From: an uncultured Pseudomonadota bacterium
Lineage (GTDB): Bacteria; Oederibacteriota; Muellerivitia; Muellerivitales; Muellerivitaceae
Direction: 5' to 3'
DNA: 64,000 nucleotides
Assembly (NCBI GenBank): GCA_963836235.1
Contig: CAWIIP010000002.1
Span: 1,536,001 to 1,600,000 of the forward strand
Part shown: positions 1-64,000 of the stretch, one piece after another
Position numbering within the stretch: position 1 is the stretch's first letter
How the letters are laid out: every line of letters begins with the position of its first letter
Position numbers and translations under genes: made by a program
Notes under the pieces: model-generated
Seen by the model: only the letters and a program-made list of their open reading frames with translations
What the model was told of the DNA's origin: nothing
Database searches by the model: none

Positions 1-1
1 G

Positions 2-115
2 TTGATCGAAGAAAAAGACGGAATCGCCGTTTACCGGGTGCGGACAAAAAATGGAAAGCTCATTGACCCCACAGGAGTCGAAAATGACAATCTTTCTGAA
101 AAAACTCGAAGCTGA
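2..115 (+). CDS. 3' end of an upstream gene truncated by the window edge (…LIEEKDGIAVYRVRTKNGKLIDPTGVENDNLSEKTRS*)
   Basis: Frame 2 is open from the window start to TGA at 113-115, 14 nt before the next ATG. Confidence 0.45.
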   Translation: MIEEKDGIAVYRVRTKNGKLIDPTGVENDNLSEKTRS

Positions 116-129
116 AAAGTGATTTAACC

Positions 130-1029
130 ATGGAATCCCACCCCCACCCTCCCCGCCAAAAGCAATTGCTTTGGGCCATAGCCATCACCAGCTTGGTTTT
201 GATTTTGGAAGTTGTGGGCGGCATTCTATCGGGATCTTTGGCCCTCTTGTCCGACGCGGGCCACATGCTGACAGACTTGGCGGCCCTCTTGATTTCGCTA
301 GTCGCGATGATCATGTCGGCTAAGCCGGCAAGCGCCCGTCATACCTATGGTTTCAAACGCTTGGAAGTACTAGCGGCGCTTGGAAACGCCATTACTTTCT
401 TCCTCATGGTGGTGGGCGTGGGGTGGGAAGCGCTGAGCCGATTTGCCCATCCCTCCTTGCCCGATTGGAAGACCATGGGAATCATCGCGGCCATCGGACT
501 ACTGGCCAACGCCCTTTCAGCTTGGTTCCTCCATGGAGCGGAAGAAGAAGACTTAAATATTCAAAGCGCCTGGGTGCATGTGATGGGCGACCTAGCCTCG
601 TCCGTAGGGGTTTTGATCGGTGTTTTCGCCATCGCCAAAACCGGCTGGACCTGGGTGGACCCGGTTTTAAGCCTGGGTATCGCCCTGCTGATCGCCATGA
701 GCGCCTTCAAACTTTTCATGAAGGCTCTTCATATTCTCTTGGAGTCCGCGCCCAAGGGACTTACGCCCGACCTTATCAGTGAAGCCTTAACCCTTGATGT
801 TCCAGAAATTAAGGAAGTCCACCATGTCCATCTCTGGGAAGTAGGGTCCGGCGAAGTGCATTTAACCGCGCACCTTGTCGTGATGGACCGGCCTATCAGC
901 CAAGGGCTTTCCATCATTCAGGAGGCTTCGGAAGTACTCGAACATAAGTTTTCAATCCATCACAGCACTTTTCAATTGGAACCACCTGCCCGCGTTCCTA
1001 TTCAAGGTCCGAAAAATCCAACAAACTAA
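130..1029 (+). CDS. czcD: Cation diffusion facilitator (CzcD/ZitB-type Zn/Co/Cd efflux)
   Basis: SLALLSDAGHMLTD, TYGFKRLEVLAA, HVMGD and C-terminal HVHLW…HSTFQLE motifs; multiple TM segments. Confidence 0.9.
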   Translation: MESHPHPPRQKQLLWAIAITSLVLILEVVGGILSGSLALLSDAGHMLTDLAALLISLVAMIMSAKPASARHTYGFKRLEVLAALGNAITFFLMVVGVGWEALSRFAHPSLPDWKTMGIIAAIGLLANALSAWFLHGAEEEDLNIQSAWVHVMGDLASSVGVLIGVFAIAKTGWTWVDPVLSLGIALLIAMSAFKLFMKALHILLESAPKGLTPDLISEALTLDVPEIKEVHHVHLWEVGSGEVHLTAHLVVMDRPISQGLSIIQEASEVLEHKFSIHHSTFQLEPPARVPIQGPKNPTN

Positions 1030-1112
1030 AAAAGGGTGTTCCCAAAAAATGTCATTTTTATTGTGCACGCTTAGATCTTTTTGAACCATTTTTCGAGAAG
1101 ATCGAAGTTCGC

Positions 1113-1481
1113 TCAACTTTTTTGAGTTGAACAGGCCTTGAGCCATCCCTCTAGATATTTCCTGATCTCATTCAAACGTCGCACCCAACGGTCATGAAGT
1201 TCGGATGACAAAAGGTTCTTCTTCAGGCAAAGAGAGATCAAGGGAACGCATTCATGGGTAAGAGCCAAAGAATCCTGAAGATATTTTTCGGTGCGGGCCA
1301 CGCTGGAAGAATCCTGGGCAGCGCCAACCTTTTGAGATAACTCATGGATTTGGCGTTTCAGACGGGACACGGCTTCATGCTTCAAGGCCCAAGGCAGGTG
1401 CCGGTAAGTTTTATTGATTTCGCTAGCTAGATCACCGCAAAGGACAGCTATGTCGACGTTCAAGAAATCCGATAAAGGCAT
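1113..1481 (-). CDS. Four-helix-bundle protein of the Avd / 23S-IVS protein superfamily
   Basis: 122 aa, all-helical pattern; LPWALKHE…RLK and C-terminal LNEIRKYLEGWLK resemble the Avd consensus EIGxMLGGWIK. Confidence 0.6.
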   Translation of the reverse strand: MPLSDFLNVDIAVLCGDLASEINKTYRHLPWALKHEAVSRLKRQIHELSQKVGAAQDSSSVARTEKYLQDSLALTHECVPLISLCLKKNLLSSELHDRWVRRLNEIRKYLEGWLKACSTQKS

Positions 1482-1556
1482 GGACTCATTTTATGGCAAT
1501 GTCGATCCCTTCCCAAGTTTTTAAGGGCAAGACTCGTTTTTTTTTGATTAATATCA

Positions 1557-3713
1557 TTATTTTTGTTGGCTGGTTTCAACTCGAGAAAGGGTTGTGAGTT
1601 GTTCGAGAATTTCAGGGGATATCCGGTAACGGGGATTGAGAAGACCGGCCTTCTGAAATAGTTTCAAAGCTTCAGCGTAACGACCTTGACCGGCTAGAAT
1701 GGCCCCTTTTTGTTGCTCTAAGGATCCCTCATAATAATCCCAAAGACCGCAGTTATAACCGTTTCTTCTAGCCCAACGAAGTGCTTGGGCCACAGCTGGA
1801 AGATTTCCCTGGTCAAGAAAGCATTGGAGTACCTTTTCCATCAGACAGGATTGCCACAGAGGGTCACCCAAAGTTTGAGCCTGTAATCGCGCCAGGGCTT
1901 CTAGGGCCGGGGCATAACCACCGCCAGTCGAACGGTTTAGGAATAAAGCATTGGCTTCTTCAAAGGCAAGATGAATTTTATTCCACCTTTGCTGGTCTTC
2001 CGGGAGCATGGAGTCCCAAGGAAGGAAACCCAGAATAAGGCCCCCATAGGGTTGGGTAGAGTCGAAAGGTAGGAGAGTCCATTGGCCCCTGGGAAATCGC
2101 TTTTGGAGGAAAGGGCGATAAAAGGAATTCACTAAAAGCGCAACCCAGGGTGTTCGACCAGAAGTGATTTGGGATTTTTCTACAAGATTAAAGGGATAGC
2201 AGGCTATTCGTAAAGTTTGATCAGGCAAGTGCACGTCCCCACTAAAGTCGGCGGCGAACTCGGTGAACACCCGCCCCGGCCCCAAATCATCGGCGGTTTT
2301 TTTCAGGATTTGATAAGCCTGGAATTTTGCCGCAGATTTGAACTCGCGATTGTGATTTCCAGGTAATTGCCATTGCCGAAAAGGACCTATCAACTGATAA
2401 GTATCAAGTGAAAATGAGAGAAAGAGTAAGATTACCAAGATTAAAGTGCGACGGTCAGGCTGAGTGTCCGCCAAGAGTTTTTGAAATCCCACGCAAGCTA
2501 ATCCCAAGCCAATGGGAAGAACCGCAGCAATTCTCATCATTTCCTGATTTCCCGATAAAAGTCCTGGCAGGAGCAGGAATATAAAAGCGAAAAGGCTTCC
2601 CCAAGCTTCCGCATGTTTCCTGAAGCGAGCGGCTTCAGCTATTCCAAGAAAAATGGCCGAGCTGATGACAGGATTCCACAATCCACCCCAAAATGCCGTG
2701 AATCGAAAATTCCCGTTCCAAGTCCCCCAAAAAAGAGCGGTGATATAAGAAAGAGAATCCCGTAGCCGATCAAAAAGCGGTTTTGTCGAGGAATTAAAAA
2801 GCCAGTTTTGGGTCATATGATGGCCGATACCGGAATGATAAACTTGCCATAATAATGGCCCCATAAAAACTAAGAATGAGGCCAAATAGGCGAAAAAGGA
2901 GATGTAGCCATTTTTTCTCCCTTGAATAAGTAACCAAATACCTAAAAAAGGGGGAATGGCAATCAAAAAATTGGTGAAATAATATCCGATACCTATAGTC
3001 GCACCGATAATCGTGGCCCAAACGATCCTATGGTTTACGGATGAAAAGTGCCAAGCCGTTAATCCTCCCCCTATGACGCATTCCAAGGCCAAAGCCAAGC
3101 TAACGTTAGGGCACATCGCTTCGATGAGAAGCGGCCAAAAACTGAAAGCAAGGAAAAAAAACATTAGGAAGGAAAAAGACCGATTGAAAAAAAAACGAGA
3201 TATCCCATAACCTATTAACAAGCAAAAAAAAGAAAAAAAACAAAGATAAAGCCAAACGGCACCCAAAGAAGGAGAAATGATTTTGTAAAAACTTGAAATT
3301 ATCCATAGATAACCAACCGGGACGTCAGCATAACCGTAAAAAAATTGATGATTCCAGTGCTGAGAAATTTTCCAGGCGAAAGTATCTAAAAAACCATTGT
3401 CGTAAATCGGCCAAATAATTAGGTTATTGGCTACAAACCAACGGGCAACAAAGGCTAATAAAAAGAGGAAAAAAAAAGATAAAAAAGACGGAGGATTGAA
3501 AAATTCCAATTTCCAGGGAGGAGTTATTTCTGGAAGTGGAGTTTTTTTAACAACGATCACAAAAGGAACAATGACCAGGAATCCAAATGTGAATACTTTT
3601 ACAATTAGTGGCACGGAAGAATAAGCCAATATTATATTGGCCATAAAGCTCAAAACAAAAAACTGAAAAGATGATATAGGTCTTATGAACAATTTATAGT
3701 TTGTTGGGCGCAT
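1557..3713 (-). CDS. GT-C (PMT/ArnT, GT39/83-like) membrane glycosyltransferase with C-terminal TPR, paralog 1
   Basis: WPIYDNG loop motif, many TM segments, AFWGGLWNP, DQTL, PFLQKRFP, GDPLWQS, TPR-like tail. Confidence 0.75.
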   Translation of the reverse strand: MRPTNYKLFIRPISSFQFFVLSFMANIILAYSSVPLIVKVFTFGFLVIVPFVIVVKKTPLPEITPPWKLEFFNPPSFLSFFFLFLLAFVARWFVANNLIIWPIYDNGFLDTFAWKISQHWNHQFFYGYADVPVGYLWIISSFYKIISPSLGAVWLYLCFFSFFCLLIGYGISRFFFNRSFSFLMFFFLAFSFWPLLIEAMCPNVSLALALECVIGGGLTAWHFSSVNHRIVWATIIGATIGIGYYFTNFLIAIPPFLGIWLLIQGRKNGYISFFAYLASFLVFMGPLLWQVYHSGIGHHMTQNWLFNSSTKPLFDRLRDSLSYITALFWGTWNGNFRFTAFWGGLWNPVISSAIFLGIAEAARFRKHAEAWGSLFAFIFLLLPGLLSGNQEMMRIAAVLPIGLGLACVGFQKLLADTQPDRRTLILVILLFLSFSLDTYQLIGPFRQWQLPGNHNREFKSAAKFQAYQILKKTADDLGPGRVFTEFAADFSGDVHLPDQTLRIACYPFNLVEKSQITSGRTPWVALLVNSFYRPFLQKRFPRGQWTLLPFDSTQPYGGLILGFLPWDSMLPEDQQRWNKIHLAFEEANALFLNRSTGGGYAPALEALARLQAQTLGDPLWQSCLMEKVLQCFLDQGNLPAVAQALRWARRNGYNCGLWDYYEGSLEQQKGAILAGQGRYAEALKLFQKAGLLNPRYRISPEILEQLTTLSRVETSQQK

Positions 3714-4019
3714 AAAATGGAAAATCGGTTGAAAAACATAAGCTTTTTTTTAATTTTTGACTCCTAAGGTTTTTAAAACCCGTAAAGGAGGCCTGGGAAC
3801 GGCGTTCACAAGAGGGTTTTATTTTAAACTTTATTGGGATGGGTAATAGAATTATTTATAGGGATTTTGACAGCCAGACGAAAGTTTTATACACGGACTA
3901 TTTTGAAAGGGGCTCATAGGAAAGAAACAAGCCATAAGGAAAATGAAAAAGAAAGTCCGAGGTGTTCCTTGAGCATGGGAGGAAAAGAAAAGTTTTAAAA
4001 TATAGTTTTCACCTTTTAA

Positions 4020-6128
4020 TTAGTTCGCCGTGGTTCTTGGTTTTTGTAAAAAAGTCTCCGCATCCGTATGGTTGAAAGGAGCTTTCAAGGCCTTTTGAAA
4101 GGCTTCTTCCGCCTCTTTTTTATTACCGGCCATTGCGTCAAAAATCCCCAAATGTTCATATAAATGTGCCGCCGGGTATCCCTCTTGAGTGGCCTTCTCC
4201 AAAGCTTGAACGGCTTGTCGGTCGGAAGAGCCTGGTGTTAAAACGGATTCCTTAAAATATATGTCCGCGGCTTTTTCCCAAAAGCAGGACCTCAAAAAGG
4301 AATCCGAGTTAAAGGCCGGTTTGGCGTCGAACAAGGTTTTCAGGCTTTCCTGGTAGGTGCGGTCTGGGAAGTAACTGATGGTTTCGTCGATAAATGGATG
4401 AAGAGCCAAACTTGCCTCTTGCCAGTTTTTCAATTCCTTTATACGGGAAGAATCCAGCGGTATTACCCAAAGCATAAGGCCCCCGTCCGAAGATGACAAA
4501 TCTTTGGAGAGCCAGGCATAACGGCCATCTGGGAATCTCTTAGCCAAGAAAGGTTGGTAATTGACGTTGGTCAATACCGCAGCCCACTGGGCCTTTTCAA
4601 AGGAAAGATCCGGGTTTTCGGCGGCGTTGAAATCGTGGGCGGCCACGGTCAAGGTTTGATCCGGCAAACCCGGAATGAAATCATCGAAGAGGAGCCCTGG
4701 ACCCTTTTCCGAGGCGATTTGTTTGAGGAGTTCATAGGCCCGAAAGCGTTCCACGGATTTGGTATAACCCCGCCAAATGTCGGAAGTATCCCATAGATGG
4801 TGATAGACCCCAAACAAATGGTAAGAGTCCAGGCCCATTGCGGGGAGGAAAAGAAAGAGGCTTAAAACCATTCCTTTCCTATTGGGAAAGGAGGCACAAA
4901 GTTTTTGCCAACCCAAAGCCGTGATGACCAACATAACCGGAATCACCGGGACCATGCGAAAAGTTTCCCGGTCGCTTGTCAAAAGCCCCGGAAGGAGAAA
5001 AATGAAAAAGGCCCAAAGGAGCCAACGGTTCAAAGCAAGTTGACGGTTTTTCCATGTTTCCAAAAACCCCAGAAAAAAAAGAGAACCAAGAACTGGATTC
5101 AAGAAGCCTCCCCATAGGGGTTGATAAGTATGAAAATGAGTGTCCATTCCCCAGAAGAGAGCGCAAGGATAGGAAATTGAAACGGCGGCTTGTTGAATCC
5201 AAGAAGAGCTTTGATGGAAAATGGCCAGATGACGAAGATAAGAACCGTAACCCTGGGTGGCGCAGAGGTAAAAGAAGGGAAGGAATAGCAAGAAAAAGGG
5301 AAAAGCCCAAAAGAAAAAGGCTTGTTGAGAGACTTTTCCCGAGCTTTTCAAGCCATAAAGCAGGGTGGCCGCCAAAACCCCGGCAATGATCATCCAATGG
5401 ATGTGAATCAAAAAGCCAAAACCCAAGAGGAACCCCAAAGCCAAAGCCCATTTTTTCTGGGTCGAGGGAGACGAAGGGTGAAGAAAATTACCTAAAAAGT
5501 AGAAAGCCAGGCATTCAGCCAACAGAACAAGACCGGTCATAAAAGAAAATCTTCCCAAAAGCCAAGGCCAAAAACTAAAGGCCATCAGAAGGGCGAAAAG
5601 GAAAGAAAAAGATTTAGAAAAAAAACGGGTTGCGGCCCAATAGGCGGTAGGAACAACCAAAATGGAAACCAAGGCGGGAAGCAGCCAAAGGGAGAATAAA
5701 GAAGTCCCGAAAACTCGAAAGATTAAGCTGAGAAGCCAAATATAAAGGGGTGGAACGCGGCTATCGCCATAAAATAGCCGCCAATCCCATTTTTCATTTA
5801 ACTGGAGAGCATAATAGCCATAGACCCCCTCGTCATAGTGGGGCCAAACCGAAAGAGTAGTTAATTGGGAAAACCGCACGACTAAGGCCAAGATCCCAAT
5901 GAGGATCCACATCCAGGCGGGAATCGGGGGAAGGAATTCCGACTGATCTTTAGGTTTCTCCTCCCAGCTTTTGGCTTTACCGGTTCCAAGCCATAGCACC
6001 CCCGGCACCAAGAGACCCAGCAAGCCAATCCAGAGCTTAGCCTCCAGTGAAAAGGGAAAATAGGAAAGAACCGTATTCGCCGCCAAAAAGACGAGGAACA
6101 AGAAAAAGTTCCGCCGATTTTGGCTCAA
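4020..6128 (-). CDS. GT-C glycosyltransferase with C-terminal TPR, paralog 2
   Basis: WPHYDEG, PPLY, PLWGGFLNP, DQTL, PFLAKRFP, GYPAAHLY; TTG start. Confidence 0.8.
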   Translation of the reverse strand: MSQNRRNFFLFLVFLAANTVLSYFPFSLEAKLWIGLLGLLVPGVLWLGTGKAKSWEEKPKDQSEFLPPIPAWMWILIGILALVVRFSQLTTLSVWPHYDEGVYGYYALQLNEKWDWRLFYGDSRVPPLYIWLLSLIFRVFGTSLFSLWLLPALVSILVVPTAYWAATRFFSKSFSFLFALLMAFSFWPWLLGRFSFMTGLVLLAECLAFYFLGNFLHPSSPSTQKKWALALGFLLGFGFLIHIHWMIIAGVLAATLLYGLKSSGKVSQQAFFFWAFPFFLLFLPFFYLCATQGYGSYLRHLAIFHQSSSWIQQAAVSISYPCALFWGMDTHFHTYQPLWGGFLNPVLGSLFFLGFLETWKNRQLALNRWLLWAFFIFLLPGLLTSDRETFRMVPVIPVMLVITALGWQKLCASFPNRKGMVLSLFLFLPAMGLDSYHLFGVYHHLWDTSDIWRGYTKSVERFRAYELLKQIASEKGPGLLFDDFIPGLPDQTLTVAAHDFNAAENPDLSFEKAQWAAVLTNVNYQPFLAKRFPDGRYAWLSKDLSSSDGGLMLWVIPLDSSRIKELKNWQEASLALHPFIDETISYFPDRTYQESLKTLFDAKPAFNSDSFLRSCFWEKAADIYFKESVLTPGSSDRQAVQALEKATQEGYPAAHLYEHLGIFDAMAGNKKEAEEAFQKALKAPFNHTDAETFLQKPRTTAN

Positions 6129-6150
6129 GGGAGGCGCCTTGGTAATGGTC

Positions 6151-8286
6151 TCATGGAAGCTTCCTCAAATTTAAAAGCGCCGGAGTATGGTTTAAAGGGG
6201 AATGTAAAGCCGCCTCGAAAGATTCACGAGCCTTGTCCTTGTCGCCCAACGTCCACCAAAGCACTCCTAAATCATTATATAAATTGGCGGCAGGGTATCC
6301 CAGTCGGATTCCACGGCTAAGGGCTTCCATCGATTTTGAATTATCGGAACAGGACAATCCGAAAAAAAATATTCTTTCGGCGATGAAGGATTCCAGAAAG
6401 GGATCCTTTCTTACCAAAGGTTCCAATTGAACTAATTTTTCTAGAACCCCTCGAGGCGGCTTTCCAAAGGGGGAATCAAACAATAAAGAAGTGATTCGAC
6501 GAAGCAACCTTTCGGTTTCCAACCAGTTGAAAAATTCTTTTTGATTGTCTCGTGTTATGGAAAAGATCCCCAATACCAGAGTTCCCTGGGGTGTGGCTGC
6601 ATCAGAAGTTAGTGGAAACCAATGGCTTTGGGGAAAACGCTGGGAAAGAAAAGGGGCAAAATTAATGTTGGTGAGAAGACCCGCCCAGTTGGCACTTTCC
6701 GGCGCAAGGCCCGGATTTCGTGCCGCATTGAAGGGGTAAACCGCTATAGCAAGAGTCTGGTCGAAAGGGCTTGTTTCCAATTCGGTAAAAATAAGGCCAG
6801 GTCCGCGAGCTCTCGACACGGATCCCAGAAGTTGAAAAGCGCGAAACCTTTCCATGGATTTAACGTCGAGAATAGCGGTCTGGGTACCGGAATGCCAAAT
6901 CTTTTGATAGGGTCCGAAAAGATGATAAATATCCATCCCAGAAGAAAGACACAAAAGAATAAAAACAACAGTAAGGCCCATTGGGCCGTTTCCCATCCAT
7001 TCGGAAAGCTCGTATAAACCCATGACACAAACAGTTAATAACATAGGAAACACCAGAAGCATACGAAGCATTTCCAAATCGTTTGAAAGTAGGGCTGGCA
7101 ATAAAAAAAGGCAAAGGCCAAAGAGTATCCAAGCCTTAAGGTGTTTTTCCTGGCTACGAAAGATGAAAATGAGGCCTAAAAGGAACAAAGTTCCGGCCAG
7201 GGGGTTTAAAAATCCTCCCCAAAAAGGTTTGAAAGCGAACCGATCAGTGTTTACCCCCCAAAATAAGCTCCCGAGGTATTGGGTGATAAGATGAAACTGT
7301 TCTTTTGGAGATGTTCCCCCCTGGAAGACCCAGCGAGATTTCAGGTAAATTCCATGGTTAGTTGAGAAGAAGATGATCAAGTACGGAAGCGAGGTTGAAA
7401 GCAAAAGCGTGAGAAAAGAAATCAAAATTCCTTTTCGACTTTCAAAATGGGGGATCACCATCCCTAAAACGGCTAAAAAAATGAAAGCGACCATCACCGG
7501 CCAATGGTGAAGAGTATAAAATCCCGTTCCCGTAAAAAAACCCAAGAATGCAGCGGTTATTTTCTTTATTTTGTTGGATGTTTGGCGTAGTAGGGTACCC
7601 AGCAAAGCAAGAACGGCCAACTGCCACAAAACCTCAATCTCATGGCCTTGACAGAAACGTCCCAAATAAAGAGGCTCAAAATTAAAGGCCCAAAGGCAGA
7701 TGAAAACGAAAGCAAAAGTTTCGGAGAAAAAAGCTTTGGCAGCCGCAAAGGCTAATGGAATGGTTAATAAGGATAAAATCGCCGGGAAAAGCCACAAGGT
7801 TTCAAGAGAAGGTCCTAATATCTTGAAAAATGTACCTAGACTCCAAACAAAAAGAGGAGGCCACTGAGCATATGAATAAAAAAAATGCCAATCCCCATTT
7901 TCAATTAATTCGATCCCATAGTACCCGCCCAATCCTTCTTCGCTTGTCGGCCAGGTAGATAAAGTCGTTAATTTGTAAAACCGTAATAGAATGGCGAGAA
8001 TCAAAAATACTACCCAGACCCATGTAGAAACGCGCGGGATAGATTCCCAGGAAAAAGCCGTTTTCGAAAGAACGGTAGGGGTCCAAATTTTTTTTAAAGC
8101 TATAACAAAAGGTATTCCAAGACCTATTAATCCAATCCACAATTTGGTTTCTAGGGAAATTGGAAAATAGGAAAGAAGAGTATTAGCGACCAGAAAAACA
8201 AAGAAATAAGTCCAGGGATTTCGAGCGAAGCGATCATTTTTACGGAAAAAAGAGGAGAATATTAATTCCATGAAAGATTTATCCAT
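6151..8286 (-). CDS. GT-C glycosyltransferase with C-terminal TPR, paralog 3
   Basis: WPTSEEG, PPLF, PFWGGFLNP, DQTL, GYPAANLY. Confidence 0.8.
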   Translation of the reverse strand: MDKSFMELIFSSFFRKNDRFARNPWTYFFVFLVANTLLSYFPISLETKLWIGLIGLGIPFVIALKKIWTPTVLSKTAFSWESIPRVSTWVWVVFLILAILLRFYKLTTLSTWPTSEEGLGGYYGIELIENGDWHFFYSYAQWPPLFVWSLGTFFKILGPSLETLWLFPAILSLLTIPLAFAAAKAFFSETFAFVFICLWAFNFEPLYLGRFCQGHEIEVLWQLAVLALLGTLLRQTSNKIKKITAAFLGFFTGTGFYTLHHWPVMVAFIFLAVLGMVIPHFESRKGILISFLTLLLSTSLPYLIIFFSTNHGIYLKSRWVFQGGTSPKEQFHLITQYLGSLFWGVNTDRFAFKPFWGGFLNPLAGTLFLLGLIFIFRSQEKHLKAWILFGLCLFLLPALLSNDLEMLRMLLVFPMLLTVCVMGLYELSEWMGNGPMGLTVVFILLCLSSGMDIYHLFGPYQKIWHSGTQTAILDVKSMERFRAFQLLGSVSRARGPGLIFTELETSPFDQTLAIAVYPFNAARNPGLAPESANWAGLLTNINFAPFLSQRFPQSHWFPLTSDAATPQGTLVLGIFSITRDNQKEFFNWLETERLLRRITSLLFDSPFGKPPRGVLEKLVQLEPLVRKDPFLESFIAERIFFFGLSCSDNSKSMEALSRGIRLGYPAANLYNDLGVLWWTLGDKDKARESFEAALHSPLNHTPALLNLRKLP

Positions 8287-8322
8287 TTATTGAAAAGGCT
8301 ATGAATGATTGAGAGAAATTCT

Positions 8323-10434
8323 TCAAGAAACATTATCCAGTTCCTTTAAGTTTTGAGAAGCTGGTGTCAAGTTGACCGGGCATTTTAAAGCTTTTTGAAA
8401 GTAATGACGGGCGGCTTTTAGGTCGTTTTTTTTCCACAAAAGTAGCCCCATTTGGTCGTAAAAAAAGGCGTTGGGGTATCCTAATTCCAAACCCTCCTGT
8501 ATGGAATGAATGGCTCCATCGATATCGCCCATTAGTACGTTATAGAACTCCATTTTTCCCCATAAACAGGATTCCAAAAAGGGATCACCTTGAGCCAGCG
8601 GTTGTAAACCTTCCAATTCTTGGACAATATTTTCACCTGACATTTTTTCAGTTTGAAAAATCATTTCCAGGGTCAATTTCCGGAAAGCCAAGTTGGCGGC
8701 GGTCCACTTTTGGAGAACATTTTTAACGCCGGGAGTAATGGGAATAATCCCCAATGATAAGCCACCATCAGGTCGGGATAAATCTTGTGAAAGCCAAGAC
8801 CATTGGCCTTGGGGTAATCGCTTTTGTAGGAAAGGGATGAAATGGGGATTCGCCAGAACCGCAAACCATTTAACCTTATCCATGGGAAGGGCGGGATTAC
8901 GAAGAACATCAAAAGAAAAGCCGGCGATTGCGAGGGTTTGATCAAAGGTTTTCGGGGAGAAATCCGTGAATAAAATTCCGGGGCCTTGTTCCTTGGATTG
9001 CAGTTGCAGTTTCTCAAAAGCCCTCCATCGCTCGACGGATTTGAAGTCGGCGCATTCGGGGTTGGGCACACCCCACTTTTGATGGTAAGGGCCGAAAAGA
9101 TGATAAGTATCGATGGCCGTGGAAAAAATTAAAAAAAGAATGAACCATGGCAGAGCATGTTTCGGATTTGAGGGTGATAAAAGCCATAACAACCCAATGC
9201 AACAAACGATTAATAGAAATGGAAGGACGGGCAGGATGCGGTACATTTCCACGGAAATTGTCGTGATGCCCGGAATCAGGCATATTCCCAAGGCGGCCAT
9301 TAACCACAGGCTCCAAGCCTCCTTTCGGCATTGAATTGTCCAGGCTAGTCCGATGAAGAAGGCGCTGGCTAAAAAAGGATTCAAGATGCCCCCCATAATG
9401 GGGCGGTAGCATTGCCCCAAGGGATCAGCGCCCCAAAATAACATGGTGAAATTGGACAATGCCAACTTCCAGCCATAGTTCAGCGAAGCCATATTTTGGA
9501 ATAAAAACAAACTGGAAACATAGTGACCATAGCCTTCCCGCACGAGATTTACCCAAAAGGGCCCCGCCGTCACGAGGAGCGCGGCTGAAAACCCAAAGGC
9601 GTCCTTTAATCCACTTTTCCCCCCGCGCCCCCCCTGTATCCAGACGAAGGCCGTTAACAGCAGGAAGACACTCCACCAGGAGGTAAAAGTGTAAAAACCG
9701 GCACCAACACAAAAGCCCAATCCAACCGCCCAGCCAAACCGTCCCTCGGGTTCTTTTATTTTCAAAAAACCAAGGAGAAGCCATAAGCAAAGGGATTCCC
9801 AAAAAAGGGCCATCATTCCTGGATGGGAGAGTCTTCCACAATAAAGCGGCCAGAAGCTCAATGCCGCCAAGCTGAAAAATAGGAAACCGAACGACAGGCC
9901 GAATAATTTCCTGGCCGCCATGGCAAGGAAGACAAAAGAAAGGAAAGATAGGAATGCCGGTAGAAGCCATAGGTTGAAGAGAGAGACGCCACAAAGCTTA
10001 AAAACAGCCGCTAAGGCCCAAAAATAACCCGGTGGCATTCGGCTGATTCCATAAAGCAGGGAGCCATCCCAGTGCTTCATTAAATGGATTCCAAAAAAAC
10101 CGACCCAGCCCTCATCCGTGATAGGCCAAGTGGAAAGCGCGGTAAGGTGGTAAAACCGGAGAAAGAAAGCTAAGGCTAAAACGGAAATCAAAGTCCATTT
10201 AGGAGTGGAAGTGAAAATCTCCAAACGATAAGGATGTTTTTCCGCCGGTAGCTGTTGTGGGACAGAAAAACAAAGGAAAAGGAACGGGAGTAAGATTCCT
10301 ACTAGCCCAATGCCGATTTTAACCCCCAGAGTTATTGGCGCGTAGGCAAGTAAGGTGTTGGAAATTAAAAAAATGAAAAAGTAAAACCAGGCAGGCGTTG
10401 CAAACATCAGAGTTTTCTTTAAAGAAGCAGGCAT
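8323..10434 (-). CDS. GT-C glycosyltransferase with C-terminal TPR, paralog 4
   Basis: WPITDEG, PIMGGILNP, DQTL, GDPFLES; its ATG overlaps the hpnE stop (TAATG). Confidence 0.8.
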   Translation of the reverse strand: MPASLKKTLMFATPAWFYFFIFLISNTLLAYAPITLGVKIGIGLVGILLPFLFLCFSVPQQLPAEKHPYRLEIFTSTPKWTLISVLALAFFLRFYHLTALSTWPITDEGWVGFFGIHLMKHWDGSLLYGISRMPPGYFWALAAVFKLCGVSLFNLWLLPAFLSFLSFVFLAMAARKLFGLSFGFLFFSLAALSFWPLYCGRLSHPGMMALFWESLCLWLLLGFLKIKEPEGRFGWAVGLGFCVGAGFYTFTSWWSVFLLLTAFVWIQGGRGGKSGLKDAFGFSAALLVTAGPFWVNLVREGYGHYVSSLFLFQNMASLNYGWKLALSNFTMLFWGADPLGQCYRPIMGGILNPFLASAFFIGLAWTIQCRKEAWSLWLMAALGICLIPGITTISVEMYRILPVLPFLLIVCCIGLLWLLSPSNPKHALPWFILFLIFSTAIDTYHLFGPYHQKWGVPNPECADFKSVERWRAFEKLQLQSKEQGPGILFTDFSPKTFDQTLAIAGFSFDVLRNPALPMDKVKWFAVLANPHFIPFLQKRLPQGQWSWLSQDLSRPDGGLSLGIIPITPGVKNVLQKWTAANLAFRKLTLEMIFQTEKMSGENIVQELEGLQPLAQGDPFLESCLWGKMEFYNVLMGDIDGAIHSIQEGLELGYPNAFFYDQMGLLLWKKNDLKAARHYFQKALKCPVNLTPASQNLKELDNVS

Positions 10435-11780
10435 TAGATTTTATTGTAAGATTTTTTCAGGTAAGCCGATAGTTTTTCCGCCGCACGATGGCCCGAAAGA
10501 CAAGCGCCCTCGATGGTGGCAGGAAGGCCGGTGTTGGTCCAGTCTCCGGCGAGAAAAACATGGGGGAAAGGCGTCTCACAGGGCAGGCGCAGGGGATCTG
10601 TCTCCTTTGTCCAAGTGAAGGTAGCGGCCATCTCGCGGGTCACTTTGGAGTATAGGATCTCCAAACTTTGAAATGGGGGACAGCGGTCTTGAAGTTCTTT
10701 CAATGCCAGGGAGACCAATTCTTTCTCCGATCTACCGGCCAAATCCCCCGCGGCACTGGCCGTGAAACTCAGGTATTGGCCTTCTCCTTGCCAGCCCCAA
10801 TTGGCATTGCGATTGAAAACCCAGTCGAACCGGGCGCCGGAAAGGCCCACCATTTGTCCGCTTGTAACTTTTTTGGAGAGAATCAAATGCACTGAAAGGA
10901 TGGGGGATTTACCCAACTTTGGCAATGCTTCCATCGCCGGCCAAGTGTCCAATGGCCAAAGGGCAAAAAGAGAGGTGGGTGGAACCGCCCAAATCAGTGC
11001 GTCGCCGGTAAAAGTTTTACCGGAGCGGGATATTAGTTGAAAAGTCTTTCCCTCTACTTGAAAAGCTTGAATGCCCTCATGGAAATAAACGTAACTCTCC
11101 TTTGATTCCAGGTATGGGATCACTTGGGGAAAGCCTAATTCACTTAAGGGACGGGTGGGGATGGCTAGAGCGCTGTCCTTCCGGCTCCCAAAAAAAATTC
11201 GGTGAAGGACTTCCCCTAGACCTTCCATCGGGGCTTTTTCCACCGGCACATTCATCACCGCGTTACAAAGGGGAATCCAAAACCTCTCTCGGACAAGGGG
11301 CCCCTGCTGGGTAGCGTTCAGGAATTGGTCCACCGTTTTGACACCCGGTTTTAAGACGAAAGGCTTTTTAGAAAAAGCCCTGATAGCTAGGGCCAGGGCA
11401 AGTTTCTCACCGAAAGGAAAAGCATCAGACGAAAGAAGTCCCCAAGCGATGTGATAAGGAGCGGGGAAAATAGCGCAATTCAATGAAACGGGGGAACGGT
11501 TTTTTACCATCCAAGAAAGCCGTAAGGGATCCAGCCAGTGGAAAGGTTCTTGTACGCCAAGTCTTTGGAAAAGTTTGAGGGTTTCATGGTAACACCCCAT
11601 GAGAAGGTGGGGACCATTGTCCGCCGGCGCAGGGAAATTTTCGGAGGGAGCCGTGGAATAAACGCGCCCTCCCAGGAAACCCCGGGATTCCAACAGTTCC
11701 ACCCGGTGGCCTTTTTCAGCCAGGGCCGTCGCGGCGGAAATTCCGGCGAAACCTCCTCCCACCACAATGACTTTACTCAT
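10434..11780 (-). CDS. hpnE: Hydroxysqualene dehydroxylase HpnE (FAD-dependent)
   Basis: VVGGGFAG, DNGPHLLMGCY, LAGDWTNTGLPATIEGA. Likely start is ATG at 11780, overlapping the hpnD stop, rather than 11849. Confidence 0.9.
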   Translation of the reverse strand: MSKVIVVGGGFAGISAATALAEKGHRVELLESRGFLGGRVYSTAPSENFPAPADNGPHLLMGCYHETLKLFQRLGVQEPFHWLDPLRLSWMVKNRSPVSLNCAIFPAPYHIAWGLLSSDAFPFGEKLALALAIRAFSKKPFVLKPGVKTVDQFLNATQQGPLVRERFWIPLCNAVMNVPVEKAPMEGLGEVLHRIFFGSRKDSALAIPTRPLSELGFPQVIPYLESKESYVYFHEGIQAFQVEGKTFQLISRSGKTFTGDALIWAVPPTSLFALWPLDTWPAMEALPKLGKSPILSVHLILSKKVTSGQMVGLSGARFDWVFNRNANWGWQGEGQYLSFTASAAGDLAGRSEKELVSLALKELQDRCPPFQSLEILYSKVTREMAATFTWTKETDPLRLPCETPFPHVFLAGDWTNTGLPATIEGACLSGHRAAEKLSAYLKKSYNKI

Positions 11781-12631
11781 TAATCCCCAGTCCATTTCCA
11801 CAGCCAACAGCGGCCTATAGTTCCTGTCACCGAAAGCAGTTTGTCCCATTTGGACAAGTTGGTTCGGCCTTTCAGGATTCGGTAGGGATTAGATTTCAGC
11901 TTTTGAAAGAGCTTCACGTAAACCGCTGCGATGGCTTCGGCGGTCATTAATTTGGTCCGCTGGGAGCGGGTGAGGGATTGCCGGGCCTTTATCAGGAAGC
12001 CCCAGGCTCGATTCAGTTGGAATTCGACGAAAGGTTTCCAATGGGAATCCATCTCTTCGATATGGTCTGGATTTAAATGGAAGAGCTTGAAATCTTCAGC
12101 CGGAAAATAAAGGCGGTTAAGGGACTTGTCTTCCTTGTAATCCCTTACCACATTAACGATTTGAAGGAAAATTCCGAGGTTTTCAGCGTAGTCCCGATGA
12201 GGTTTGTCCTTGAAACCAAATATTTCCATGCTGGCAAGCCCAGGTCCCCCCGCTACCTGAAGGGCATATTGGTGAAGTTCGGCGAATTTTTTGAAACGGA
12301 CAGGCTTAAGGTCCCGCTCCACCCCTTTCACAATTCGTTCCAAGGGTTTCTCAGTAAGTCTGAAATGGTAGATGAGTGGTTGAAACTGTTGAAAAAAGGG
12401 ATCTTTGGGGTTGCCGTGGAAGGCCTTCTTTAAGTTTTGCTTAAAGTGAGCCAATTTTCGTTTCTTTTCAGAGAGAGAACCGATACCGTCCGAAATCTCA
12501 TCCACTATCCAACAATAACGATAGAGCAGTGCCATCGCCTGCCGTTTTTCCTTGTTTAAAAGAAGAAGCGGGTAATAAAAACTTGTTTTATTTTCAAGGG
12601 AACCGATTTTGGGATTCAAAAAAATCCTCAA
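11780..12631 (-). CDS. hpnD: Presqualene diphosphate synthase HpnD
   Basis: TSFYY…VDEISD and QIVNVVRDYKED squalene/phytoene synthase motifs; lies between hpnC and hpnE. Confidence 0.85.
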   Translation of the reverse strand: MRIFLNPKIGSLENKTSFYYPLLLLNKEKRQAMALLYRYCWIVDEISDGIGSLSEKKRKLAHFKQNLKKAFHGNPKDPFFQQFQPLIYHFRLTEKPLERIVKGVERDLKPVRFKKFAELHQYALQVAGGPGLASMEIFGFKDKPHRDYAENLGIFLQIVNVVRDYKEDKSLNRLYFPAEDFKLFHLNPDHIEEMDSHWKPFVEFQLNRAWGFLIKARQSLTRSQRTKLMTAEAIAAVYVKLFQKLKSNPYRILKGRTNLSKWDKLLSVTGTIGRCWLWKWTGD

Positions 12632-12641
12632 TAGTTTAATT

Positions 12642-13511
12642 TTATGGATGAACCCGGCTGAAAAGAGATTTCAAAACCAGGGAAATCTTGTCCATGGCGC
12701 GCCAAGAGGGCCGATTTTCAACTACATTGTAGTCCATGGCTTTAATTTTATTGAGGATTCCCTGGCCCCCAAGGTAAGTGGCCTTCAATTCCAGCTTGAG
12801 CCGCCCCGTCACCGATTCCAGTAGGGGATAACCCTTTTGAAAATAGGTTTCAGTATATTTCACAGCGTTTTTCACCAAATGGCGGACCGGGGCGGAATCC
12901 TTTAATGCCAAAAGGTCTTTTTCAGACACACCCGCTTTTTCCATTTCCTGGCGGGGGTAGTAAATTCGATTCCGCCTCAAATCAATGGCGGTGTCCTGCC
13001 AGAAGTTGATGAGTTGAAGGCCACTACAAATAAAATCCGAGTATTCATGGAGTTTTTCATCCTGGATGCCGGAAATGTAAAGAACCATACGGCCAACCGG
13101 ATTGGCGCTGTGACGACAATAAAAAAGAAGGTTTTTCCAGGAAGCGTAACGCTTGATGGTTAAGTCCATCCGATAGGCCTTCAATAAATCCAATGGCAGG
13201 GATAAGGGAATTTTAAAAGTTTTCAAAGTATTAGCAAAGGCCTGGAGAATGACGGACGCTTTTTCTCCCTTTGTTGCTGCTTTCAATTCCTTTTCCCACC
13301 GGTTCAATTCGGGCAGGCGTTTTCCCTCGAAAGCTTCCTCGTCGGCAAAGTCATCGGCGGTGCGGGCGAAGGAATAAAGGGCAGCCACATGGGGGCGGGA
13401 TTCCTTGGGTAAAAGCAGGGACGCTACCGGAAAATTCTCATAGTGGGAAAAAGCCTGTTTTTGACATTCTTCGTAAGCCGATCTCAATTCCGGGGAAATG
13501 GTGAAATTCAT
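12642..13511 (-). CDS. hpnC: Hydroxysqualene synthase HpnC
   Basis: HYENFPVAS, ARTADDFADE, SANPVGR, LQLINFWQD. Confidence 0.93.
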   Translation of the reverse strand: MNFTISPELRSAYEECQKQAFSHYENFPVASLLLPKESRPHVAALYSFARTADDFADEEAFEGKRLPELNRWEKELKAATKGEKASVILQAFANTLKTFKIPLSLPLDLLKAYRMDLTIKRYASWKNLLFYCRHSANPVGRMVLYISGIQDEKLHEYSDFICSGLQLINFWQDTAIDLRRNRIYYPRQEMEKAGVSEKDLLALKDSAPVRHLVKNAVKYTETYFQKGYPLLESVTGRLKLELKATYLGGQGILNKIKAMDYNVVENRPSWRAMDKISLVLKSLFSRVHP

Positions 13512-13883
13512 TGCATCAGGATAAAGGGAGACAGGCCGGAAGATAAACGCTTAAATTTTCCAATCGGCCATGGAACAGTGGCAGGAAAGATTTTAAAATT
13601 CCTCCAAATCTCAAAAGGATCTTTAATAATCAAATGAAAAAATAAAAAGAGGAAAGAGAGGTGAAGAAAGAGCTGTTTAGTAAAGGTCAATCCCAGTCCT
13701 TCTTGTAAAAGTGAGGTCCCTTGTTTTTTAGATAATTTTAGCCTTTCGGAAGGCTTTTGTAGTGACGATCTACTTTCTTTTTCCTTGGGAATAGGTAAAA
13801 AAGCCATTTCCAACATTGGAAATGATAAACTTCTTCCGAATTCTTTATTAATTTCGGTTATCAATCGCGGATTTCCCGATTCT

Positions 13884-14957
13884 ATGAATTTAAATAAATC
13901 CTTTCTTCTTGGAGCTTTCTCCGCCTTTTTGGGCCTTTTATTCTTTTTTGAAATATTCCTCCGCTTGACCGTTCCCGCCGGTTTTTGGTACCGCCATTTC
14001 GATTTATCCGGCGATATGACCAGCTTGGCCGAACTTCGGGACCGCCTTTCCTTCGCGGCGCTATCGGATCACCGAGTACTCTTATTAGGAGACAGTGTTT
14101 TAGGCGCGAGTGCCTTGATGGAACACCGAATTCCCGAAGCTCGATCCAAGACCCTTTCCAGTTTATTAAAAGAAAGCCTTAGGGCCACCAATATCAACGC
14201 GATCAGCTTAGGTTCGGATGGGCTACTTTTGCCTGACATTGAGGGTTTGACGGCGGAATTCTCCACCGCTCCCCATGAAAAGATCCTCCTTCTATTAAAT
14301 TTTCGGATGTTTTCCAAGGAGTTTGGTGAAGGTGCCAAAGCTCTTTCGCGGAATTTCCTTCTTTCGGATCTGCCGGACGAAATCCAAAAAAGGCTGAGTC
14401 CGGATAAATTACCTACAGCGGAAGCCCAATTGAGTGACCGGCTTTACGCGGGCATGTGTGACCATTGGTTTCTGTTCCGTGAAACCCAAATGTTAAAGAC
14501 CCTATGGTATTACCCCAGCCAAAAGGATTTCTTTCAACGCTTGCTTGAGCAAGTGGTGGGAAAAAACGAAGACCAGTCGGACATGATCGAGGCGGCTTTA
14601 AAACAAAAAATCGCTTCCTACTATCAACCCTATCTTTGGGATACAGAGGCCCTTCCTCTGAATTGCCTGAAAAGAGTTTTGGATCAATGGACGGAAAAAC
14701 ATATTCCCGTCGAGGTGATATTGACACCCCAGAACCGAAAATTTTTAGGAAGTTACTTGGATAAACCCAGCTTCGAGAAGAACCGAAAAACCTTGGCGGT
14801 CTTTATGAAGAATTACGCCCAACAAGGGGTGGTCTATCGCGATTGGGCGGACCGGTATGGCACCACCTCTTTTTTAGATCATTGCCATTTAACGCCTCGG
14901 GGCAACGAACAATACGCCAAAGATTTAATTCAGATTTTAGGAAAAGAGACACGATGA
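13884..14957 (+). CDS. Membrane-anchored SGNH-fold acyltransferase (DltD/AlgJ/PatB-like)
   Basis: N-terminal TM, LLLGDSV catalytic Ser block and FLDHCHLT DxxH block; lies upstream of an MBOAT; ATG 13884 preferred to TTG 13785. Confidence 0.75.
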   Translation: MNLNKSFLLGAFSAFLGLLFFFEIFLRLTVPAGFWYRHFDLSGDMTSLAELRDRLSFAALSDHRVLLLGDSVLGASALMEHRIPEARSKTLSSLLKESLRATNINAISLGSDGLLLPDIEGLTAEFSTAPHEKILLLLNFRMFSKEFGEGAKALSRNFLLSDLPDEIQKRLSPDKLPTAEAQLSDRLYAGMCDHWFLFRETQMLKTLWYYPSQKDFFQRLLEQVVGKNEDQSDMIEAALKQKIASYYQPYLWDTEALPLNCLKRVLDQWTEKHIPVEVILTPQNRKFLGSYLDKPSFEKNRKTLAVFMKNYAQQGVVYRDWADRYGTTSFLDHCHLTPRGNEQYAKDLIQILGKETR

Positions 14958-15076
14958 AGAACAAGGAATTCTGGAAAGGGTTTGGAATCGGGATTGTTTT
15001 GTTCGCCCTGTTCCTGGCGATCCTTCTTTTCTCAGGCGACCTATCAGCTTCCAAATTCATCTATGTGGATTTTTAA
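14954..15076 (+). CDS. DltX-like 40-aa acyl-shuttle membrane peptide (MKNKEFWKGFGIGIVLFALFLAILLFSGDLSASKFIYVDF)
   Basis: Single TM and C-terminal FIYxxF motif; ATGA overlap with the upstream gene; stop abuts the MBOAT ATG. Confidence 0.8.
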   Translation: MKNKEFWKGFGIGIVLFALFLAILLFSGDLSASKFIYVDF

Positions 15077-16282
15077 ATGATCTTTAATACCAGTTGGTTC
15101 CTACTTTTTTTTATCACCTTTTATTCCTTTTTATGGTTTATGCCTAATGCCAAAGCGCGGTTTTTATACCTTCTGACCTGTTGCGCCATTTTTCATTATC
15201 ATTTTGCCGGTCCGGCGGGCGTGATCCCCATCATCATCATGGCGGCCATCACTTTTTTCTTCGCTCTTTGGATTCCGAAATTTCCTTCGGAAAGCCCCCG
15301 AAAGAAATGGGTTTTTAGCGCCGCCCTTTTGGTGCCCGTCTTCGGGCTTCTCTTTTATAAGTACCGGGCGCTTTTGCTGGGATCCATTGGTCCCCTTGTT
15401 GGGGGCGCCTTCGGCGGGTGGTTAACCGCCAACGCCATCCAACCAGCGATGCCCTTGGCCATTTCCTTTTTTACATTTGAGTTCGTCCATTACCTCACGG
15501 ATGTCTACCATGGCCATGGAGAGCCGATCCGGAATCCCTTCAAGTTTGGTATTTTCTGTATATTCTTTCCCTCTATCGTTTCAGGCCCCATCAAGCGGTT
15601 CCAGCCCTTCCTCGCCCAGGTGGAAAATGGTTTGGAGAAGCCGCCGGTCGAAAAAGCCGCATTGGGTTTGGCCCAATTGCTCCTAGGTTTTTTTAAGAAA
15701 CTCGTCATCGCCGACAACGCGACCATGCTTATACATTTGCTGGAGAAACGGACGGACCTTCACTTTGGTTCGACCTGCCTTTTACTGACGCTTCTTTCCA
15801 TCCGTATTCTTTTCGACTTTAGCGGTTATTCGGATATCGCCATTGGCTTAGGCAAGATGATCGGGTTGGATTTGCCCGTGAATTTTAACTTTCCTTATAT
15901 CTCGAGGAATATCACCGAATTTTGGCGCCGGTGGCATATGTCCCTCAGCAGTTGGATCAGGGACTACATTTACATTCCCATGGGCGGGAACCGGTACGGT
16001 ACCGTGAGAAAATTCTTCAACTTGATGGTCACCATGTTCGTGTGCGGGCTTTGGCACGGCGCCAGCTGGCACTTCGGCCTTTGGGGCATGTACCATGGGG
16101 CGGGGTTGGCGGTTCACAATGCCTGGGGCAAATCCAATATAGGCCAGAAATGGGCGTCCCTGCCTTTTAGCCGATGGGTGGATATCGGCGTTACGAATGT
16201 TTTCGTGGCTTATGGCTGGCTTTTGTTTTTTTACCCCATGGATCAAGTCGTGAAGTTCACTGGACATTTATTTCAATTTTGA
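15077..16282 (+). CDS. MBOAT family O-acyltransferase (AlgI/DltB/PatA-like)
   Basis: PLAISFFTF, FDFSGYSDIAIG, FWRRWHMSLS, YIYIPMGG, GLWHGA. Confidence 0.92.
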   Translation: MIFNTSWFLLFFITFYSFLWFMPNAKARFLYLLTCCAIFHYHFAGPAGVIPIIIMAAITFFFALWIPKFPSESPRKKWVFSAALLVPVFGLLFYKYRALLLGSIGPLVGGAFGGWLTANAIQPAMPLAISFFTFEFVHYLTDVYHGHGEPIRNPFKFGIFCIFFPSIVSGPIKRFQPFLAQVENGLEKPPVEKAALGLAQLLLGFFKKLVIADNATMLIHLLEKRTDLHFGSTCLLLTLLSIRILFDFSGYSDIAIGLGKMIGLDLPVNFNFPYISRNITEFWRRWHMSLSSWIRDYIYIPMGGNRYGTVRKFFNLMVTMFVCGLWHGASWHFGLWGMYHGAGLAVHNAWGKSNIGQKWASLPFSRWVDIGVTNVFVAYGWLLFFYPMDQVVKFTGHLFQF

Positions 16283-16289
16283 CCTCCAG

Positions 16290-16518
16290 GAAAAACGATG
16301 GCCAAGGGAAATCAACGAAAGACTTCTGGGTTCTCAAAACCGCTTTTTACCCGACGAACGACGCCTGCTGCCATAGCCACTTCACCGCTTATGGTGATAT
16401 GCTGATAGCCTACCTGCTGGATTATTATTTGGTCGCAGGGAAATATATTCCTTTTGGGACAGCCCAAGCCCCCCCGCCGGTTCGCCCAAATAGGGACCAC
16501 CAAGGAGTTATAAGATGA
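16290..16518 (+). pseudogene. Probable 3' remnant of a second SGNH-family gene
   Basis: Open frame …FYPTNDACCHSHFTAYGDMLIAYLLDYYLV… resembles the SGNH block V helix; no start codon outside the MBOAT gene; stop overlaps the next ATG. Confidence 0.4.
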
Positions 16519-17027
16519 AAAAATTTCTGTTCTTTATTTTCTTCGGCCTGATGGTTTCGGCAGGAGCCCAGGAAACTCAAGTAACTTCAATGTCTTCGGC
16601 CCCGACAACGCCCACCGCTCCTCCGGTAACGTTTATCGAAAAATGGAACGCCTCCAAAGTAACTTGGGATGATTGGTTCAAGAGTAACGCGATGGTCACG
16701 GACAAGACCGATTACGTTCATTTCTTTTGGAACGCGCAGGACTTCAAGGTCAACTTCGAGACGCAAGATAAAAAAGTCCGCTTAGCCGATGCGGCTCTGG
16801 AGCTGGTAAAGCGTCTTTATCCTGCGGATGCCAAAGCGGACCAAGTGAAGGTGGATATCGTTTATGTGTTGGAGAGGGATTCCTATGGACAACCCAAGTG
16901 GGACAGCCTGCAACAGGTGGCTCATTTTGAGTTCTTGAAATCCAAAGCTCTCAAACCCGCCAAGAAGAAACAGGTTCTTACCGATACCGTAATGAAAAAG
17001 ATTTTCGATAAATTTGAGTTTTATTGA
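16515..17027 (+). CDS. Secreted hypothetical protein with a short Thr/Pro linker
   Basis: AAGGAG SD; signal peptide ending AGA-QE. Confidence 0.75.
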   Translation: MKKFLFFIFFGLMVSAGAQETQVTSMSSAPTTPTAPPVTFIEKWNASKVTWDDWFKSNAMVTDKTDYVHFFWNAQDFKVNFETQDKKVRLADAALELVKRLYPADAKADQVKVDIVYVLERDSYGQPKWDSLQQVAHFEFLKSKALKPAKKKQVLTDTVMKKIFDKFEFY

Positions 17028-17213
17028 GAATCGTTCTCGACATTAAATTTTTGATTTTCACATAAAATAAGCCGTTTCCCATCGTTTTTCCCTTAGGTAA
17101 CCGGCATCCCTAGAGCTAGAATTGTCACCTCATTTCAACACAACGCCTTTGTGGGTCGGGTTATGTCGTTCGGGGCAACAATAACCTGCAAATTTTAGCC
17201 CGAGGAGTTCATC

Positions 17214-19196
17214 ATGAAGTTACGTATTTTAGGAATTTTTTCGCTTCTGGTTGGAATCACTTTTTTAACCATCGGTTGCCCTTCCAAGAGCAGCAGCCCT
17301 TCCGCCCCCGCGGCGCCGACAGCCACCAATACCTTTACCGCCACCTACACCGTCTGTACCGATGGTTCCGGCCACACTTGCACCCCGACTTTTTCCGCAA
17401 CGCCAAGCAATACGGCCACGGTGACTCCCACCAGCACCCCCAGCGATACCGCCACCACAACCGATACCTACACAATTACCAACACGCCCACCAATAGCGC
17501 CACTTCCACCAATTCCGCGACTCCTACCAACAGCCTCACCAGTACCGCCACTTTCACGATCACGAACACGCCGACCATCACCCCCACCTTCACGATCACG
17601 GAAACACCGACGAACAGCGGGACTCCCACCCAGACTGGCACGCCGACGAACACGTTCCCTTCAACCCCCACCGGCACGCCTACCAATACATTCCAATTCA
17701 CTCCCAGCAGCACGCCGACGAACAGTCCCACCGCGACCAAGACCGCGACTCCGGTCTTTACTTCCACACCGACGCCCGCGCCCTACATTATCAAGGGCAC
17801 GGTCCAGTACACCGGAGGCAACAGCCCGACAGGGAAAAATCTCGTGGTTTACGCGACGACAAACATCAGCAACGGCAATGGTGTCAATTGGTCGGTGCCC
17901 GCACAAACCGGTGCTGTTTCCTACACCCTCAATCTTCCCTCGACGGGTTCTTACATCGTTCTAGCCTTCTGGACGGCGGATAGTACCCTCAATAATGGCT
18001 CGCCATCGGTGGGCGATCCCTACACGGAATACACCACAGGCGGAACCGCTGTCTGCTTGGGTGGAAGCCCCACGACCATTACCATCAGCGCGCCCGTGAC
18101 GGACACCGCCAACATCAGTTTTGGCAACAGCTGTGAGCTGGAGGGTGTTTCGGGTCCCGTCACTTACACCGGCGTGGGCGCGGTCAACGGCAACACTAAT
18201 TTGTCTGTCCAAGGTTACGCGGACTCGAATTACTTAACACCAGTCGCTTACGGGACAGGGGTTTCAGTAAATGGCGGCACCTACAGCCTGCTTGATACGA
18301 ACAACGCTTCTTCGGTTTACATTCAGGCCTGGTTAAACAGCAATAGCTGTAACGGCAACTGTGGCAATGGTCCTGTAACCGGTGATCCGGTAACGAACTT
18401 GGGCTCGTTTTCGCCCTTCAACTCGAACACTACCAACCATGCCATCACCCTTTCCGACGCCAACCTCTATGGCACCACGAGCAGCTTGTCGGGTACCGTT
18501 AATTGGACGGGAAGCGGCTCGGTCAACTCAACCAATCCCATCGTCATCACGGCTTATGTGAATAACGGGAGCAACACCCAAAATTACGCCAGTTGCGTCG
18601 TGACCACCAACGGCGGCACTTACTTTATGGGAGTGACGACGGGTAATTATTACGTCACCGAGCAATATGTGACCGATCCTACGGCTTACGCGGCGGGGGG
18701 GGGGGGTGGGAATAATATTGTGGGCAGTTATGGGCAAAATTCCGACGGAACATGTATAGGTAGTGGTTCAGGACCCAATGGGTTTGGCGCCGCCATCGCC
18801 GTTAGTGGAGCCGCCGTGTCTAACCTGAGTTTCAGCGGTTCCTGCGGCCAATTTTATGGTTATCTCGGCACCGTGACTTATACAGGTTCCAAAGGCACCC
18901 CCAACTGCAATGGCAGCGGTTACGGCAACAGTATGTACATCGTGCCTGTTAACGGTACCGCCGAAAGCTCATTTTCAACGGGTAATTCCCAAAATGTCTG
19001 CAATAACGGCCAAACTTTCGCCACGGAAACGGGAACGACGAGCCAAAGCTATTACCTGAGAGTTTGGTTCGACTCAAATAGCGTGGGTTGCTGCACACCC
19101 GCGGCCGGCGAGCCTTGGACGGTAGTCGGTCCTTATGCTAATAGCACGAATCCATCTTCCATCAACATTACCTTTGATGATTCCAGTACTTGGTAA
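17214..19196 (+). CDS. Large surface lipoprotein with a Thr/Pro stalk and four repeated beta-rich Cys-containing domains
   Basis: GAGGAG SD; lipobox LTIGC; ~150 aa of TxTxTP repeats; four xG[TP]Vx[YW]TG domain starts. Confidence 0.85.
18695..18706 (+). repeat. G12 homopolymer inside the lipoprotein CDS
   Basis: gc GGGGGGGGGGGG tggg, within the codons for AGGGGG. Confidence 0.9.
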
Positions 19197-19321
19197 AAGG
19201 TTGAATAAGGTTCCGATTTTCTTTTTCTCAAGCTTTAGAAGTTTGAAGACTTAAAGCTCAGGCCAAGAGGCCTGGGCTTTTTTCTGAAACGTGAAGCCGA
19301 AATAATTTTTTAAGGAGTGGA

Positions 19322-20137
19322 ATGATGAAAAGGATTTTGAGTTTCGCTGGAGCTTTTCTCATCCTATCGGGAGTCTCCACTGTTAGGGCGCAAAGTTCAT
19401 CCACGACACCCTCTTCGACTACCAAGCACCACAAAAAGAAGAAGAAAGCCTCGGCCCAAGCCACGGCCACCGTCCAGATGACCGTCTCACCCACGGTGAG
19501 CCCTGCCACGACACAAGCCGTTGCCGCCAAGCCTACCGCGACTCCCACGGCCATGCCGACAGCCGTTCCTGAACCCACCACCATGGGAGCCATTAACAGT
19601 TCCAAGATTTACGACCATGTCAATATGCCGGGGGACTTCCGTCGTACCTTGTCCTATGCCGTCAAGACCTTGAATAGGGCTTCCTTAAAGCACAGTCACA
19701 CGGTTTTCCTGGATATGGAGAAGGTTTCCTCGAACAGGGATGACAAGGAAAGAAAGAAAGCCTACGCCCGGTTTGAAGTGAACGAACTGGAATTCGGCGG
19801 TCCCCGTAACCCCTGGATTCTACTGGCCGGAACGGTTTTCGAGCAAAGCGGAGACGATTGCAAAGTAGACGGCGCCATAGAGGTTGCGGTTGATTTCAAG
19901 GATATCAAGATCGACTACCAGGGGAGCAAACTGGGAGAGATCCAAAAAGGGAGCGATATCGCGGCCCAAGTATATGAAATCCTCGATAGCCATTCGTCTT
20001 ACCAGATGGTATTGCAAGCCAATGACCAGGTGAAGGATTCGAAGTACATGGACGATACGCCGGCCTATACGGCCAAGGCGAGGGATGGGTACGCGATAGT
20101 GGATTTCCTGAACAGCTCCCATGAAGCAACCCGATAA
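19322..20137 (+). CDS. Secreted hypothetical protein (poly-Lys patch, Thr/Pro linker), copy 1
   Basis: AAGGAG SD; signal peptide VRA-Q; KHHKKKKK. Confidence 0.8.
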   Translation: MMKRILSFAGAFLILSGVSTVRAQSSSTTPSSTTKHHKKKKKASAQATATVQMTVSPTVSPATTQAVAAKPTATPTAMPTAVPEPTTMGAINSSKIYDHVNMPGDFRRTLSYAVKTLNRASLKHSHTVFLDMEKVSSNRDDKERKKAYARFEVNELEFGGPRNPWILLAGTVFEQSGDDCKVDGAIEVAVDFKDIKIDYQGSKLGEIQKGSDIAAQVYEILDSHSSYQMVLQANDQVKDSKYMDDTPAYTAKARDGYAIVDFLNSSHEATR

Positions 20138-20219
20138 CCCATACCTTGGAGGAGCCATTTATGAGCGAGATTAAGATGAAACCTTTCGGATGCTTCCTTC
20201 TGCTTCTTCTGGCTCTCCC
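19400..20219 (+). repeat. ~820-bp direct repeat, copy 1 (matches 21464-22283)
   Basis: No mismatches seen by eye at offset 2064; encoded peptides are identical. Confidence 0.92.
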
Positions 20220-21249
20220 GAGTCTTTCCTGGGCGATCCCGCCCAATTTCGCCCCTCTATTAAATAATCCGCCCGAACCCGTGAATATAGAAGCGGAAGG
20301 GATGGGGGACGCGGTGGTTGCTGACGGCACTCTTTTCAATGGCGCCGCCTTCAACCCCGCCCTTCTTGCCAACGCGCCTTATTCAGGAGAATTTGGCTTG
20401 GCCTTTGACGCCTCCAGCGGTGTTACCGGAATTAGCAATTACCTATCGAGTGGGGCCAACGATCTTTCCCCCATGACCCTGAATTTCGGGGGAGGCTTTA
20501 ATCTGGCCCTCAAGTTCGATGACCACTGGGGCTTCCAGGTCTACAACAACAGCCACGCTCTTTTTCAAATCAAGCTCCCCGGAACCGTGGAAACCATCAC
20601 CGGGCCCGACTATCTCGATACGGTGGCACTGGCCACCTACAGTTTCAATCCCCTGGAGGAAGAAACACCCCTGACGGTCGGTGTCAATTTAAAGATTGTC
20701 GACCACCGTATCGGCACGATCAATAGTTCCGGCAACCCTGGTAATCTCGCCAACTTAAACACCGAGTTCCACCCCGCTAGCGTGCGTTGGGGACTGGATT
20801 GGGGACTGCTTTACGAACTCCCAGAAGCCCATGCCGCCCTGGGCCTTTCGATGCTGGACTTTTTTCATTCCGCGGGTACCCTCGACAGCACCGCGGGAGA
20901 CCCGCTTTACGGCGTCAATCTCGACCCGGCTCCCGTCCTGGTGAAGTTGGGTGCGTCCTGGCATCCGATCGATTTCTTCGTCCTGAACGCCGACCTGGAC
21001 GATCTCTTTTCCGACACCGCTTATTATTCCCCGAGCCAGGGTTTGGGGTCCCACGTGAAGTTGGGCGCGTCCCTCAATTTGTTAGGTATCTTTCGATTAC
21101 GGGGTGGTCTTTCCAATAACAATTTAAGCGCGGGAATCGGGATTCCGTTCCTAGGTTTGGACTGCGCCTACGCGGTTGATGACTTAAACGCGGTGGATAA
21201 CACTAGCCCGGTTTATAGTTACTTCATTGGGTTTAAAGTCGAAAAGTGA
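20161..21249 (+). CDS. TraF/PorV-like outer-membrane beta-barrel, short paralog
   Basis: GGAGGAG SD; signal peptide; AEGMG…AAFNPALLA, WGLDWG and LRGG motifs of the FadL/TraF/PorV clan. Confidence 0.65.
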   Translation: MSEIKMKPFGCFLLLLLALPSLSWAIPPNFAPLLNNPPEPVNIEAEGMGDAVVADGTLFNGAAFNPALLANAPYSGEFGLAFDASSGVTGISNYLSSGANDLSPMTLNFGGGFNLALKFDDHWGFQVYNNSHALFQIKLPGTVETITGPDYLDTVALATYSFNPLEEETPLTVGVNLKIVDHRIGTINSSGNPGNLANLNTEFHPASVRWGLDWGLLYELPEAHAALGLSMLDFFHSAGTLDSTAGDPLYGVNLDPAPVLVKLGASWHPIDFFVLNADLDDLFSDTAYYSPSQGLGSHVKLGASLNLLGIFRLRGGLSNNNLSAGIGIPFLGLDCAYAVDDLNAVDNTSPVYSYFIGFKVEK

Positions 21250-21355
21250 CCCTCTCCGTGGTTGTGGCAGGGCATGAAATAGTTTTCATGACTCAGTGAT
21301 GCTTTTGATGGAATTGGTTTAAAGGGTTGTTAAAAAAGTTAAGGAGTTGGTTTTT

Positions 21356-22201
21356 ATGAAAAAGACAATTAATTTTTGGGTGTTGTTGTTCATCTTGTCG
21401 GGAGTCTCCACTGTTAGGGCGCAAAGTTCATCCACGACGCCTTCGGTGAACAGCCCCTCCGCGTCCACGACACCCTCTTCGACTACCAAGCACCACAAAA
21501 AGAAGAAGAAAGCCTCGGCCCAAGCCACGGCCACCGTCCAGATGACCGTCTCACCCACGGTGAGCCCTGCCACGACACAAGCCGTTGCCGCCAAGCCTAC
21601 CGCGACTCCCACGGCCATGCCGACAGCCGTTCCTGAACCCACCACCATGGGAGCCATTAACAGTTCCAAGATTTACGACCATGTCAATATGCCGGGGGAC
21701 TTCCGTCGTACCTTGTCCTATGCCGTCAAGACCTTGAATAGGGCTTCCTTAAAGCACAGTCACACGGTTTTCCTGGATATGGAGAAGGTTTCCTCGAACA
21801 GGGATGACAAGGAAAGAAAGAAAGCCTACGCCCGGTTTGAAGTGAACGAACTGGAATTCGGCGGTCCCCGTAACCCCTGGATTCTACTGGCCGGAACGGT
21901 TTTCGAGCAAAGCGGAGACGATTGCAAAGTAGACGGCGCCATAGAGGTTGCGGTTGATTTCAAGGATATCAAGATCGACTACCAGGGGAGCAAACTGGGA
22001 GAGATCCAAAAAGGGAGCGATATCGCGGCCCAAGTATATGAAATCCTCGATAGCCATTCGTCTTACCAGATGGTATTGCAAGCCAATGACCAGGTGAAGG
22101 ATTCGAAGTACATGGACGATACGCCGGCCTATACGGCCAAGGCGAGGGATGGGTACGCGATAGTGGATTTCCTGAACAGCTCCCATGAAGCAACCCGATA
22201 A
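21356..22201 (+). CDS. Secreted hypothetical protein, copy 2
   Basis: Identical to copy 1 apart from a different signal-peptide N-terminus and a 10-aa insertion. Confidence 0.8.
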   Translation: MKKTINFWVLLFILSGVSTVRAQSSSTTPSVNSPSASTTPSSTTKHHKKKKKASAQATATVQMTVSPTVSPATTQAVAAKPTATPTAMPTAVPEPTTMGAINSSKIYDHVNMPGDFRRTLSYAVKTLNRASLKHSHTVFLDMEKVSSNRDDKERKKAYARFEVNELEFGGPRNPWILLAGTVFEQSGDDCKVDGAIEVAVDFKDIKIDYQGSKLGEIQKGSDIAAQVYEILDSHSSYQMVLQANDQVKDSKYMDDTPAYTAKARDGYAIVDFLNSSHEATR

Positions 22202-22283
22202 CCCATACCTTGGAGGAGCCATTTATGAGCGAGATTAAGATGAAACCTTTCGGATGCTTCCTTCTGCTTCTTCTGGCTCTCCC
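21464..22283 (+). repeat. ~820-bp direct repeat, copy 2
   Basis: Matches 19400-20219. Confidence 0.92.
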
Positions 22284-23766
22284 CAGCTTCTCTTGGGCCT
22301 TTGGTTTAGGCAATTTGGGGACCCAATTTAACATTCCCCCGGCCCAGTTCAACGTCACGGCGGAAGGGATGGGGGAAACGGGAGCCGCCGATGGGAGCCT
22401 TTACAATAGTACCGCGTTGAACCCAGCCCTTTTGGCTAATTGGCCGCATTTCGGGGAAATTACCTTTTTAGGGCTCAGCATCTCCAACGATATTTTCACG
22501 ATGACGAATTACGCGTCAAACTCCAACAACATTAATAACCTTCAAAACGCCTTCCAGAATCTGGCGCCTTCAATGCAAAACATCAATCAGGGCCTGCAAC
22601 AGCTTGGGACCGGTTCAGCCGCCGTGACTGCGGCCGCCGTGTCACAGATCAACCAAGGCCTTTCCGGGGTCCAAAACGCCGTTTCCAACCTTCAAACCGC
22701 GGCCGCTACCCTGACGAACAAGAACGTCCAATTAGGGGCGGCCTTTAACATCGCCATGAAATTCGACGACCATTGGGGTTTCCAGGTTTATAACAGCAGT
22801 CATGGAGTCCTTCAAGTCACCCAGGAAGGCGCCCTCACGGCCCTTGAGAATATGGCGGCCTTGCCTACCGTAAACGGGTCCAGTCCACAGTCGATCTATT
22901 CTGCCGCCAGCACATTTTTGAGTGGGGTGGTGACGGTTTTCCAACAACTGCTACCCTCCCAAGCCGTTTCGTTGCAAGCCGCAGTTACGACTTTGGAAGC
23001 CAATCAAACTTCGGGGGGCGTCAGCCAATTCGCGAACACCGTCTCAAGTATCGTGTCGAGCGTCAACCAAACCACTTTCCAACAGGCGCTTCTGAACAAC
23101 ATCGCCGAGGTGACCGGGCTGGTCTATGTCGACACGGTGGCTATGGCCACCTATAGTTTCAATCCCTTAGAGGAAGAAACACCCTTGACTGTCGGCGCTA
23201 ATTTCAAGATCGTCAACCGACGTATCGGTTATGTCAACACCACTTGGCTGAGCCAGCAAAACCTCAACGACTTTTCCACCATCACGAACCAAATGAAAAA
23301 CGACATCGACCAGAGCACTTTCCGGTGGGGGCTTGACCTGGGGATGCTTTATGAATTCGAGGAACTGGGGCTTGCGGTGGGCGCATCGGCCCAAGACCTT
23401 CTACATTCGTCGGCGACTATCAATACCCAGCCCGGCGACCCGCTTTACGGCATTATCACGGACCCTGCCCCCACCGTGATCACGCTCGGCGCTTCCTGGT
23501 GCCCTCTCAATAAGCTTGTTTTGAATATGGACATCGACGACCTGTTTTCCAACACTTCCATTTATGAAGGCCTGGATATCACCTCCCATGTCAAATTAGG
23601 TGCCGCCTATAGCCTATTAGGTTTCCTGCAGATGCGAGGAGGCCTTTCCAATAGCAACCTAAGTGTTGGATTTGGAGTTCCTTTCCTGGGAATGGATTAT
23701 GCCTACGCGGTGGACGATTTGACCCAAAGTTACAACCACTATCTCAGTTTTAAAGCGGACTTTTGA
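22225..23766 (+). CDS. TraF/PorV-like outer-membrane beta-barrel, long paralog with Gln/Asn/Ala-rich helical insertions
   Basis: AEGMG…NPALLA, KFDDHWGFQVYN and WGLDLG shared with the short paralog; terminal Phe (YLSFKADF). Confidence 0.7.
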   Translation: MSEIKMKPFGCFLLLLLALPSFSWAFGLGNLGTQFNIPPAQFNVTAEGMGETGAADGSLYNSTALNPALLANWPHFGEITFLGLSISNDIFTMTNYASNSNNINNLQNAFQNLAPSMQNINQGLQQLGTGSAAVTAAAVSQINQGLSGVQNAVSNLQTAAATLTNKNVQLGAAFNIAMKFDDHWGFQVYNSSHGVLQVTQEGALTALENMAALPTVNGSSPQSIYSAASTFLSGVVTVFQQLLPSQAVSLQAAVTTLEANQTSGGVSQFANTVSSIVSSVNQTTFQQALLNNIAEVTGLVYVDTVAMATYSFNPLEEETPLTVGANFKIVNRRIGYVNTTWLSQQNLNDFSTITNQMKNDIDQSTFRWGLDLGMLYEFEELGLAVGASAQDLLHSSATINTQPGDPLYGIITDPAPTVITLGASWCPLNKLVLNMDIDDLFSNTSIYEGLDITSHVKLGAAYSLLGFLQMRGGLSNSNLSVGFGVPFLGMDYAYAVDDLTQSYNHYLSFKADF

Positions 23767-23841
23767 CCAGTAAAAATCCATAAGATTTAAAAGCTTCGAC
23801 AGGTTTATAAACTTGGGACATTTCACTGTTTGGAAAGTTCC

Positions 23842-23870
23842 TTGAAAAGCCTCCTTTTTCTGAATAAACT
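23842..23870 (+). promoter_or_regulatory. Sigma70-type promoter for tRNA-Val
   Basis: TTGAAA-17 nt-TAAACT. Confidence 0.6.
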
Positions 23871-23999
23871 ACGTCCCCTCCAAGAATTTGGTTTATCCAT
23901 TAAACCCTTGGACGGTTTACCCATCAGAGCTTTACTCTGAGGGTCAAACACCAAGCCAGTTGTAAAATCAGGCCCTAGGCCTGATAGTTCGTTGACCTT

Positions 24000-24076
24000 G
24001 GACGTTTAGCTCAGTTGGTTAGAGCGTCGCGTTCACATCGCGAAGGTCACTGGTTCAAGTCCAGTAACGTCCACCA
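24000..24076 (+). tRNA. tRNA-Val(CAC)
   Basis: GGACGTT/AACGTCC acceptor stem, TCGCG-TTCACAT-CGCGA anticodon arm, GGTTCAAGTCC T-arm, encoded CCA. Confidence 0.97.
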
Positions 24077-24082
24077 TCCCGA

Positions 24083-24113
24083 CCCCACCTTTTATAAAAA
24101 GGTGGGGCTTTTT
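24083..24113 (+). terminator. Intrinsic terminator after the tRNA
   Basis: CCCCACCTTTT-ATA-AAAAGGTGGGG followed by CTTTTT. Confidence 0.8.
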
Positions 24114-24184
24114 ACTTAAAAAGCGCTTTCCTCAGTCGGGATCCTCACGGATTTTCAAGTTTAAGTTTCTGTTATAATGCCCGC

Positions 24185-24874
24185 ATGTGCTCGCGCTACG
24201 TCCTTAAAAGCCCACCGAAAGCCATCGCCGACCTCTTCAAGTTGGAAAAAACCGCCGATTGGAAACCGCGTTATAACATTGCTCCGTCCCAAAAGATCCC
24301 AACCGTGGTTAAAACCCTGGAGGATAAAAAACGGGAAATGAAGCTTTTGCAATGGGGGTTCCTGGCTTCCTGGAGCCAGGGTGGGCGCCTTTTGGTCAAC
24401 GTGCAAAGTGAGAACATCCGGGAGAAGACGATCTTGGAAGAATCTTTCGAGAAGTGGCGCTGCCTGATTCCCGTGGACGGTTTTTACGAATGGCGCCACC
24501 AAGCCAAGGAAACCCATCCCTACTTCATCCAAATGAAAGACAAAAAGCCTTTCGCCCTGGCCGGCCTTTGGTGCCCCCAAAAATTGGAAGAAAAGACGCT
24601 GGAGGTTTGCGCCATCTTGACCACCACGCCCAATGACGTGGTGAGAGTCGTGCATGACCGGATGCCCGTCATCATCAACCCCAAAAATTATGATCTGTGG
24701 CTGAATTCAGACGATGTGAGGGATTTCCGTGAGATCGAAAAACTATTCAGGCCCTATCCTTCCGAGGAAATGGAAGCCCACCAAGTGGGGGCCTGGGTGA
24801 ACAACGTTACCCATGATGACGAGAAGTGCATCGAGCCTTCCACCGAACCCGAGACGCTTTCTTTTGAATTTTAA
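24185..24874 (+). CDS. yedK: SRAP/YedK (HMCES-like) abasic-site crosslinking protein
   Basis: MCSRY N-terminal Cys, RYNIAP, RCLIPVDGFYEW, HDRMPVI. Confidence 0.93.
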   Translation: MCSRYVLKSPPKAIADLFKLEKTADWKPRYNIAPSQKIPTVVKTLEDKKREMKLLQWGFLASWSQGGRLLVNVQSENIREKTILEESFEKWRCLIPVDGFYEWRHQAKETHPYFIQMKDKKPFALAGLWCPQKLEEKTLEVCAILTTTPNDVVRVVHDRMPVIINPKNYDLWLNSDDVRDFREIEKLFRPYPSEEMEAHQVGAWVNNVTHDDEKCIEPSTEPETLSFEF

Positions 24875-25341
24875 CGGTTCTTCCCGCCGCGAAAAACCGC
24901 CGAACTATCAGGGGTTTCCCAAAGGGCTACTTCCACCAGACGGACCTTTTCCTTTTTCAGGGGCTGTTCCAACAATTTCCAAATAACAATCGACATGTTC
25001 TCGGCGGTTGGCTGCAGTTTGGGATCCGACTTAAAAGGTTCAACTTCCTTGTTAATGAACCGGTGATCGAAGCGGGAGAAAATTTCCCGGTGTAATATTT
25101 CTTTCAGTAACCGGAAATCAATGACGAAGCCCGTTTCATCCTTGATCGGCCCTTGAACCCGCACCGCTAACCGGTAGGAATGGCCGTGGGGATAATGAAC
25201 GGCCTTAGTGTCATCCTTACGGTAGCCCGCGCATTTGCGGAATACTTCCATATTTTTCGAGCGGTCCCATCGGGGGTTGTGCAGGTAATGGGCCGCCTCA
25301 AATGTCATTTCTTTGGTAATTTCAGCCATCGGTTTTTTCAT
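24871..25341 (-). CDS. queD: 6-carboxy-5,6,7,8-tetrahydropterin synthase (QueD/PTPS family)
   Basis: FEAAH, HGHSY, IDF, DH, PTAEN, ETP. Confidence 0.85.
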   Translation of the reverse strand: MKKPMAEITKEMTFEAAHYLHNPRWDRSKNMEVFRKCAGYRKDDTKAVHYPHGHSYRLAVRVQGPIKDETGFVIDFRLLKEILHREIFSRFDHRFINKEVEPFKSDPKLQPTAENMSIVIWKLLEQPLKKEKVRLVEVALWETPDSSAVFRGGKNR

Positions 25342-26981
25342 AGTTCTTCCTTAAATTTTTGGGCGATGGGCACCCGGCGGCCCATGCCGAAGGCCTTGGT
25401 GGTCACCTTAAGACCCGGGGCCATTTGACGCCGTTTATATTCGTTCTGGTTGATCTTGCCTAAAATTTCCCGGACCAGTTTGGGTTCGAAACCCGCTTTC
25501 TGTATTTTGGATGGCGGCTGGTTTTCCTCCACATATAAACGCAAAATAGCGTCCAGGGCCTCATAGGGCGGAAGGGAATCCTGGTCCGTCTGGTTGGGCC
25601 TTAATTCCGCCGAGGGGGCTTTCGTGAAGGTGGCTTCCGGGATGAACCGATTCTTCCGGTTGGCGTAGCGGGCCAACTCATAGACCATCCCTTTAGGAAC
25701 GTCGGAAATGACCGCCAACCCCCCGCACATGTCGCCATAGAGGGTGCAATAGCCCACGGCGATCTCGCTTTTATTGCCGGTAGACAGCACCAGCCGGTTA
25801 AATTTGTTGGAAAGGGCCATGAGCAGTAAACCCCGCAAGCGGGCCTGAAGATTTTCTTCCGTCGTGTCCTTGGGATTATCCTTGAAAATGGGTTGAAGTG
25901 TCTTAAGGGCTTCCTCGAAAAGCGGGGTGATGGGGATTTCCTTGAACTCGATACCCAAAGCATCGCTTAGTTGGCGGGAATCGCCAATGGAACCCGAGGA
26001 GGAAAAGGGAGAGGGCATGGTGACTCCCATGACGTTGTCTGGTCCCAAGGCTTCCGCCGCCAGGCAAGCCACCAAGGCCGAATCGATCCCCCCGGACAAA
26101 CCGATGAGTACCTTCTCAAAACCACATTTGCGGACGTAGTCTCGGGTGCCGGTGACCAGGGCCTGGTAAATCTTGGCGATCTCGGCTTCCGGGGAAGGGA
26201 TAGGCTTCACCGAGGGGTTTTCGGTGTCGTAAACAAAAAAATCCTCTTCGAAGCTTTTGCCCAATTGAAAAAGGTTGCCACCCGCGTCCATGACCATACT
26301 GCATCCATCAAATATTAGCTCGTCGTTGCCGCCCACCAGGTTGCAATAGAGGATGGGTGAATGGGTCTTGCGGGTGACGTCCTTTAAGAGGCTTTGACGG
26401 ACCGAGAGCTTGGCGTAATGAAAGGGGGATGCGGAGAGGTTTAGGACCAGGTCGGGTTTAGCCTTGGCCAATTCTTCCACCGGGTCCTTGGTATAAAGCC
26501 GATGGGTGAAGACCCCTTCCACATTCCAGATATCCTCGCAAATCGTAACAGCGATCTTGAGTCCTTTATATTGGAAAGGAGGCTCCGGTTTTGGCGCAGG
26601 CGTGAAATAGCGGGCCTCATCGAAAACATCGTAGTTGGGGAGTAAGACTTTGCGATAGACATGAAGGATGGCGCCGTCCGCGACGGCTACAGCGGCATTA
26701 AAGAGAGGGTTTCCCCCTTCTCGGTTTTCCAGAACGGTGCCTACAACCGCTAAGATGCCCTTGGATTCCTGGGCCACCCTTTCCAGGCTTTTACGGGAGC
26801 GTTCGAAAAAGGAGAAGCGGTCTAAAAGATCGCGAGGAGGGTAACCCGTAAGCGTTAATTCGGGGAAAAGAGCGATGTCGCAACCAGATTCTTTAGCCCG
26901 TTTCAAGTTTTCAAGCACCTTGGCGACATTCCCGTCGAAATCCCCAACGGTCGTATTGATCTGGCAAAGAGCGATTTTCAT
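25338..26981 (-). CDS. nadE: Glutamine-dependent NAD+ synthetase
   Basis: Nitrilase domain (FPEL, ICEDIW) plus GLSGGIDS, GNKSE, PSAEL. Confidence 0.96.
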   Translation of the reverse strand: MKIALCQINTTVGDFDGNVAKVLENLKRAKESGCDIALFPELTLTGYPPRDLLDRFSFFERSRKSLERVAQESKGILAVVGTVLENREGGNPLFNAAVAVADGAILHVYRKVLLPNYDVFDEARYFTPAPKPEPPFQYKGLKIAVTICEDIWNVEGVFTHRLYTKDPVEELAKAKPDLVLNLSASPFHYAKLSVRQSLLKDVTRKTHSPILYCNLVGGNDELIFDGCSMVMDAGGNLFQLGKSFEEDFFVYDTENPSVKPIPSPEAEIAKIYQALVTGTRDYVRKCGFEKVLIGLSGGIDSALVACLAAEALGPDNVMGVTMPSPFSSSGSIGDSRQLSDALGIEFKEIPITPLFEEALKTLQPIFKDNPKDTTEENLQARLRGLLLMALSNKFNRLVLSTGNKSEIAVGYCTLYGDMCGGLAVISDVPKGMVYELARYANRKNRFIPEATFTKAPSAELRPNQTDQDSLPPYEALDAILRLYVEENQPPSKIQKAGFEPKLVREILGKINQNEYKRRQMAPGLKVTTKAFGMGRRVPIAQKFKEEL

Positions 26982-27087
26982 GGAACCCCGGTAACCGGCT
27001 TGAAGTTATAGACTAGCCAGTTTGTGTTAAATTGAGGGGCTTAGTGTAAGGTGAACAGGTTGTTAAGTCAAAAAGAGGAGTGGCCGC

Positions 27088-27600
27088 TTGAACTACGGCA
27101 TTTTAGCCGATACCCGGGGTGTCTTGACGCCCGCACAAATCCACTCGCTCAAAAAAGCTTTTAAAGGGGTGGATTACATTTTGCACGCGGGGCCGGTGGG
27201 GGACTTGAGAGTGATCGAACAATTGACGAAAATCGCGCCGACCCGGGCTGTTTGTGGAAACGCAGAAAGTCCCATCGTTCGTTCCGAACTTTTTGCGTGG
27301 CAAGCCTGGAAAGCAGGACTTTTGAAAATAGGGTTGATTCATGGTTATGGTAAGCCCCATGGGTTAAAGGCTTGGCTTTTGAAGCAATTCGAAACCAGCC
27401 CGGTCCAGGTCATTGTTTATGGCCGCAACTTCGAACCCACCGCGCGGCAAATAGGGGGCACCTATTTCTTCAGTCCCGGTTCTTTTTCGGGCGGCCTGCC
27501 GGAGGGATTTCACGGCAAGAAGGGCTCCTGCCGGGTGGGTTTACTGTTTATTCGCGGTAAAAAAGTAGATGGACAGGCCGGAATCCTGGTCGACGCTTGA
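27088..27600 (+). CDS. YfcE/MJ0936-like metallophosphoesterase with degenerate metal ligands
   Basis: Motif layout ADTRG, HAGP, GNAE, IHG, YGRNF, SPGS. Confidence 0.7.
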   Translation: MNYGILADTRGVLTPAQIHSLKKAFKGVDYILHAGPVGDLRVIEQLTKIAPTRAVCGNAESPIVRSELFAWQAWKAGLLKIGLIHGYGKPHGLKAWLLKQFETSPVQVIVYGRNFEPTARQIGGTYFFSPGSFSGGLPEGFHGKKGSCRVGLLFIRGKKVDGQAGILVDA

Positions 27601-27679
27601 CGGCTCCCCCGAGAAAGCCCATATAATAGAGATATCAAAACCGCCATAGAGCGGCATTCGTTCTTAAAGAGAGGCTGAA

Positions 27680-28003
27680 ATGGTTCAATTAACCGATAAC
27701 GCAATTTCCAAAGTGAAGGACTTCGGAGTCAAGAACGAAGCTTATAAAGGAAAAAATTTTAGGGTTTACGTCCAAAGCGGAGGCTGCAATGGCTTTTCCT
27801 ATGGCTTCACCTTTGACCAGCAGCGCGATGGCGATGAAGTGAATAAAGCGGGGGATATTGATATTCTCTTAGATCCCCAAAGCGCCAAGTACTTAAACGG
27901 CGCCAGGATTGATTACGTGGAGGACTATAAGGGAACGGGATTCGTTATCGAGAATCCCAATACCACCGGTTCCTGCGGTTGCGGGCATTCGGTTAGCTTC
28001 TAA
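27680..28003 (+). CDS. erpA: A-type Fe-S cluster carrier (ErpA/IscA, HesB family)
   Basis: GGCNGFSY and NPN…SCGCG motifs. Confidence 0.88.
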   Translation: MVQLTDNAISKVKDFGVKNEAYKGKNFRVYVQSGGCNGFSYGFTFDQQRDGDEVNKAGDIDILLDPQSAKYLNGARIDYVEDYKGTGFVIENPNTTGSCGCGHSVSF

Positions 28004-28016
28004 GGACGATTCTTCC

Positions 28017-28050
28017 AAAAGGGACGGGGTGAAAGCCCCGTCCCTTTTTT
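28017..28050 (+). terminator. Intrinsic terminator, possibly bidirectional
   Basis: AAAA GGGACGGGGT GAAA GCCCCGTCCC TTTTTT. Confidence 0.85.
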
Positions 28051-28075
28051 ATTTCAAAAGTGAACAAAGGCTCCC

Positions 28076-28765
28076 ATGGCATCCTGGCGACTCATTTACT
28101 CAACTGTGGTCCCCACCCCGGGTCAAATGGCCTATGACGAAGAATTGTTCAAGAGGTTTCAACCCAACCAATCGCCAATTCTAAGGTTTTTCTTTTTTCA
28201 ACGACCTACGCTGACCTTGGGACGATTGGAAGCCAAAAGGCTCAACCTATCCCAACTGCCTTATCCCTATGAAATTCGGCCCACCGGTGGGCGCGCTGTT
28301 CTCCATGGCGCGGGCGACCTTTGCTATTCGGTTATTGCCTCCACCTACGACCCTTTGGTGGGTGGGGAACTTTTGGAAAGCTACCGAAAGATCAGCAATC
28401 TTTTGGCCTATACGCTTCGGGGACTTGACCGCGATGTCCGTCTTTCTGAGGAAAGGCATCCTGGATCGCAAACAGGGCATTGTTTTTCTTCGCCTTCTTT
28501 CGCTGAACTGACGTTTCATGGGAAAAAAGTAGCGGGTGGCGCCCAGGCCCGGGAAGGCAATAGCTTTCTCCAACAAGGGGTGATCCTTTTGTCTGTCGCA
28601 TCCGAATGGAAAAATCTTTTTTCGGAAAACACCGAAAGCCACATGGCGGGTTTAAATGATGATCCATCTCTCGTAACCTTAAGCCGCCAAGACCTGGAAA
28701 AGGCCATCGTGGCGGCGTTTGAGGAAGCCGGAATTACCTTTGAGAAGCCGATGGCCGCTGTGTAG
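28076..28765 (+). CDS. Lipoate-protein ligase / octanoyltransferase (LplA/LipM family)
   Basis: MAYDEEL, RPTGGRAVLH, CF…E, GKKVAGGAQ, LQQG. Confidence 0.85.
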   Translation: MASWRLIYSTVVPTPGQMAYDEELFKRFQPNQSPILRFFFFQRPTLTLGRLEAKRLNLSQLPYPYEIRPTGGRAVLHGAGDLCYSVIASTYDPLVGGELLESYRKISNLLAYTLRGLDRDVRLSEERHPGSQTGHCFSSPSFAELTFHGKKVAGGAQAREGNSFLQQGVILLSVASEWKNLFSENTESHMAGLNDDPSLVTLSRQDLEKAIVAAFEEAGITFEKPMAAV

Positions 28766-28806
28766 GATGGGTTATCTCCCTTGGAATTATTGCAAAAAGG
28801 AATGAG

Positions 28807-30102
28807 ATGAAAAAATTTGATGCGCTTATCATCGGTGGCGGGCCGGGGGGCTATACGGCGGCCCTGCTTTTAGCCCAACAAGGAAAAACTATCGCCTTGT
28901 TCGAGAAACGGAAAATCGGTGGTTCCTGCCTGCATGTGGGCTGCATTCCCACAAAATTACTTCAATCGGCCGCAGCCCGCTATCATTCCTTGGCTAAAGA
29001 AGGAAAAAGCTGGGGTATCGAAGCGGATAACGTTCGGTTTAATTTTCAAACCCTTGTGGAACGCACCCAAAAAACAGTCTCCCTCCTGGAACGAGGCATT
29101 CAATCCCAACTTTCCGCCGCCAAGGTGGAAGTGGTCCAGGGTGAGGCGGAAGTAAAGGGACCGAATTTGGTGAAGTGCAATGGGGAAGAATACGAAGGGA
29201 TCAATTTGGTTTTAGCCTTAGGTTCCCGGCCCCGCCACTTGCCAGCTTTTCCAGTGGGCGGCCCGATAGTTACCAGCGATGAGCTCTTGAGCCAACCTAA
29301 ACTTCCACAATCACTCTTGATTGTTGGGGCGGGAGTCATTGGATTGGAATTCGCCTGTCTCTATGCCCAGCTAGGCGTAAAGGTTCGCATGGGGGATGTA
29401 TTACCGAAGCTCCTACCCAACATGGATGAAGAGCTGGGACAAGTCCTGTTGAATTCGGTTCGCAAGTTGGGAGTGGAAATAGAGTTAGGATTATTGGAAG
29501 TCAAACCCAAGGACGAAGAACTCATTTTGGTGTCGGCGGGCAGGTTGCCCAACTCGGATAGGGCCGGCCTTGGCAGTTTGGGATTAAAGGCACCGGGCGG
29601 CAAAATCGAAACCAATGGGTTCATGGAAACCTCGATTCCTGGCGTTTTCGCGCTGGGTGACTTGACAGGCAAATATCCCTATGCCCATACGGCTTACGAG
29701 CACGCCCGTATCGCGGCGGGCCGGTTAAAGGCTGGAACCGAGGAAATGGACGATTTGAAAGTTCCCCACGTGGTTTTCACCGCACCGGAAATCGCGGCGG
29801 TGGGTTATACCGAAAGCGAAGCCAAGATGAATTTTAAAAACGTGAAAGTTCTCAAACGCCATTTCGCCGCGAACAGCAAGGCCCGCATCCTAGGGGAAAT
29901 CGGCGGTTGGTCCAAAATGGTTTATGACGGGGATACCGGCAGGATTTTAGGCCTGCATATGACCGGACCTGAAGCGACGGACCTAATTGGTGAAGCCTGT
30001 CTGTTGGTGTCGCAGAAAATGACCATAGACCAACTCGGTAGGGTGGTTCATCCCCATCCAACCTTAAACGAGATATTTGGGGGCCCATTAAAGCCTTTTT
30101 AG
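28807..30102 (+). CDS. lpdA: Dihydrolipoyl dehydrogenase
   Basis: GGGPGGY, GSCLHVGCIP, GAGVIGLE, HPHPTLNE. Confidence 0.92.
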   Translation: MKKFDALIIGGGPGGYTAALLLAQQGKTIALFEKRKIGGSCLHVGCIPTKLLQSAAARYHSLAKEGKSWGIEADNVRFNFQTLVERTQKTVSLLERGIQSQLSAAKVEVVQGEAEVKGPNLVKCNGEEYEGINLVLALGSRPRHLPAFPVGGPIVTSDELLSQPKLPQSLLIVGAGVIGLEFACLYAQLGVKVRMGDVLPKLLPNMDEELGQVLLNSVRKLGVEIELGLLEVKPKDEELILVSAGRLPNSDRAGLGSLGLKAPGGKIETNGFMETSIPGVFALGDLTGKYPYAHTAYEHARIAAGRLKAGTEEMDDLKVPHVVFTAPEIAAVGYTESEAKMNFKNVKVLKRHFAANSKARILGEIGGWSKMVYDGDTGRILGLHMTGPEATDLIGEACLLVSQKMTIDQLGRVVHPHPTLNEIFGGPLKPF

Positions 30103-30202
30103 GGTCTTCATTTTGGTTCAGTCTTTGTCTTTTTTACCGTTAGAATGTGGAGGAAATGGGTCGGGTTGGTTTTAATTGTTTGGTCTTTTGGGAGGAGTCG
30201 GA

Positions 30203-30562
30203 ATGAAGTGGCTTGCCGGTTTTTTATTCATGCTCTCTTTAACGGTTGGGGCTTCCGTCCTGGCGGATCCTCCTATGAAGGTTGTCTATAGCACTTCGGC
30301 TTCCACCCATTTCAGTTGGAAATGGCCCTATCATCCTGTTGAAAAATATACGGCTGTTCAGACCAAACCTTATTACTATACGGGCCACATCCTTTATCTC
30401 AGCGATGAAGACGTTTCTAAATACCGGTTCTATTTTCCGCAGAGAACCTGCCGGAATGAATGGGGTTATTTTTTTCCACGGGGGACCAAGCTTTGTCCCA
30501 AGCGCCCCGCCATTATTTTTGACGATCCCAAGGCCTATACGGAAGTCATCTACCAGAAATAA
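30203..30562 (+). CDS. Secreted Tyr/Pro-rich hypothetical protein
   Basis: GGAGGAG SD before ATG 30203; signal peptide VLA-D; one Cys pair. Confidence 0.7.
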   Translation: MKWLAGFLFMLSLTVGASVLADPPMKVVYSTSASTHFSWKWPYHPVEKYTAVQTKPYYYTGHILYLSDEDVSKYRFYFPQRTCRNEWGYFFPRGTKLCPKRPAIIFDDPKAYTEVIYQK

Positions 30563-30843
30563 ACTGTAGCGGTGGAAGATTAAGCTTTCGAGAGGGAATC
30601 CTACCCTCAATTTCAGTTTAGGTTATTCCTACAATTTTGTTCAAAGGCTTTTTTCCTATTTCAAAATTTCCAAAGTTTTTCACAAAAATCCTCTCTTTTT
30701 GATTTTTTTTTGTCCTCAAACATCCATTCGGGATAAAATTTCGCCCGGTTTTTAGAGAATGTTACTTTTCCCCGCTGGTATGACAATTGCTTTACTCCAA
30801 GGAGAGAACAGGGTTTCTAAAACCCGTCGATCGAGGGGTGAAG

Positions 30844-31332
30844 ATGTTCCGAAAATTCAAATTCGAAGAAGACCTATATGAGAAGCTCCAGGCAATACCG
30901 ATGTCCACCCGTTTTAAACTGGACCGAATTGGCCTCAAGTTGAATGCTAAAAGCTGGAACCGGTTTTCAAGCGAGGAAAAACAGGTTCTTTGTCATTTAT
31001 CCGTCCGAAGCCAAGGGGAGGTGGAATGTTATAAGGAGTACCTTCTTTACTTACTCCACCGATTGAAAGAAAAAGTCGAATGGTCAGACCCCGAAACGTC
31101 GAAGCGGGAAAAAAACCAATGGGAAACCTTGACGCGAATCCCAGAAAGCGTTTATTTGAAGGTTCTTACCTTAAAGGGTCTTTTGACCGCAGTGGAATGG
31201 ATTCGCTTGGATGATTTGGAACGCTACTCCCTGTTTCGTCTTTCGACGGATAAGTACAGCGAGACCCAATTCGCGAAAGCCCTGGAAGAATTTCTTGGTA
31301 TTTCCATGGCTAAAAGAGCCGAAGCTTCCTAG
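30844..31332 (+). CDS. Nitrate-reductase-associated protein family member (NarM-like)
   Basis: FKFEED…IPM…RFKLD…GLKL…W and W..LDDLERYSL pattern; GAGG SD before ATG 30844. Confidence 0.65.
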   Translation: MFRKFKFEEDLYEKLQAIPMSTRFKLDRIGLKLNAKSWNRFSSEEKQVLCHLSVRSQGEVECYKEYLLYLLHRLKEKVEWSDPETSKREKNQWETLTRIPESVYLKVLTLKGLLTAVEWIRLDDLERYSLFRLSTDKYSETQFAKALEEFLGISMAKRAEAS

Positions 31333-31471
31333 ATTATCCTCTACTTGTAACCCGATAGAGGTTTTTTTGTAACAACAGTTTAACCTGGGTTTGAGACTAT
31401 TCATTCAAGCCGGTGGCCCGCTCTACCTTTCCCCTCAACGCCAAGGACCACAAGCGTTTTGAGGAGGAACC

Positions 31472-31654
31472 ATGTTGAGATTGGACACTTATTCGGAAAG
31501 CATCCTGTTTCAATGTGATCGTTGTAGGCACATCGGGGAACTGATTACCGAAGTGGTGGAAGATGAGGGTTTTTTCTATTGTTGGGGTTGCTTAGCCGAA
31601 ATGAACCGAAAAAAAGGAAAGGAGGTAAAAAAAGGAAAATATGCCATTAAATGA
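31472..31654 (+). CDS. 60-aa C4 zinc-finger microprotein
   Basis: GAGGAGG SD; CDRC-x18-CWGC; basic tail. Confidence 0.7.
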   Translation: MLRLDTYSESILFQCDRCRHIGELITEVVEDEGFFYCWGCLAEMNRKKGKEVKKGKYAIK

Positions 31655-31820
31655 AAGCCAAGTTTTGGAGACGAATGTAGAATGTTTCCACTGTCGAATC
31701 CTAGTCGATTCGCGATCTGTCTTTACTACGGAAACAAAAACCCACTTTTGTTTAACCTGTTGGTTGGAAAAAAGCCAAAGTCGGCTTTCTTACCGGCGTT
31801 TAACCATCGTCGAACTTTAA
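31641..31820 (+). CDS. 59-aa C4 zinc-finger microprotein absent from the ORF track (MPLNESQVLETNVECFHCRILVDSRSVFTTETKTHFCLTCWLEKSQSRLSYRRLTIVEL)
   Basis: Manual translation; AGGAGG and AAGGA upstream; CFHC-x18-CLTC. Confidence 0.65.
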   Translation: MPLNESQVLETNVECFHCRILVDSRSVFTTETKTHFCLTCWLEKSQSRLSYRRLTIVEL

Positions 31821-31884
31821 AATTTATTCCGGTTATTAATTCCATATCCCGATTGGGAGTTGGAATTTTTTATTTTGGTCCGAA

Positions 31885-32628
31885 TCATATTTGAATTTTC
31901 GAGAAGAGATAGCTTCCGACCGCCAAAAAGAAAGCCGAAACCAAGGTTAACACCGCCAAATCCGTTCCCCATCCATAAAAGGAAGCTTGCCCCAATGCCG
32001 ACCTTAAACCATCTACCCCATAGGAAAGGGGATTTAAGGTTGTCACTAACGCCATTCCCGCCGGAAGCCCCGCAAGAGGGAACATGGCTCCTGACAGAAA
32101 GAACATCGGCATGACGAGGAAGTTCATAATGAGGGGAAAGCTTTGCATATCGTTCACCTGGGAGGCCAGAGCCGTGCCGAAAGCCGTGAAAAGAACAGCG
32201 ATAAGGAACATGAAAAGCAGCGCCAACGGAAGAGCTATTAGCGAGGGCCTAAAACCAAAAAGAGTGGCCAAGACGAAAACGATCAAACCTTGGAGCAAAG
32301 CCACTGTGGCACCACCCATCGTGCGGCCAATCATGATATGGAGCCGAGGTACAGGGGCCACTAGGGTTTCCTTTAGGAATCCGAATTGCCGATCCCAAAT
32401 TATCTCAATCCCCGAAAAAACACCGGTAAAGAGGATTCCCATGGAAATAACCCCCGGCGCCAAGAACTGCAAGTAGTCTCCCTTACCAGCCTGAGAATAA
32501 ATCTTCCCAAAGCCAAAACCGAAAGCCAAAAGAAAGATCAATGGCTGGCCCAGGGAACCGATCATCCTTGGCTTGGAACGGAAATAGCGCTTCAACTGCC
32601 GAAGCCACATGATGTAAATGGTGCTCAT
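31885..32628 (-). CDS. ABC-2 type exporter permease (DrrB-like)
   Basis: FLAPG, DRQFGFLKETLVAP, PMFFLSG, NPLSYGVD; ATG 32628 lies just after the ATPase stop. Confidence 0.9.
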   Translation of the reverse strand: MSTIYIMWLRQLKRYFRSKPRMIGSLGQPLIFLLAFGFGFGKIYSQAGKGDYLQFLAPGVISMGILFTGVFSGIEIIWDRQFGFLKETLVAPVPRLHIMIGRTMGGATVALLQGLIVFVLATLFGFRPSLIALPLALLFMFLIAVLFTAFGTALASQVNDMQSFPLIMNFLVMPMFFLSGAMFPLAGLPAGMALVTTLNPLSYGVDGLRSALGQASFYGWGTDLAVLTLVSAFFLAVGSYLFSKIQI

Positions 32629-32629
32629 G

Positions 32630-33427
32630 TCAGCGCCTCCACATTTTTTTCTGCATCCGAAGCCCCTCAATGTTGGAAGCGTCCTCGTCACGCAAGGTAT
32701 GGCCAGTCACCTGGATAAAGGCGTCTTCCAGGGACTTGGCCCTGGCCTTTTTCTTCAAGGTGGCAGGCGTTCCTTGGGCGATGATTTTCCCGTGGTCGAT
32801 GATGGTGACTTGGTCAGCCACCCGTTCGGCTTCTTCCATGTAATGGGTTGTGAAAAACACAGTGATCTTTTCCTTGCGGTTCAGGTTCTTAATGTAATTC
32901 CAGATATGGTTGCGGGTTTGGGGATCGAGCCCCACGGTGGGCTCGTCCAGGAAAAGAATTTTTGGATGGTGTAGCAGGCCCCGGGCGATTTCCAAACGCC
33001 TTTTCATCCCTCCGGAAAACTGCTTCACCAAATCATTTCGCCGATCCCAAAGCTCGACAATTTTTAATAATTCCTCAATTCGTTGTTTCCTCAATTCCGC
33101 TGGCACCTTGTATAGCACCCCATGAAAATCCATGTTTTCTCGGGCCGTTAGCTCGTCGTCAAGGCTGGGATCTTGAAATACAATTCCGAAAGAGCGACGA
33201 GCATCGTTTTGCTCGGTGACGGGATCATGCCCATCCAAAAGGATTTGGCCTCTCGTGGGTTTCAATAAGGTCGTCAGCATTTTAATGGACGTGGTTTTAC
33301 CCGCGCCGTTGGGGCCCAAGAAGCCGAAGATCCGGCCTTTTCCAACGGAGAAGGAAATGTTTTGGACCGCAGTGAAATCACCGAATTTCTTGGTGAGGTT
33401 TTTCACCTCGATGATAGGCTGTTTCAT
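32630..33427 (-). CDS. ABC exporter ATP-binding protein (DrrA-like)
   Basis: GPNGAGKT, FSGGMKRR, LDEPT. Confidence 0.93.
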   Translation of the reverse strand: MKQPIIEVKNLTKKFGDFTAVQNISFSVGKGRIFGFLGPNGAGKTTSIKMLTTLLKPTRGQILLDGHDPVTEQNDARRSFGIVFQDPSLDDELTARENMDFHGVLYKVPAELRKQRIEELLKIVELWDRRNDLVKQFSGGMKRRLEIARGLLHHPKILFLDEPTVGLDPQTRNHIWNYIKNLNRKEKITVFFTTHYMEEAERVADQVTIIDHGKIIAQGTPATLKKKARAKSLEDAFIQVTGHTLRDEDASNIEGLRMQKKMWRR

Positions 33428-33485
33428 GAAAATCCTTTTAGCATAGAATTTAAGAAGAACCAAGATTTGGTTGGTGACTGGGTGA

Positions 33486-35585
33486 CTAATTGTAAAGAGG
33501 GGAAGGAGGAATCTCGTCTATCTTATTTGAAAGGGACAAGGCTTTCTTGAAATCCCTTCTCGATTCCCCTGTCCGGCCTTGGATTTTCAAACAAACGGCC
33601 AGGTTATAATATAGATGGGCGGCTGGAATCCCCTGTTGAATGGCCTGCTGATAAGCCTGGGTCGCTTGGATGAAATAACCGTCTAAAAATTTGAAAAACC
33701 CCAACTTTTCCCAATAAACGGCGGATAAAAGGGGGTCTCCCGGAAAGATGTCGCCTAAAGATGGGTGGGATTCCAAAAAACTGGCCCATAATTCGATAGA
33801 TTTTTTATTTTTAACCTCGAAATCGATTTCTTTAAAAATTCCATCCGCCTTCATCCAACGGTCCAACAGGTCACCTGAGATTTGGGATGTGGGGATAAGA
33901 AAGAGGGCGAAAGGTTTTGGGTCATCGGGGCCCGTTTTGTCCGTTTTTAGGATATTCGCCTGCATTCCCTGGAACCTTTTTACAAAATAAGGTTCATATT
34001 GAATATTGGTGATCAAGGCCGTCCATCGGGGATGGAAAGAACGAAGGGAAGGATTTTGAAGCGCATCGAACGGATAACAAGCCACATCCAAAGTTTTATT
34101 GTCGTAATCGGTGTTAAATTCCGAAAAAACGTAAAGGGGGCCGTCTTTTCGGCTTAAATTGGAAAGGATATTATAAGCATCATAATATTCCATATTACGC
34201 CATTGTTTGCCGGAAGGGATAAGTGGGGTATTGCAATAGTGGTTCACATAGTTATCGAGGTCTAAGGCAAAAGATCCCATCGCGAATAAAAATACTCCCC
34301 CTAAACTCAGGAAATGATGCCGGTTAGCGATCAAGCCAAAAGCGCCCATGGCCGCCAAGAAGGTAAGGAGAGGGAAGGTGAGCAGGATACGGTAAAGTTC
34401 GATGTTGTTCGTCAATAATGCCGGGAGGGCGGCCGTCAACCCGCAAAAGATAAAACCGAAAAAAAAACCACTGGAAACTTGGCGAAAAAGAAAAATGAAC
34501 CCTAGGAAAACCAAGGCGCTTAAAATGGGGTTGAAAAACCCCCCCCAGTTGGACCCATAAGGAAAGCTGTAAATTCCATTCCAAAAGATTCCTTTCCCAT
34601 AAAAAGCAAGCGACGTAAAAATGGATGAGCTTAATAGTTGGTGAATGTGGGTGGCTCCCCCGGCTGAAAGGCGGGCTAAGAGGAGGGGAAGGATGATAAA
34701 GAAAGTCATACCGGCAAAAACAGCGAACTGTTTTCTGTCCTTTTTTTCATTTGAAAAGCAATTCACAAAAAGAATCCCAGCGAGCCCAAGCCAGATCCCC
34801 CCCCAATTTATCCAGGCATAGAACCCCATCGACGAGAAGAGGGTTAGAAATAGAAGAATCGCCCATTTCCTTTTCGAACTGTCCGATCGGAGCCAGTATC
34901 CGAGAAAACCAAAACAGAGGCATTCAAAAAGAGGGCCCCAAATAACGGGAATATTTAGGCGTGACAGCGTCCCTTCCCAGAATGAAAAAGCCAGAAGCCA
35001 GGAAAAGAGGAAAGCCAGGGACCTGGGAAAATATTGCCGGGCAGCCCAGTAACCGGCCGCCACGGTAGCCAGCGAGACCAATGCGGAAAAAAGTCGAAAG
35101 GAGAAAAAGGAGGGTTCGATGACTTTGAAGTAAAGTGCTAAAAGCCAAAAAGCCAGGGGTTCCACCTGTACCGGGGAATAAAGCAATCTCCAATCCCAGT
35201 GATGGGAAAGCCTCAAACTGGCGAAACCCACGATACCCTCGTCGGAGATGGGCCAAAATGGCAGAGAGGTCAATTCATAAAATCGTGTCAAGACAAGCAA
35301 TAGAAGGAATAGGATCCAAAGCCACAGAGGAATGGAATTCACCTTTTCGTCTAAGAGGAAGCGAACTCCTGGTTTTTCATTACGACGTTCAAGGAAAATA
35401 AAATGAAGAGCCGTGATCATTGGAAGAAACAAGCCCAACAAGCCAATCCATAGCTTTGCGGAAAGAGAAATAGGCCCGAATGATAAAAGGGTGTTAGCAA
35501 ACAGAAAAATAAAGAAATAGACCCACGGGTTATAGGGGAGTTGGTTTTTCCAAATTGAAGAAAAGGTGAATTCTGGAGTGGGCAT
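33486..35585 (-). CDS. GT-C glycosyltransferase with C-terminal TPR, paralog 5
   Basis: WPISDEG, NWGGFFNP, YPF, GDPLLS, GIPAAHLY. Confidence 0.8.
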   Translation of the reverse strand: MPTPEFTFSSIWKNQLPYNPWVYFFIFLFANTLLSFGPISLSAKLWIGLLGLFLPMITALHFIFLERRNEKPGVRFLLDEKVNSIPLWLWILFLLLLVLTRFYELTSLPFWPISDEGIVGFASLRLSHHWDWRLLYSPVQVEPLAFWLLALYFKVIEPSFFSFRLFSALVSLATVAAGYWAARQYFPRSLAFLFSWLLAFSFWEGTLSRLNIPVIWGPLFECLCFGFLGYWLRSDSSKRKWAILLFLTLFSSMGFYAWINWGGIWLGLAGILFVNCFSNEKKDRKQFAVFAGMTFFIILPLLLARLSAGGATHIHQLLSSSIFTSLAFYGKGIFWNGIYSFPYGSNWGGFFNPILSALVFLGFIFLFRQVSSGFFFGFIFCGLTAALPALLTNNIELYRILLTFPLLTFLAAMGAFGLIANRHHFLSLGGVFLFAMGSFALDLDNYVNHYCNTPLIPSGKQWRNMEYYDAYNILSNLSRKDGPLYVFSEFNTDYDNKTLDVACYPFDALQNPSLRSFHPRWTALITNIQYEPYFVKRFQGMQANILKTDKTGPDDPKPFALFLIPTSQISGDLLDRWMKADGIFKEIDFEVKNKKSIELWASFLESHPSLGDIFPGDPLLSAVYWEKLGFFKFLDGYFIQATQAYQQAIQQGIPAAHLYYNLAVCLKIQGRTGESRRDFKKALSLSNKIDEIPPSPLYN

Positions 35586-35980
35586 GAGTCGATTTTAGCA
35601 CAAACACTTGAGGTCGTTTGAAAAAGGACCTCGCGCCCTATCAGCCATTATTTGCTTGGGCAGTCCTACGTTGTGTGTTCTTGATTCTAAGGATATTGAA
35701 GAAGATGATTAGGTGATTTAGCTTGCCCTTGGTTTTCAAAACTTATACTGATGAATTGTTAAAATTCTTTTTATCGATTTGATTTTGAGGGTAAAATCCA
35801 AACAACCTTGGTAACCGATGAGCGGAATATAGTTCTTAATTATTAAATCAATTCATGTTTGAAAAGTTTGTTTCTGGTTTATCAAGTGTTCCGCAAGAGC
35901 CAGATTAAGACAGAGATAATCCATTTGAATTAAATAGTAAGCTATCTTTACGCCCGCTTCATAATCGACGGCTCCAAGGT

Positions 35981-38053
35981 TTAAGGTAAAAGATATTTTA
36001 AGCCAAGATCCTGAAGCCTTAAGGCCGCCGGAGTTCGATTGGAAGGGGCCCTTATAGCCGCCTGAAAAGCTTGGGCGGCATCCTGTTTCTTTCCTTCAAA
36101 GTTCAAAAATATTCCCAAGGAGTAATACAAGTTCGCCGAAGGATAGCCCCGTTTTAAAGCCGTTTGGAGATCCCCTACTGTGTTAGAAAGTTGTCCGGCT
36201 GAAGCGTCGTCCAATGCAGTTCTTTCCCAGTAAACCGACTCCAAGAAGGGGTCTCCTTTAAATAAGCCATAGGACAATCTCAAGTTTTCGCTCCAACGAT
36301 TCTGCTCATCACCGATCTTTTCATACAGGGTCTTATCGCGTTCCATCTGAAGCGCTTGGTCGGCCTGGAACCAGTGCTTCAACGTTTCCTGGTCGACGAA
36401 ATCAATAGGAATGAGACCTAAAAGCAAGCCGCTATTTCTGGAAGAAACGATAGAAGGAAGCCACTGCCAGTGAGCCCGCGGAAAGCGTTTCGCGAGAAAA
36501 GGCTGGTCATTAGCGTTAGCCAGCAAGGCGGCCCAACGGGGTGGGGCGGAAAAAGGATCCTTTTTTTCACCTGTGTTAAATTCATAAACGGCGACTGAAA
36601 AAGCAAAAGTGGGTTTCGTAAGGAAATTGTCAAAAATCAGAAAAGGCCCATTCGTTAAATTTTCACGCTCCAAGATTTGGAGGGACTTGGCGAATTCCAC
36701 TGGCCTCCATTCTTTTTTATCATCGGACAATGACTGTAAGTCGGGATAAACGACAAATAAATGATAACTGTCCAATAAGACAGATAAAAAAAGCAACAAA
36801 CACCCAATTTTTATCGCCATCCCTTCTGAAAAAAATAACCGCAGCGATAAAAAGCCCAAGACCGCGCCCGCCAAAAGAAAGGGACAAAGTTGGACGATTC
36901 GGAACATCTCAAAGCCATGGGTGAGTATTCCGGGTAACCAAAGAATAGGAAGGGAAACCAAGAACCAAATATCTGTCCTTTGTTTGCGATATAAGGAAAT
37001 GCAGACTCCCGCCAAGAAGAGGGATCCGAGGATTGGATTCAAAAATCCACCCCAGACGGGTCCATAAAAAGAAGTAAAAGAAAGTCCCGAAAAGGGAGCA
37101 AAAGCATAGCCCCGGATCGTTTGAAAACGATTTTGGATGAAATTCTCCGATCCCGTGGTCAAGAAGACGTCACGGATATAATTTCCGAATCCTTCATGGA
37201 AGGCGCCATAGACAAGAGGTCCCAGGCAAATCAACAAGGTTAAGAAATAAACAAGCAGAATCCGGGGCGAGGCATTTTTTTTTCGGAAGGTCAAGGCCAT
37301 TACCGGCAAGGAAAGAACCAACGCCACCGAAGGCCAGGACGTGAAGGTATAAAATCCCCCTCCGACCGCTAAACCTAGAAGAAAAACTTGTGGAAGGCGT
37401 TTTTTCTCAGGGCTTCCGACGAAACAAGCCAATCGCCAAAGGGCCATATATTCCCACATCAACATCAAAGCCGCCGGATGGCAAAAGCGACCGGTATAAA
37501 GAGGCCAAAAGCTAAAAGCCGTGAGTAGGGTGAAAAGGATCGAAAAAGAATGAGAAGCAAAACGACGGGAGGCAAGGAAGGCGAATACAACTGTGGCGCA
37601 TGAAAGAAGTGCTGGAAAAAACCACAAGGTAAAAAGGGAAGGTGAAAAAAATTTAAAAAAGGCCGCCAGAAACCAGATAAAAAAAGGAGGAAATTGGGCA
37701 ACGGTATAAAAGAAATGAAATTTCCCGGTTTTGAAAAGATCCAAAGCCAAAGCGGCATGAAAGCCTTCGTCGGACAAAGGCCAGGTTAAAAGAGTGGTCA
37801 AGCGGTAAAAGCGCAAAAAACAAGCGGTTAATCCCATTGTCAACCATAGCCAAGGAGAAACTGAAAAGGGAGCCTCGGTTTTTTCGAGAGCAAAAGACGG
37901 ATTTTTCCAAAGCATAACCAGTGGCAGGATCAAACCGATTACGAGCAAAGAAATTATCCAAGGAGAAGACGGTGGTAAATAGGAAAAAACAGAAAGAATT
38001 AAAAACCAAAGGATCAATCCAAACCAAGGTCGAAGGGTATGATTCAATGCCAT
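35981..38053 (-). CDS. GT-C glycosyltransferase with C-terminal TPR, paralog 6
   Basis: WPLSDEG, PVWGGFLNP, PFLAKRFP, GDPFLES, GYPSANLY. Confidence 0.8.
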   Translation of the reverse strand: MALNHTLRPWFGLILWFLILSVFSYLPPSSPWIISLLVIGLILPLVMLWKNPSFALEKTEAPFSVSPWLWLTMGLTACFLRFYRLTTLLTWPLSDEGFHAALALDLFKTGKFHFFYTVAQFPPFFIWFLAAFFKFFSPSLFTLWFFPALLSCATVVFAFLASRRFASHSFSILFTLLTAFSFWPLYTGRFCHPAALMLMWEYMALWRLACFVGSPEKKRLPQVFLLGLAVGGGFYTFTSWPSVALVLSLPVMALTFRKKNASPRILLVYFLTLLICLGPLVYGAFHEGFGNYIRDVFLTTGSENFIQNRFQTIRGYAFAPFSGLSFTSFYGPVWGGFLNPILGSLFLAGVCISLYRKQRTDIWFLVSLPILWLPGILTHGFEMFRIVQLCPFLLAGAVLGFLSLRLFFSEGMAIKIGCLLLFLSVLLDSYHLFVVYPDLQSLSDDKKEWRPVEFAKSLQILERENLTNGPFLIFDNFLTKPTFAFSVAVYEFNTGEKKDPFSAPPRWAALLANANDQPFLAKRFPRAHWQWLPSIVSSRNSGLLLGLIPIDFVDQETLKHWFQADQALQMERDKTLYEKIGDEQNRWSENLRLSYGLFKGDPFLESVYWERTALDDASAGQLSNTVGDLQTALKRGYPSANLYYSLGIFLNFEGKKQDAAQAFQAAIRAPSNRTPAALRLQDLGLKYLLP

Positions 38054-38134
38054 GAAGATCCCAGGAATATATAAATTTCTAAAGTCATTATATCATTTGG
38101 TGAGCAAGATAGATTTCGTGAATCTTACCAGTTT

Positions 38135-40381
38135 TTACGGTTGTAGCGAGGTGGCTAGAAGTTGGTAGTGATCCGCGAATTTTGCGGCCGAAGCCGCTTC
38201 TTCCTTTTTCCCCATCCGAGTGAGAGGGTCGATTAATTGGCGGTAAGCTTGGGCCACATGATATTTTTTCTGGATAACATGGTGAAGGGCATCAATAGTT
38301 CGCACATCGTTTCGATAGTAGTATTCATCATAATTAGCCAATTTTTGCCAGAAGTGCCCGCATTGAAGATCCAATAGCGGGTCGGCGGAACAAGCCGCCA
38401 CTCCGCGGAGCGCCGATTGGCGGGCTTGATCCATTAAAGCGTTGTCCGATTCCTCGATACTCGCCAGTTTGTCCCAAAAACAAGATTCCAAGAAAGAATC
38501 TCCTTCAAAATAATGCCAACGGTCTTTTAGGGCTTGGAGAACCGGACCATAGTTGCTTTTCCAAGTGTGATAGGGCATCAAAGAAAAGATAGCATCTAGG
38601 GATTGATGAGCCTGAAGCCACCGGTTCAAAAGTGGATTCGAAAGAGGAGAGAGAGGAAACCATGCCAAGATTAAAGGGCCATCGGCCCGGGGAAATCCTT
38701 CGGAAAGCGGGTAGATCCGGCATTCCGGAAAGTGCTGGACTAAATAGGCTTGGTATCTAGCGTTAATAAATAGGGCTGTCCACCGAACCTGATTCGGTTC
38801 CAGGCTTGGGTTAACGGCCGCATTAAAAGGGTAGGTTGCTGTAAACAGGGACTGATCAAAAATATCGGGAACCAGATCGGCCAAAAGGAAACCAGAACCT
38901 TCTTTGGTTTCCAAGACCTTGAAGGCGTTGAACCGTTCAGGAGATTTATAAGGCCCGGATTGAAGGCCCGGAATGGCCCATTGGTGATAAGGTCCCCATA
39001 GATGGTAAAGGTCCAGCCCAAAGGAAGTTGAAAATAAAAAAATTATGATCGGTATTCTGCCAGCTTTGGGAATGCCCATTAAAAAATGGCTACTTCCCAG
39101 GGTGGTCAAACCCACCACCCAAGGAAGAACAGGAAGCAACCGCATTAGCTCCAAGTTCTTGGAAAGCAATGCGGGCAAGAGGGAAACCCCCAATCCACCA
39201 ATTATCCAATAAAAAAAAGGTTTTTTGCGGAATCGAAAAAGTTCCACCAGGCCGAGTAAAAAAGTGGAGCCCCAAATGGGGTTCAGAAATCCACCCCAAA
39301 AAGGGCCGAAACAAAAAGATTTAGCAGGAGAGCCCCAAAGGAAGGACGAAAGGTATGAAGCGCAAAGGGTCCATTGATCTTTAAGGGGGTTGGGCTGGCT
39401 GAAAATGAGATGGCTGTAAACATGCCCCGCTGAAAGATTCGTGAAAACGTCGGAAGCTATAGGGAGAATCAAAAGTAACGCCCCAAAGATGAAACAAGCT
39501 GGAGTTTGGAGTTCCGTAGGTTTATTCCAACCGTAAATCCAGAGGTAAAGTGAAGCAAGAAAAAAAAACGTTACCAAGTTTACAATCCAAATATAAATTC
39601 CTAAGCCCATACCCAAGCCTAAAGCGAAAACCAAAACCAGGGAAGGACCCCGCTTGAGGCTTTTCAGGCAAAGCCCAAGCAACCCTACGCAAAAGAGCTG
39701 CCATAAAACAACGAGAGACAAAGGCGAGCAAAATTGTCCGAGATAAAGGGGCCAAAAACCAATGGCTAAAAAAGCAGCCCCCCAAAGGGAATAAGAATTG
39801 GAAAAAAATTGCCGTAACGTCCACCAACCCAGCGGCAAAGCCAGGGTTGAAAGGATTTCTTGAAAAAGACGGATTGAAAAAAAGGATGGAGGGCAAAGCT
39901 TGAAGAATAAGGCTTGCAACCAAAAATAAAGAGGACCAAGCTTTTCAGAGGTATAGGTCAACTGCCAAGTCCAATGCTGGAACTGCCGAATACTGAAATA
40001 GCTAATCAAGGCGTCATCCCACATCGGCCAGGCTGGAAGTGAAACTAATTTGTAAAACCGAGAGGAAACGGCCAACCCTACTAAAACGATTCCCAACCAT
40101 TTTGCGCGTCGATCCAGGAACTCTTCCGAGAAAAAGATTTTTTCATGAGTTGAAATGGGGATGGACGTCAAAAGCCCCAGCGTCAAGGGGAATAAAATGC
40201 CGATGAGACAGATCCAAAACTTTGTTTGAAGGTTGAAGCGAGAATAAGACAAAAGAAAATTTGAAAGGGTGAAAATCAGGAAATAGAGCCGCGCGTCATA
40301 AATCAGATCTTTTAGAAGATTTTTTTCGGTCGATTTCAATTCTTTCCTTGATGAGTATGGTTTCAAGAAAATCACGAACAA
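38135..40381 (-). CDS. GT-C glycosyltransferase with a divergent helical C-terminus, paralog 7
   Basis: WPMWDDA, PFWGGFLNP, DQSL…YPFNAA, GDSFLES. Confidence 0.78.
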   Translation of the reverse strand: MFVIFLKPYSSRKELKSTEKNLLKDLIYDARLYFLIFTLSNFLLSYSRFNLQTKFWICLIGILFPLTLGLLTSIPISTHEKIFFSEEFLDRRAKWLGIVLVGLAVSSRFYKLVSLPAWPMWDDALISYFSIRQFQHWTWQLTYTSEKLGPLYFWLQALFFKLCPPSFFSIRLFQEILSTLALPLGWWTLRQFFSNSYSLWGAAFLAIGFWPLYLGQFCSPLSLVVLWQLFCVGLLGLCLKSLKRGPSLVLVFALGLGMGLGIYIWIVNLVTFFFLASLYLWIYGWNKPTELQTPACFIFGALLLILPIASDVFTNLSAGHVYSHLIFSQPNPLKDQWTLCASYLSSFLWGSPAKSFCFGPFWGGFLNPIWGSTFLLGLVELFRFRKKPFFYWIIGGLGVSLLPALLSKNLELMRLLPVLPWVVGLTTLGSSHFLMGIPKAGRIPIIIFLFSTSFGLDLYHLWGPYHQWAIPGLQSGPYKSPERFNAFKVLETKEGSGFLLADLVPDIFDQSLFTATYPFNAAVNPSLEPNQVRWTALFINARYQAYLVQHFPECRIYPLSEGFPRADGPLILAWFPLSPLSNPLLNRWLQAHQSLDAIFSLMPYHTWKSNYGPVLQALKDRWHYFEGDSFLESCFWDKLASIEESDNALMDQARQSALRGVAACSADPLLDLQCGHFWQKLANYDEYYYRNDVRTIDALHHVIQKKYHVAQAYRQLIDPLTRMGKKEEAASAAKFADHYQLLATSLQP

Positions 40382-40446
40382 CCCCTTAAATTATACGGCA
40401 TCCATTGAAATATTTTAGGTTGAACTATCAGGCGAGTGGATAAAGT

Positions 40447-42045
40447 TTAGGCCATGTCCGCCAGTGAGTGGTTGGGGCATTTGCGCGCGGTGTAGTCTTT
40501 GTCCCAAGACGTCCGGAAAAGGATGACTGGGCGGTTCAGCTTATCCTTGGTTTTTAAAACCTGCACCGGCGGGTCGAAGGAATCTATGTCGCCCTTCAGC
40601 CAAGCGCTACAAGTATAGGGCAAAAGTTCCAAGTCGGATTCCACGCCGTATTCGCTCTTCAAGCGGTACTGTAGGACGTCGAATTGCAGGCGTCCCACGG
40701 CGGCGACGTAAAAGTCCAGCTCATCCCAACTTTTCAACATCTGTACCGTTCCCTCGGCGGTCATTTGCTCCACGCCCTTGTCGAAGGACTTGCGCTTGCC
40801 CACGTCCTTGGGGCGCACGCGCGCGAAAATTTCCGGCTGGAAGGAGGGAAGGGGCTTGAAGTTAAAACCGCCGGAAAGCGAAATCGTGTCACCAATGGCG
40901 AAGGTGCCGGGATTGATGACGCCCACGATATCACCCGGATAGGCCAAGTCCACCGTGTTGCGGTCCTGGGCCAGCATGGAGTGCGGCCTCGACAGGCGAA
41001 GCTCTCGGTTCAAGCGGTGGTGCTTCACTACTAAGTCGCGCTCGAAACGGCCTGAACAAATGCGGAGGAAAGCCGTGCTGTCCCGGTGTTTGGGATTCAT
41101 GTTGGCTTGCAGTTTAAAGACGTAAGCGGAAAAAGGGGTTTCAACAGGGTCTATTAGAATTTCACCTTCGGGAGCGTCGGCGATTCTCGCGCTAGGCGGC
41201 GGAGCCATTTCCACAAAGGCGTCAAAGAAGGGTTCCACCCCGAAGTTGGTCAAGGCCGAGGCGAAGAAAACAGGGCTTACTTTGCCTTTTAAAAACTCGG
41301 CATGTTCATAAGGATTTCCGGCAACTTCCAGAAGTTCCAGGTCATGATGCAGTTTTTCCCAGAGTTCCTCCGAAACGTGGTCTTTCACGCCGGGGTCGGA
41401 AAGCGCGACTCGTTCCACGGCCGCTTTGGCGGCACCGCCCACGGAGACCTTGGTGAACAGCAATAGGTCCTGCGTGCGGCGGTCCACCACGCCCGCGAAT
41501 TCGCGGCCCGAACCCACCGGCCAATTGATAGGGGAAGAATGAATGCCCAGCACCTGTTCCACTTCCTGCATCAAGTCCAAGGGGTCCCGGCCCGGCAGGT
41601 CCATCTTGTTGATAAAGGTCATGACGGGGATGCCCCTCAGGCGGCAGACCTCGAAAAGCTTGCGGGTCTGGGTTTCCACCCCCTTGGCGGCGTCGATCAC
41701 CATGATGGCGCAGTCGGCGGCGGTAAGGGTGCGGTAGGTATCCTCAGAAAAGTCCTGATGGCCGGGGGTATCCAGTACGTTAATGATGGCCTTCTTGTAG
41801 GGGAACTGCATGGCGGAAGCCGTAATGGAGATGCCGCGCTCCTGCTCCATCCCCATCCAGTCCGAAACAGCTACCTTGCCGCCTTTGCGGCCCCGCACCA
41901 TCCCGGCCGTTTGGATCATGCCGGAATAAAGCAGCAGTTTTTCCGTAAGGGTAGTTTTGCCCGCGTCCGGGTGGCTGATAATGGCGAAGGTGCGTCGTTT
42001 CGCGATCGCGTTTTTGATTTCGTTGGTCAATGCCGGATCGGTCAT
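40447..42045 (-). CDS. prfC: Peptide chain release factor 3
   Basis: RRTFAIISHPDAGKTTLTEK, DTPGHQDFSEDTYR, ANMNPKHRD. Confidence 0.97.
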   Translation of the reverse strand: MTDPALTNEIKNAIAKRRTFAIISHPDAGKTTLTEKLLLYSGMIQTAGMVRGRKGGKVAVSDWMGMEQERGISITASAMQFPYKKAIINVLDTPGHQDFSEDTYRTLTAADCAIMVIDAAKGVETQTRKLFEVCRLRGIPVMTFINKMDLPGRDPLDLMQEVEQVLGIHSSPINWPVGSGREFAGVVDRRTQDLLLFTKVSVGGAAKAAVERVALSDPGVKDHVSEELWEKLHHDLELLEVAGNPYEHAEFLKGKVSPVFFASALTNFGVEPFFDAFVEMAPPPSARIADAPEGEILIDPVETPFSAYVFKLQANMNPKHRDSTAFLRICSGRFERDLVVKHHRLNRELRLSRPHSMLAQDRNTVDLAYPGDIVGVINPGTFAIGDTISLSGGFNFKPLPSFQPEIFARVRPKDVGKRKSFDKGVEQMTAEGTVQMLKSWDELDFYVAAVGRLQFDVLQYRLKSEYGVESDLELLPYTCSAWLKGDIDSFDPPVQVLKTKDKLNRPVILFRTSWDKDYTARKCPNHSLADMA

Positions 42046-42248
42046 GCCGACATTCCTTTAATAGGCAGCGCGAAAATGAGCGGAAGCCGATATAACAAGT
42101 TTTTCATTTTGGATTTGTTAGAAATGGTGAAAGGGCACATAGGGGCGGTATCTTACCAAATTCCTAGAGTTCCTCAACCGCCATGGGCCTTGATAGGAAA
42201 GACGAGCCTGACTAAACTGACCCCGTTTTAATTAAGCCAAAGGCCGTC

Positions 42249-42911
42249 ATGAAATTCCTCAAAAAGATTCTCAAAGAAATCGCCGTATTCCTGAAGCAAT
42301 GCTGGTTCCTGGTGCTACTCCTCATTCTGGCCCTTTTGGCTTATCCCGCCGCCAGGGGAAGCGAGTTCTGGGTTTGGAGCAGCCTGTCCTATGTGACCTC
42401 TTTCGTTTTTTACGTGCTCACTATTTATCTTCCCCAGCGGAAAAACCAGAAAAACATCCACCGGGTCGTCGTGCCCTACCTGCAGGCCATCATCAACGAC
42501 ATCAAGGGGGTCTTTTATACTTTCCTGGCGGCTTCCAACGAAAAATGCGACATCAGCCAAGTCAACGAAGGGGATTTTGAGAAGGTTTTCCGGATCATCA
42601 ATCCCCAGGATAAGTCCACCCGACTTGAATTTCTGGGTTTCGTCAGCTGGTTTCAATACCTGGAGCACCAGAAAAATCGAATTAAACGTTCAATGGATAG
42701 GATACTGACCTATGAGCATCATCTTGATACGGAATTCATCCTTATTCTTGAGAATATCCACAACTCGGCGCTTTTTGAAATATTGGATTACATCGAAAAC
42801 AAGCCCATTGCCTATACCGACTTCATATTCCTAGCTGACGCCTATGCCCACAGCTACCGCCTGGCCAATGGGTTGGAGGAGTTCTTGCGAAAATACCGGG
42901 CTGAACTTTAA
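42249..42911 (+). CDS. Hypothetical membrane-anchored protein (2 N-terminal TM segments)
   Basis: 220-aa ORF with normal composition. Confidence 0.7.
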   Translation: MKFLKKILKEIAVFLKQCWFLVLLLILALLAYPAARGSEFWVWSSLSYVTSFVFYVLTIYLPQRKNQKNIHRVVVPYLQAIINDIKGVFYTFLAASNEKCDISQVNEGDFEKVFRIINPQDKSTRLEFLGFVSWFQYLEHQKNRIKRSMDRILTYEHHLDTEFILILENIHNSALFEILDYIENKPIAYTDFIFLADAYAHSYRLANGLEEFLRKYRAEL

Positions 42912-43054
42912 CAGGATGCTGAAAAAGTCCGCCGATCAGACTTTTTCTTTTTCGCAAACGAGCCACGGATCACAAAAACCATATTTTAAGTGGCTCGTTC
43001 TATCCCATGACTGTCGACAGGGTATTGAAAAATTCCTTTTCAATACCCTGTTAA
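42908..43054. mobile_element. MITE-like element with imperfect terminal inverted repeats and internal palindromes
   Basis: TTAACAGGATGCTGAAAAAG … CCTTTTCAATACCCTGTTAA; 15-bp perfect hairpin 43017-43051; AACGAGCCAC/GTGGCTCGTT. Confidence 0.55.
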
Positions 43055-43115
43055 GCCGTTTCCTTCCGCCGGGTAGTGGGTTAAAGTAAACGGAAATTTC
43101 ATCCAAAGGATTTTC

Positions 43116-44204
43116 ATGCGCAATACCTTCTGCCTGAAGTGGGACCAAGAACACGGCGCCAAACTGGTGGATTTCCACGGTTGGAATATGCCGGTTTCCT
43201 ACGCCAAGGGAATCCTCTTCGAGCATGAGGCGACCCGTACCGGCGCGGGGCTATTCAACATCTCCCACATGGGGCGGATTCGCCTTTATGGGCCCCAGGC
43301 CTACAAGCTTTGCCAATATGCTTTTACCAACGATCTTTCCAAGGTCAACATCGGCAGCGCCCTTTATGGTTTTCTCCTAAACGCCAAGGGCGGCATTATC
43401 GACGATGTCATCATCTATAAAGAAGCCAATGACCGGTTTCTCTGGATCATTAATGCGGGAGGCCGGGCAATCGATGTGGAACACTTGGTACGCCTTTCTG
43501 TCAGCAAGGACCTAACGATGGAGGTTCTTTCCGATTCGACCGCCCTCTTGGCCCTCCAAGGCCCCAAGGCCGACACAGTTCTGAAACGGTTAGTAAAGAA
43601 CGCTGATTTGAATAAAATCCCTTATTTCGGTTTCGGCCACGGCACGATCCAGGGAAAACCTGTCTTCATCATGGCCACCGGTTATACAGGGGAAGACGGA
43701 TACGAAGTAATGGTGGATGTGAAGGACGCCCCGATGGTTTGGGACTTGCTGGTCAGCCAGCCGGAGGTGACCGCTTGTGGCCTGGGAGCGCGGGACTCCC
43801 TGCGCCTAGAAGCAGGGCTACCGCTCTACGGCAACGACATCGACGAGACCACCCAGCCTTATGAGGCGGGTTTGGGATGGGCGGTCAAGATGGAGAAGGA
43901 AGGCGGTTTTTTCGGGCGAGAGGCCCTGAACAAGACACCGAACCGGAAGCTGATCGGATTGACCCTCGAGGGCCAAAATATCCCCCGTTCCCACTATAAG
44001 ATTGTTTCGGAAGGCCAGGAAGCTGGGGAAGTGACCAGCGGTGTTTTTTCCCCCACCTTAAAAAAGGGAATCGCCTTGGCTTACGTGAAAAGCGAGTTTT
44101 TAGAAAAACCCCTAGCGGTCGATATCCGGGGCAAAGCCGTTCCCGCGCAAAAGACGAAACTCCCCTGGGTCAGGCACGTTACTAAAGCGAAGGCTAAAAC
44201 TTAA
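43116..44204 (+). CDS. gcvT: Glycine cleavage system aminomethyltransferase T
   Basis: GWNMPV, ISHMG, GIIDD, TGYTGEDGYE, GLGARDSLRLEAG. Confidence 0.96.
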   Translation: MRNTFCLKWDQEHGAKLVDFHGWNMPVSYAKGILFEHEATRTGAGLFNISHMGRIRLYGPQAYKLCQYAFTNDLSKVNIGSALYGFLLNAKGGIIDDVIIYKEANDRFLWIINAGGRAIDVEHLVRLSVSKDLTMEVLSDSTALLALQGPKADTVLKRLVKNADLNKIPYFGFGHGTIQGKPVFIMATGYTGEDGYEVMVDVKDAPMVWDLLVSQPEVTACGLGARDSLRLEAGLPLYGNDIDETTQPYEAGLGWAVKMEKEGGFFGREALNKTPNRKLIGLTLEGQNIPRSHYKIVSEGQEAGEVTSGVFSPTLKKGIALAYVKSEFLEKPLAVDIRGKAVPAQKTKLPWVRHVTKAKAKT

Positions 44205-44221
44205 ATCACACTCACTATGAT

Positions 44222-46852
44222 TTAAGGTACCACCGGGGATCGAACCACCGAAATACTTTTCAAGGCTGTTCCGTCCTTATAAATCACCACGAAATATTGG
44301 CCTGGGGGCATGTCATGGCCCTTCTCATCACGGCCATCCCATTCCACCCAGGCGTCCGTTTCGGCGACCACATGCTTATCGTAAATGGTTTTAACCAGGT
44401 TGGCGCCTCTGTCCACAATCTGTAATTGGTACCAACCAGGGCCGTCCCCAAAGGTCACATAGATATTGGCGGGCGGGGTGGTGAAGTCAATAGCTTGTTC
44501 CTTGTCGAGCAGGGAAAGGAGGGAGGGCGCGACTATAGTGGGTGTTGGAAGAACTGCTTTTAGAATGGGCGTTCTCGCCGGCCAAGGCCAGGGCGTGGCT
44601 GGCCTTGGCGGACGCCAAACCCAAGTGGGTGTGGGTCGAATTCTGGTCCGCTTGGGTTGAGGCCTTGGAGTTGACGTAGGAAGCGGAACTATTGCCGGAA
44701 ATGAATAAGGAGTGGGGGATGGCCTTAAATCCGAAATGGGAACAACTCTCGGAAGCGGAGTTGCGGTTGGAATGGGAATAGGTGTGAAGGTTGGCCAAGG
44801 TGTATTGGAAGGGGTGGCCGTAAAGGTCCATGTGGATCGAAGCGTAGGTAATGGGGTAGGTACCAAAGTTGGTTCTTCCGGCACTTTGGGATTGGGGCAA
44901 TTGGAGGGATTTCCATAGAAAGCGATCTGATCCACGTTGAAAGCAAAGGACCCGCGGCCTTTGGACTCGAATCCGATGCCGGTAATATTACTTCCGTCGG
45001 GGTGGGTGGCTTCTCCCCCTTCCGTTTCCCACCAGGACTTGAGGCTCATCTCTTTAAAGGGAACCCTGAAAAAGGTCCAAACCCCTTTGGGTGGGACGAC
45101 ATTAAAGGAATAGCCGTTGATGTCCGTCACGGCCGAACTGAGTACATTGAACCAATAGCTGTTGCCGTCCCCCTTCATCCAAAACTGGACGCCGGTGAGG
45201 CCGTGGATCACGGTGTTAAAGGGGGTGCCGTTGGCGAAGAGAAGGGTCTGGAAAACGGCGTCGCCGCCTTTGGAATCCAGTGGGTTTTCCCCTGATACCG
45301 TGGCGGAAAGGCGGGTTCCATCCGCCCCGGGGTCGCCGTAAGACACGCTCATGTGGCTGTCGGAAGAAGCGACCGTGTTCCATTTCCCGCCCCAACGATT
45401 GACGCGGGTAGGAGGCGAGCCAATGCGGCTCGGGTCATCGAAATCGTCGATCACCCGGTCCAGGCAGTCGTCCGAAAGGGGTGTGGGAGTGATAGTGGGA
45501 GTCGAGGCTTCCTTTGCTCCGGGAGTGGAACAATCGGGAACGCAAGAACCGTAAAAGGAAACTTGGGCCAGGCTGTAGGAAAAGTCGCCGGACTCCATGG
45601 GAAAAAATTGGATTCCCGTCACGTCGGTCCCGTCGGGGTTTTGTGGCAGGTCGGGCTGGCCCCCCAGGGATTTGCGCGTCATCTGGACAAAGGGGATTTG
45701 GTAAAAGGTCCATTGCCCCGGGGAGGTATGGATATTAGCCCCATACCAGGTCCAATTGTCGGTCACCGCCATGTTCGGCACCTCGACCCGATAGGTCCGG
45801 CCATCCCCCTTCATGTAAAACTGAACACCCGTCAATCCATGGCAGGTGGCGTTAAAGGGAGTACGCCATTCGTAAAGGGGGCATTGAAAAATAGCGAAGC
45901 CGGAGCTTGTTCCGGTAACCCCCGCAGAGCTTTGGCCGGCGCTTTGTCCCGGTCCGCCGTAAGTCACGCCGATGCTGCCGCTGGAAATATTCGTCCTCCA
46001 ATGTCCACCCCAAAAATTCGCCCGGTCGGGTGATTTACCGTTGCGGCTGGGGTCCTGAAAGTCGTCGATCAAGGTCGAAGGGCAGCCTTTCCACATCGGG
46101 CTTGGCCCAAGGGCCGGGGCCCCATCGGAGGGGGCGCCAATGGGCCGGTTAAAAGTGATGGTGAAATCGAAATCTTTTTTCTCCCCTTTTTCCCAAATCC
46201 AGTTGGGTTTGGAATCGTTGTGAGAATAGACCATGGACAATTGCGGGCTGTAAAACCGGTTATCCGCCATCACCAAATGAAGACCTTCCGAAGTCATTTG
46301 GACTGTCAGGCCCCCATGGTTGTGGGAGGGGCCCATGGAAAGGGGAGCCGAATCGGCCTGGCGGATAGCCCAATCGGTCACCCGGTCCACCGGAATAAGG
46401 CCCTCATTATCATTGAACTCGTAGGAGTCGCCTTGCCAATCCGAATAGGGAAAACTGGCGTAGACATCGATACAGCTGACTTCCACCGATTCCCGGGGCA
46501 CCAGATGATAATGGATGTGCAGGCCCGTGCCAGAGGGTTCGACACTATATTGGAGGTCCACCGGAACCCCATGCACCCGGGTGATAGCGTTGAAACCCGG
46601 TTCAAGTTCGGAGGAACGCCCCGCCTGAAATTCGAAAGTTCCTTCCCAATGTTTCTCAACAAAATTTCCAGTGAAAATGACCGGGTTGATATGGACAACC
46701 TCTTGAAGATGGTCCTTCACGACGATGGTGCCGCTATCGAAAACCTCGGTGGTCAAGGAAGGGGTGCTGTTATCTGCCGTCGCGATAGCCGGATGAAAGG
46801 GGCCTAAGGCCAGAAGCCCCCATAACCAGTAGCGTTTGACAAAGTTATTCAT
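44222..46852 (-). CDS. Secreted protein with two CIA30/CBM11-like modules, Pro/Thr linker and C-terminal FlgD-Ig-like domain
   Basis: Repeated IDDFxDPSR…WGGxW…GLTGVQFxMKGDG; C-terminal LVKTI…WDGRDEKG…PPGQYFV. Confidence 0.8.
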   Translation of the reverse strand: MNNFVKRYWLWGLLALGPFHPAIATADNSTPSLTTEVFDSGTIVVKDHLQEVVHINPVIFTGNFVEKHWEGTFEFQAGRSSELEPGFNAITRVHGVPVDLQYSVEPSGTGLHIHYHLVPRESVEVSCIDVYASFPYSDWQGDSYEFNDNEGLIPVDRVTDWAIRQADSAPLSMGPSHNHGGLTVQMTSEGLHLVMADNRFYSPQLSMVYSHNDSKPNWIWEKGEKKDFDFTITFNRPIGAPSDGAPALGPSPMWKGCPSTLIDDFQDPSRNGKSPDRANFWGGHWRTNISSGSIGVTYGGPGQSAGQSSAGVTGTSSGFAIFQCPLYEWRTPFNATCHGLTGVQFYMKGDGRTYRVEVPNMAVTDNWTWYGANIHTSPGQWTFYQIPFVQMTRKSLGGQPDLPQNPDGTDVTGIQFFPMESGDFSYSLAQVSFYGSCVPDCSTPGAKEASTPTITPTPLSDDCLDRVIDDFDDPSRIGSPPTRVNRWGGKWNTVASSDSHMSVSYGDPGADGTRLSATVSGENPLDSKGGDAVFQTLLFANGTPFNTVIHGLTGVQFWMKGDGNSYWFNVLSSAVTDINGYSFNVVPPKGVWTFFRVPFKEMSLKSWWETEGGEATHPDGSNITGIGFESKGRGSFAFNVDQIAFYGNPSNCPNPKVPEEPTLVPTPLPTLRSTWTFTATPSNTPWPTFTPIPIPTATPLPRVVPISDLRPSPTPYSFPAIVPLPTSTPRPQPKRTRIRPTPTWVWRPPRPATPWPWPARTPILKAVLPTPTIVAPSLLSLLDKEQAIDFTTPPANIYVTFGDGPGWYQLQIVDRGANLVKTIYDKHVVAETDAWVEWDGRDEKGHDMPPGQYFVVIYKDGTALKSISVVRSPVVP

Positions 46853-46971
46853 AACCAGGATTCTAACAGGCCTTCTCTCCGTTCAAGAGGGTAGATTAGT
46901 GTCTTGGCTTCCGCGAAAGGTTTAGGACAGGTTTATTTTGGCTTGAGGAATAAAGAGAAGAGGGTTCAGGT

Positions 46972-47151
46972 TTAGCGGGTTTCGGACTTTCCATCTTTTT
47001 GGAATGGAGGATGGGGGGGCACATGGTTTCTTTTCACGATCTTTCTCAGACCGGAATAGGGAGGACGAGTATGTTTCCGTTCGTTCGGAAATGCCCAAGC
47101 GGATACCGCCAGAAGAAGCAGAGGTATCGCGATCACAAGCCATTTTTTCAT
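46972..47151 (-). CDS. Small secreted basic/Pro-rich peptide (59 aa)
   Basis: AAGGA SD; MKKWLVIAIPLLLLAVSAWA signal peptide. Confidence 0.6.
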   Translation of the reverse strand: MKKWLVIAIPLLLLAVSAWAFPNERKHTRPPYSGLRKIVKRNHVPPHPPFQKDGKSETR

Positions 47152-47200
47152 GAAAACATTCCTTAAGCTCAAGCCTTCCATCGAACGGCTCCTCACTCGC

Positions 47201-48274
47201 TTAGTAACCAGTATATTCATCCACGACATGCTTGCCAAAGTCGACCAAAAATAACCCATTAGAGCTATTTAAGGTTAAAAACGCCGGATAGGTGAAACCA
47301 TCTATTTCCCCGAGATAGGCTCCTTGAGCCGTGGCGTAAACAACGCGGGAATTGTTCGAATCCGAAATATAAAGATTGCCCTTTGAATCCACCCCGACGC
47401 CTATGGCGGAAGATAAGGCCGTCACCCAATTTGATCCGGTAAAAGAATGGATGTAGTGATAGTTATTGTTAAATTCGGCCACTTCGTTGCCGGCAGCCGT
47501 GTAAATATTTCCGCTTGCGTCGAGCGCTACGTCATTTGGATAAATGGCGGTGGTAGAGCCCGAGGATTGGTGAAGAATGGAATCATCATTCCATAAAAGG
47601 TTATAGATAATTCCGGACGAATTATCAGACACAACCAAGTTTCCACCGGCGTCGATTTTGACACCGACCGGGTCATTTATTTGGCCTTGGCCGCTCCAAC
47701 TATAATCATAGGTATAAGTGGTTGCCGCCGAAGCAGTCAAAATATACCCATCGACTACCCCATTGCCTTGGTTGGCAACGTAAAGTTCCCCGTAAGAATC
47801 AATGGCCAATCCTTGGGGATTGTTTGCGGGAATAGAATAAAGGTAAGTCGTGACAGTGCCGGCAAGGCTGAATATTTGCACCGCGTTTGAACCAAAATCA
47901 CCCACCGCGATGAAGCCCGCGCCTACGGCGATGCCCCATGCGGCCTCAAAATCACCATTGATTCCATCGTTACCCGATTGGCCAAAAGTAGCAATCGGTG
48001 TCATGGCGGCAAGAGGCGTAAAGGTCATCGTCGGCGTCGCGGACCCCGTTGGAGTCGCTGTCGGCGTATTCGTGGCGGCGGGATGTCCCCGCGTTGGGGT
48101 GATGGTGGGAGAGCCGGGAGTCGAAGTCGGGGTGGAAGTGCTAGTTCCCGGCACATAGTAGATCGTGACCGGGGCCGGGGAAGAGGCCGAATTGTCTTTG
48201 CTGCTGCAGGACCAGGCTAAAATTAACAAGAGTCCAAAGAAAACAGTGAGGGAAAAAGATTTTTTAAAAGACAT
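47201..48274 (-). CDS. NHL-repeat beta-propeller lipoprotein with Thr/Pro stalk
   Basis: Lipobox-like AWSC; TPT repeats; PxG[LV]AxDxxGNxY repeats; start is ATG 48274 or GTG 48295. Confidence 0.82.
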   Translation of the reverse strand: MSFKKSFSLTVFFGLLLILAWSCSSKDNSASSPAPVTIYYVPGTSTSTPTSTPGSPTITPTRGHPAATNTPTATPTGSATPTMTFTPLAAMTPIATFGQSGNDGINGDFEAAWGIAVGAGFIAVGDFGSNAVQIFSLAGTVTTYLYSIPANNPQGLAIDSYGELYVANQGNGVVDGYILTASAATTYTYDYSWSGQGQINDPVGVKIDAGGNLVVSDNSSGIIYNLLWNDDSILHQSSGSTTAIYPNDVALDASGNIYTAAGNEVAEFNNNYHYIHSFTGSNWVTALSSAIGVGVDSKGNLYISDSNNSRVVYATAQGAYLGEIDGFTYPAFLTLNSSNGLFLVDFGKHVVDEYTGY

Positions 48275-48511
48275 CGCGTTCCTTTTGGCTGACACAATGA
48301 GGCCGAGTCTATTTAAACCCCGCGAAAAAGGGAATGTTACTTCGGTATTGTTTTGGTAAATTTTAAGAAGGCTTATCTGGGGCCGGTTTGAGGCATTTTG
48401 AGTAGATTAAGAAGGCTGTAACCCAAACGGCGATTTAACCGTCTATAAATCGGCATCCATTTGGCAGGCATCGCTGTTTGTCTATACCCAAGACTCAAAA
48501 GGAGAGGTTCG

Positions 48512-49699
48512 TTGAAAATAACCTTAAATCGATCGCTTGTTTTGGGTTATATGCTTTTAGCCTGTCTCGCGCCGGCCTGGGCTCAACAAACTGAAAACGC
48601 GCAGAAATATTTAGCCGCGGCCGCTAAAGCCTATCAGGCGGGGGAATTGGAGACGGCCACCCAATATTATCAGGCCGTGATCAAACTCGATCCGAAATCC
48701 GCCGCCGCTTACCAGGGTTTAGGCAACTGTGATTACCGCCTGGGCCATATTACGGAAGCCTTGAAGGCCTTTGACCAATCCCTCGCCCTCAACCCGGACA
48801 ATCCCCAATTGACCGAATTTGCCGCTGGCCTGCGAGATGGCGCCGCCCCCTCCACCGAATTGGCGAGTGACGCGGACAAAGAAGAAATCGAGAAAGATAT
48901 GGATGAAATTGAAACGGAGATGTTCCATCCCAATTGGACGGGACAATTGGGTTTGAGCCGTTCCGGCCAACCTTCCCAAACGGGGCAAGGCCAGGTCCAG
49001 ACTGAACTGGATTTCACGGGTACCTATCACATTACCGAAGGGGGGCATTATTTTTCCGCCGGGGTCGGAGCAGGGAGGCAAAAGCAGGAAGGGGCTTTCC
49101 CGAATTACGGGAAAGCGACCCTGGAAGGCGGTCTGGGGCTGGGTTTTTTCCTGCCTTCGCTGAATGTCCAATTGGAACGGGGTCAAACAGGGCTCAACTC
49201 CAACGCTTTGACGGCGAATTTGAACTTCCAGGTGCTGGAACAACTTACCCTGGGGATGAGCTTTAACGGAACGCTTGAGAGCCACGACGGTCCCGCTTCC
49301 CTGGTGGGCGCCACCGCGGTGACGTTAGCCGAAACGACAGTGGAAATTGACGATAGGGATGGGTCGGCCAGCGTGATGGCCGAATACAATCCCTGGGATT
49401 TCCTCAGCTTTACCCTTACGGGGGAGGAAGAATATGACGAAACTTATCAAGCCCAGGGCTTGCGGCACCTGAGGACGGTTTCGCTCAATGAATCCGACCA
49501 AATCAATTCCCTTAGTCTCATGGTGGATTTGACTTTCTTGAAAGATTTTGAATTACAGTTGACGGGGCAAACCGGGGTGGAGAATTTGCCCGCCGGAACG
49601 GTCTATAGCCGGGTTCAGGCGGAAACCATCACGCTCACCCAACCCACCGCCGAGACCTTCAAGGGCTACACCTTCGCCCTGTTATATAACTTTGATTGA
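48512..49699 (+). CDS. TPR-containing outer-membrane beta-barrel protein
   Basis: AGGAGAGG SD before TTG 48512; signal AWA-Q; N-terminal TPRs; amphipathic strands ending LLYNFD. Confidence 0.7.
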   Translation: MKITLNRSLVLGYMLLACLAPAWAQQTENAQKYLAAAAKAYQAGELETATQYYQAVIKLDPKSAAAYQGLGNCDYRLGHITEALKAFDQSLALNPDNPQLTEFAAGLRDGAAPSTELASDADKEEIEKDMDEIETEMFHPNWTGQLGLSRSGQPSQTGQGQVQTELDFTGTYHITEGGHYFSAGVGAGRQKQEGAFPNYGKATLEGGLGLGFFLPSLNVQLERGQTGLNSNALTANLNFQVLEQLTLGMSFNGTLESHDGPASLVGATAVTLAETTVEIDDRDGSASVMAEYNPWDFLSFTLTGEEEYDETYQAQGLRHLRTVSLNESDQINSLSLMVDLTFLKDFELQLTGQTGVENLPAGTVYSRVQAETITLTQPTAETFKGYTFALLYNFD

Positions 49700-49840
49700 G
49701 AGACGGGATTCACTCCAATAAAAAGACATTTTTATAAGTTTTTCCAACTGCGCGTGGGGTAAAGGGCTGGGAAACTTTTAGAGGTTTCGATTCGTCAAAT
49801 GTAGCGTAGGAGAAATCAACTCATTTTTGGGGGAATAGTC

Positions 49841-50254
49841 ATGAACCGATTAATCTTGATGGCAACTTTGGCGCTATTCATGGGAACCAGCTCGTTGGTA
49901 TTGGCCCAAACCACGGCTCCGGTCCCCCATCCAAGGATCAAGGAAGTCCACGCCCGCATGCACGATCAGATGATCCGGGTCCGTGCGGGAGTCAAGTCTG
50001 GCAAACTCACCAAGGAACAGGCCCAAGCCCTGAAAGCCTCACTGAAAGCGGTCCGGGCGCAAATGCAGGCCGACTTCACCACGAACGGCAAAAAGGAACT
50101 GACGCCCGACCAGCTGGCGCAGTTGAACCAAATGCTGGACGCGAATTCAAAGACTATTTATGGCGAGAAACATGATGACTCCACCGTTCCCGCCGGCGGT
50201 TCATCGCCCGCCGGAACTTCCCCGGCTGCTGGAAGCGCCCCGGCGACCAACTAA
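49841..50254 (+). CDS. Secreted small helical protein
   Basis: Signal VLA-Q; HPRxxEVxxR…GKLT…LNxxL pattern. Confidence 0.75.
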   Translation: MNRLILMATLALFMGTSSLVLAQTTAPVPHPRIKEVHARMHDQMIRVRAGVKSGKLTKEQAQALKASLKAVRAQMQADFTTNGKKELTPDQLAQLNQMLDANSKTIYGEKHDDSTVPAGGSSPAGTSPAAGSAPATN

Positions 50255-50273
50255 TAAGCTGTTTTTTCAGGGG

Positions 50274-50312
50274 AAAAGCCGGGTGGCGTTTAAGCCCCCG
50301 GCTTTTTATTTT
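50274..50312 (+). terminator. Intrinsic terminator
   Basis: AAAAGCCGGG…CCCGGCTTTTT. Confidence 0.75.
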
Positions 50313-50429
50313 GTTCCCCGCCTCCCTTTTCGGCATTAATCCGCAGAAGCAAATCCAAACGACACTTCCAACCTTAATTTGTCGTCCAAACCTTGAAGTT
50401 TTATTCATCCGTGGGAATATTAAAACATA

Positions 50430-52625
50430 TTGAGCGCCTTTAAGGCAGGGTCTATGTTCATTAGCCTGGGCTTATTCTTTTTTACTCTCTTCTTCTATCT
50501 GCGGACCCTCTGCGCCACCTTCAACATCAATGATTCGGGCGAAACCATTATGGACTGCGACCTTTTGGCCCTGGCCCATTCGCCCGGCTACCCCCTGCAT
50601 ACCCTTTGGGGGCGCTTGAGCTGCCTGCTTCCCCTGGGCCAGCCCATGTTCCGGCTGACCTTTTGTTCCGCCGTGATGGGGGCTTTTTCCGTCTTGATGG
50701 TTTACGGAATCCTGCGCTTTGTCTTAAAAACAACGCCGGAATCTTCCGGCGGCACCGGCTTGGATAAAGAAAGCTGGATGTGGGAAGTACCTTCCCTTTT
50801 TGGCGCGCTGGTTTTCGCTTTTTCCTATCAGCAATGGTTCCAAGCTTGTGGGGCGAAGGGTAGCATCTATACTTTGAACACCTTGCTGGCGACCGTCATG
50901 CTTTTCCTGCTCTTAAAAATGCGGGAGCCGGGCCGGTTCTCGGGCAACTTTTTATCCGCCGGGCTAGTCCTCGGATTGAGCCTTTCCGTCCATTGGGAAA
51001 CCCAAGCCGTGCTCTTACCTGCCTATTTTTGGCTTTTGATCACCGCTCAAAACCGGGTGCCGGTGGGGGACTTGGTCCGCAATCTCCTGAGGCCCTTTGA
51101 TTTGTTGGAAAGGGTTAAAAAACTGGCCGGTGCTTTTGGCGGGAAGACCGGGCTGGTTCGTGCCGTGGTTTTTCTTCTACTGCCTCTTTCCACTTATCTT
51201 TACCTGCCCATTCGGGCCCATGGCAATCCGGTCATTAACTGGTGGAATCCGGGAAGTTTCAGCCGCTTCCTCACGGTCGTCCTGCGAAAGAATTACGCGG
51301 GTACGGACGCCCCCCGTTCCCTGGATACCATCCACCGCAACCTGGACCGTTTTTGGGTCCACGCCCACAACCAGTATGGCGCCGGGTTCACGGCGGCGAT
51401 TTTTCTTTTGGCCTTGGCCGGAGGGGTTTGGCTTTACCACCGCCGGAAAGAAATAGCCCTGGGGTTTCTATTGTTTGGGGGAGGGGTAGGGGCTGGGGTG
51501 GTTTTTTACAACGCTCCCAAGGCGGGATACGAGTGGACGCTGGATAATTTCTTTACCCCCTTTTTCCTGGCTTTCGCCTGCTTCGCGGCGGCGGGGATGG
51601 CGGCCCTTTGCCGTTGGTTCTCAAAACAAGAGTTGTCCAACCTAGCCCGCTTCAGCCTGGGAGCTTCTTGCCTGGGCTTGGCCCTGATGCCGTTGGCATT
51701 GAATTACGGGGCCAACGACCAGAGCGCCTATACCGTTTCCTACGATGAGGGGCTTAACATGCTCAAGACCGCCAGCCGGAACGGGGTCATCGTTTGCAAC
51801 GGGGACATCGATATTCTCCCGCTTTGGTACCTACAGTTTGTGGAAGGGAAGCGGCCCGAGGTGGCCAGTTTCACCACCCAATTGGTGGGTCTTCAATGGT
51901 ACCGGGACGACATCTTTCGCAACTGGCCTTCCCTCCAGACAGTCCTTCAAGGCGATGGGCCGCCCGACATGGCGGTAGAGAAAATGATCCAGGCCCACGG
52001 CTTCGAGAGGCCCTTTTACGTCACTAATATCTTTCTCCAGGGTGCGGCCTGGCTTGGGAAGACCCATCCTATGATTCCGGATGGCTTGTTGTGGCGGCTG
52101 GCTGATACCCAGGGACAAAATTTCACCTTCAACTCAGTCAGGCTCAACCAACTTTGGTCCAATTACGATCTGCGCAACCTGGGGCCCCCGAAGGGAAAAT
52201 ACTGGGACGATTACACCGATGTCATGAAGGATTCCTATGGCCAAGCCTGTTCCTTTACCGGCGCCATGGCCATGAACACCCAAAGCCCCCAATTAGCTGA
52301 GTGGAGCTACGCGAAAGCCCTGGAGTACCACCAGCCCCAGCAAAGGGGAGTCACCTATTTAAGTCTGGCGGACGCCGAAATGGCGATGGGCCGCCCGGTG
52401 GATGCCGTTTCCCACTATCAAATGGCCTTCCGTTCCACTCTGCCCCAGGCTTACGCTCCTTACACCTATGCTCGTTTGGGGGATGCCTTTTTAATGGAGA
52501 AGGATTACGTGAACGCGGAAGACGCCTTTCACTTATCCCTGCGGTTCAATCCCCAGCAGAAGGAAGCCTTGGACGGTTTACGGCAGTTGGACATTCTCCG
52601 AAGCGAACCCGATCACCGTTCGTAA
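50430..52625 (+). CDS. DUF2723 (TMEM260-like) GT-C membrane protein with C-terminal TPRs
   Basis: NDSGE…LAHSPGYPL, YTLN, YLYLPIRA…INW and GDID..PLWY motifs. Confidence 0.85.
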   Translation: MSAFKAGSMFISLGLFFFTLFFYLRTLCATFNINDSGETIMDCDLLALAHSPGYPLHTLWGRLSCLLPLGQPMFRLTFCSAVMGAFSVLMVYGILRFVLKTTPESSGGTGLDKESWMWEVPSLFGALVFAFSYQQWFQACGAKGSIYTLNTLLATVMLFLLLKMREPGRFSGNFLSAGLVLGLSLSVHWETQAVLLPAYFWLLITAQNRVPVGDLVRNLLRPFDLLERVKKLAGAFGGKTGLVRAVVFLLLPLSTYLYLPIRAHGNPVINWWNPGSFSRFLTVVLRKNYAGTDAPRSLDTIHRNLDRFWVHAHNQYGAGFTAAIFLLALAGGVWLYHRRKEIALGFLLFGGGVGAGVVFYNAPKAGYEWTLDNFFTPFFLAFACFAAAGMAALCRWFSKQELSNLARFSLGASCLGLALMPLALNYGANDQSAYTVSYDEGLNMLKTASRNGVIVCNGDIDILPLWYLQFVEGKRPEVASFTTQLVGLQWYRDDIFRNWPSLQTVLQGDGPPDMAVEKMIQAHGFERPFYVTNIFLQGAAWLGKTHPMIPDGLLWRLADTQGQNFTFNSVRLNQLWSNYDLRNLGPPKGKYWDDYTDVMKDSYGQACSFTGAMAMNTQSPQLAEWSYAKALEYHQPQQRGVTYLSLADAEMAMGRPVDAVSHYQMAFRSTLPQAYAPYTYARLGDAFLMEKDYVNAEDAFHLSLRFNPQQKEALDGLRQLDILRSEPDHRS

Positions 52626-52750
52626 TTTACAAAAAGAACATCTCTCAGGATAAAACTGGAAAACGCTTCGGTTTTTGATATAGTCATTCCCGTCCCCACA
52701 CCTCTCCACGCTTTCCAAGCCTAAGACATTTCCACAACCCAGGAGTTTTC

Positions 52751-53116
52751 ATGCGCAAGTTCGCCAAAACCCATGAATGGTACGAAGACTTAGGCTCCGG
52801 CAAGACCAAGATCGGCATTTCAAAGCACGCGGCCCATGAACTTTCTGATGTGGTCTTTATCGAGCTTCCCGACGTGGGAAAAAAACTGGCGGACAAGCAA
52901 AGCCTTTGCGTTTTGGAATCGGTAAAGGCCGTGGCCGACGCCTATTCCCCCGCCGGAACCGTGGTGGAAGTGAACACAAAACTGAAAGACCAAGCCGCCC
53001 TCGTGAACCAAGACCCGGAAGGGGCCGGCTGGATCGCCATCGTGCAGTTGGACAACCCCAAAGCGTTGGATGAGTATTTAACCGAAGAACAATATCTCGC
53101 CACGCTCTCTCACTAA
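52751..53116 (+). CDS. gcvH: Glycine cleavage system H protein
   Basis: THEW, IGIS, LESVKAV lipoyl-Lys, NQDPEGAGW. Confidence 0.95.
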   Translation: MRKFAKTHEWYEDLGSGKTKIGISKHAAHELSDVVFIELPDVGKKLADKQSLCVLESVKAVADAYSPAGTVVEVNTKLKDQAALVNQDPEGAGWIAIVQLDNPKALDEYLTEEQYLATLSH

Positions 53117-53128
53117 ACGGAGATTTTC

Positions 53129-54643
53129 TTGGCTTATATTCCCATCACCCCCGACGACGAAAAAGAAATGCTGAAGGTCATCGGCGTGAAAGCGTTGGAC
53201 GACCTCTTCGCCGACGTACCCCCTTCCCAAATTCTTAAAGACGGCCTTAACCTTCCCCACGGCATGACCGAACCCGAACTGAAACGCTGGTTTAATCTTA
53301 TAGGAAAGAACAACCAGCCCGTTTCCGACCGTCCCTGCTTTTTGGGCGCGGGGCTTTATTACCACGAGGTGCCGGCGGCGGTGAAGGCCGTGGTGACCCG
53401 GCCCGAATTCCTGACTTCTTATACCCCCTACCAGCCGGAGATCGCCCAGGGTACCTTGCAAGTACTTTTTGATTTTCAAACCTATATGGTCGAATTGACG
53501 GGGTTGGAAGTTTCCAACGCCTCCCTTTACGACGGCGCTTCCGCCGTGGCGGAGGCGGCGCTCCTGGCCCTCCGCATCAAGAAGGCCGAATCCTTCCTTT
53601 ATGTTTCCCGCGGGGTTCATCCCGAGTACCGCCAAACCATCCAGACTTACCTGAACCCCCAGGGCCATCAAATCCGTGAAATCGGATTGAAGGGCACCGA
53701 AACCGATATCGAACAATTAAAAACGGACCTTTGGCCCAACTCGGTGGTGATCATTCAATATCCTAATTTCCTCGGCACCATCGAGGACCTGGCGGCCATA
53801 TCCAAAATCTGCAAGGAAAAGAACTCCTATCTGGTGATAGCCGTGGCCGAGGCCATGAACCTGGCCTTGCTGCCCACGCCCGCTTCCCTGGGCGCGGACG
53901 TCTGCGCCGGGAGCGCCCAATCCTTCGGCAATATCCTGGAATTTGGGGGCCCTCACGCGGGATTCTTGACCGCCCGCTTCGACGACATCCGGCAGATGCC
54001 GGGGCGCATCGTGGGCGAAACGGTCGATCGCAACGGCAAAAGTGCCTGTGTTCTTACCTTTCAGGCCCGCGAACAGCATATCCGCCGGGAGCGGGCGGCT
54101 TCCAACGTCTGCACGACCCAGTCCCTGATGGCCAATTTCGCCTCCGCATGGCTTTACTTCAAGGGTGGCAAGGGCGCCCAACAGGTGGCCAAAGACGGCG
54201 CCGCCACGGCCCACTTCTTGGCCACGGAGATCCAAAAGATACCGGGCTTCAAGGTGGAAACCGTCCGTTACGCCAATGAGTTCGTGGTCCGGCCCCCCTC
54301 ATCCGGCTTCGCCGACTTCATGGCCGAATGGGGCCTGGTGGCCCCTTACGATTTGTCCAATGATTATCCTGAGTTCAAAGACTGCGTACTGGTGGCTTGC
54401 ACCGAACTGACGTCGTTGGAAGACATGGAATCCTTTATTTCCGCCTGCGAGGAATTTTCCGCCAAGGGGCACGCGGGCAAAGTCCATCAAAAGCCCACGG
54501 AGCTTCCCAAGTGGATTAAGGCCCGAACCCGGCCGCCATCCCGGAACACCCGGAAGTGGACTTGGTACGCTATTACACCGACCTGGCCCGCAAGAATTTC
54601 TGCATCGACAACGGCTTTTACCCCTTGGGTTCCTGCACCATGA
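53129..54643 (+). CDS. gcvPA: Glycine dehydrogenase subunit 1 (5' part of an apparently fused gcvP)
   Basis: [36 protein letters not shown]; the last ~35 aa look out of frame. Confidence 0.9.
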
Positions 54644-55854
54644 AATACAACCCGAAGGTGCACGAGGAAATCGCTTTTGCTGACGCTTGGGCCAATCTGC
54701 ACCCCGCCCAGCGCGAGGATGAGGTTCAAGGCGCGCTTCAAGTCATGTTCGACCTGGAACATTGGCTTCAGGAAATCACCGGATGCCACACTTTGACCCT
54801 GCAGCCCGCCGCCGGGGCGCATGGGGAGCTGACCGCCCTCTTGATGGCCAAGCGTTATTTCGCCGACCGGGGCGAGCACCAGAGGGTGAACGTGATCGTG
54901 CCGGATTCGGCTCACGGCACCAACCCGGCCTCCGCCACCATGGCGGGCTGGAAGACGGTCTCCATCCCCACCGACAGCCGGGGCAATATGGATATTCCGG
55001 CCCTGAAGGCCAAGCTGGGGAAAGATACGGCGGTTTTGATGCTGACAAACCCGAGCACGCTCGGGTTGTTCGAGGAACATATTTTGGAAGTAGCCAAGCT
55101 GGTTCATGACGCGGGGGGACTTCTTTATTATGACGGCGCCAATATGAACGCCATTGTGGGGATCTGCCGACCGGCGGATATGGGGTTCGACCTGGTGCAT
55201 CTGAATCTACACAAGACCTTTTCCACGCCGCACGGCGGCGGGGGTCCGGGATCGGGGCCGGTGGGCTGCACGAAAGCCCTCGAGCCTTATTTGCCCGAGC
55301 CCCGGGTGGCCAAGGAGGGGAACCGCTATTACTTGAAGTCCGGCTCGCCCCAATCCATCGGTCGCATGAAGGGGAATGTCGGTAATTTCGGCGTGCTCTT
55401 GCGGGCTCTGGCTTACTGCAAGCGCAACGGAAAAGAAGGGCTGGAAAGGGTAGGCCGCATCGCCACTCTCAACGCCAATTACCTTTTGGCGCGTTTGAAA
55501 AACCACTATCCGGTGGCCTATGACCGGCTCTGCAAGCACGAGTTCGTCCTGACCGCCGAGCCTCTGAAGAAGAAATACGGCATCTCGGCGCTGGATATCG
55601 CCAAGCGCATCATCGACTTCAACTACCATCCGCCCACCATTTATTTCCCGCTGGTGGTGCCCGAATCCATCATGGTGGAACCCACCGAAACCGAGACCAA
55701 GAAGACCCTGGACGAATTCGTGGACGCCATGCTGAAGATCCGCACCGAAATGGAAACCAACCCGGATGTTTTCAAAAACGCGCCTTACTCGACGCCGGTG
55801 TCAAGGCTAGATGAGGTGAAGGCGGTCAAGGAACCCAAGCTCGTTAAGAAGTAA
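54556..55854 (+). CDS. gcvPB: Glycine dehydrogenase subunit 2 (3' part; its N-terminal segment lies in the gcvPA frame)
   Basis: [43 protein letters not shown]. Confidence 0.92.
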
Positions 55855-56098
55855 CCCGGATTATCTCAGTTTTTTGATTTAGAAAATCCTACCTGACCAT
55901 TCTCCAGACAAACAGAAATTTAATAAGGTTACTAAATGCCCTGATTTTAACGCTTCCTTCATTGATGTCGGCTCTTGTGCGGTTACTTCAGAATTAAATA
56001 GTTTCCTTTTGACGCCTACCCTAGCCTACCCTAGAATTTCTCAAGCTAACCACTTTCCCGCAGCCTTCGGCGCCTAAATTCGAAATAATGTTATTTAA

Positions 56099-56248
56099 AT
56101 GAAAATGCGCATCGCCGGAATATTTTCGCTTCTCATCGGAATGATCTTTCTCGTCATTGGCTGTCCGGCCAAAAATAATCCGGTCAACCCCGGGGCCCCA
56201 GCGAATACGGCAACAGTGACGAGTTCGCCAACTGACCTGCCGGATTAA
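56099..56248 (+). pseudogene. 49-aa truncated paralog of the 17214 lipoprotein (MKMRIAGIFSLLIGMIFLVIGCPAKNNPVNPGAPANTATVTSSPTDLPD)
   Basis: Manual translation; signal/lipobox aligns with [25 protein letters not shown]. Confidence 0.65.
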
Positions 56249-56334
56249 GGCGGATTCTGCCGACCCCACGTCAAGGAACGAATCCTTTTAAGTTAGACTA
56301 CATTTGTGGTAACATTTTTGGGGAGGTGAAACCC

Positions 56335-56568
56335 ATGAAAGTAGCGTCGGTTCGTGATTTTAAGGCAAAGGCCACCCAGTATCTTAACAATGATGAGGAA
56401 GTCGTGGTCACGCGCCACGGCAAGCCCATCGCCGTCTTGACCCACGTCAAATCCAATTCCGTTGACTCGCTTCTTCTGGAGCTTCGGACCGCCCTCAAGG
56501 GCGCGGGGCTTTCCAAAAAGGAAGCGCTGGACGCCTTGGAAGAGGCCCGCAAAGAGGTCTACCGTTAA
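56335..56568 (+). CDS. Phd/YefM family antitoxin
   Basis: GGAGGTG SD; SVRDFK…VVVTRHGKPIAVL. Confidence 0.9.
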   Translation: MKVASVRDFKAKATQYLNNDEEVVVTRHGKPIAVLTHVKSNSVDSLLLELRTALKGAGLSKKEALDALEEARKEVYR

Positions 56569-56983
56569 GGTTGTCTTGGACGCCAATGTGCTAATATCAG
56601 CCGTTTTCGGCGGATTCCCCGCTTTGGCCGTGAAGAAGGCTTTCCAAGGGGAGGTCTGGATATCCACGGATGTCAAAAAGGAACTTTTGGCGGTCAGCCG
56701 CCACCTTCCCAAGCGCTTATCCCAACAGCAGCTTCTGGCCTGGAACGCCGCCTTACTCCCCCTTATTTCCAAAATGCGGCTGGCGGGCACGCTTCATCCC
56801 ATTCATCTTTCCCGCGATCCCAAGGACGATATTTACCTGTCCTTGGCCAAGGCCGCCCCAGCCGATTTCCTGGTCACGGGCGACAAGGACCTCCTAACCA
56901 TCAAAAAAGAAAAACTGGAATCGGCGGGTCTTGGACGCCTGTTGATCATCACGCCAAGGGCATTCGTGGAGCGGACAATTTAA
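56564..56983 (+). CDS. PIN-domain toxin (start codon uncertain)
   Basis: KVVLDANVLISA, SRDPKDD, LVTGDKDLL, IITP. Confidence 0.85.
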   Translation, partial: VKVVLDANVLISAVFGGFPALAVKKAFQGEVWISTDVKKELLAVSRHLPKRLSQQQLLAWNAALLPLISKMRLAGTLHPIHLSRDPKDDIYLSLAKAAPADFLVTGDKDLLTIKKEKLESAGLGRLLIITPRAFVERTI

Positions 56984-57044
56984 TCACGCTTTCCCATCCC
57001 AAGCCCCGTCCCTGCCAAGCCTGGAAGGGTAAAGACTGAACAGG

Positions 57045-57980
57045 CTAGGCCGTCATCGTTCCTTCGGCCAATTCCTCCATCTCGTTTTCCAACTGAATCC
57101 GGGCTGCTTCCAGCCGCTTTTTCCTGTCCGAAGTGATCTTGGGGAATTCCAGGCCGAGGGTAGTGATGGTTCCGGTCAGGATATCCGCGATCAAGGTGCG
57201 CGAGGCCCATTTGTGGTTGGAAGGGATGACGTACCAGGGGGCCCATTCGGTGGAGGTGGCGGCCAGGGCGTCTTCGTAGGCCTTCATGTAATCGTCCCAA
57301 TAGGCCCGCTCGGGCAGGTCCGAATCCGAAAATTTCCAGTGCTTGGCGGGGTTGTTCAGGCGCTCTAAAAGCCTTTTGCGCTGCTCTTCCTTCGACATGT
57401 GAAGGTAAAACTTCAGCACGATGATGCCGTTGCGCGTCAAGTGCTTCTCGAAGTGGTTGATGTCGCTGTAGCGGTGTTTCCAGATGTTCTCGCTTTTCAC
57501 GCCGGGCGGCAGTTTCTGGGTGTCCAAATATTCCGGATGCACCTTTACCACCAGCACGTCCTCGTAATAGGAACGGTTGAAGATGCCGATGCGCCCGCGC
57601 TGGGGGATGTTTTTCATGTAGCGCCAGAGAAAATTATGGTCCAGCTCGTCATTGGTGGGTTTCTTGAAGTTGTGCACCTGGCAGGCCTGGGGATTCAGGC
57701 CCGACATGACGTGGCGGATGATACCGTCCTTGCCCGCCGCGTCCATGGCCTGGAGGATGATCAGGATGCCATAGGTGTCGGATGCCCATAACAGATTCTG
57801 GGCCTCGGCCAGGTTTTCCAGGTTTCGCTTGAGGATTTTCTTGGCCAGCTTCATGACCCGTTCCTCGCCGAACTTGTCCAGCAGGTCCTTGTGGGAAGCC
57901 CAACCCGGGTCCAGGTCCTTGAAGTAAACACGCTTGCCGGGCTTCACGACGAACTTGTTCAGGAAACTTTTCTGCATCAT
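57045..57980 (-). CDS. ppk2: Polyphosphate kinase 2 family (class III-like)
   Basis: QAMDAAGKDG, HNFLWR, IFNRSYYE, APWYVIPS; GAGGAG SD before ATG 57980. Confidence 0.92.
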   Translation of the reverse strand: MMQKSFLNKFVVKPGKRVYFKDLDPGWASHKDLLDKFGEERVMKLAKKILKRNLENLAEAQNLLWASDTYGILIILQAMDAAGKDGIIRHVMSGLNPQACQVHNFKKPTNDELDHNFLWRYMKNIPQRGRIGIFNRSYYEDVLVVKVHPEYLDTQKLPPGVKSENIWKHRYSDINHFEKHLTRNGIIVLKFYLHMSKEEQRKRLLERLNNPAKHWKFSDSDLPERAYWDDYMKAYEDALAATSTEWAPWYVIPSNHKWASRTLIADILTGTITTLGLEFPKITSDRKKRLEAARIQLENEMEELAEGTMTA

Positions 57981-58166
57981 GGCGTTTCTCCTCAAGGGAT
58001 TCGGGTTAACGGAAGGCGATCATTATGCAAAGAGTGGAGCTGGGATGGGGAAATAGCAGGGTGTTTTTACTTAAAAGTAACAAATTGCGGTTTTCTGGAA
58101 ATGATCGGGGAAAATAGGTTGTTTTTAAGGGGGAAAAGCGGCTCCTGGCCATTAAAATCACTGTCC

Positions 58167-59645
58167 ATGGAAACCCCCGGCCATCCCAATCTTCTGCTCA
58201 ACATTGCCGTGAAGGCCATGGTGGACAAAGGCTTTGAGCCTGATTTTCCTTCCGATGCCCTGAAACAATTGGCCAGCCTAACCGAACCCTCGGGTAGCGG
58301 GGAAGATGGCTTGAAAGATTTGACCCATCTTCTTTGGTGCTCCATCGACAACGACGACTCCAAGGATTTGGACCAGTTGACGGTAGGTGAAAATCTTCCG
58401 GAGAACCGGTTGAAAGTTTACGTGGCCGTGGCGGATGTGGACGAACTGGTCAGATTGGGAACGCCGCTGGACCTGCACGCGAAAAAAAACACCACGTCCG
58501 TCTACACCGGCGTCAAAATTTTCCCCATGCTGCCTGAAAAGCTTTCCACCGACCTGACCTCCCTCAATGAAAACGAGAAGCGGGTGGCACTGGTGATTGA
58601 AATGACTTTGGACGCCGAAGGCCATGTGGCCGTTTCCCTGGTCTACCGGGCCTGGGTTCTAAACAAGGCCAAGCTTACCTACAACGGGGTTGGAGCCTGG
58701 CTCGAGGGGAAAGGCCCCCTTCCCGTTGCCGTAGTCAAGGTGCCGGGCCTGGCCGAAAACTTGAAGTTACAGGACGAGGCCGCCCAACGCCTGAAAGCCC
58801 TTCGACATCAGCAGGGAGCATTGGAACTGGAAACCCTCCAGCCCAGGCCGGTGACACTGGACGGCGAAGTGGTGGACCTGGCGCTGGAGTCCAAGAACCG
58901 CGCGGGGGAACTTATCGAGGATTTCATGATCGCCGCCAACGGCGTCACCGCGCGGTTCCTGACGACCGCCGGTTTTCCCACCCTGCGCCGGGTGGTCAAA
59001 ACGCCGGAACGATGGGACCGCATCGTTTCCGTGGCGGAAGACCATGGGGAAAAACTGCCGCCCGAACCCGACTCCAAGGCCCTCAATGAGTTTCTCCTGC
59101 GGCAAAAACAAAAAGACCCGCTGCGGTTCCCGGACCTGTCCTTGACCGTCATCAAGCTCATGGGCCGGGGCGAGTATGTGACGGAGATGCCGGGACAGGC
59201 GCCCTTGGGCCATTTCGGCCTGGCGGTGCGGGATTACAACCACTCCACCGCGCCCAACCGCCGCTACCCGGACCTGATTACCCACCGCCTCTTAAAAGCC
59301 GCCCTGGCCAAGGGGCAGCCACCCTATAGCCGGGACGATTTGAATTCCCTCGCCTTCCATTGCACCCAACAGGAAAACGCGGCGGACAAAGTGGAACGGC
59401 AGGTGCGGAAGTCCGCCAGCGCTTCATTTCTTTCCAAACGCGTTGGTGAGCATTTCGAGGCCCTGGTGACTGGAGCCTCGGACAAGGGCACCTGGATCAG
59501 GCTCTTGAAGCCGGTGGTGGAAGGGAAGCTGGTGCAGAACGCCCGGGGACTGGACGTGGGCGACCGCATCCGGGTCAAGCTAATCAGCGTGAATATCGAA
59601 CAAGGCTGGATCGACTTCGCCAATACGGGCCGCGCGGGAAAATAA
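58167..59645 (+). CDS. RNB-domain exoribonuclease (RNase II/R family, short form)
   Basis: SIDNDDSKDLDQ, HFGLA…HSTAPNRRYPDL, S1-like tail; ATG 58167 preferred. Confidence 0.9.
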   Translation: METPGHPNLLLNIAVKAMVDKGFEPDFPSDALKQLASLTEPSGSGEDGLKDLTHLLWCSIDNDDSKDLDQLTVGENLPENRLKVYVAVADVDELVRLGTPLDLHAKKNTTSVYTGVKIFPMLPEKLSTDLTSLNENEKRVALVIEMTLDAEGHVAVSLVYRAWVLNKAKLTYNGVGAWLEGKGPLPVAVVKVPGLAENLKLQDEAAQRLKALRHQQGALELETLQPRPVTLDGEVVDLALESKNRAGELIEDFMIAANGVTARFLTTAGFPTLRRVVKTPERWDRIVSVAEDHGEKLPPEPDSKALNEFLLRQKQKDPLRFPDLSLTVIKLMGRGEYVTEMPGQAPLGHFGLAVRDYNHSTAPNRRYPDLITHRLLKAALAKGQPPYSRDDLNSLAFHCTQQENAADKVERQVRKSASASFLSKRVGEHFEALVTGASDKGTWIRLLKPVVEGKLVQNARGLDVGDRIRVKLISVNIEQGWIDFANTGRAGK

Positions 59646-59648
59646 GCG

Positions 59649-59942
59649 ATGAAAAAGTGCCATGCCTGCGGCCAAACCTGAGAGGGTTCGCCTGGCACCC
59701 AGCCGGGGCGAAATGAAACCTGCGCCCAATGCGGGGCGGATATGCATTGTTGTCTCAACTGTTCCCTTCATAACCCTTCATTGAATAACCAATGTTCCAG
59801 CCGTTCGACGGAATATGTGAAAGATAAGGAAAAGCGTAACTTTTGCGACGAGTTTGAATTTATCTCCCCCAGCGGCGGAGAGAGTTCCGGGAAAAGCGAT
59901 AAGGGCGGCATGGAAGAAAAATGGAAGGATTTATTCAAGTAA
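59649..59942 (+). CDS. Cys-rich small protein interrupted by an in-frame TGA at 59679-59681
   Basis: MKKCHACGQT*EGSPGTQPGRNETCAQCGADMHCCLNC…NFCDEF reads in one frame and starts 3 nt after the RNB stop. Confidence 0.7.
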
Positions 59943-59988
59943 AAAGCTAGAATCTTCAAACTTTAACTTTAACAAATGGAGGCTTCAC

Positions 59989-60165
59989 ATGAAAAACGTC
60001 GAAATGAAAGTGGAAGGCAACATCCTGACCCTGAAGATCGACCTTTCGAAGGAATTCGGGCCGTCCGCCTCGGGCAAGACCACCATTATTGCTTCCACCG
60101 AAGGCAATATTTCGGTTCCCGACCGCGATGAGAAGGTTGGGCTGAACGTCTACAAAAAAAAATAA
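59989..60165 (+). CDS. Small conserved-looking hypothetical protein (58 aa)
   Basis: GGAGG SD; NVEMKVEGNILTLKIDLSKEFGPSASGKTTIIASTEGN. Confidence 0.8.
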   Translation: MKNVEMKVEGNILTLKIDLSKEFGPSASGKTTIIASTEGNISVPDRDEKVGLNVYKKK

Positions 60166-60184
60166 TCCCGTTCAAGGAGACCGC

Positions 60185-62356
60185 ATGCGTAAAGCCCTTT
60201 GTCTCGCTGTGTTGATGATGGCTAGCCTCCGAACGCCTGCCTTTTCAGCCCAATTCAGTTCCATCATCGACAACGGGCCCGTTGGAAAGTTTGAAAAGTT
60301 TGAAGCCACCTACAGCCTGGGCCAGTCCTACCTGAACCCTTTTGATCCGGATCAGATCGACGTGACAGCGGTTTTCATCTCTCCTTCCGGGATAAGCCAC
60401 CAGGTGAAGGGATTCATCTACCAGGATTTCACCCGGAGCGGTGATTCCAAATCCGAAATTCTTACCCCTTCCGGCCCTTTGGTTTGGAAAATCCGGTTCA
60501 CGCCTAACGAAACAGGTACCTGGACTTATAGCTTGCAAGCCATCGACGCCTCCGGTACCGCCCGGGTGCCCGCCCGGTCTTTCACTGTTTCCGTTTCCAC
60601 CAACAAAGGCTTCGTTCGGGTTTCCTCCAAGGATCCGGAATATTTCGCCTTCGACAACGGGGAACCTTATTTCCCCTTAGGCGAAAATATGGGATGGGGC
60701 GGCGGTGGAAAAACTTTTGATTATGATAAGTGGTTGATGGCCCTTTCTTCAGCGGGCGGCAATTATATCCGTCTCTGGCAGGCACCCTGGAGCACGGAAA
60801 TCGAATGGGCCTATTCCTACGACGCCAGCACCAAACTTCCTGGGGATTACAGTGACCGGTTGAAAGAGGCTTGGGAACTTGACTATATCCTCGACCTCTG
60901 CTCGCAAAAAAAAGTCTACGCGCTTTTGTGCCTCATTAATCACGGAAAGTTTTCTTCCACTACCAATCCCAATTGGGATAACAATCCTTACAATAAAAAA
61001 GCCAACCCCAAGGGCGGTTTCCTGGATACGCCTGACCAGGTTTGGACCAGCCCCCAGGCGAAAAGCTATCTCCAGCGCAACTGGCGTTACTTGATCGCGC
61101 GCTACGCCCATTGCACCTCGCTGGAATCCTGGGAAATCTTTAACGAAATGGAATGGACCGACCATTACTCCGACCATGTGGCGGACTCGGCGACCTTCCA
61201 CCAGCAGATGGGGGATTATCTCAAGACGAACGATCCTTACAAGCACTTAGTCACCACCAGCTACGCCAACGCGCTGAAGTGGCCCACGGGGGTTTGGGAC
61301 AGCGGCATGCAATTTAGCCAGGAACACAATTATGGCGGGTTGGACATGGCCCAGGTGGTGGATTCGATCACCTCCCAAATGCGCTTCCGCAACCCTGGCA
61401 AGCCCTTTTATGTCGGGGAAATGGGGATTGGTGGAGCCGGCGGGGCCGAGAACCAAAAGGATCCCACGGGCATCTTCATTCACAATACCAATTGGGGATC
61501 CTTAACCGCCAAGGCGGCGGGGGGCGGATTCCCCTGGTGGTGGGATAATTACGTGGATCCCAATAATCTTTATTGGCGTTGGACGGGAATCGCAAATTTC
61601 GTTGTAGGAGAGGATATCGACAGCCGCAATTATCAGCCGGTAGCTTTCCAAGTGGTGACGCCTGGGCTGTCAGACCTCAGTTTTTCCCCCGGAAATAACG
61701 GTTGGGGCGTGAAAGCCCCCGAAAATCACTTTAACTTGACCTCGGACGGTGGGGTGGTTCCGGCGGAATCAAACCTGACCGGGTTTGTTTATAGCACGGC
61801 CAAGGCGGAATTTCGTAATCCCCCTACCTTTCACGTGGACCTAGCTCAATCCGCAAAATTCCGCGTGACCCTCAACACAATTTCTTCCTGGGGTACGCAA
61901 AAGTTGACCATCACCTTGGACGGCAAACCCACGTCGTTGGCCGATACTCCGGTGACGGCTAATGGCGCTTACGAGATCAAGGTTCCTCCAGGAGCCCATG
62001 ATTTGTTCGTGGATTCCACGGGTACGGACTGGTTTCAGGTGGCTTCCTATACACTCACCCAATACGTCGGGTCGCTGCGGTGTAAGGCTTTGAATGGCAC
62101 AGATCGGGTACTGGGCCGGGTGCAGTCCCGTTCCTATACTTTCAACAATCCCCAAAGCCAAAAAGTGGAGGGTGGGAAGCTGGAACTCAAGGGGTTGAAT
62201 CGTGATGGGAAATGGAACTTCGAATGGTGGGACACGGACAAGGGAATGAAGACGGGTGGAACTCAAGTAAAGGTGGTTCAGGGCGCGGCGGAAGTCCCCC
62301 TGCCCATCATCGCGACTGATTTGGCTTTTAAGGTTTTTTACGATGAAGGGAAATAG
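60185..62356 (+). CDS. Secreted DUF5060-domain clan GH-A glycoside hydrolase (GH5-like)
   Basis: Signal peptide; NPFDP…WKIRFTP..GTW.Y; WEIFNE acid/base and YVGEMG nucleophile motifs. Confidence 0.8.
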   Translation: MRKALCLAVLMMASLRTPAFSAQFSSIIDNGPVGKFEKFEATYSLGQSYLNPFDPDQIDVTAVFISPSGISHQVKGFIYQDFTRSGDSKSEILTPSGPLVWKIRFTPNETGTWTYSLQAIDASGTARVPARSFTVSVSTNKGFVRVSSKDPEYFAFDNGEPYFPLGENMGWGGGGKTFDYDKWLMALSSAGGNYIRLWQAPWSTEIEWAYSYDASTKLPGDYSDRLKEAWELDYILDLCSQKKVYALLCLINHGKFSSTTNPNWDNNPYNKKANPKGGFLDTPDQVWTSPQAKSYLQRNWRYLIARYAHCTSLESWEIFNEMEWTDHYSDHVADSATFHQQMGDYLKTNDPYKHLVTTSYANALKWPTGVWDSGMQFSQEHNYGGLDMAQVVDSITSQMRFRNPGKPFYVGEMGIGGAGGAENQKDPTGIFIHNTNWGSLTAKAAGGGFPWWWDNYVDPNNLYWRWTGIANFVVGEDIDSRNYQPVAFQVVTPGLSDLSFSPGNNGWGVKAPENHFNLTSDGGVVPAESNLTGFVYSTAKAEFRNPPTFHVDLAQSAKFRVTLNTISSWGTQKLTITLDGKPTSLADTPVTANGAYEIKVPPGAHDLFVDSTGTDWFQVASYTLTQYVGSLRCKALNGTDRVLGRVQSRSYTFNNPQSQKVEGGKLELKGLNRDGKWNFEWWDTDKGMKTGGTQVKVVQGAAEVPLPIIATDLAFKVFYDEGK

Positions 62357-62448
62357 TATTTTTACGGGACCGGGTTCTTTTCAAAATTGATTTTTTGAAC
62401 TTGAAAAAAGGGTGGAAATAGGGAGACCCTTTCCCCTACACTCGCTCC

Positions 62449-63273
62449 ATGCCTTTTCACCCACCCAAACGTATAGCTTCTTTTTCCCACGTCACGACTG
62501 AGATTCTTTCCTACTTGGGATTCTCCGACGAAGTGACCACTTTAAAAGAATATTGTGAGGAAGAACCGCCCGCCATTGACCGCAACAAACCGGAGTATTG
62601 GTTCACCATGGCGGAGGGGCGCCTCAAAAGCCTCAGGGCCGACCTGGCAGTGACTTTTTCTTTGACCCAACAGGATTTACAGAAATGGCTCAAGGAAAAG
62701 GGTTTTAATGTTCTGCACCTGGATCCCCGCTCTTTGAGAGAAGTCGAGGATTCCTTTATCCAGATCGGGAAAGCCACGGGGACACTGGACCAGGCCAAGC
62801 GGTTGGCCCAGGACTTCACCGGGGGATTGGCGGCCCTTCAATCCAAGATTCCCCTCAACGCCTACCGGCCCAAACTTTACGTGGAACAGTGGAATAAACC
62901 CCCTTCCGCGGCGGGCGGCTGGTATTCCGAATTAATGCCCCTGGTAGGTGCCCATTATTTTCCGATGTTGTCCCGGGAACTCAGCCGTTCGGTGAAAATC
63001 GAAGAAATGCTGAAATTCGATCCGGAGATCATCATTTTTTCCGTTTACGGGGCTGGGCTTACTTTCGATCCCGCGGATGTCCTGAAACGCATCGGATGGG
63101 AAAAAATCAACGCCGTCAGAAAAAGAAGGATATTCACTATTGAGGAAACCCTTTTGAACCGTCCCGGACCCCGCCTCGTGGATGGAGCCAAAGTCATCCA
63201 GTGGATTCTGGGCGAATCCTTTTGGGGTTGGCCCCTCGTCCAATCCGCTTTCGCTAGAAGAGTTGTTGATTGA
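62449..63273 (+). CDS. BtuF-like helical-backbone binding protein without signal peptide
   Basis: PKRIAS…TEIL, FDPEII, W..INAVR, RPGPRL. Confidence 0.75.
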   Translation: MPFHPPKRIASFSHVTTEILSYLGFSDEVTTLKEYCEEEPPAIDRNKPEYWFTMAEGRLKSLRADLAVTFSLTQQDLQKWLKEKGFNVLHLDPRSLREVEDSFIQIGKATGTLDQAKRLAQDFTGGLAALQSKIPLNAYRPKLYVEQWNKPPSAAGGWYSELMPLVGAHYFPMLSRELSRSVKIEEMLKFDPEIIIFSVYGAGLTFDPADVLKRIGWEKINAVRKRRIFTIEETLLNRPGPRLVDGAKVIQWILGESFWGWPLVQSAFARRVVD

Positions 63274-63504
63274 GGTCGTTTTTAAAACCTTGTCTACAAA
63301 CCCATTTAAAAAATTGATCATTTTTAAAAACAAGACAGAATTCAAACACTAACTTATTTCTCTCGGATGAAATGAGGGTTGAATTCCATTAAAGATTTTG
63401 TCTTATGGTTCAAATTTGATTATGCTAGCCCTGTTGCCCGTTTAACCTTGGAATTCCGGAAAATAGTATTGAACGGATTCCAAACGGAAGGGTTGGTTTT
63501 TTTG

Positions 63505-64000
63505 ATGAACTCATACAATTCTACGGATGAAAATTCTTCTTCCCCCCTCAAAATTCCAACCTCTTTGGAGTTGTACGATTTTTTCAACTCGTTCCTTTTG
63601 AAGTGGTTGAAATTACCTTCCCAAAGAGTGGATATCGTCGATGACGACATCCAAACATTGCCTAATGAGCATAGTCTCCTATTCATGCATCCCATGAAGG
63701 GCATCCTCATCATCCGGACTTCCGATGAATTCGGAAAGGGGTTGGCAAAATTGGCAAAAATCAAAGACATCCCTCATGATCTTTTCATGGAAATGATCGT
63801 TCTTTTTTGGCACCGATTTGTTTCCCATTTTTGGGCGCTGGACAGCCGGAATTTGCCTGCCGGGCTTCTCAAAAAATCCATCCCGAAACATTGGCCCGAT
63901 CGCAAGCCGGATTCCCACTTGGTTGTATTCGTGATCCAACAGCCCGTTGAAATCCGCCTTTGGTTCAATTTGACCGAAACTGATATAGAACGATGGAAAA
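63505..64000 (+). CDS. Partial hypothetical protein running off the window, weakly CheX-like
   Basis: Frame open from TTG 63379 / ATG 63505 to the end: …LFMHPMKGILIIRTSDEFGKGLAK…DLFMEMIVLFW…. Confidence 0.55.
   Translation, partial: MNSYNSTDENSSSPLKIPTSLELYDFFNSFLLKWLKLPSQRVDIVDDDIQTLPNEHSLLFMHPMKGILIIRTSDEFGKGLAKLAKIKDIPHDLFMEMIVLFWHRFVSHFWALDSRNLPAGLLKKSIPKHWPDRKPDSHLVVFVIQQPVEIRLWFNLTETDIERWK

Follow-up and report, generated by a model that had tools for sequence, protein, structure and literature searches.

A lineage-specific family of predicted GT-C/TPR glycosyltransferases with seven members encoded in two arrays in an uncultured bacterium

The genome of an uncultured Pseudomonadota bacterium from soil (GenBank assembly GCA_963836235.1) encodes 15 copies of a lineage-specific family of membrane proteins, seven of which are found in two arrays within the window analysed here, a stretch of 64,000 nucleotides of contig CAWIIP010000002.1. 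A structure model and the conserved residues indicate that these seven GT-C/TPR proteins belong to class A (ArnT/PMT/STT3-like) of the GT-C superfamily. O-glycosylation of Thr/Pro-rich linkers is the favoured function, with decoration of envelope glycans or lipids as a serious rival.

All seven genes are located on the minus strand. The first GT-C/TPR gene of array 1 is w4 (8323-10434, 703 aa), followed by w3 (6151-8286, 711 aa) after 36 nt, w2 (4020-6128, 702 aa, TTG start) after another 22 nt, and w1 (1557-3713, 718 aa) 306 nt after w2. Array 2 starts with w7 (38135-40381, 748 aa, TTG start) and continues with w6 (35981-38053, 690 aa), 81 nt after w7, and w5 (33486-35585, 699 aa), 395 nt after w6. 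The initial annotation described these as seven intact paralogs of about 700 amino acids, and this description stands; the ORF list of the window has all of them open from start to stop. The proteins can be aligned end to end, with 37 invariant columns and 25-29% identity to the first sequence, and w1 has diverged the most. The private motif set that had been read from them is found in the consensus of both the 7-row and a 51-row alignment, as FLxANTLLSYxPxSLxxKxWIGL, WPxxDEG, PxWGGFLNP, DQTLxxAxYPFNA, PFLxKRFP, GDPFLES, and GYPxAxLY.

A profile search of the genome gives 15 ORFs with scores of 541-1024 bits, while the next ORF scores 92 bits, and the likeness within the family is therefore not due to chance. 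The expansion was originally described as having seven members, which is correct for the window but not for the genome; the eighth copy is found about 5 kb past the window's end. Each of the 15 is an open reading frame of full length. A count across taxa, which had been proposed together with a structural comparison to ArnT, shows that the family is lineage-specific: every one of 30 further genomes from a single taxonomic family has it, and none of 68 genomes from 22 sister families has a match. The paralogs are old. They share 26-39% identity with each other, and 14 of the 15 copies have a closer relative among 195 outside proteins (37-79% identity) than among the genome's own paralogs. The arrays turn over even inside one genus. 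The two paralogs tested against a same-genus orthologue are under purifying selection, with dN/dS values of 0.12 for w2 and 0.28 for w1, compared to 0.13-0.23 for hpnCDE.

An AlphaFold model of w2 (pLDDT 91.6, pTM 0.90) contains the multi-span GT-C helix module. It consists of an N-terminal two-helix membrane hairpin (residues 1-50) that is private to the family, an 11-helix GT-C core (about 69-445), a periplasmic α/β domain (about 446-560), and a short TPR tail (about 561-700). The best single structural match, with the periplasmic domain included, is ArnT, and the proposed comparison bears out the GT-C fold. The TPR tail that had been read from the sequence is real, as indicated by a PDB profile search and by the fold match, but it is short, with about three repeats in approximately 130 residues, and none of the seven proteins has a Pfam TPR match at or above the gathering score. 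When it comes to the identity between paralogs, the core (31%), the α/β domain (34%), and the TPR part (26%) differ almost evenly, and the TPR part is therefore only mildly more variable.

The acidic pair of the first external loop, which the initial annotation related to the DE/DD signature of GT-C enzymes, is constant in character only at its first position. The first position is acidic in all 15 copies (D in 14, E only in w3) and lies at a place similar to that in ArnT and Pmt1, while the second varies (E in 10, D in two, and N, V, and S in one each), w1 having D-N. D99-E100 is the pair in w2. D99, with a conservation of at least 90% in the 51-row alignment, is found between helix 71-86 and helix 98-112 of the model, where TM1 gives way to the first external loop, and the matched ranges (w2 69 = ArnT 26) put it at approximately ArnT residue 56. 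The start of this loop is also where D55/E56 of ArnT and D77/E78 of Pmt1 are placed in the account of PMC7801869. R85, W95, and R391 do not vary among the 51 aligned sequences; among the 15 genome copies position 391 is an arginine in 14 and a histidine in one. R391 is located directly before helix 395-412, that is, before TM10. A catalytic Asp and a phosphate-binding Arg are described for ArnT, PMT, STT3, and TMTC (PMC7801869), and by position D99 and R391 probably correspond to these residues.

The Pfam model PMT_2 (PF13231, gathering score 26.1 bits) recognises two of the seven proteins (29.3 and 29.8 bits), the other five scoring 19.3-23.7 bits. In a six-frame search 10 of the 14 listed copies are over the cut-off, and the genome in total has 34 PMT_2 matches and eight TMEM260-like (PF11028) matches. 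None of the seven proteins matches PF11028 at E ≤0.1, and only the TPR tail aligns (probability 63%) when hhalign is used against the PF11028 protein of the window. Their Pfam matches include neither a MIR model (E ≤0.1) nor the TMTC-specific DUF1736. No NCBIfam model for ArnT, lipid A, LPS, or other glycosyltransferases matches any of the seven at E ≤0.1, those listed being weak TPR-type matches far below the cut-offs, and a transmembrane-only profile finds no solved ArnT or other GT-C by sequence at E ≤10. Neither a fold other than GT-C nor a match to a curated ArnT or lipid A model, outcomes of the kind that the initial annotation had named as refuting it, was found.

The proteins have the parts of human TMEM260, a protein O-mannosyltransferase, in the same order and of the same size: GT-C core, Rossmann-like domain, and TPR. 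[quoted passage not shown] Judged from secondary structure and domain ranges, the GT-C/TPR proteins appear to share this three-part build, and in TMEM260 as well as here the loop that follows TM1 has an Asp and an Arg is found close to TM10. However, the GT-C/TPR proteins are not members of PF11028 by sequence, and the N-terminal hairpin is an extra part. The PMT enzymes (GT39; yeast Pmt1-Pmt2 and Pmt4, and actinobacterial Pmt) have a luminal MIR domain, where the GT-C/TPR proteins instead have the α/β domain and TPR after the last helix. ArnT is not known to have a TPR or an N-terminal hairpin, and is normally encoded by a single copy inside the arn operon. TMTCs carry a long TPR array, in contrast to the approximately three repeats found here. 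ArnT (PDB 5f15/5ezm) is the lipid A aminoarabinose transferase, to which neither the NCBIfam models nor the transmembrane profile link the GT-C/TPR proteins. TMTC1-4 are described as having an 11-TM ArnT-like core followed by non-cytoplasmic TPRs, and as several paralogs with distinct substrates (PMC7801869), but they are O-mannosyltransferases of cadherins and lack the intervening α/β domain. The mycobacterial Emb/Aft sets act on arabinan or mannan, not on proteins, and carry carbohydrate-binding modules as accessory domains instead of TPRs.

The early claim that such a system is not described in bacteria was overstated. It had, on the other side, left out the genome-wide count, the restriction to one taxonomic family, the ABC-2 exporter, and the operon shared with hpnCDE. 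Proteins of about 700 amino acids with PMT_2 and TPR are common, under automatic names, in Cyanobacteriota, Bacteroidota, and Verrucomicrobiota, and for streptococcal GtrB/PgfS with PgtC2/PgfM1 the GT-C-catalysed transfer of sugar from undecaprenyl phosphate to Ser/Thr-rich disordered regions of extracytoplasmic proteins is proven (PMC12041528). PgtC2/PgfM1 differ from the proteins studied here in being YfhO-type GT-C enzymes without TPR, found in one or two copies in Gram-positive hosts.

The explanation that we tentatively prefer, with slightly less than even confidence, is that the genes encode functional inner-membrane GT-C glycosyltransferases that modify Ser/Thr of Thr/Pro-rich linkers, and that the paralogs are specialised. 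A cytoplasmic GT2 would load the sugar onto polyprenyl phosphate, and the lipid-linked sugar would then be flipped to the periplasmic face. There the GT-C core would bind the lipid phosphate, R391 before TM10 being the likely contact, and D99, where external loop 1 begins, would position or activate the acceptor hydroxyl. The periplasmic lobe formed by the α/β domain and the TPR would select the acceptor. This choice of acceptor is the weakest point of the scheme; the target may be Ser/Thr in Thr/Pro-rich linkers of secreted proteins and lipoproteins, and the old paralogs would then have specialised on separate classes of acceptor or on separate sugars. We infer this mechanism from the fold and the conserved residues, and the donor type, acceptor, and specialisation are likewise proposals, whereas the genes, the fold, the conserved residues, the age of the paralogs, the purifying selection, and the distribution are observed.

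A protein acceptor is favoured because of the TMEM260-like layout, the streptococcal GT-C case, and two properties of the genomes. Of the 3672 crude ORF-genes, 154 encode a 40-aa window with at least 50% Thr+Pro, in most cases downstream of an N-terminus of the signal or lipoprotein-like type, and among 25 family genomes the number of copy matches correlates with that of TPTxTPTxTPT-coding stretches (Spearman 0.58; 0.49 per Mb), a correlation for which genome size (rho 0.66 with copies) and common descent are confounding factors. One candidate acceptor, itself among these 154, is encoded in the window on the plus strand (17214-19196), a lipoprotein-like protein of 660 amino acids that has a Thr/Pro/Ser-rich stretch of about 160 residues after the signal peptide, and no Pfam or NCBIfam family. 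As for the donor, the genome has five GT2 proteins similar to synthases of polyprenyl-phosphate sugars (AglJ-, PpgS-, ArnC-, and PgfS-like), all under the curated cut-offs. Other observations argue against a protein acceptor. Linker-coding stretches are also found in nine of 16 family-negative sister-family genomes, with at least 50 matches in four, while the family member G013 has eight copy matches and only two such stretches, and the linker genes do not visibly cluster beside the 15 copies. Furthermore, the paralogs differ almost evenly by region, and a search for a GtrA-type flippase gave no match. What is conserved next to the copies is a lipid pathway (hpnCDE) and an ABC-2 exporter rather than glycoprotein genes, and the best structural match is a lipid A enzyme in an organism that has LpxC.

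A stronger version of the protein-acceptor reading, which we regard as unlikely, is that the clade has the largest set of protein-specific O-glycosyltransferases known from bacteria, with at least 15 TMEM260-style enzymes per genome beside about 20 other PMT_2-type and eight TMEM260-like genes. Each TPR lobe would read its own class of Thr/Pro linker, the turnover of the arrays would vary the sugar coat, and some core copies would be transcribed together with the squalene synthesis genes. If so, membrane lipid composition and surface glycosylation would change together by way of these core copies.

Assembly of envelope glycans or glycolipids is possible, if on balance doubtful. Each paralog would here be responsible for one sugar or linkage on an acceptor other than a protein, either lipid A or the LPS core, as in the case of ArnT, or a surface polysaccharide that is made or decorated extracytoplasmically, as with the mycobacterial Emb/Aft/Mpt enzymes, and the TPR tails would be scaffolds towards the export machinery. 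The presence of LpxC and the location of array 1 in a lipid-synthesis operon are consistent with this, and the 34 PMT_2 and eight TMEM260-like matches make up a repertoire reminiscent of cell-wall glycan builders. Array 2 is found between the translation factor gene prfC (40447-42045), 65 nt ahead of w7, and an ABC-2 exporter. The minus-strand genes of the latter encode a DrrA-like ATPase (32630-33463), 22 nt downstream of w5, and a DrrB-like permease (31885-32691), a possible exporter or flippase partner. Transporters of the ABC-2 class also export O-antigen and teichoic acids. A w5-type copy lies directly before such an exporter in six of the 13 genomes examined, but this link is missing in the other seven. 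Neither the curated ArnT, lipid A, and LPS models nor the transmembrane profile connect the seven proteins to a known enzyme of this kind, and none of the 22 GT2 matches of the genome adjoins an array. No Wzy-type gene was noticed around the other eight copies, where the neighbour products were not run against family libraries. In TMEM260, the one solved enzyme of the same build, the TPR is moreover described as recruiting peptides (bioRxiv 10.64898/2026.03.17.711096).

Array 1 is part of a conserved operon behind the squalene synthesis genes hpnCDE (10434-13511), which are found directly upstream on the same strand: hpnC (12642-13511, 301.9 bits; cut-off 250.45), hpnD (11780-12631, 188.7 bits, under its cut-off of 278.6), and hpnE (10434-11849, 340.4 bits; cut-off 283.05). 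The hpnE stop and the w4 start share 1 nt, two to five copies follow directly after hpnE in 15 of 31 family genomes from seven genera, and in a same-genus genome one copy is inserted between hpnD and hpnE, where the gene ends overlap. The lineage also seems to make squalene without cyclising it, a squalene-hopene cyclase domain being found in none of 26 genomes and hpnC/hpnD-type SQS_PSY genes in all 26. These observations could suggest that the linked copies glycosylate or handle a squalene-derived lipid (hydroxysqualene or of the C30 carotenoid type), but we find this improbable. HpnE is over its cut-off in family-negative sister families (e.g. G025, G028, G029, G039, and G070), and the pathway therefore does not need the GT-C/TPR enzymes. 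The adjacency to prfC is equally well conserved (11 genomes), and synteny in this clade thus need not mean shared function. Moreover, only four of the 15 copies are found in the hpnCDE operon, lipid glycosylation has an HpnB/CruG-like GT2 of its own, and the active site of a GT-C enzyme is on the periplasmic side. Least probable is that most copies are non-catalytic, as decaying duplicates or as TPR scaffolds without transferase activity. The second acidic residue is lost in three of the 15 copies, R391 is replaced by histidine in one, and some copies in relatives have internal stop codons (e.g. in G018, G021, G005, G016, and G076). Nevertheless, every copy in this genome is full length and keeps the first acidic residue, the two paralogs tested have dN/dS values of 0.12-0.28, and the paralogs are old and yet retained.

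The seven genes that the initial annotation had described as an expanded family of GT-C + TPR membrane proteins are all open reading frames of 690-748 codons on the minus strand, four of them (w4, w3, w2, and w1) in a first array (1557-10434) and three (w7, w6, and w5) in a second (33486-40381). The encoded proteins can be aligned from end to end, with 25-29% identity to the first of them and 37 invariant columns, and every one of the motifs ascribed to them is present in the consensus of this alignment. The expansion is, however, larger than the seven members first counted. With a profile made from 51 family members, 15 ORFs of the genome (3.97 Mb, 99.4% complete) reach 541-1024 bits, the next ORF reaching 92 bits, so the boundary of the family is sharp and the genome contains 15 members. 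Seven are found in the window, the eighth about 5 kb past its end, and the remainder elsewhere as three pairs and one single gene.

The structure of the protein encoded by w2 (4020-6128) was predicted by AlphaFold using an alignment of 51 sequences (pLDDT 91.6, pTM 0.90). The model has the proposed GT-C fold, the top Foldseek match being ArnT (E 4e-9), and the other best matches include Pmt4, Pmt1-Pmt2, STT3/AglB/PglB, ALG9/12, and the mycobacterial Aft/Emb enzymes. The modelled protein contains an 11-helix core, a small alpha/beta domain (strands 478-481, 515-521, 536-539, and 551-557), and a TPR tail, and the topology implies that the last two would be periplasmic. Residues 1-65 form two helices with the ANTLLSY...KLWIG motif, and are outside the aligned range of nearly all Foldseek rows; the exceptions are few and none starts before residue 62. 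As modelled, these residues are an N-terminal hairpin private to the family. The available text of PMC7801869 gives the active-site pair as D55/E56 in ArnT and D77/E78 in Pmt1, and describes an arginine near the N-terminus of TM10 that contacts the lipid phosphate. In the w2 model the Asp of the WPxxDEG motif follows the first core helix (71-86) and precedes the first juxtamembrane helix (98-112), and by the aligned ranges of the fold match, where model residue 69 equals ArnT residue 26, D99 corresponds approximately to ArnT residue 56. The first acidic position is D in 14 and E in one of the 15 copies, and the residue following it is E or D in 12 of them. R391 is found directly before a helix (395-412) of the model; no other residue occupies its position in the 51-row alignment, and 14 of the 15 copies have an arginine there. 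It is well supported that the family comprises periplasm-facing glycosyltransferases, the sugar donor probably being a polyprenyl-phosphate sugar.

Of the Pfam families, PMT_2 reaches its gathering score in two of the seven proteins while the TPR matches are sub-threshold, and NCBIfam assigns no family to any of the seven. A whole-family profile searched against solved structures gave TPR proteins only among the best 60 of 78 rows, and a profile restricted to the transmembrane part gave nothing relevant, so homology to solved GT-C enzymes is visible by fold alone. A locus search using one family protein as query gave two loci only. [quoted passage not shown] The w2 model displays the same layout of GT-C core, alpha/beta or Rossmann-like domain, and TPR. 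However, PF11028 has no match in the family, which is not TMEM260-like by sequence, and three fold searches gave no TMEM260 or TMTC structure among the matches and hence no structural score against either. The window also contains an eighth GT-C + TPR gene, which is TMEM260-like and belongs to another family (50430-52625, plus strand; PF11028 91 bits, C-terminal TPR), and in a profile comparison between this gene and the family the TPR tail alone was aligned. In total the genome has 34 PMT_2 matches, 14 of them from the GT-C + TPR family, and eight TMEM260-like matches to PF11028, all in other genes.

At E <=1e-30, all 30 other genomes of the same taxonomic family contain the GT-C + TPR family, and none of 68 genomes representing 22 further families of the phylum does. 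A smaller genome sample gives the same picture, each genome with the family having 4-24 matches. A search of 1.84 billion cluster representatives found 687 at E <=1e-30, the best 150 of these being almost all near full length (573-865 aa). The 15 paralogs are 26-39% identical among themselves, and 14 of them, the exception being the copy at C2:1736818, have a relative in an outside set of 195 proteins, each 550 aa or longer, that is closer (37-79%) than any paralog of their own. The duplications are therefore old. Paralog divergence is almost even along the protein, the identity being 31% in the hairpin, 31% in the core, 34% in the alpha/beta domain, and 26% in the TPR part.

Within the genus the arrays turn over rapidly, as shown by a second genome (L021, 530-17161) in which hpnC and hpnD are followed by a family copy with overlapping ends, hpnE, and then five further copies. 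Only two of these six are close orthologues of copies in the window (79% identical for w2 and 71% for w1), and the best counterparts of w3 and w4 in that genome reach at most 38%. The dN/dS ratios against the same genome are 0.12 for w2 and 0.28 for w1, and 0.13-0.23 for hpnC, hpnD, and hpnE, dS being near saturation. Calculated per domain, the ratios gave no trustworthy sign of relaxed or positive selection in any domain; dS is at least about 1, and in two regions, the N-terminal part of w2 and the TPR of w1, it is saturated. In relatives some of the copies are interrupted by one or two in-frame stops (G018 C13:167192-169225, G021 C18:107126-109141, G005 C85:33435-35495, G016 C64:169151-171127, and G076 C4:16153-18195), which fits gene birth and death, sequencing errors also being possible.

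Array 1 is found after hpnC, hpnD, and hpnE (10434-13511), which share its strand and are either 10 nt apart or overlap. The stop codon of hpnE and the start codon of w4 have 1 nt in common, and the spacings are 36 nt (w4-w3), 22 nt (w3-w2), and 306 nt (w2-w1). HpnC and HpnE score above their NCBIfam equivalog cut-offs. Family copies directly follow hpnE in 15 of 31 genomes of the taxonomic family, covering seven genera, the remaining genomes being those where adjacency is not judgeable from the listings or contig ends. SQS_PSY genes of the hpnC/hpnD type are present in 26 of 26 genomes of the lineage and HpnE matches in 31 of 31, while a squalene-hopene cyclase domain is found in none of 26, so squalene is made in the lineage but not cyclised, which points to a fate other than hopanoids. 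HpnE is above cut-off also in sister families that lack the GT-C + TPR family. An HpnB/CruG-like GT2 is encoded elsewhere in the genome (L029), below cut-off. Divergent from hpnC, 13785-16282 (plus strand) encodes a 390-aa ORF without family and a DltB-like MBOAT acyltransferase (185 bits, cut-off 375), which may be a surface-polymer acylation pair.

Array 2 is located between prfC and a DrrAB-like ABC-2 transporter. One to three family copies follow prfC in 11 of 13 genomes, and the ABC pair comes after a family copy in six of 13 (23 loci). Since adjacency to prfC is as conserved as that to hpnCDE, synteny in this clade is weak evidence of shared function. The eight copies outside the window have unrelated neighbours with no common partner gene, and none of the 22 GT2 genes was found next to an array. 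Five of ten scanned GT2 genes resemble polyprenyl-phosphate sugar synthases, below cut-offs; LpxC is present in the genome, and no GtrA-type flippase was found in it. Predicted promoters and terminators were no more frequent than in shuffled sequence, and the operons are not defined by them.

Candidate acceptors were looked for in a crude set of 3672 ORF-genes, made up of the longest ORFs that do not overlap and not equivalent to a proper gene call. In 154 of these, Thr+Pro accounts for at least 50% of a 40-residue window, the typical case being a large protein that combines TPTxTPT runs with a signal or lipoprotein-like N-terminus. Many of the linker-containing proteins are secreted, clustered, and very large (1000-4400 aa), and by the 40-residue criterion at least three are encoded in the window (17214-19196, 44222-46852, and 47201-48295). 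Stretches that encode TPTxTPTxTPT were found in all 25 genomes searched in the taxonomic family (2-3211 hits), with more than 3000 stretches in each of two relatives (G012 and G022), but also in nine of 16 sister-family genomes, four of which have 50 or more hits. Within the taxonomic family the number of family matches correlates with the linker count (Spearman 0.58, or 0.49 per Mb), both numbers tracking genome size in genomes that are not independent. For the linkers as acceptors, these observations are suggestive rather than decisive.

The reading tentatively favoured is that the family O-glycosylates proteins at these Thr/Pro-rich linkers, given the TMEM260-type build with a TPR that would recruit peptides, the very large linker pool, and a precedent in streptococci, where GT-C enzymes glycosylate Ser/Thr-rich regions (PMC12041528). 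A serious rival, possible although less probable, is that the enzymes decorate or assemble an envelope glycan or glycolipid; the likeness of the periplasmic domain to ArnT, the ABC-2 exporter next to array 2, and the position of array 1 in a lipid operon all speak for it. A function linked to squalene would draw on the same operon and is unlikely, and a loss of catalysis in copies, next to the acidic residue kept at the first position in all 15, is the least probable.

The initial annotation knew of no such system in bacteria. PMT_2 + TPR proteins of about 700 aa are in fact widespread, automatically named "ArnT family" or "GT39", and this kind of protein is already known; no functional study of a bacterial member of this build was found in the literature searched. 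The same literature gave nothing on the present family, and on the biology of candidate division FCPU426 community surveys only. The novelty lies in the family, which has an N-terminal hairpin and a set of motifs of its own, is confined to a single taxonomic family, occurs as 4-24 old copies per genome, and has two neighbourhoods that are conserved. To our knowledge, the GT-C + TPR enzymes with known substrates are eukaryotic ones only (TMTC1-4 and TMEM260), and the very numerous bacterial ones are annotated by likeness alone. The clade offers a natural experiment, with old and diverged copies in clear orthologue groups, a huge pool of candidate acceptors, and two reproducible sets of neighbours, the squalene operon and the ABC-2 exporter. 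Should the paralogs be acceptor-specific protein O-glycosyltransferases, they would show how substrate choice is encoded in a TPR lobe, and a surface glycoproteome that has gone unrecognised would come to light in a soil lineage that is widespread and uncultured. In mycobacteria periplasmic glycans are assembled by many GT-C enzymes, and if an envelope glycan is built instead, this would be a second, independent case of that strategy.

Among the proteins with Thr/Pro linkers in the window, the one encoded by 47201-48295 (minus strand) is an NHL-repeat protein, and its gene adjoins that of a TPR protein (48461-49699, plus strand). A tandem duplication is found at 19322-23766 (plus strand) with a period of 2064 nt, at least 300 nt being 100% identical (19400-19699 and 21464-21763). 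The duplicated unit encodes near-identical secreted proteins of 271 and 284 aa, the N-terminal part of which is first Lys-rich and then Thr/Pro/Ala-rich, and each of these genes is followed by one member of a diverged paralog pair (20146-21249 and 22210-23766) that belongs to no Pfam family.
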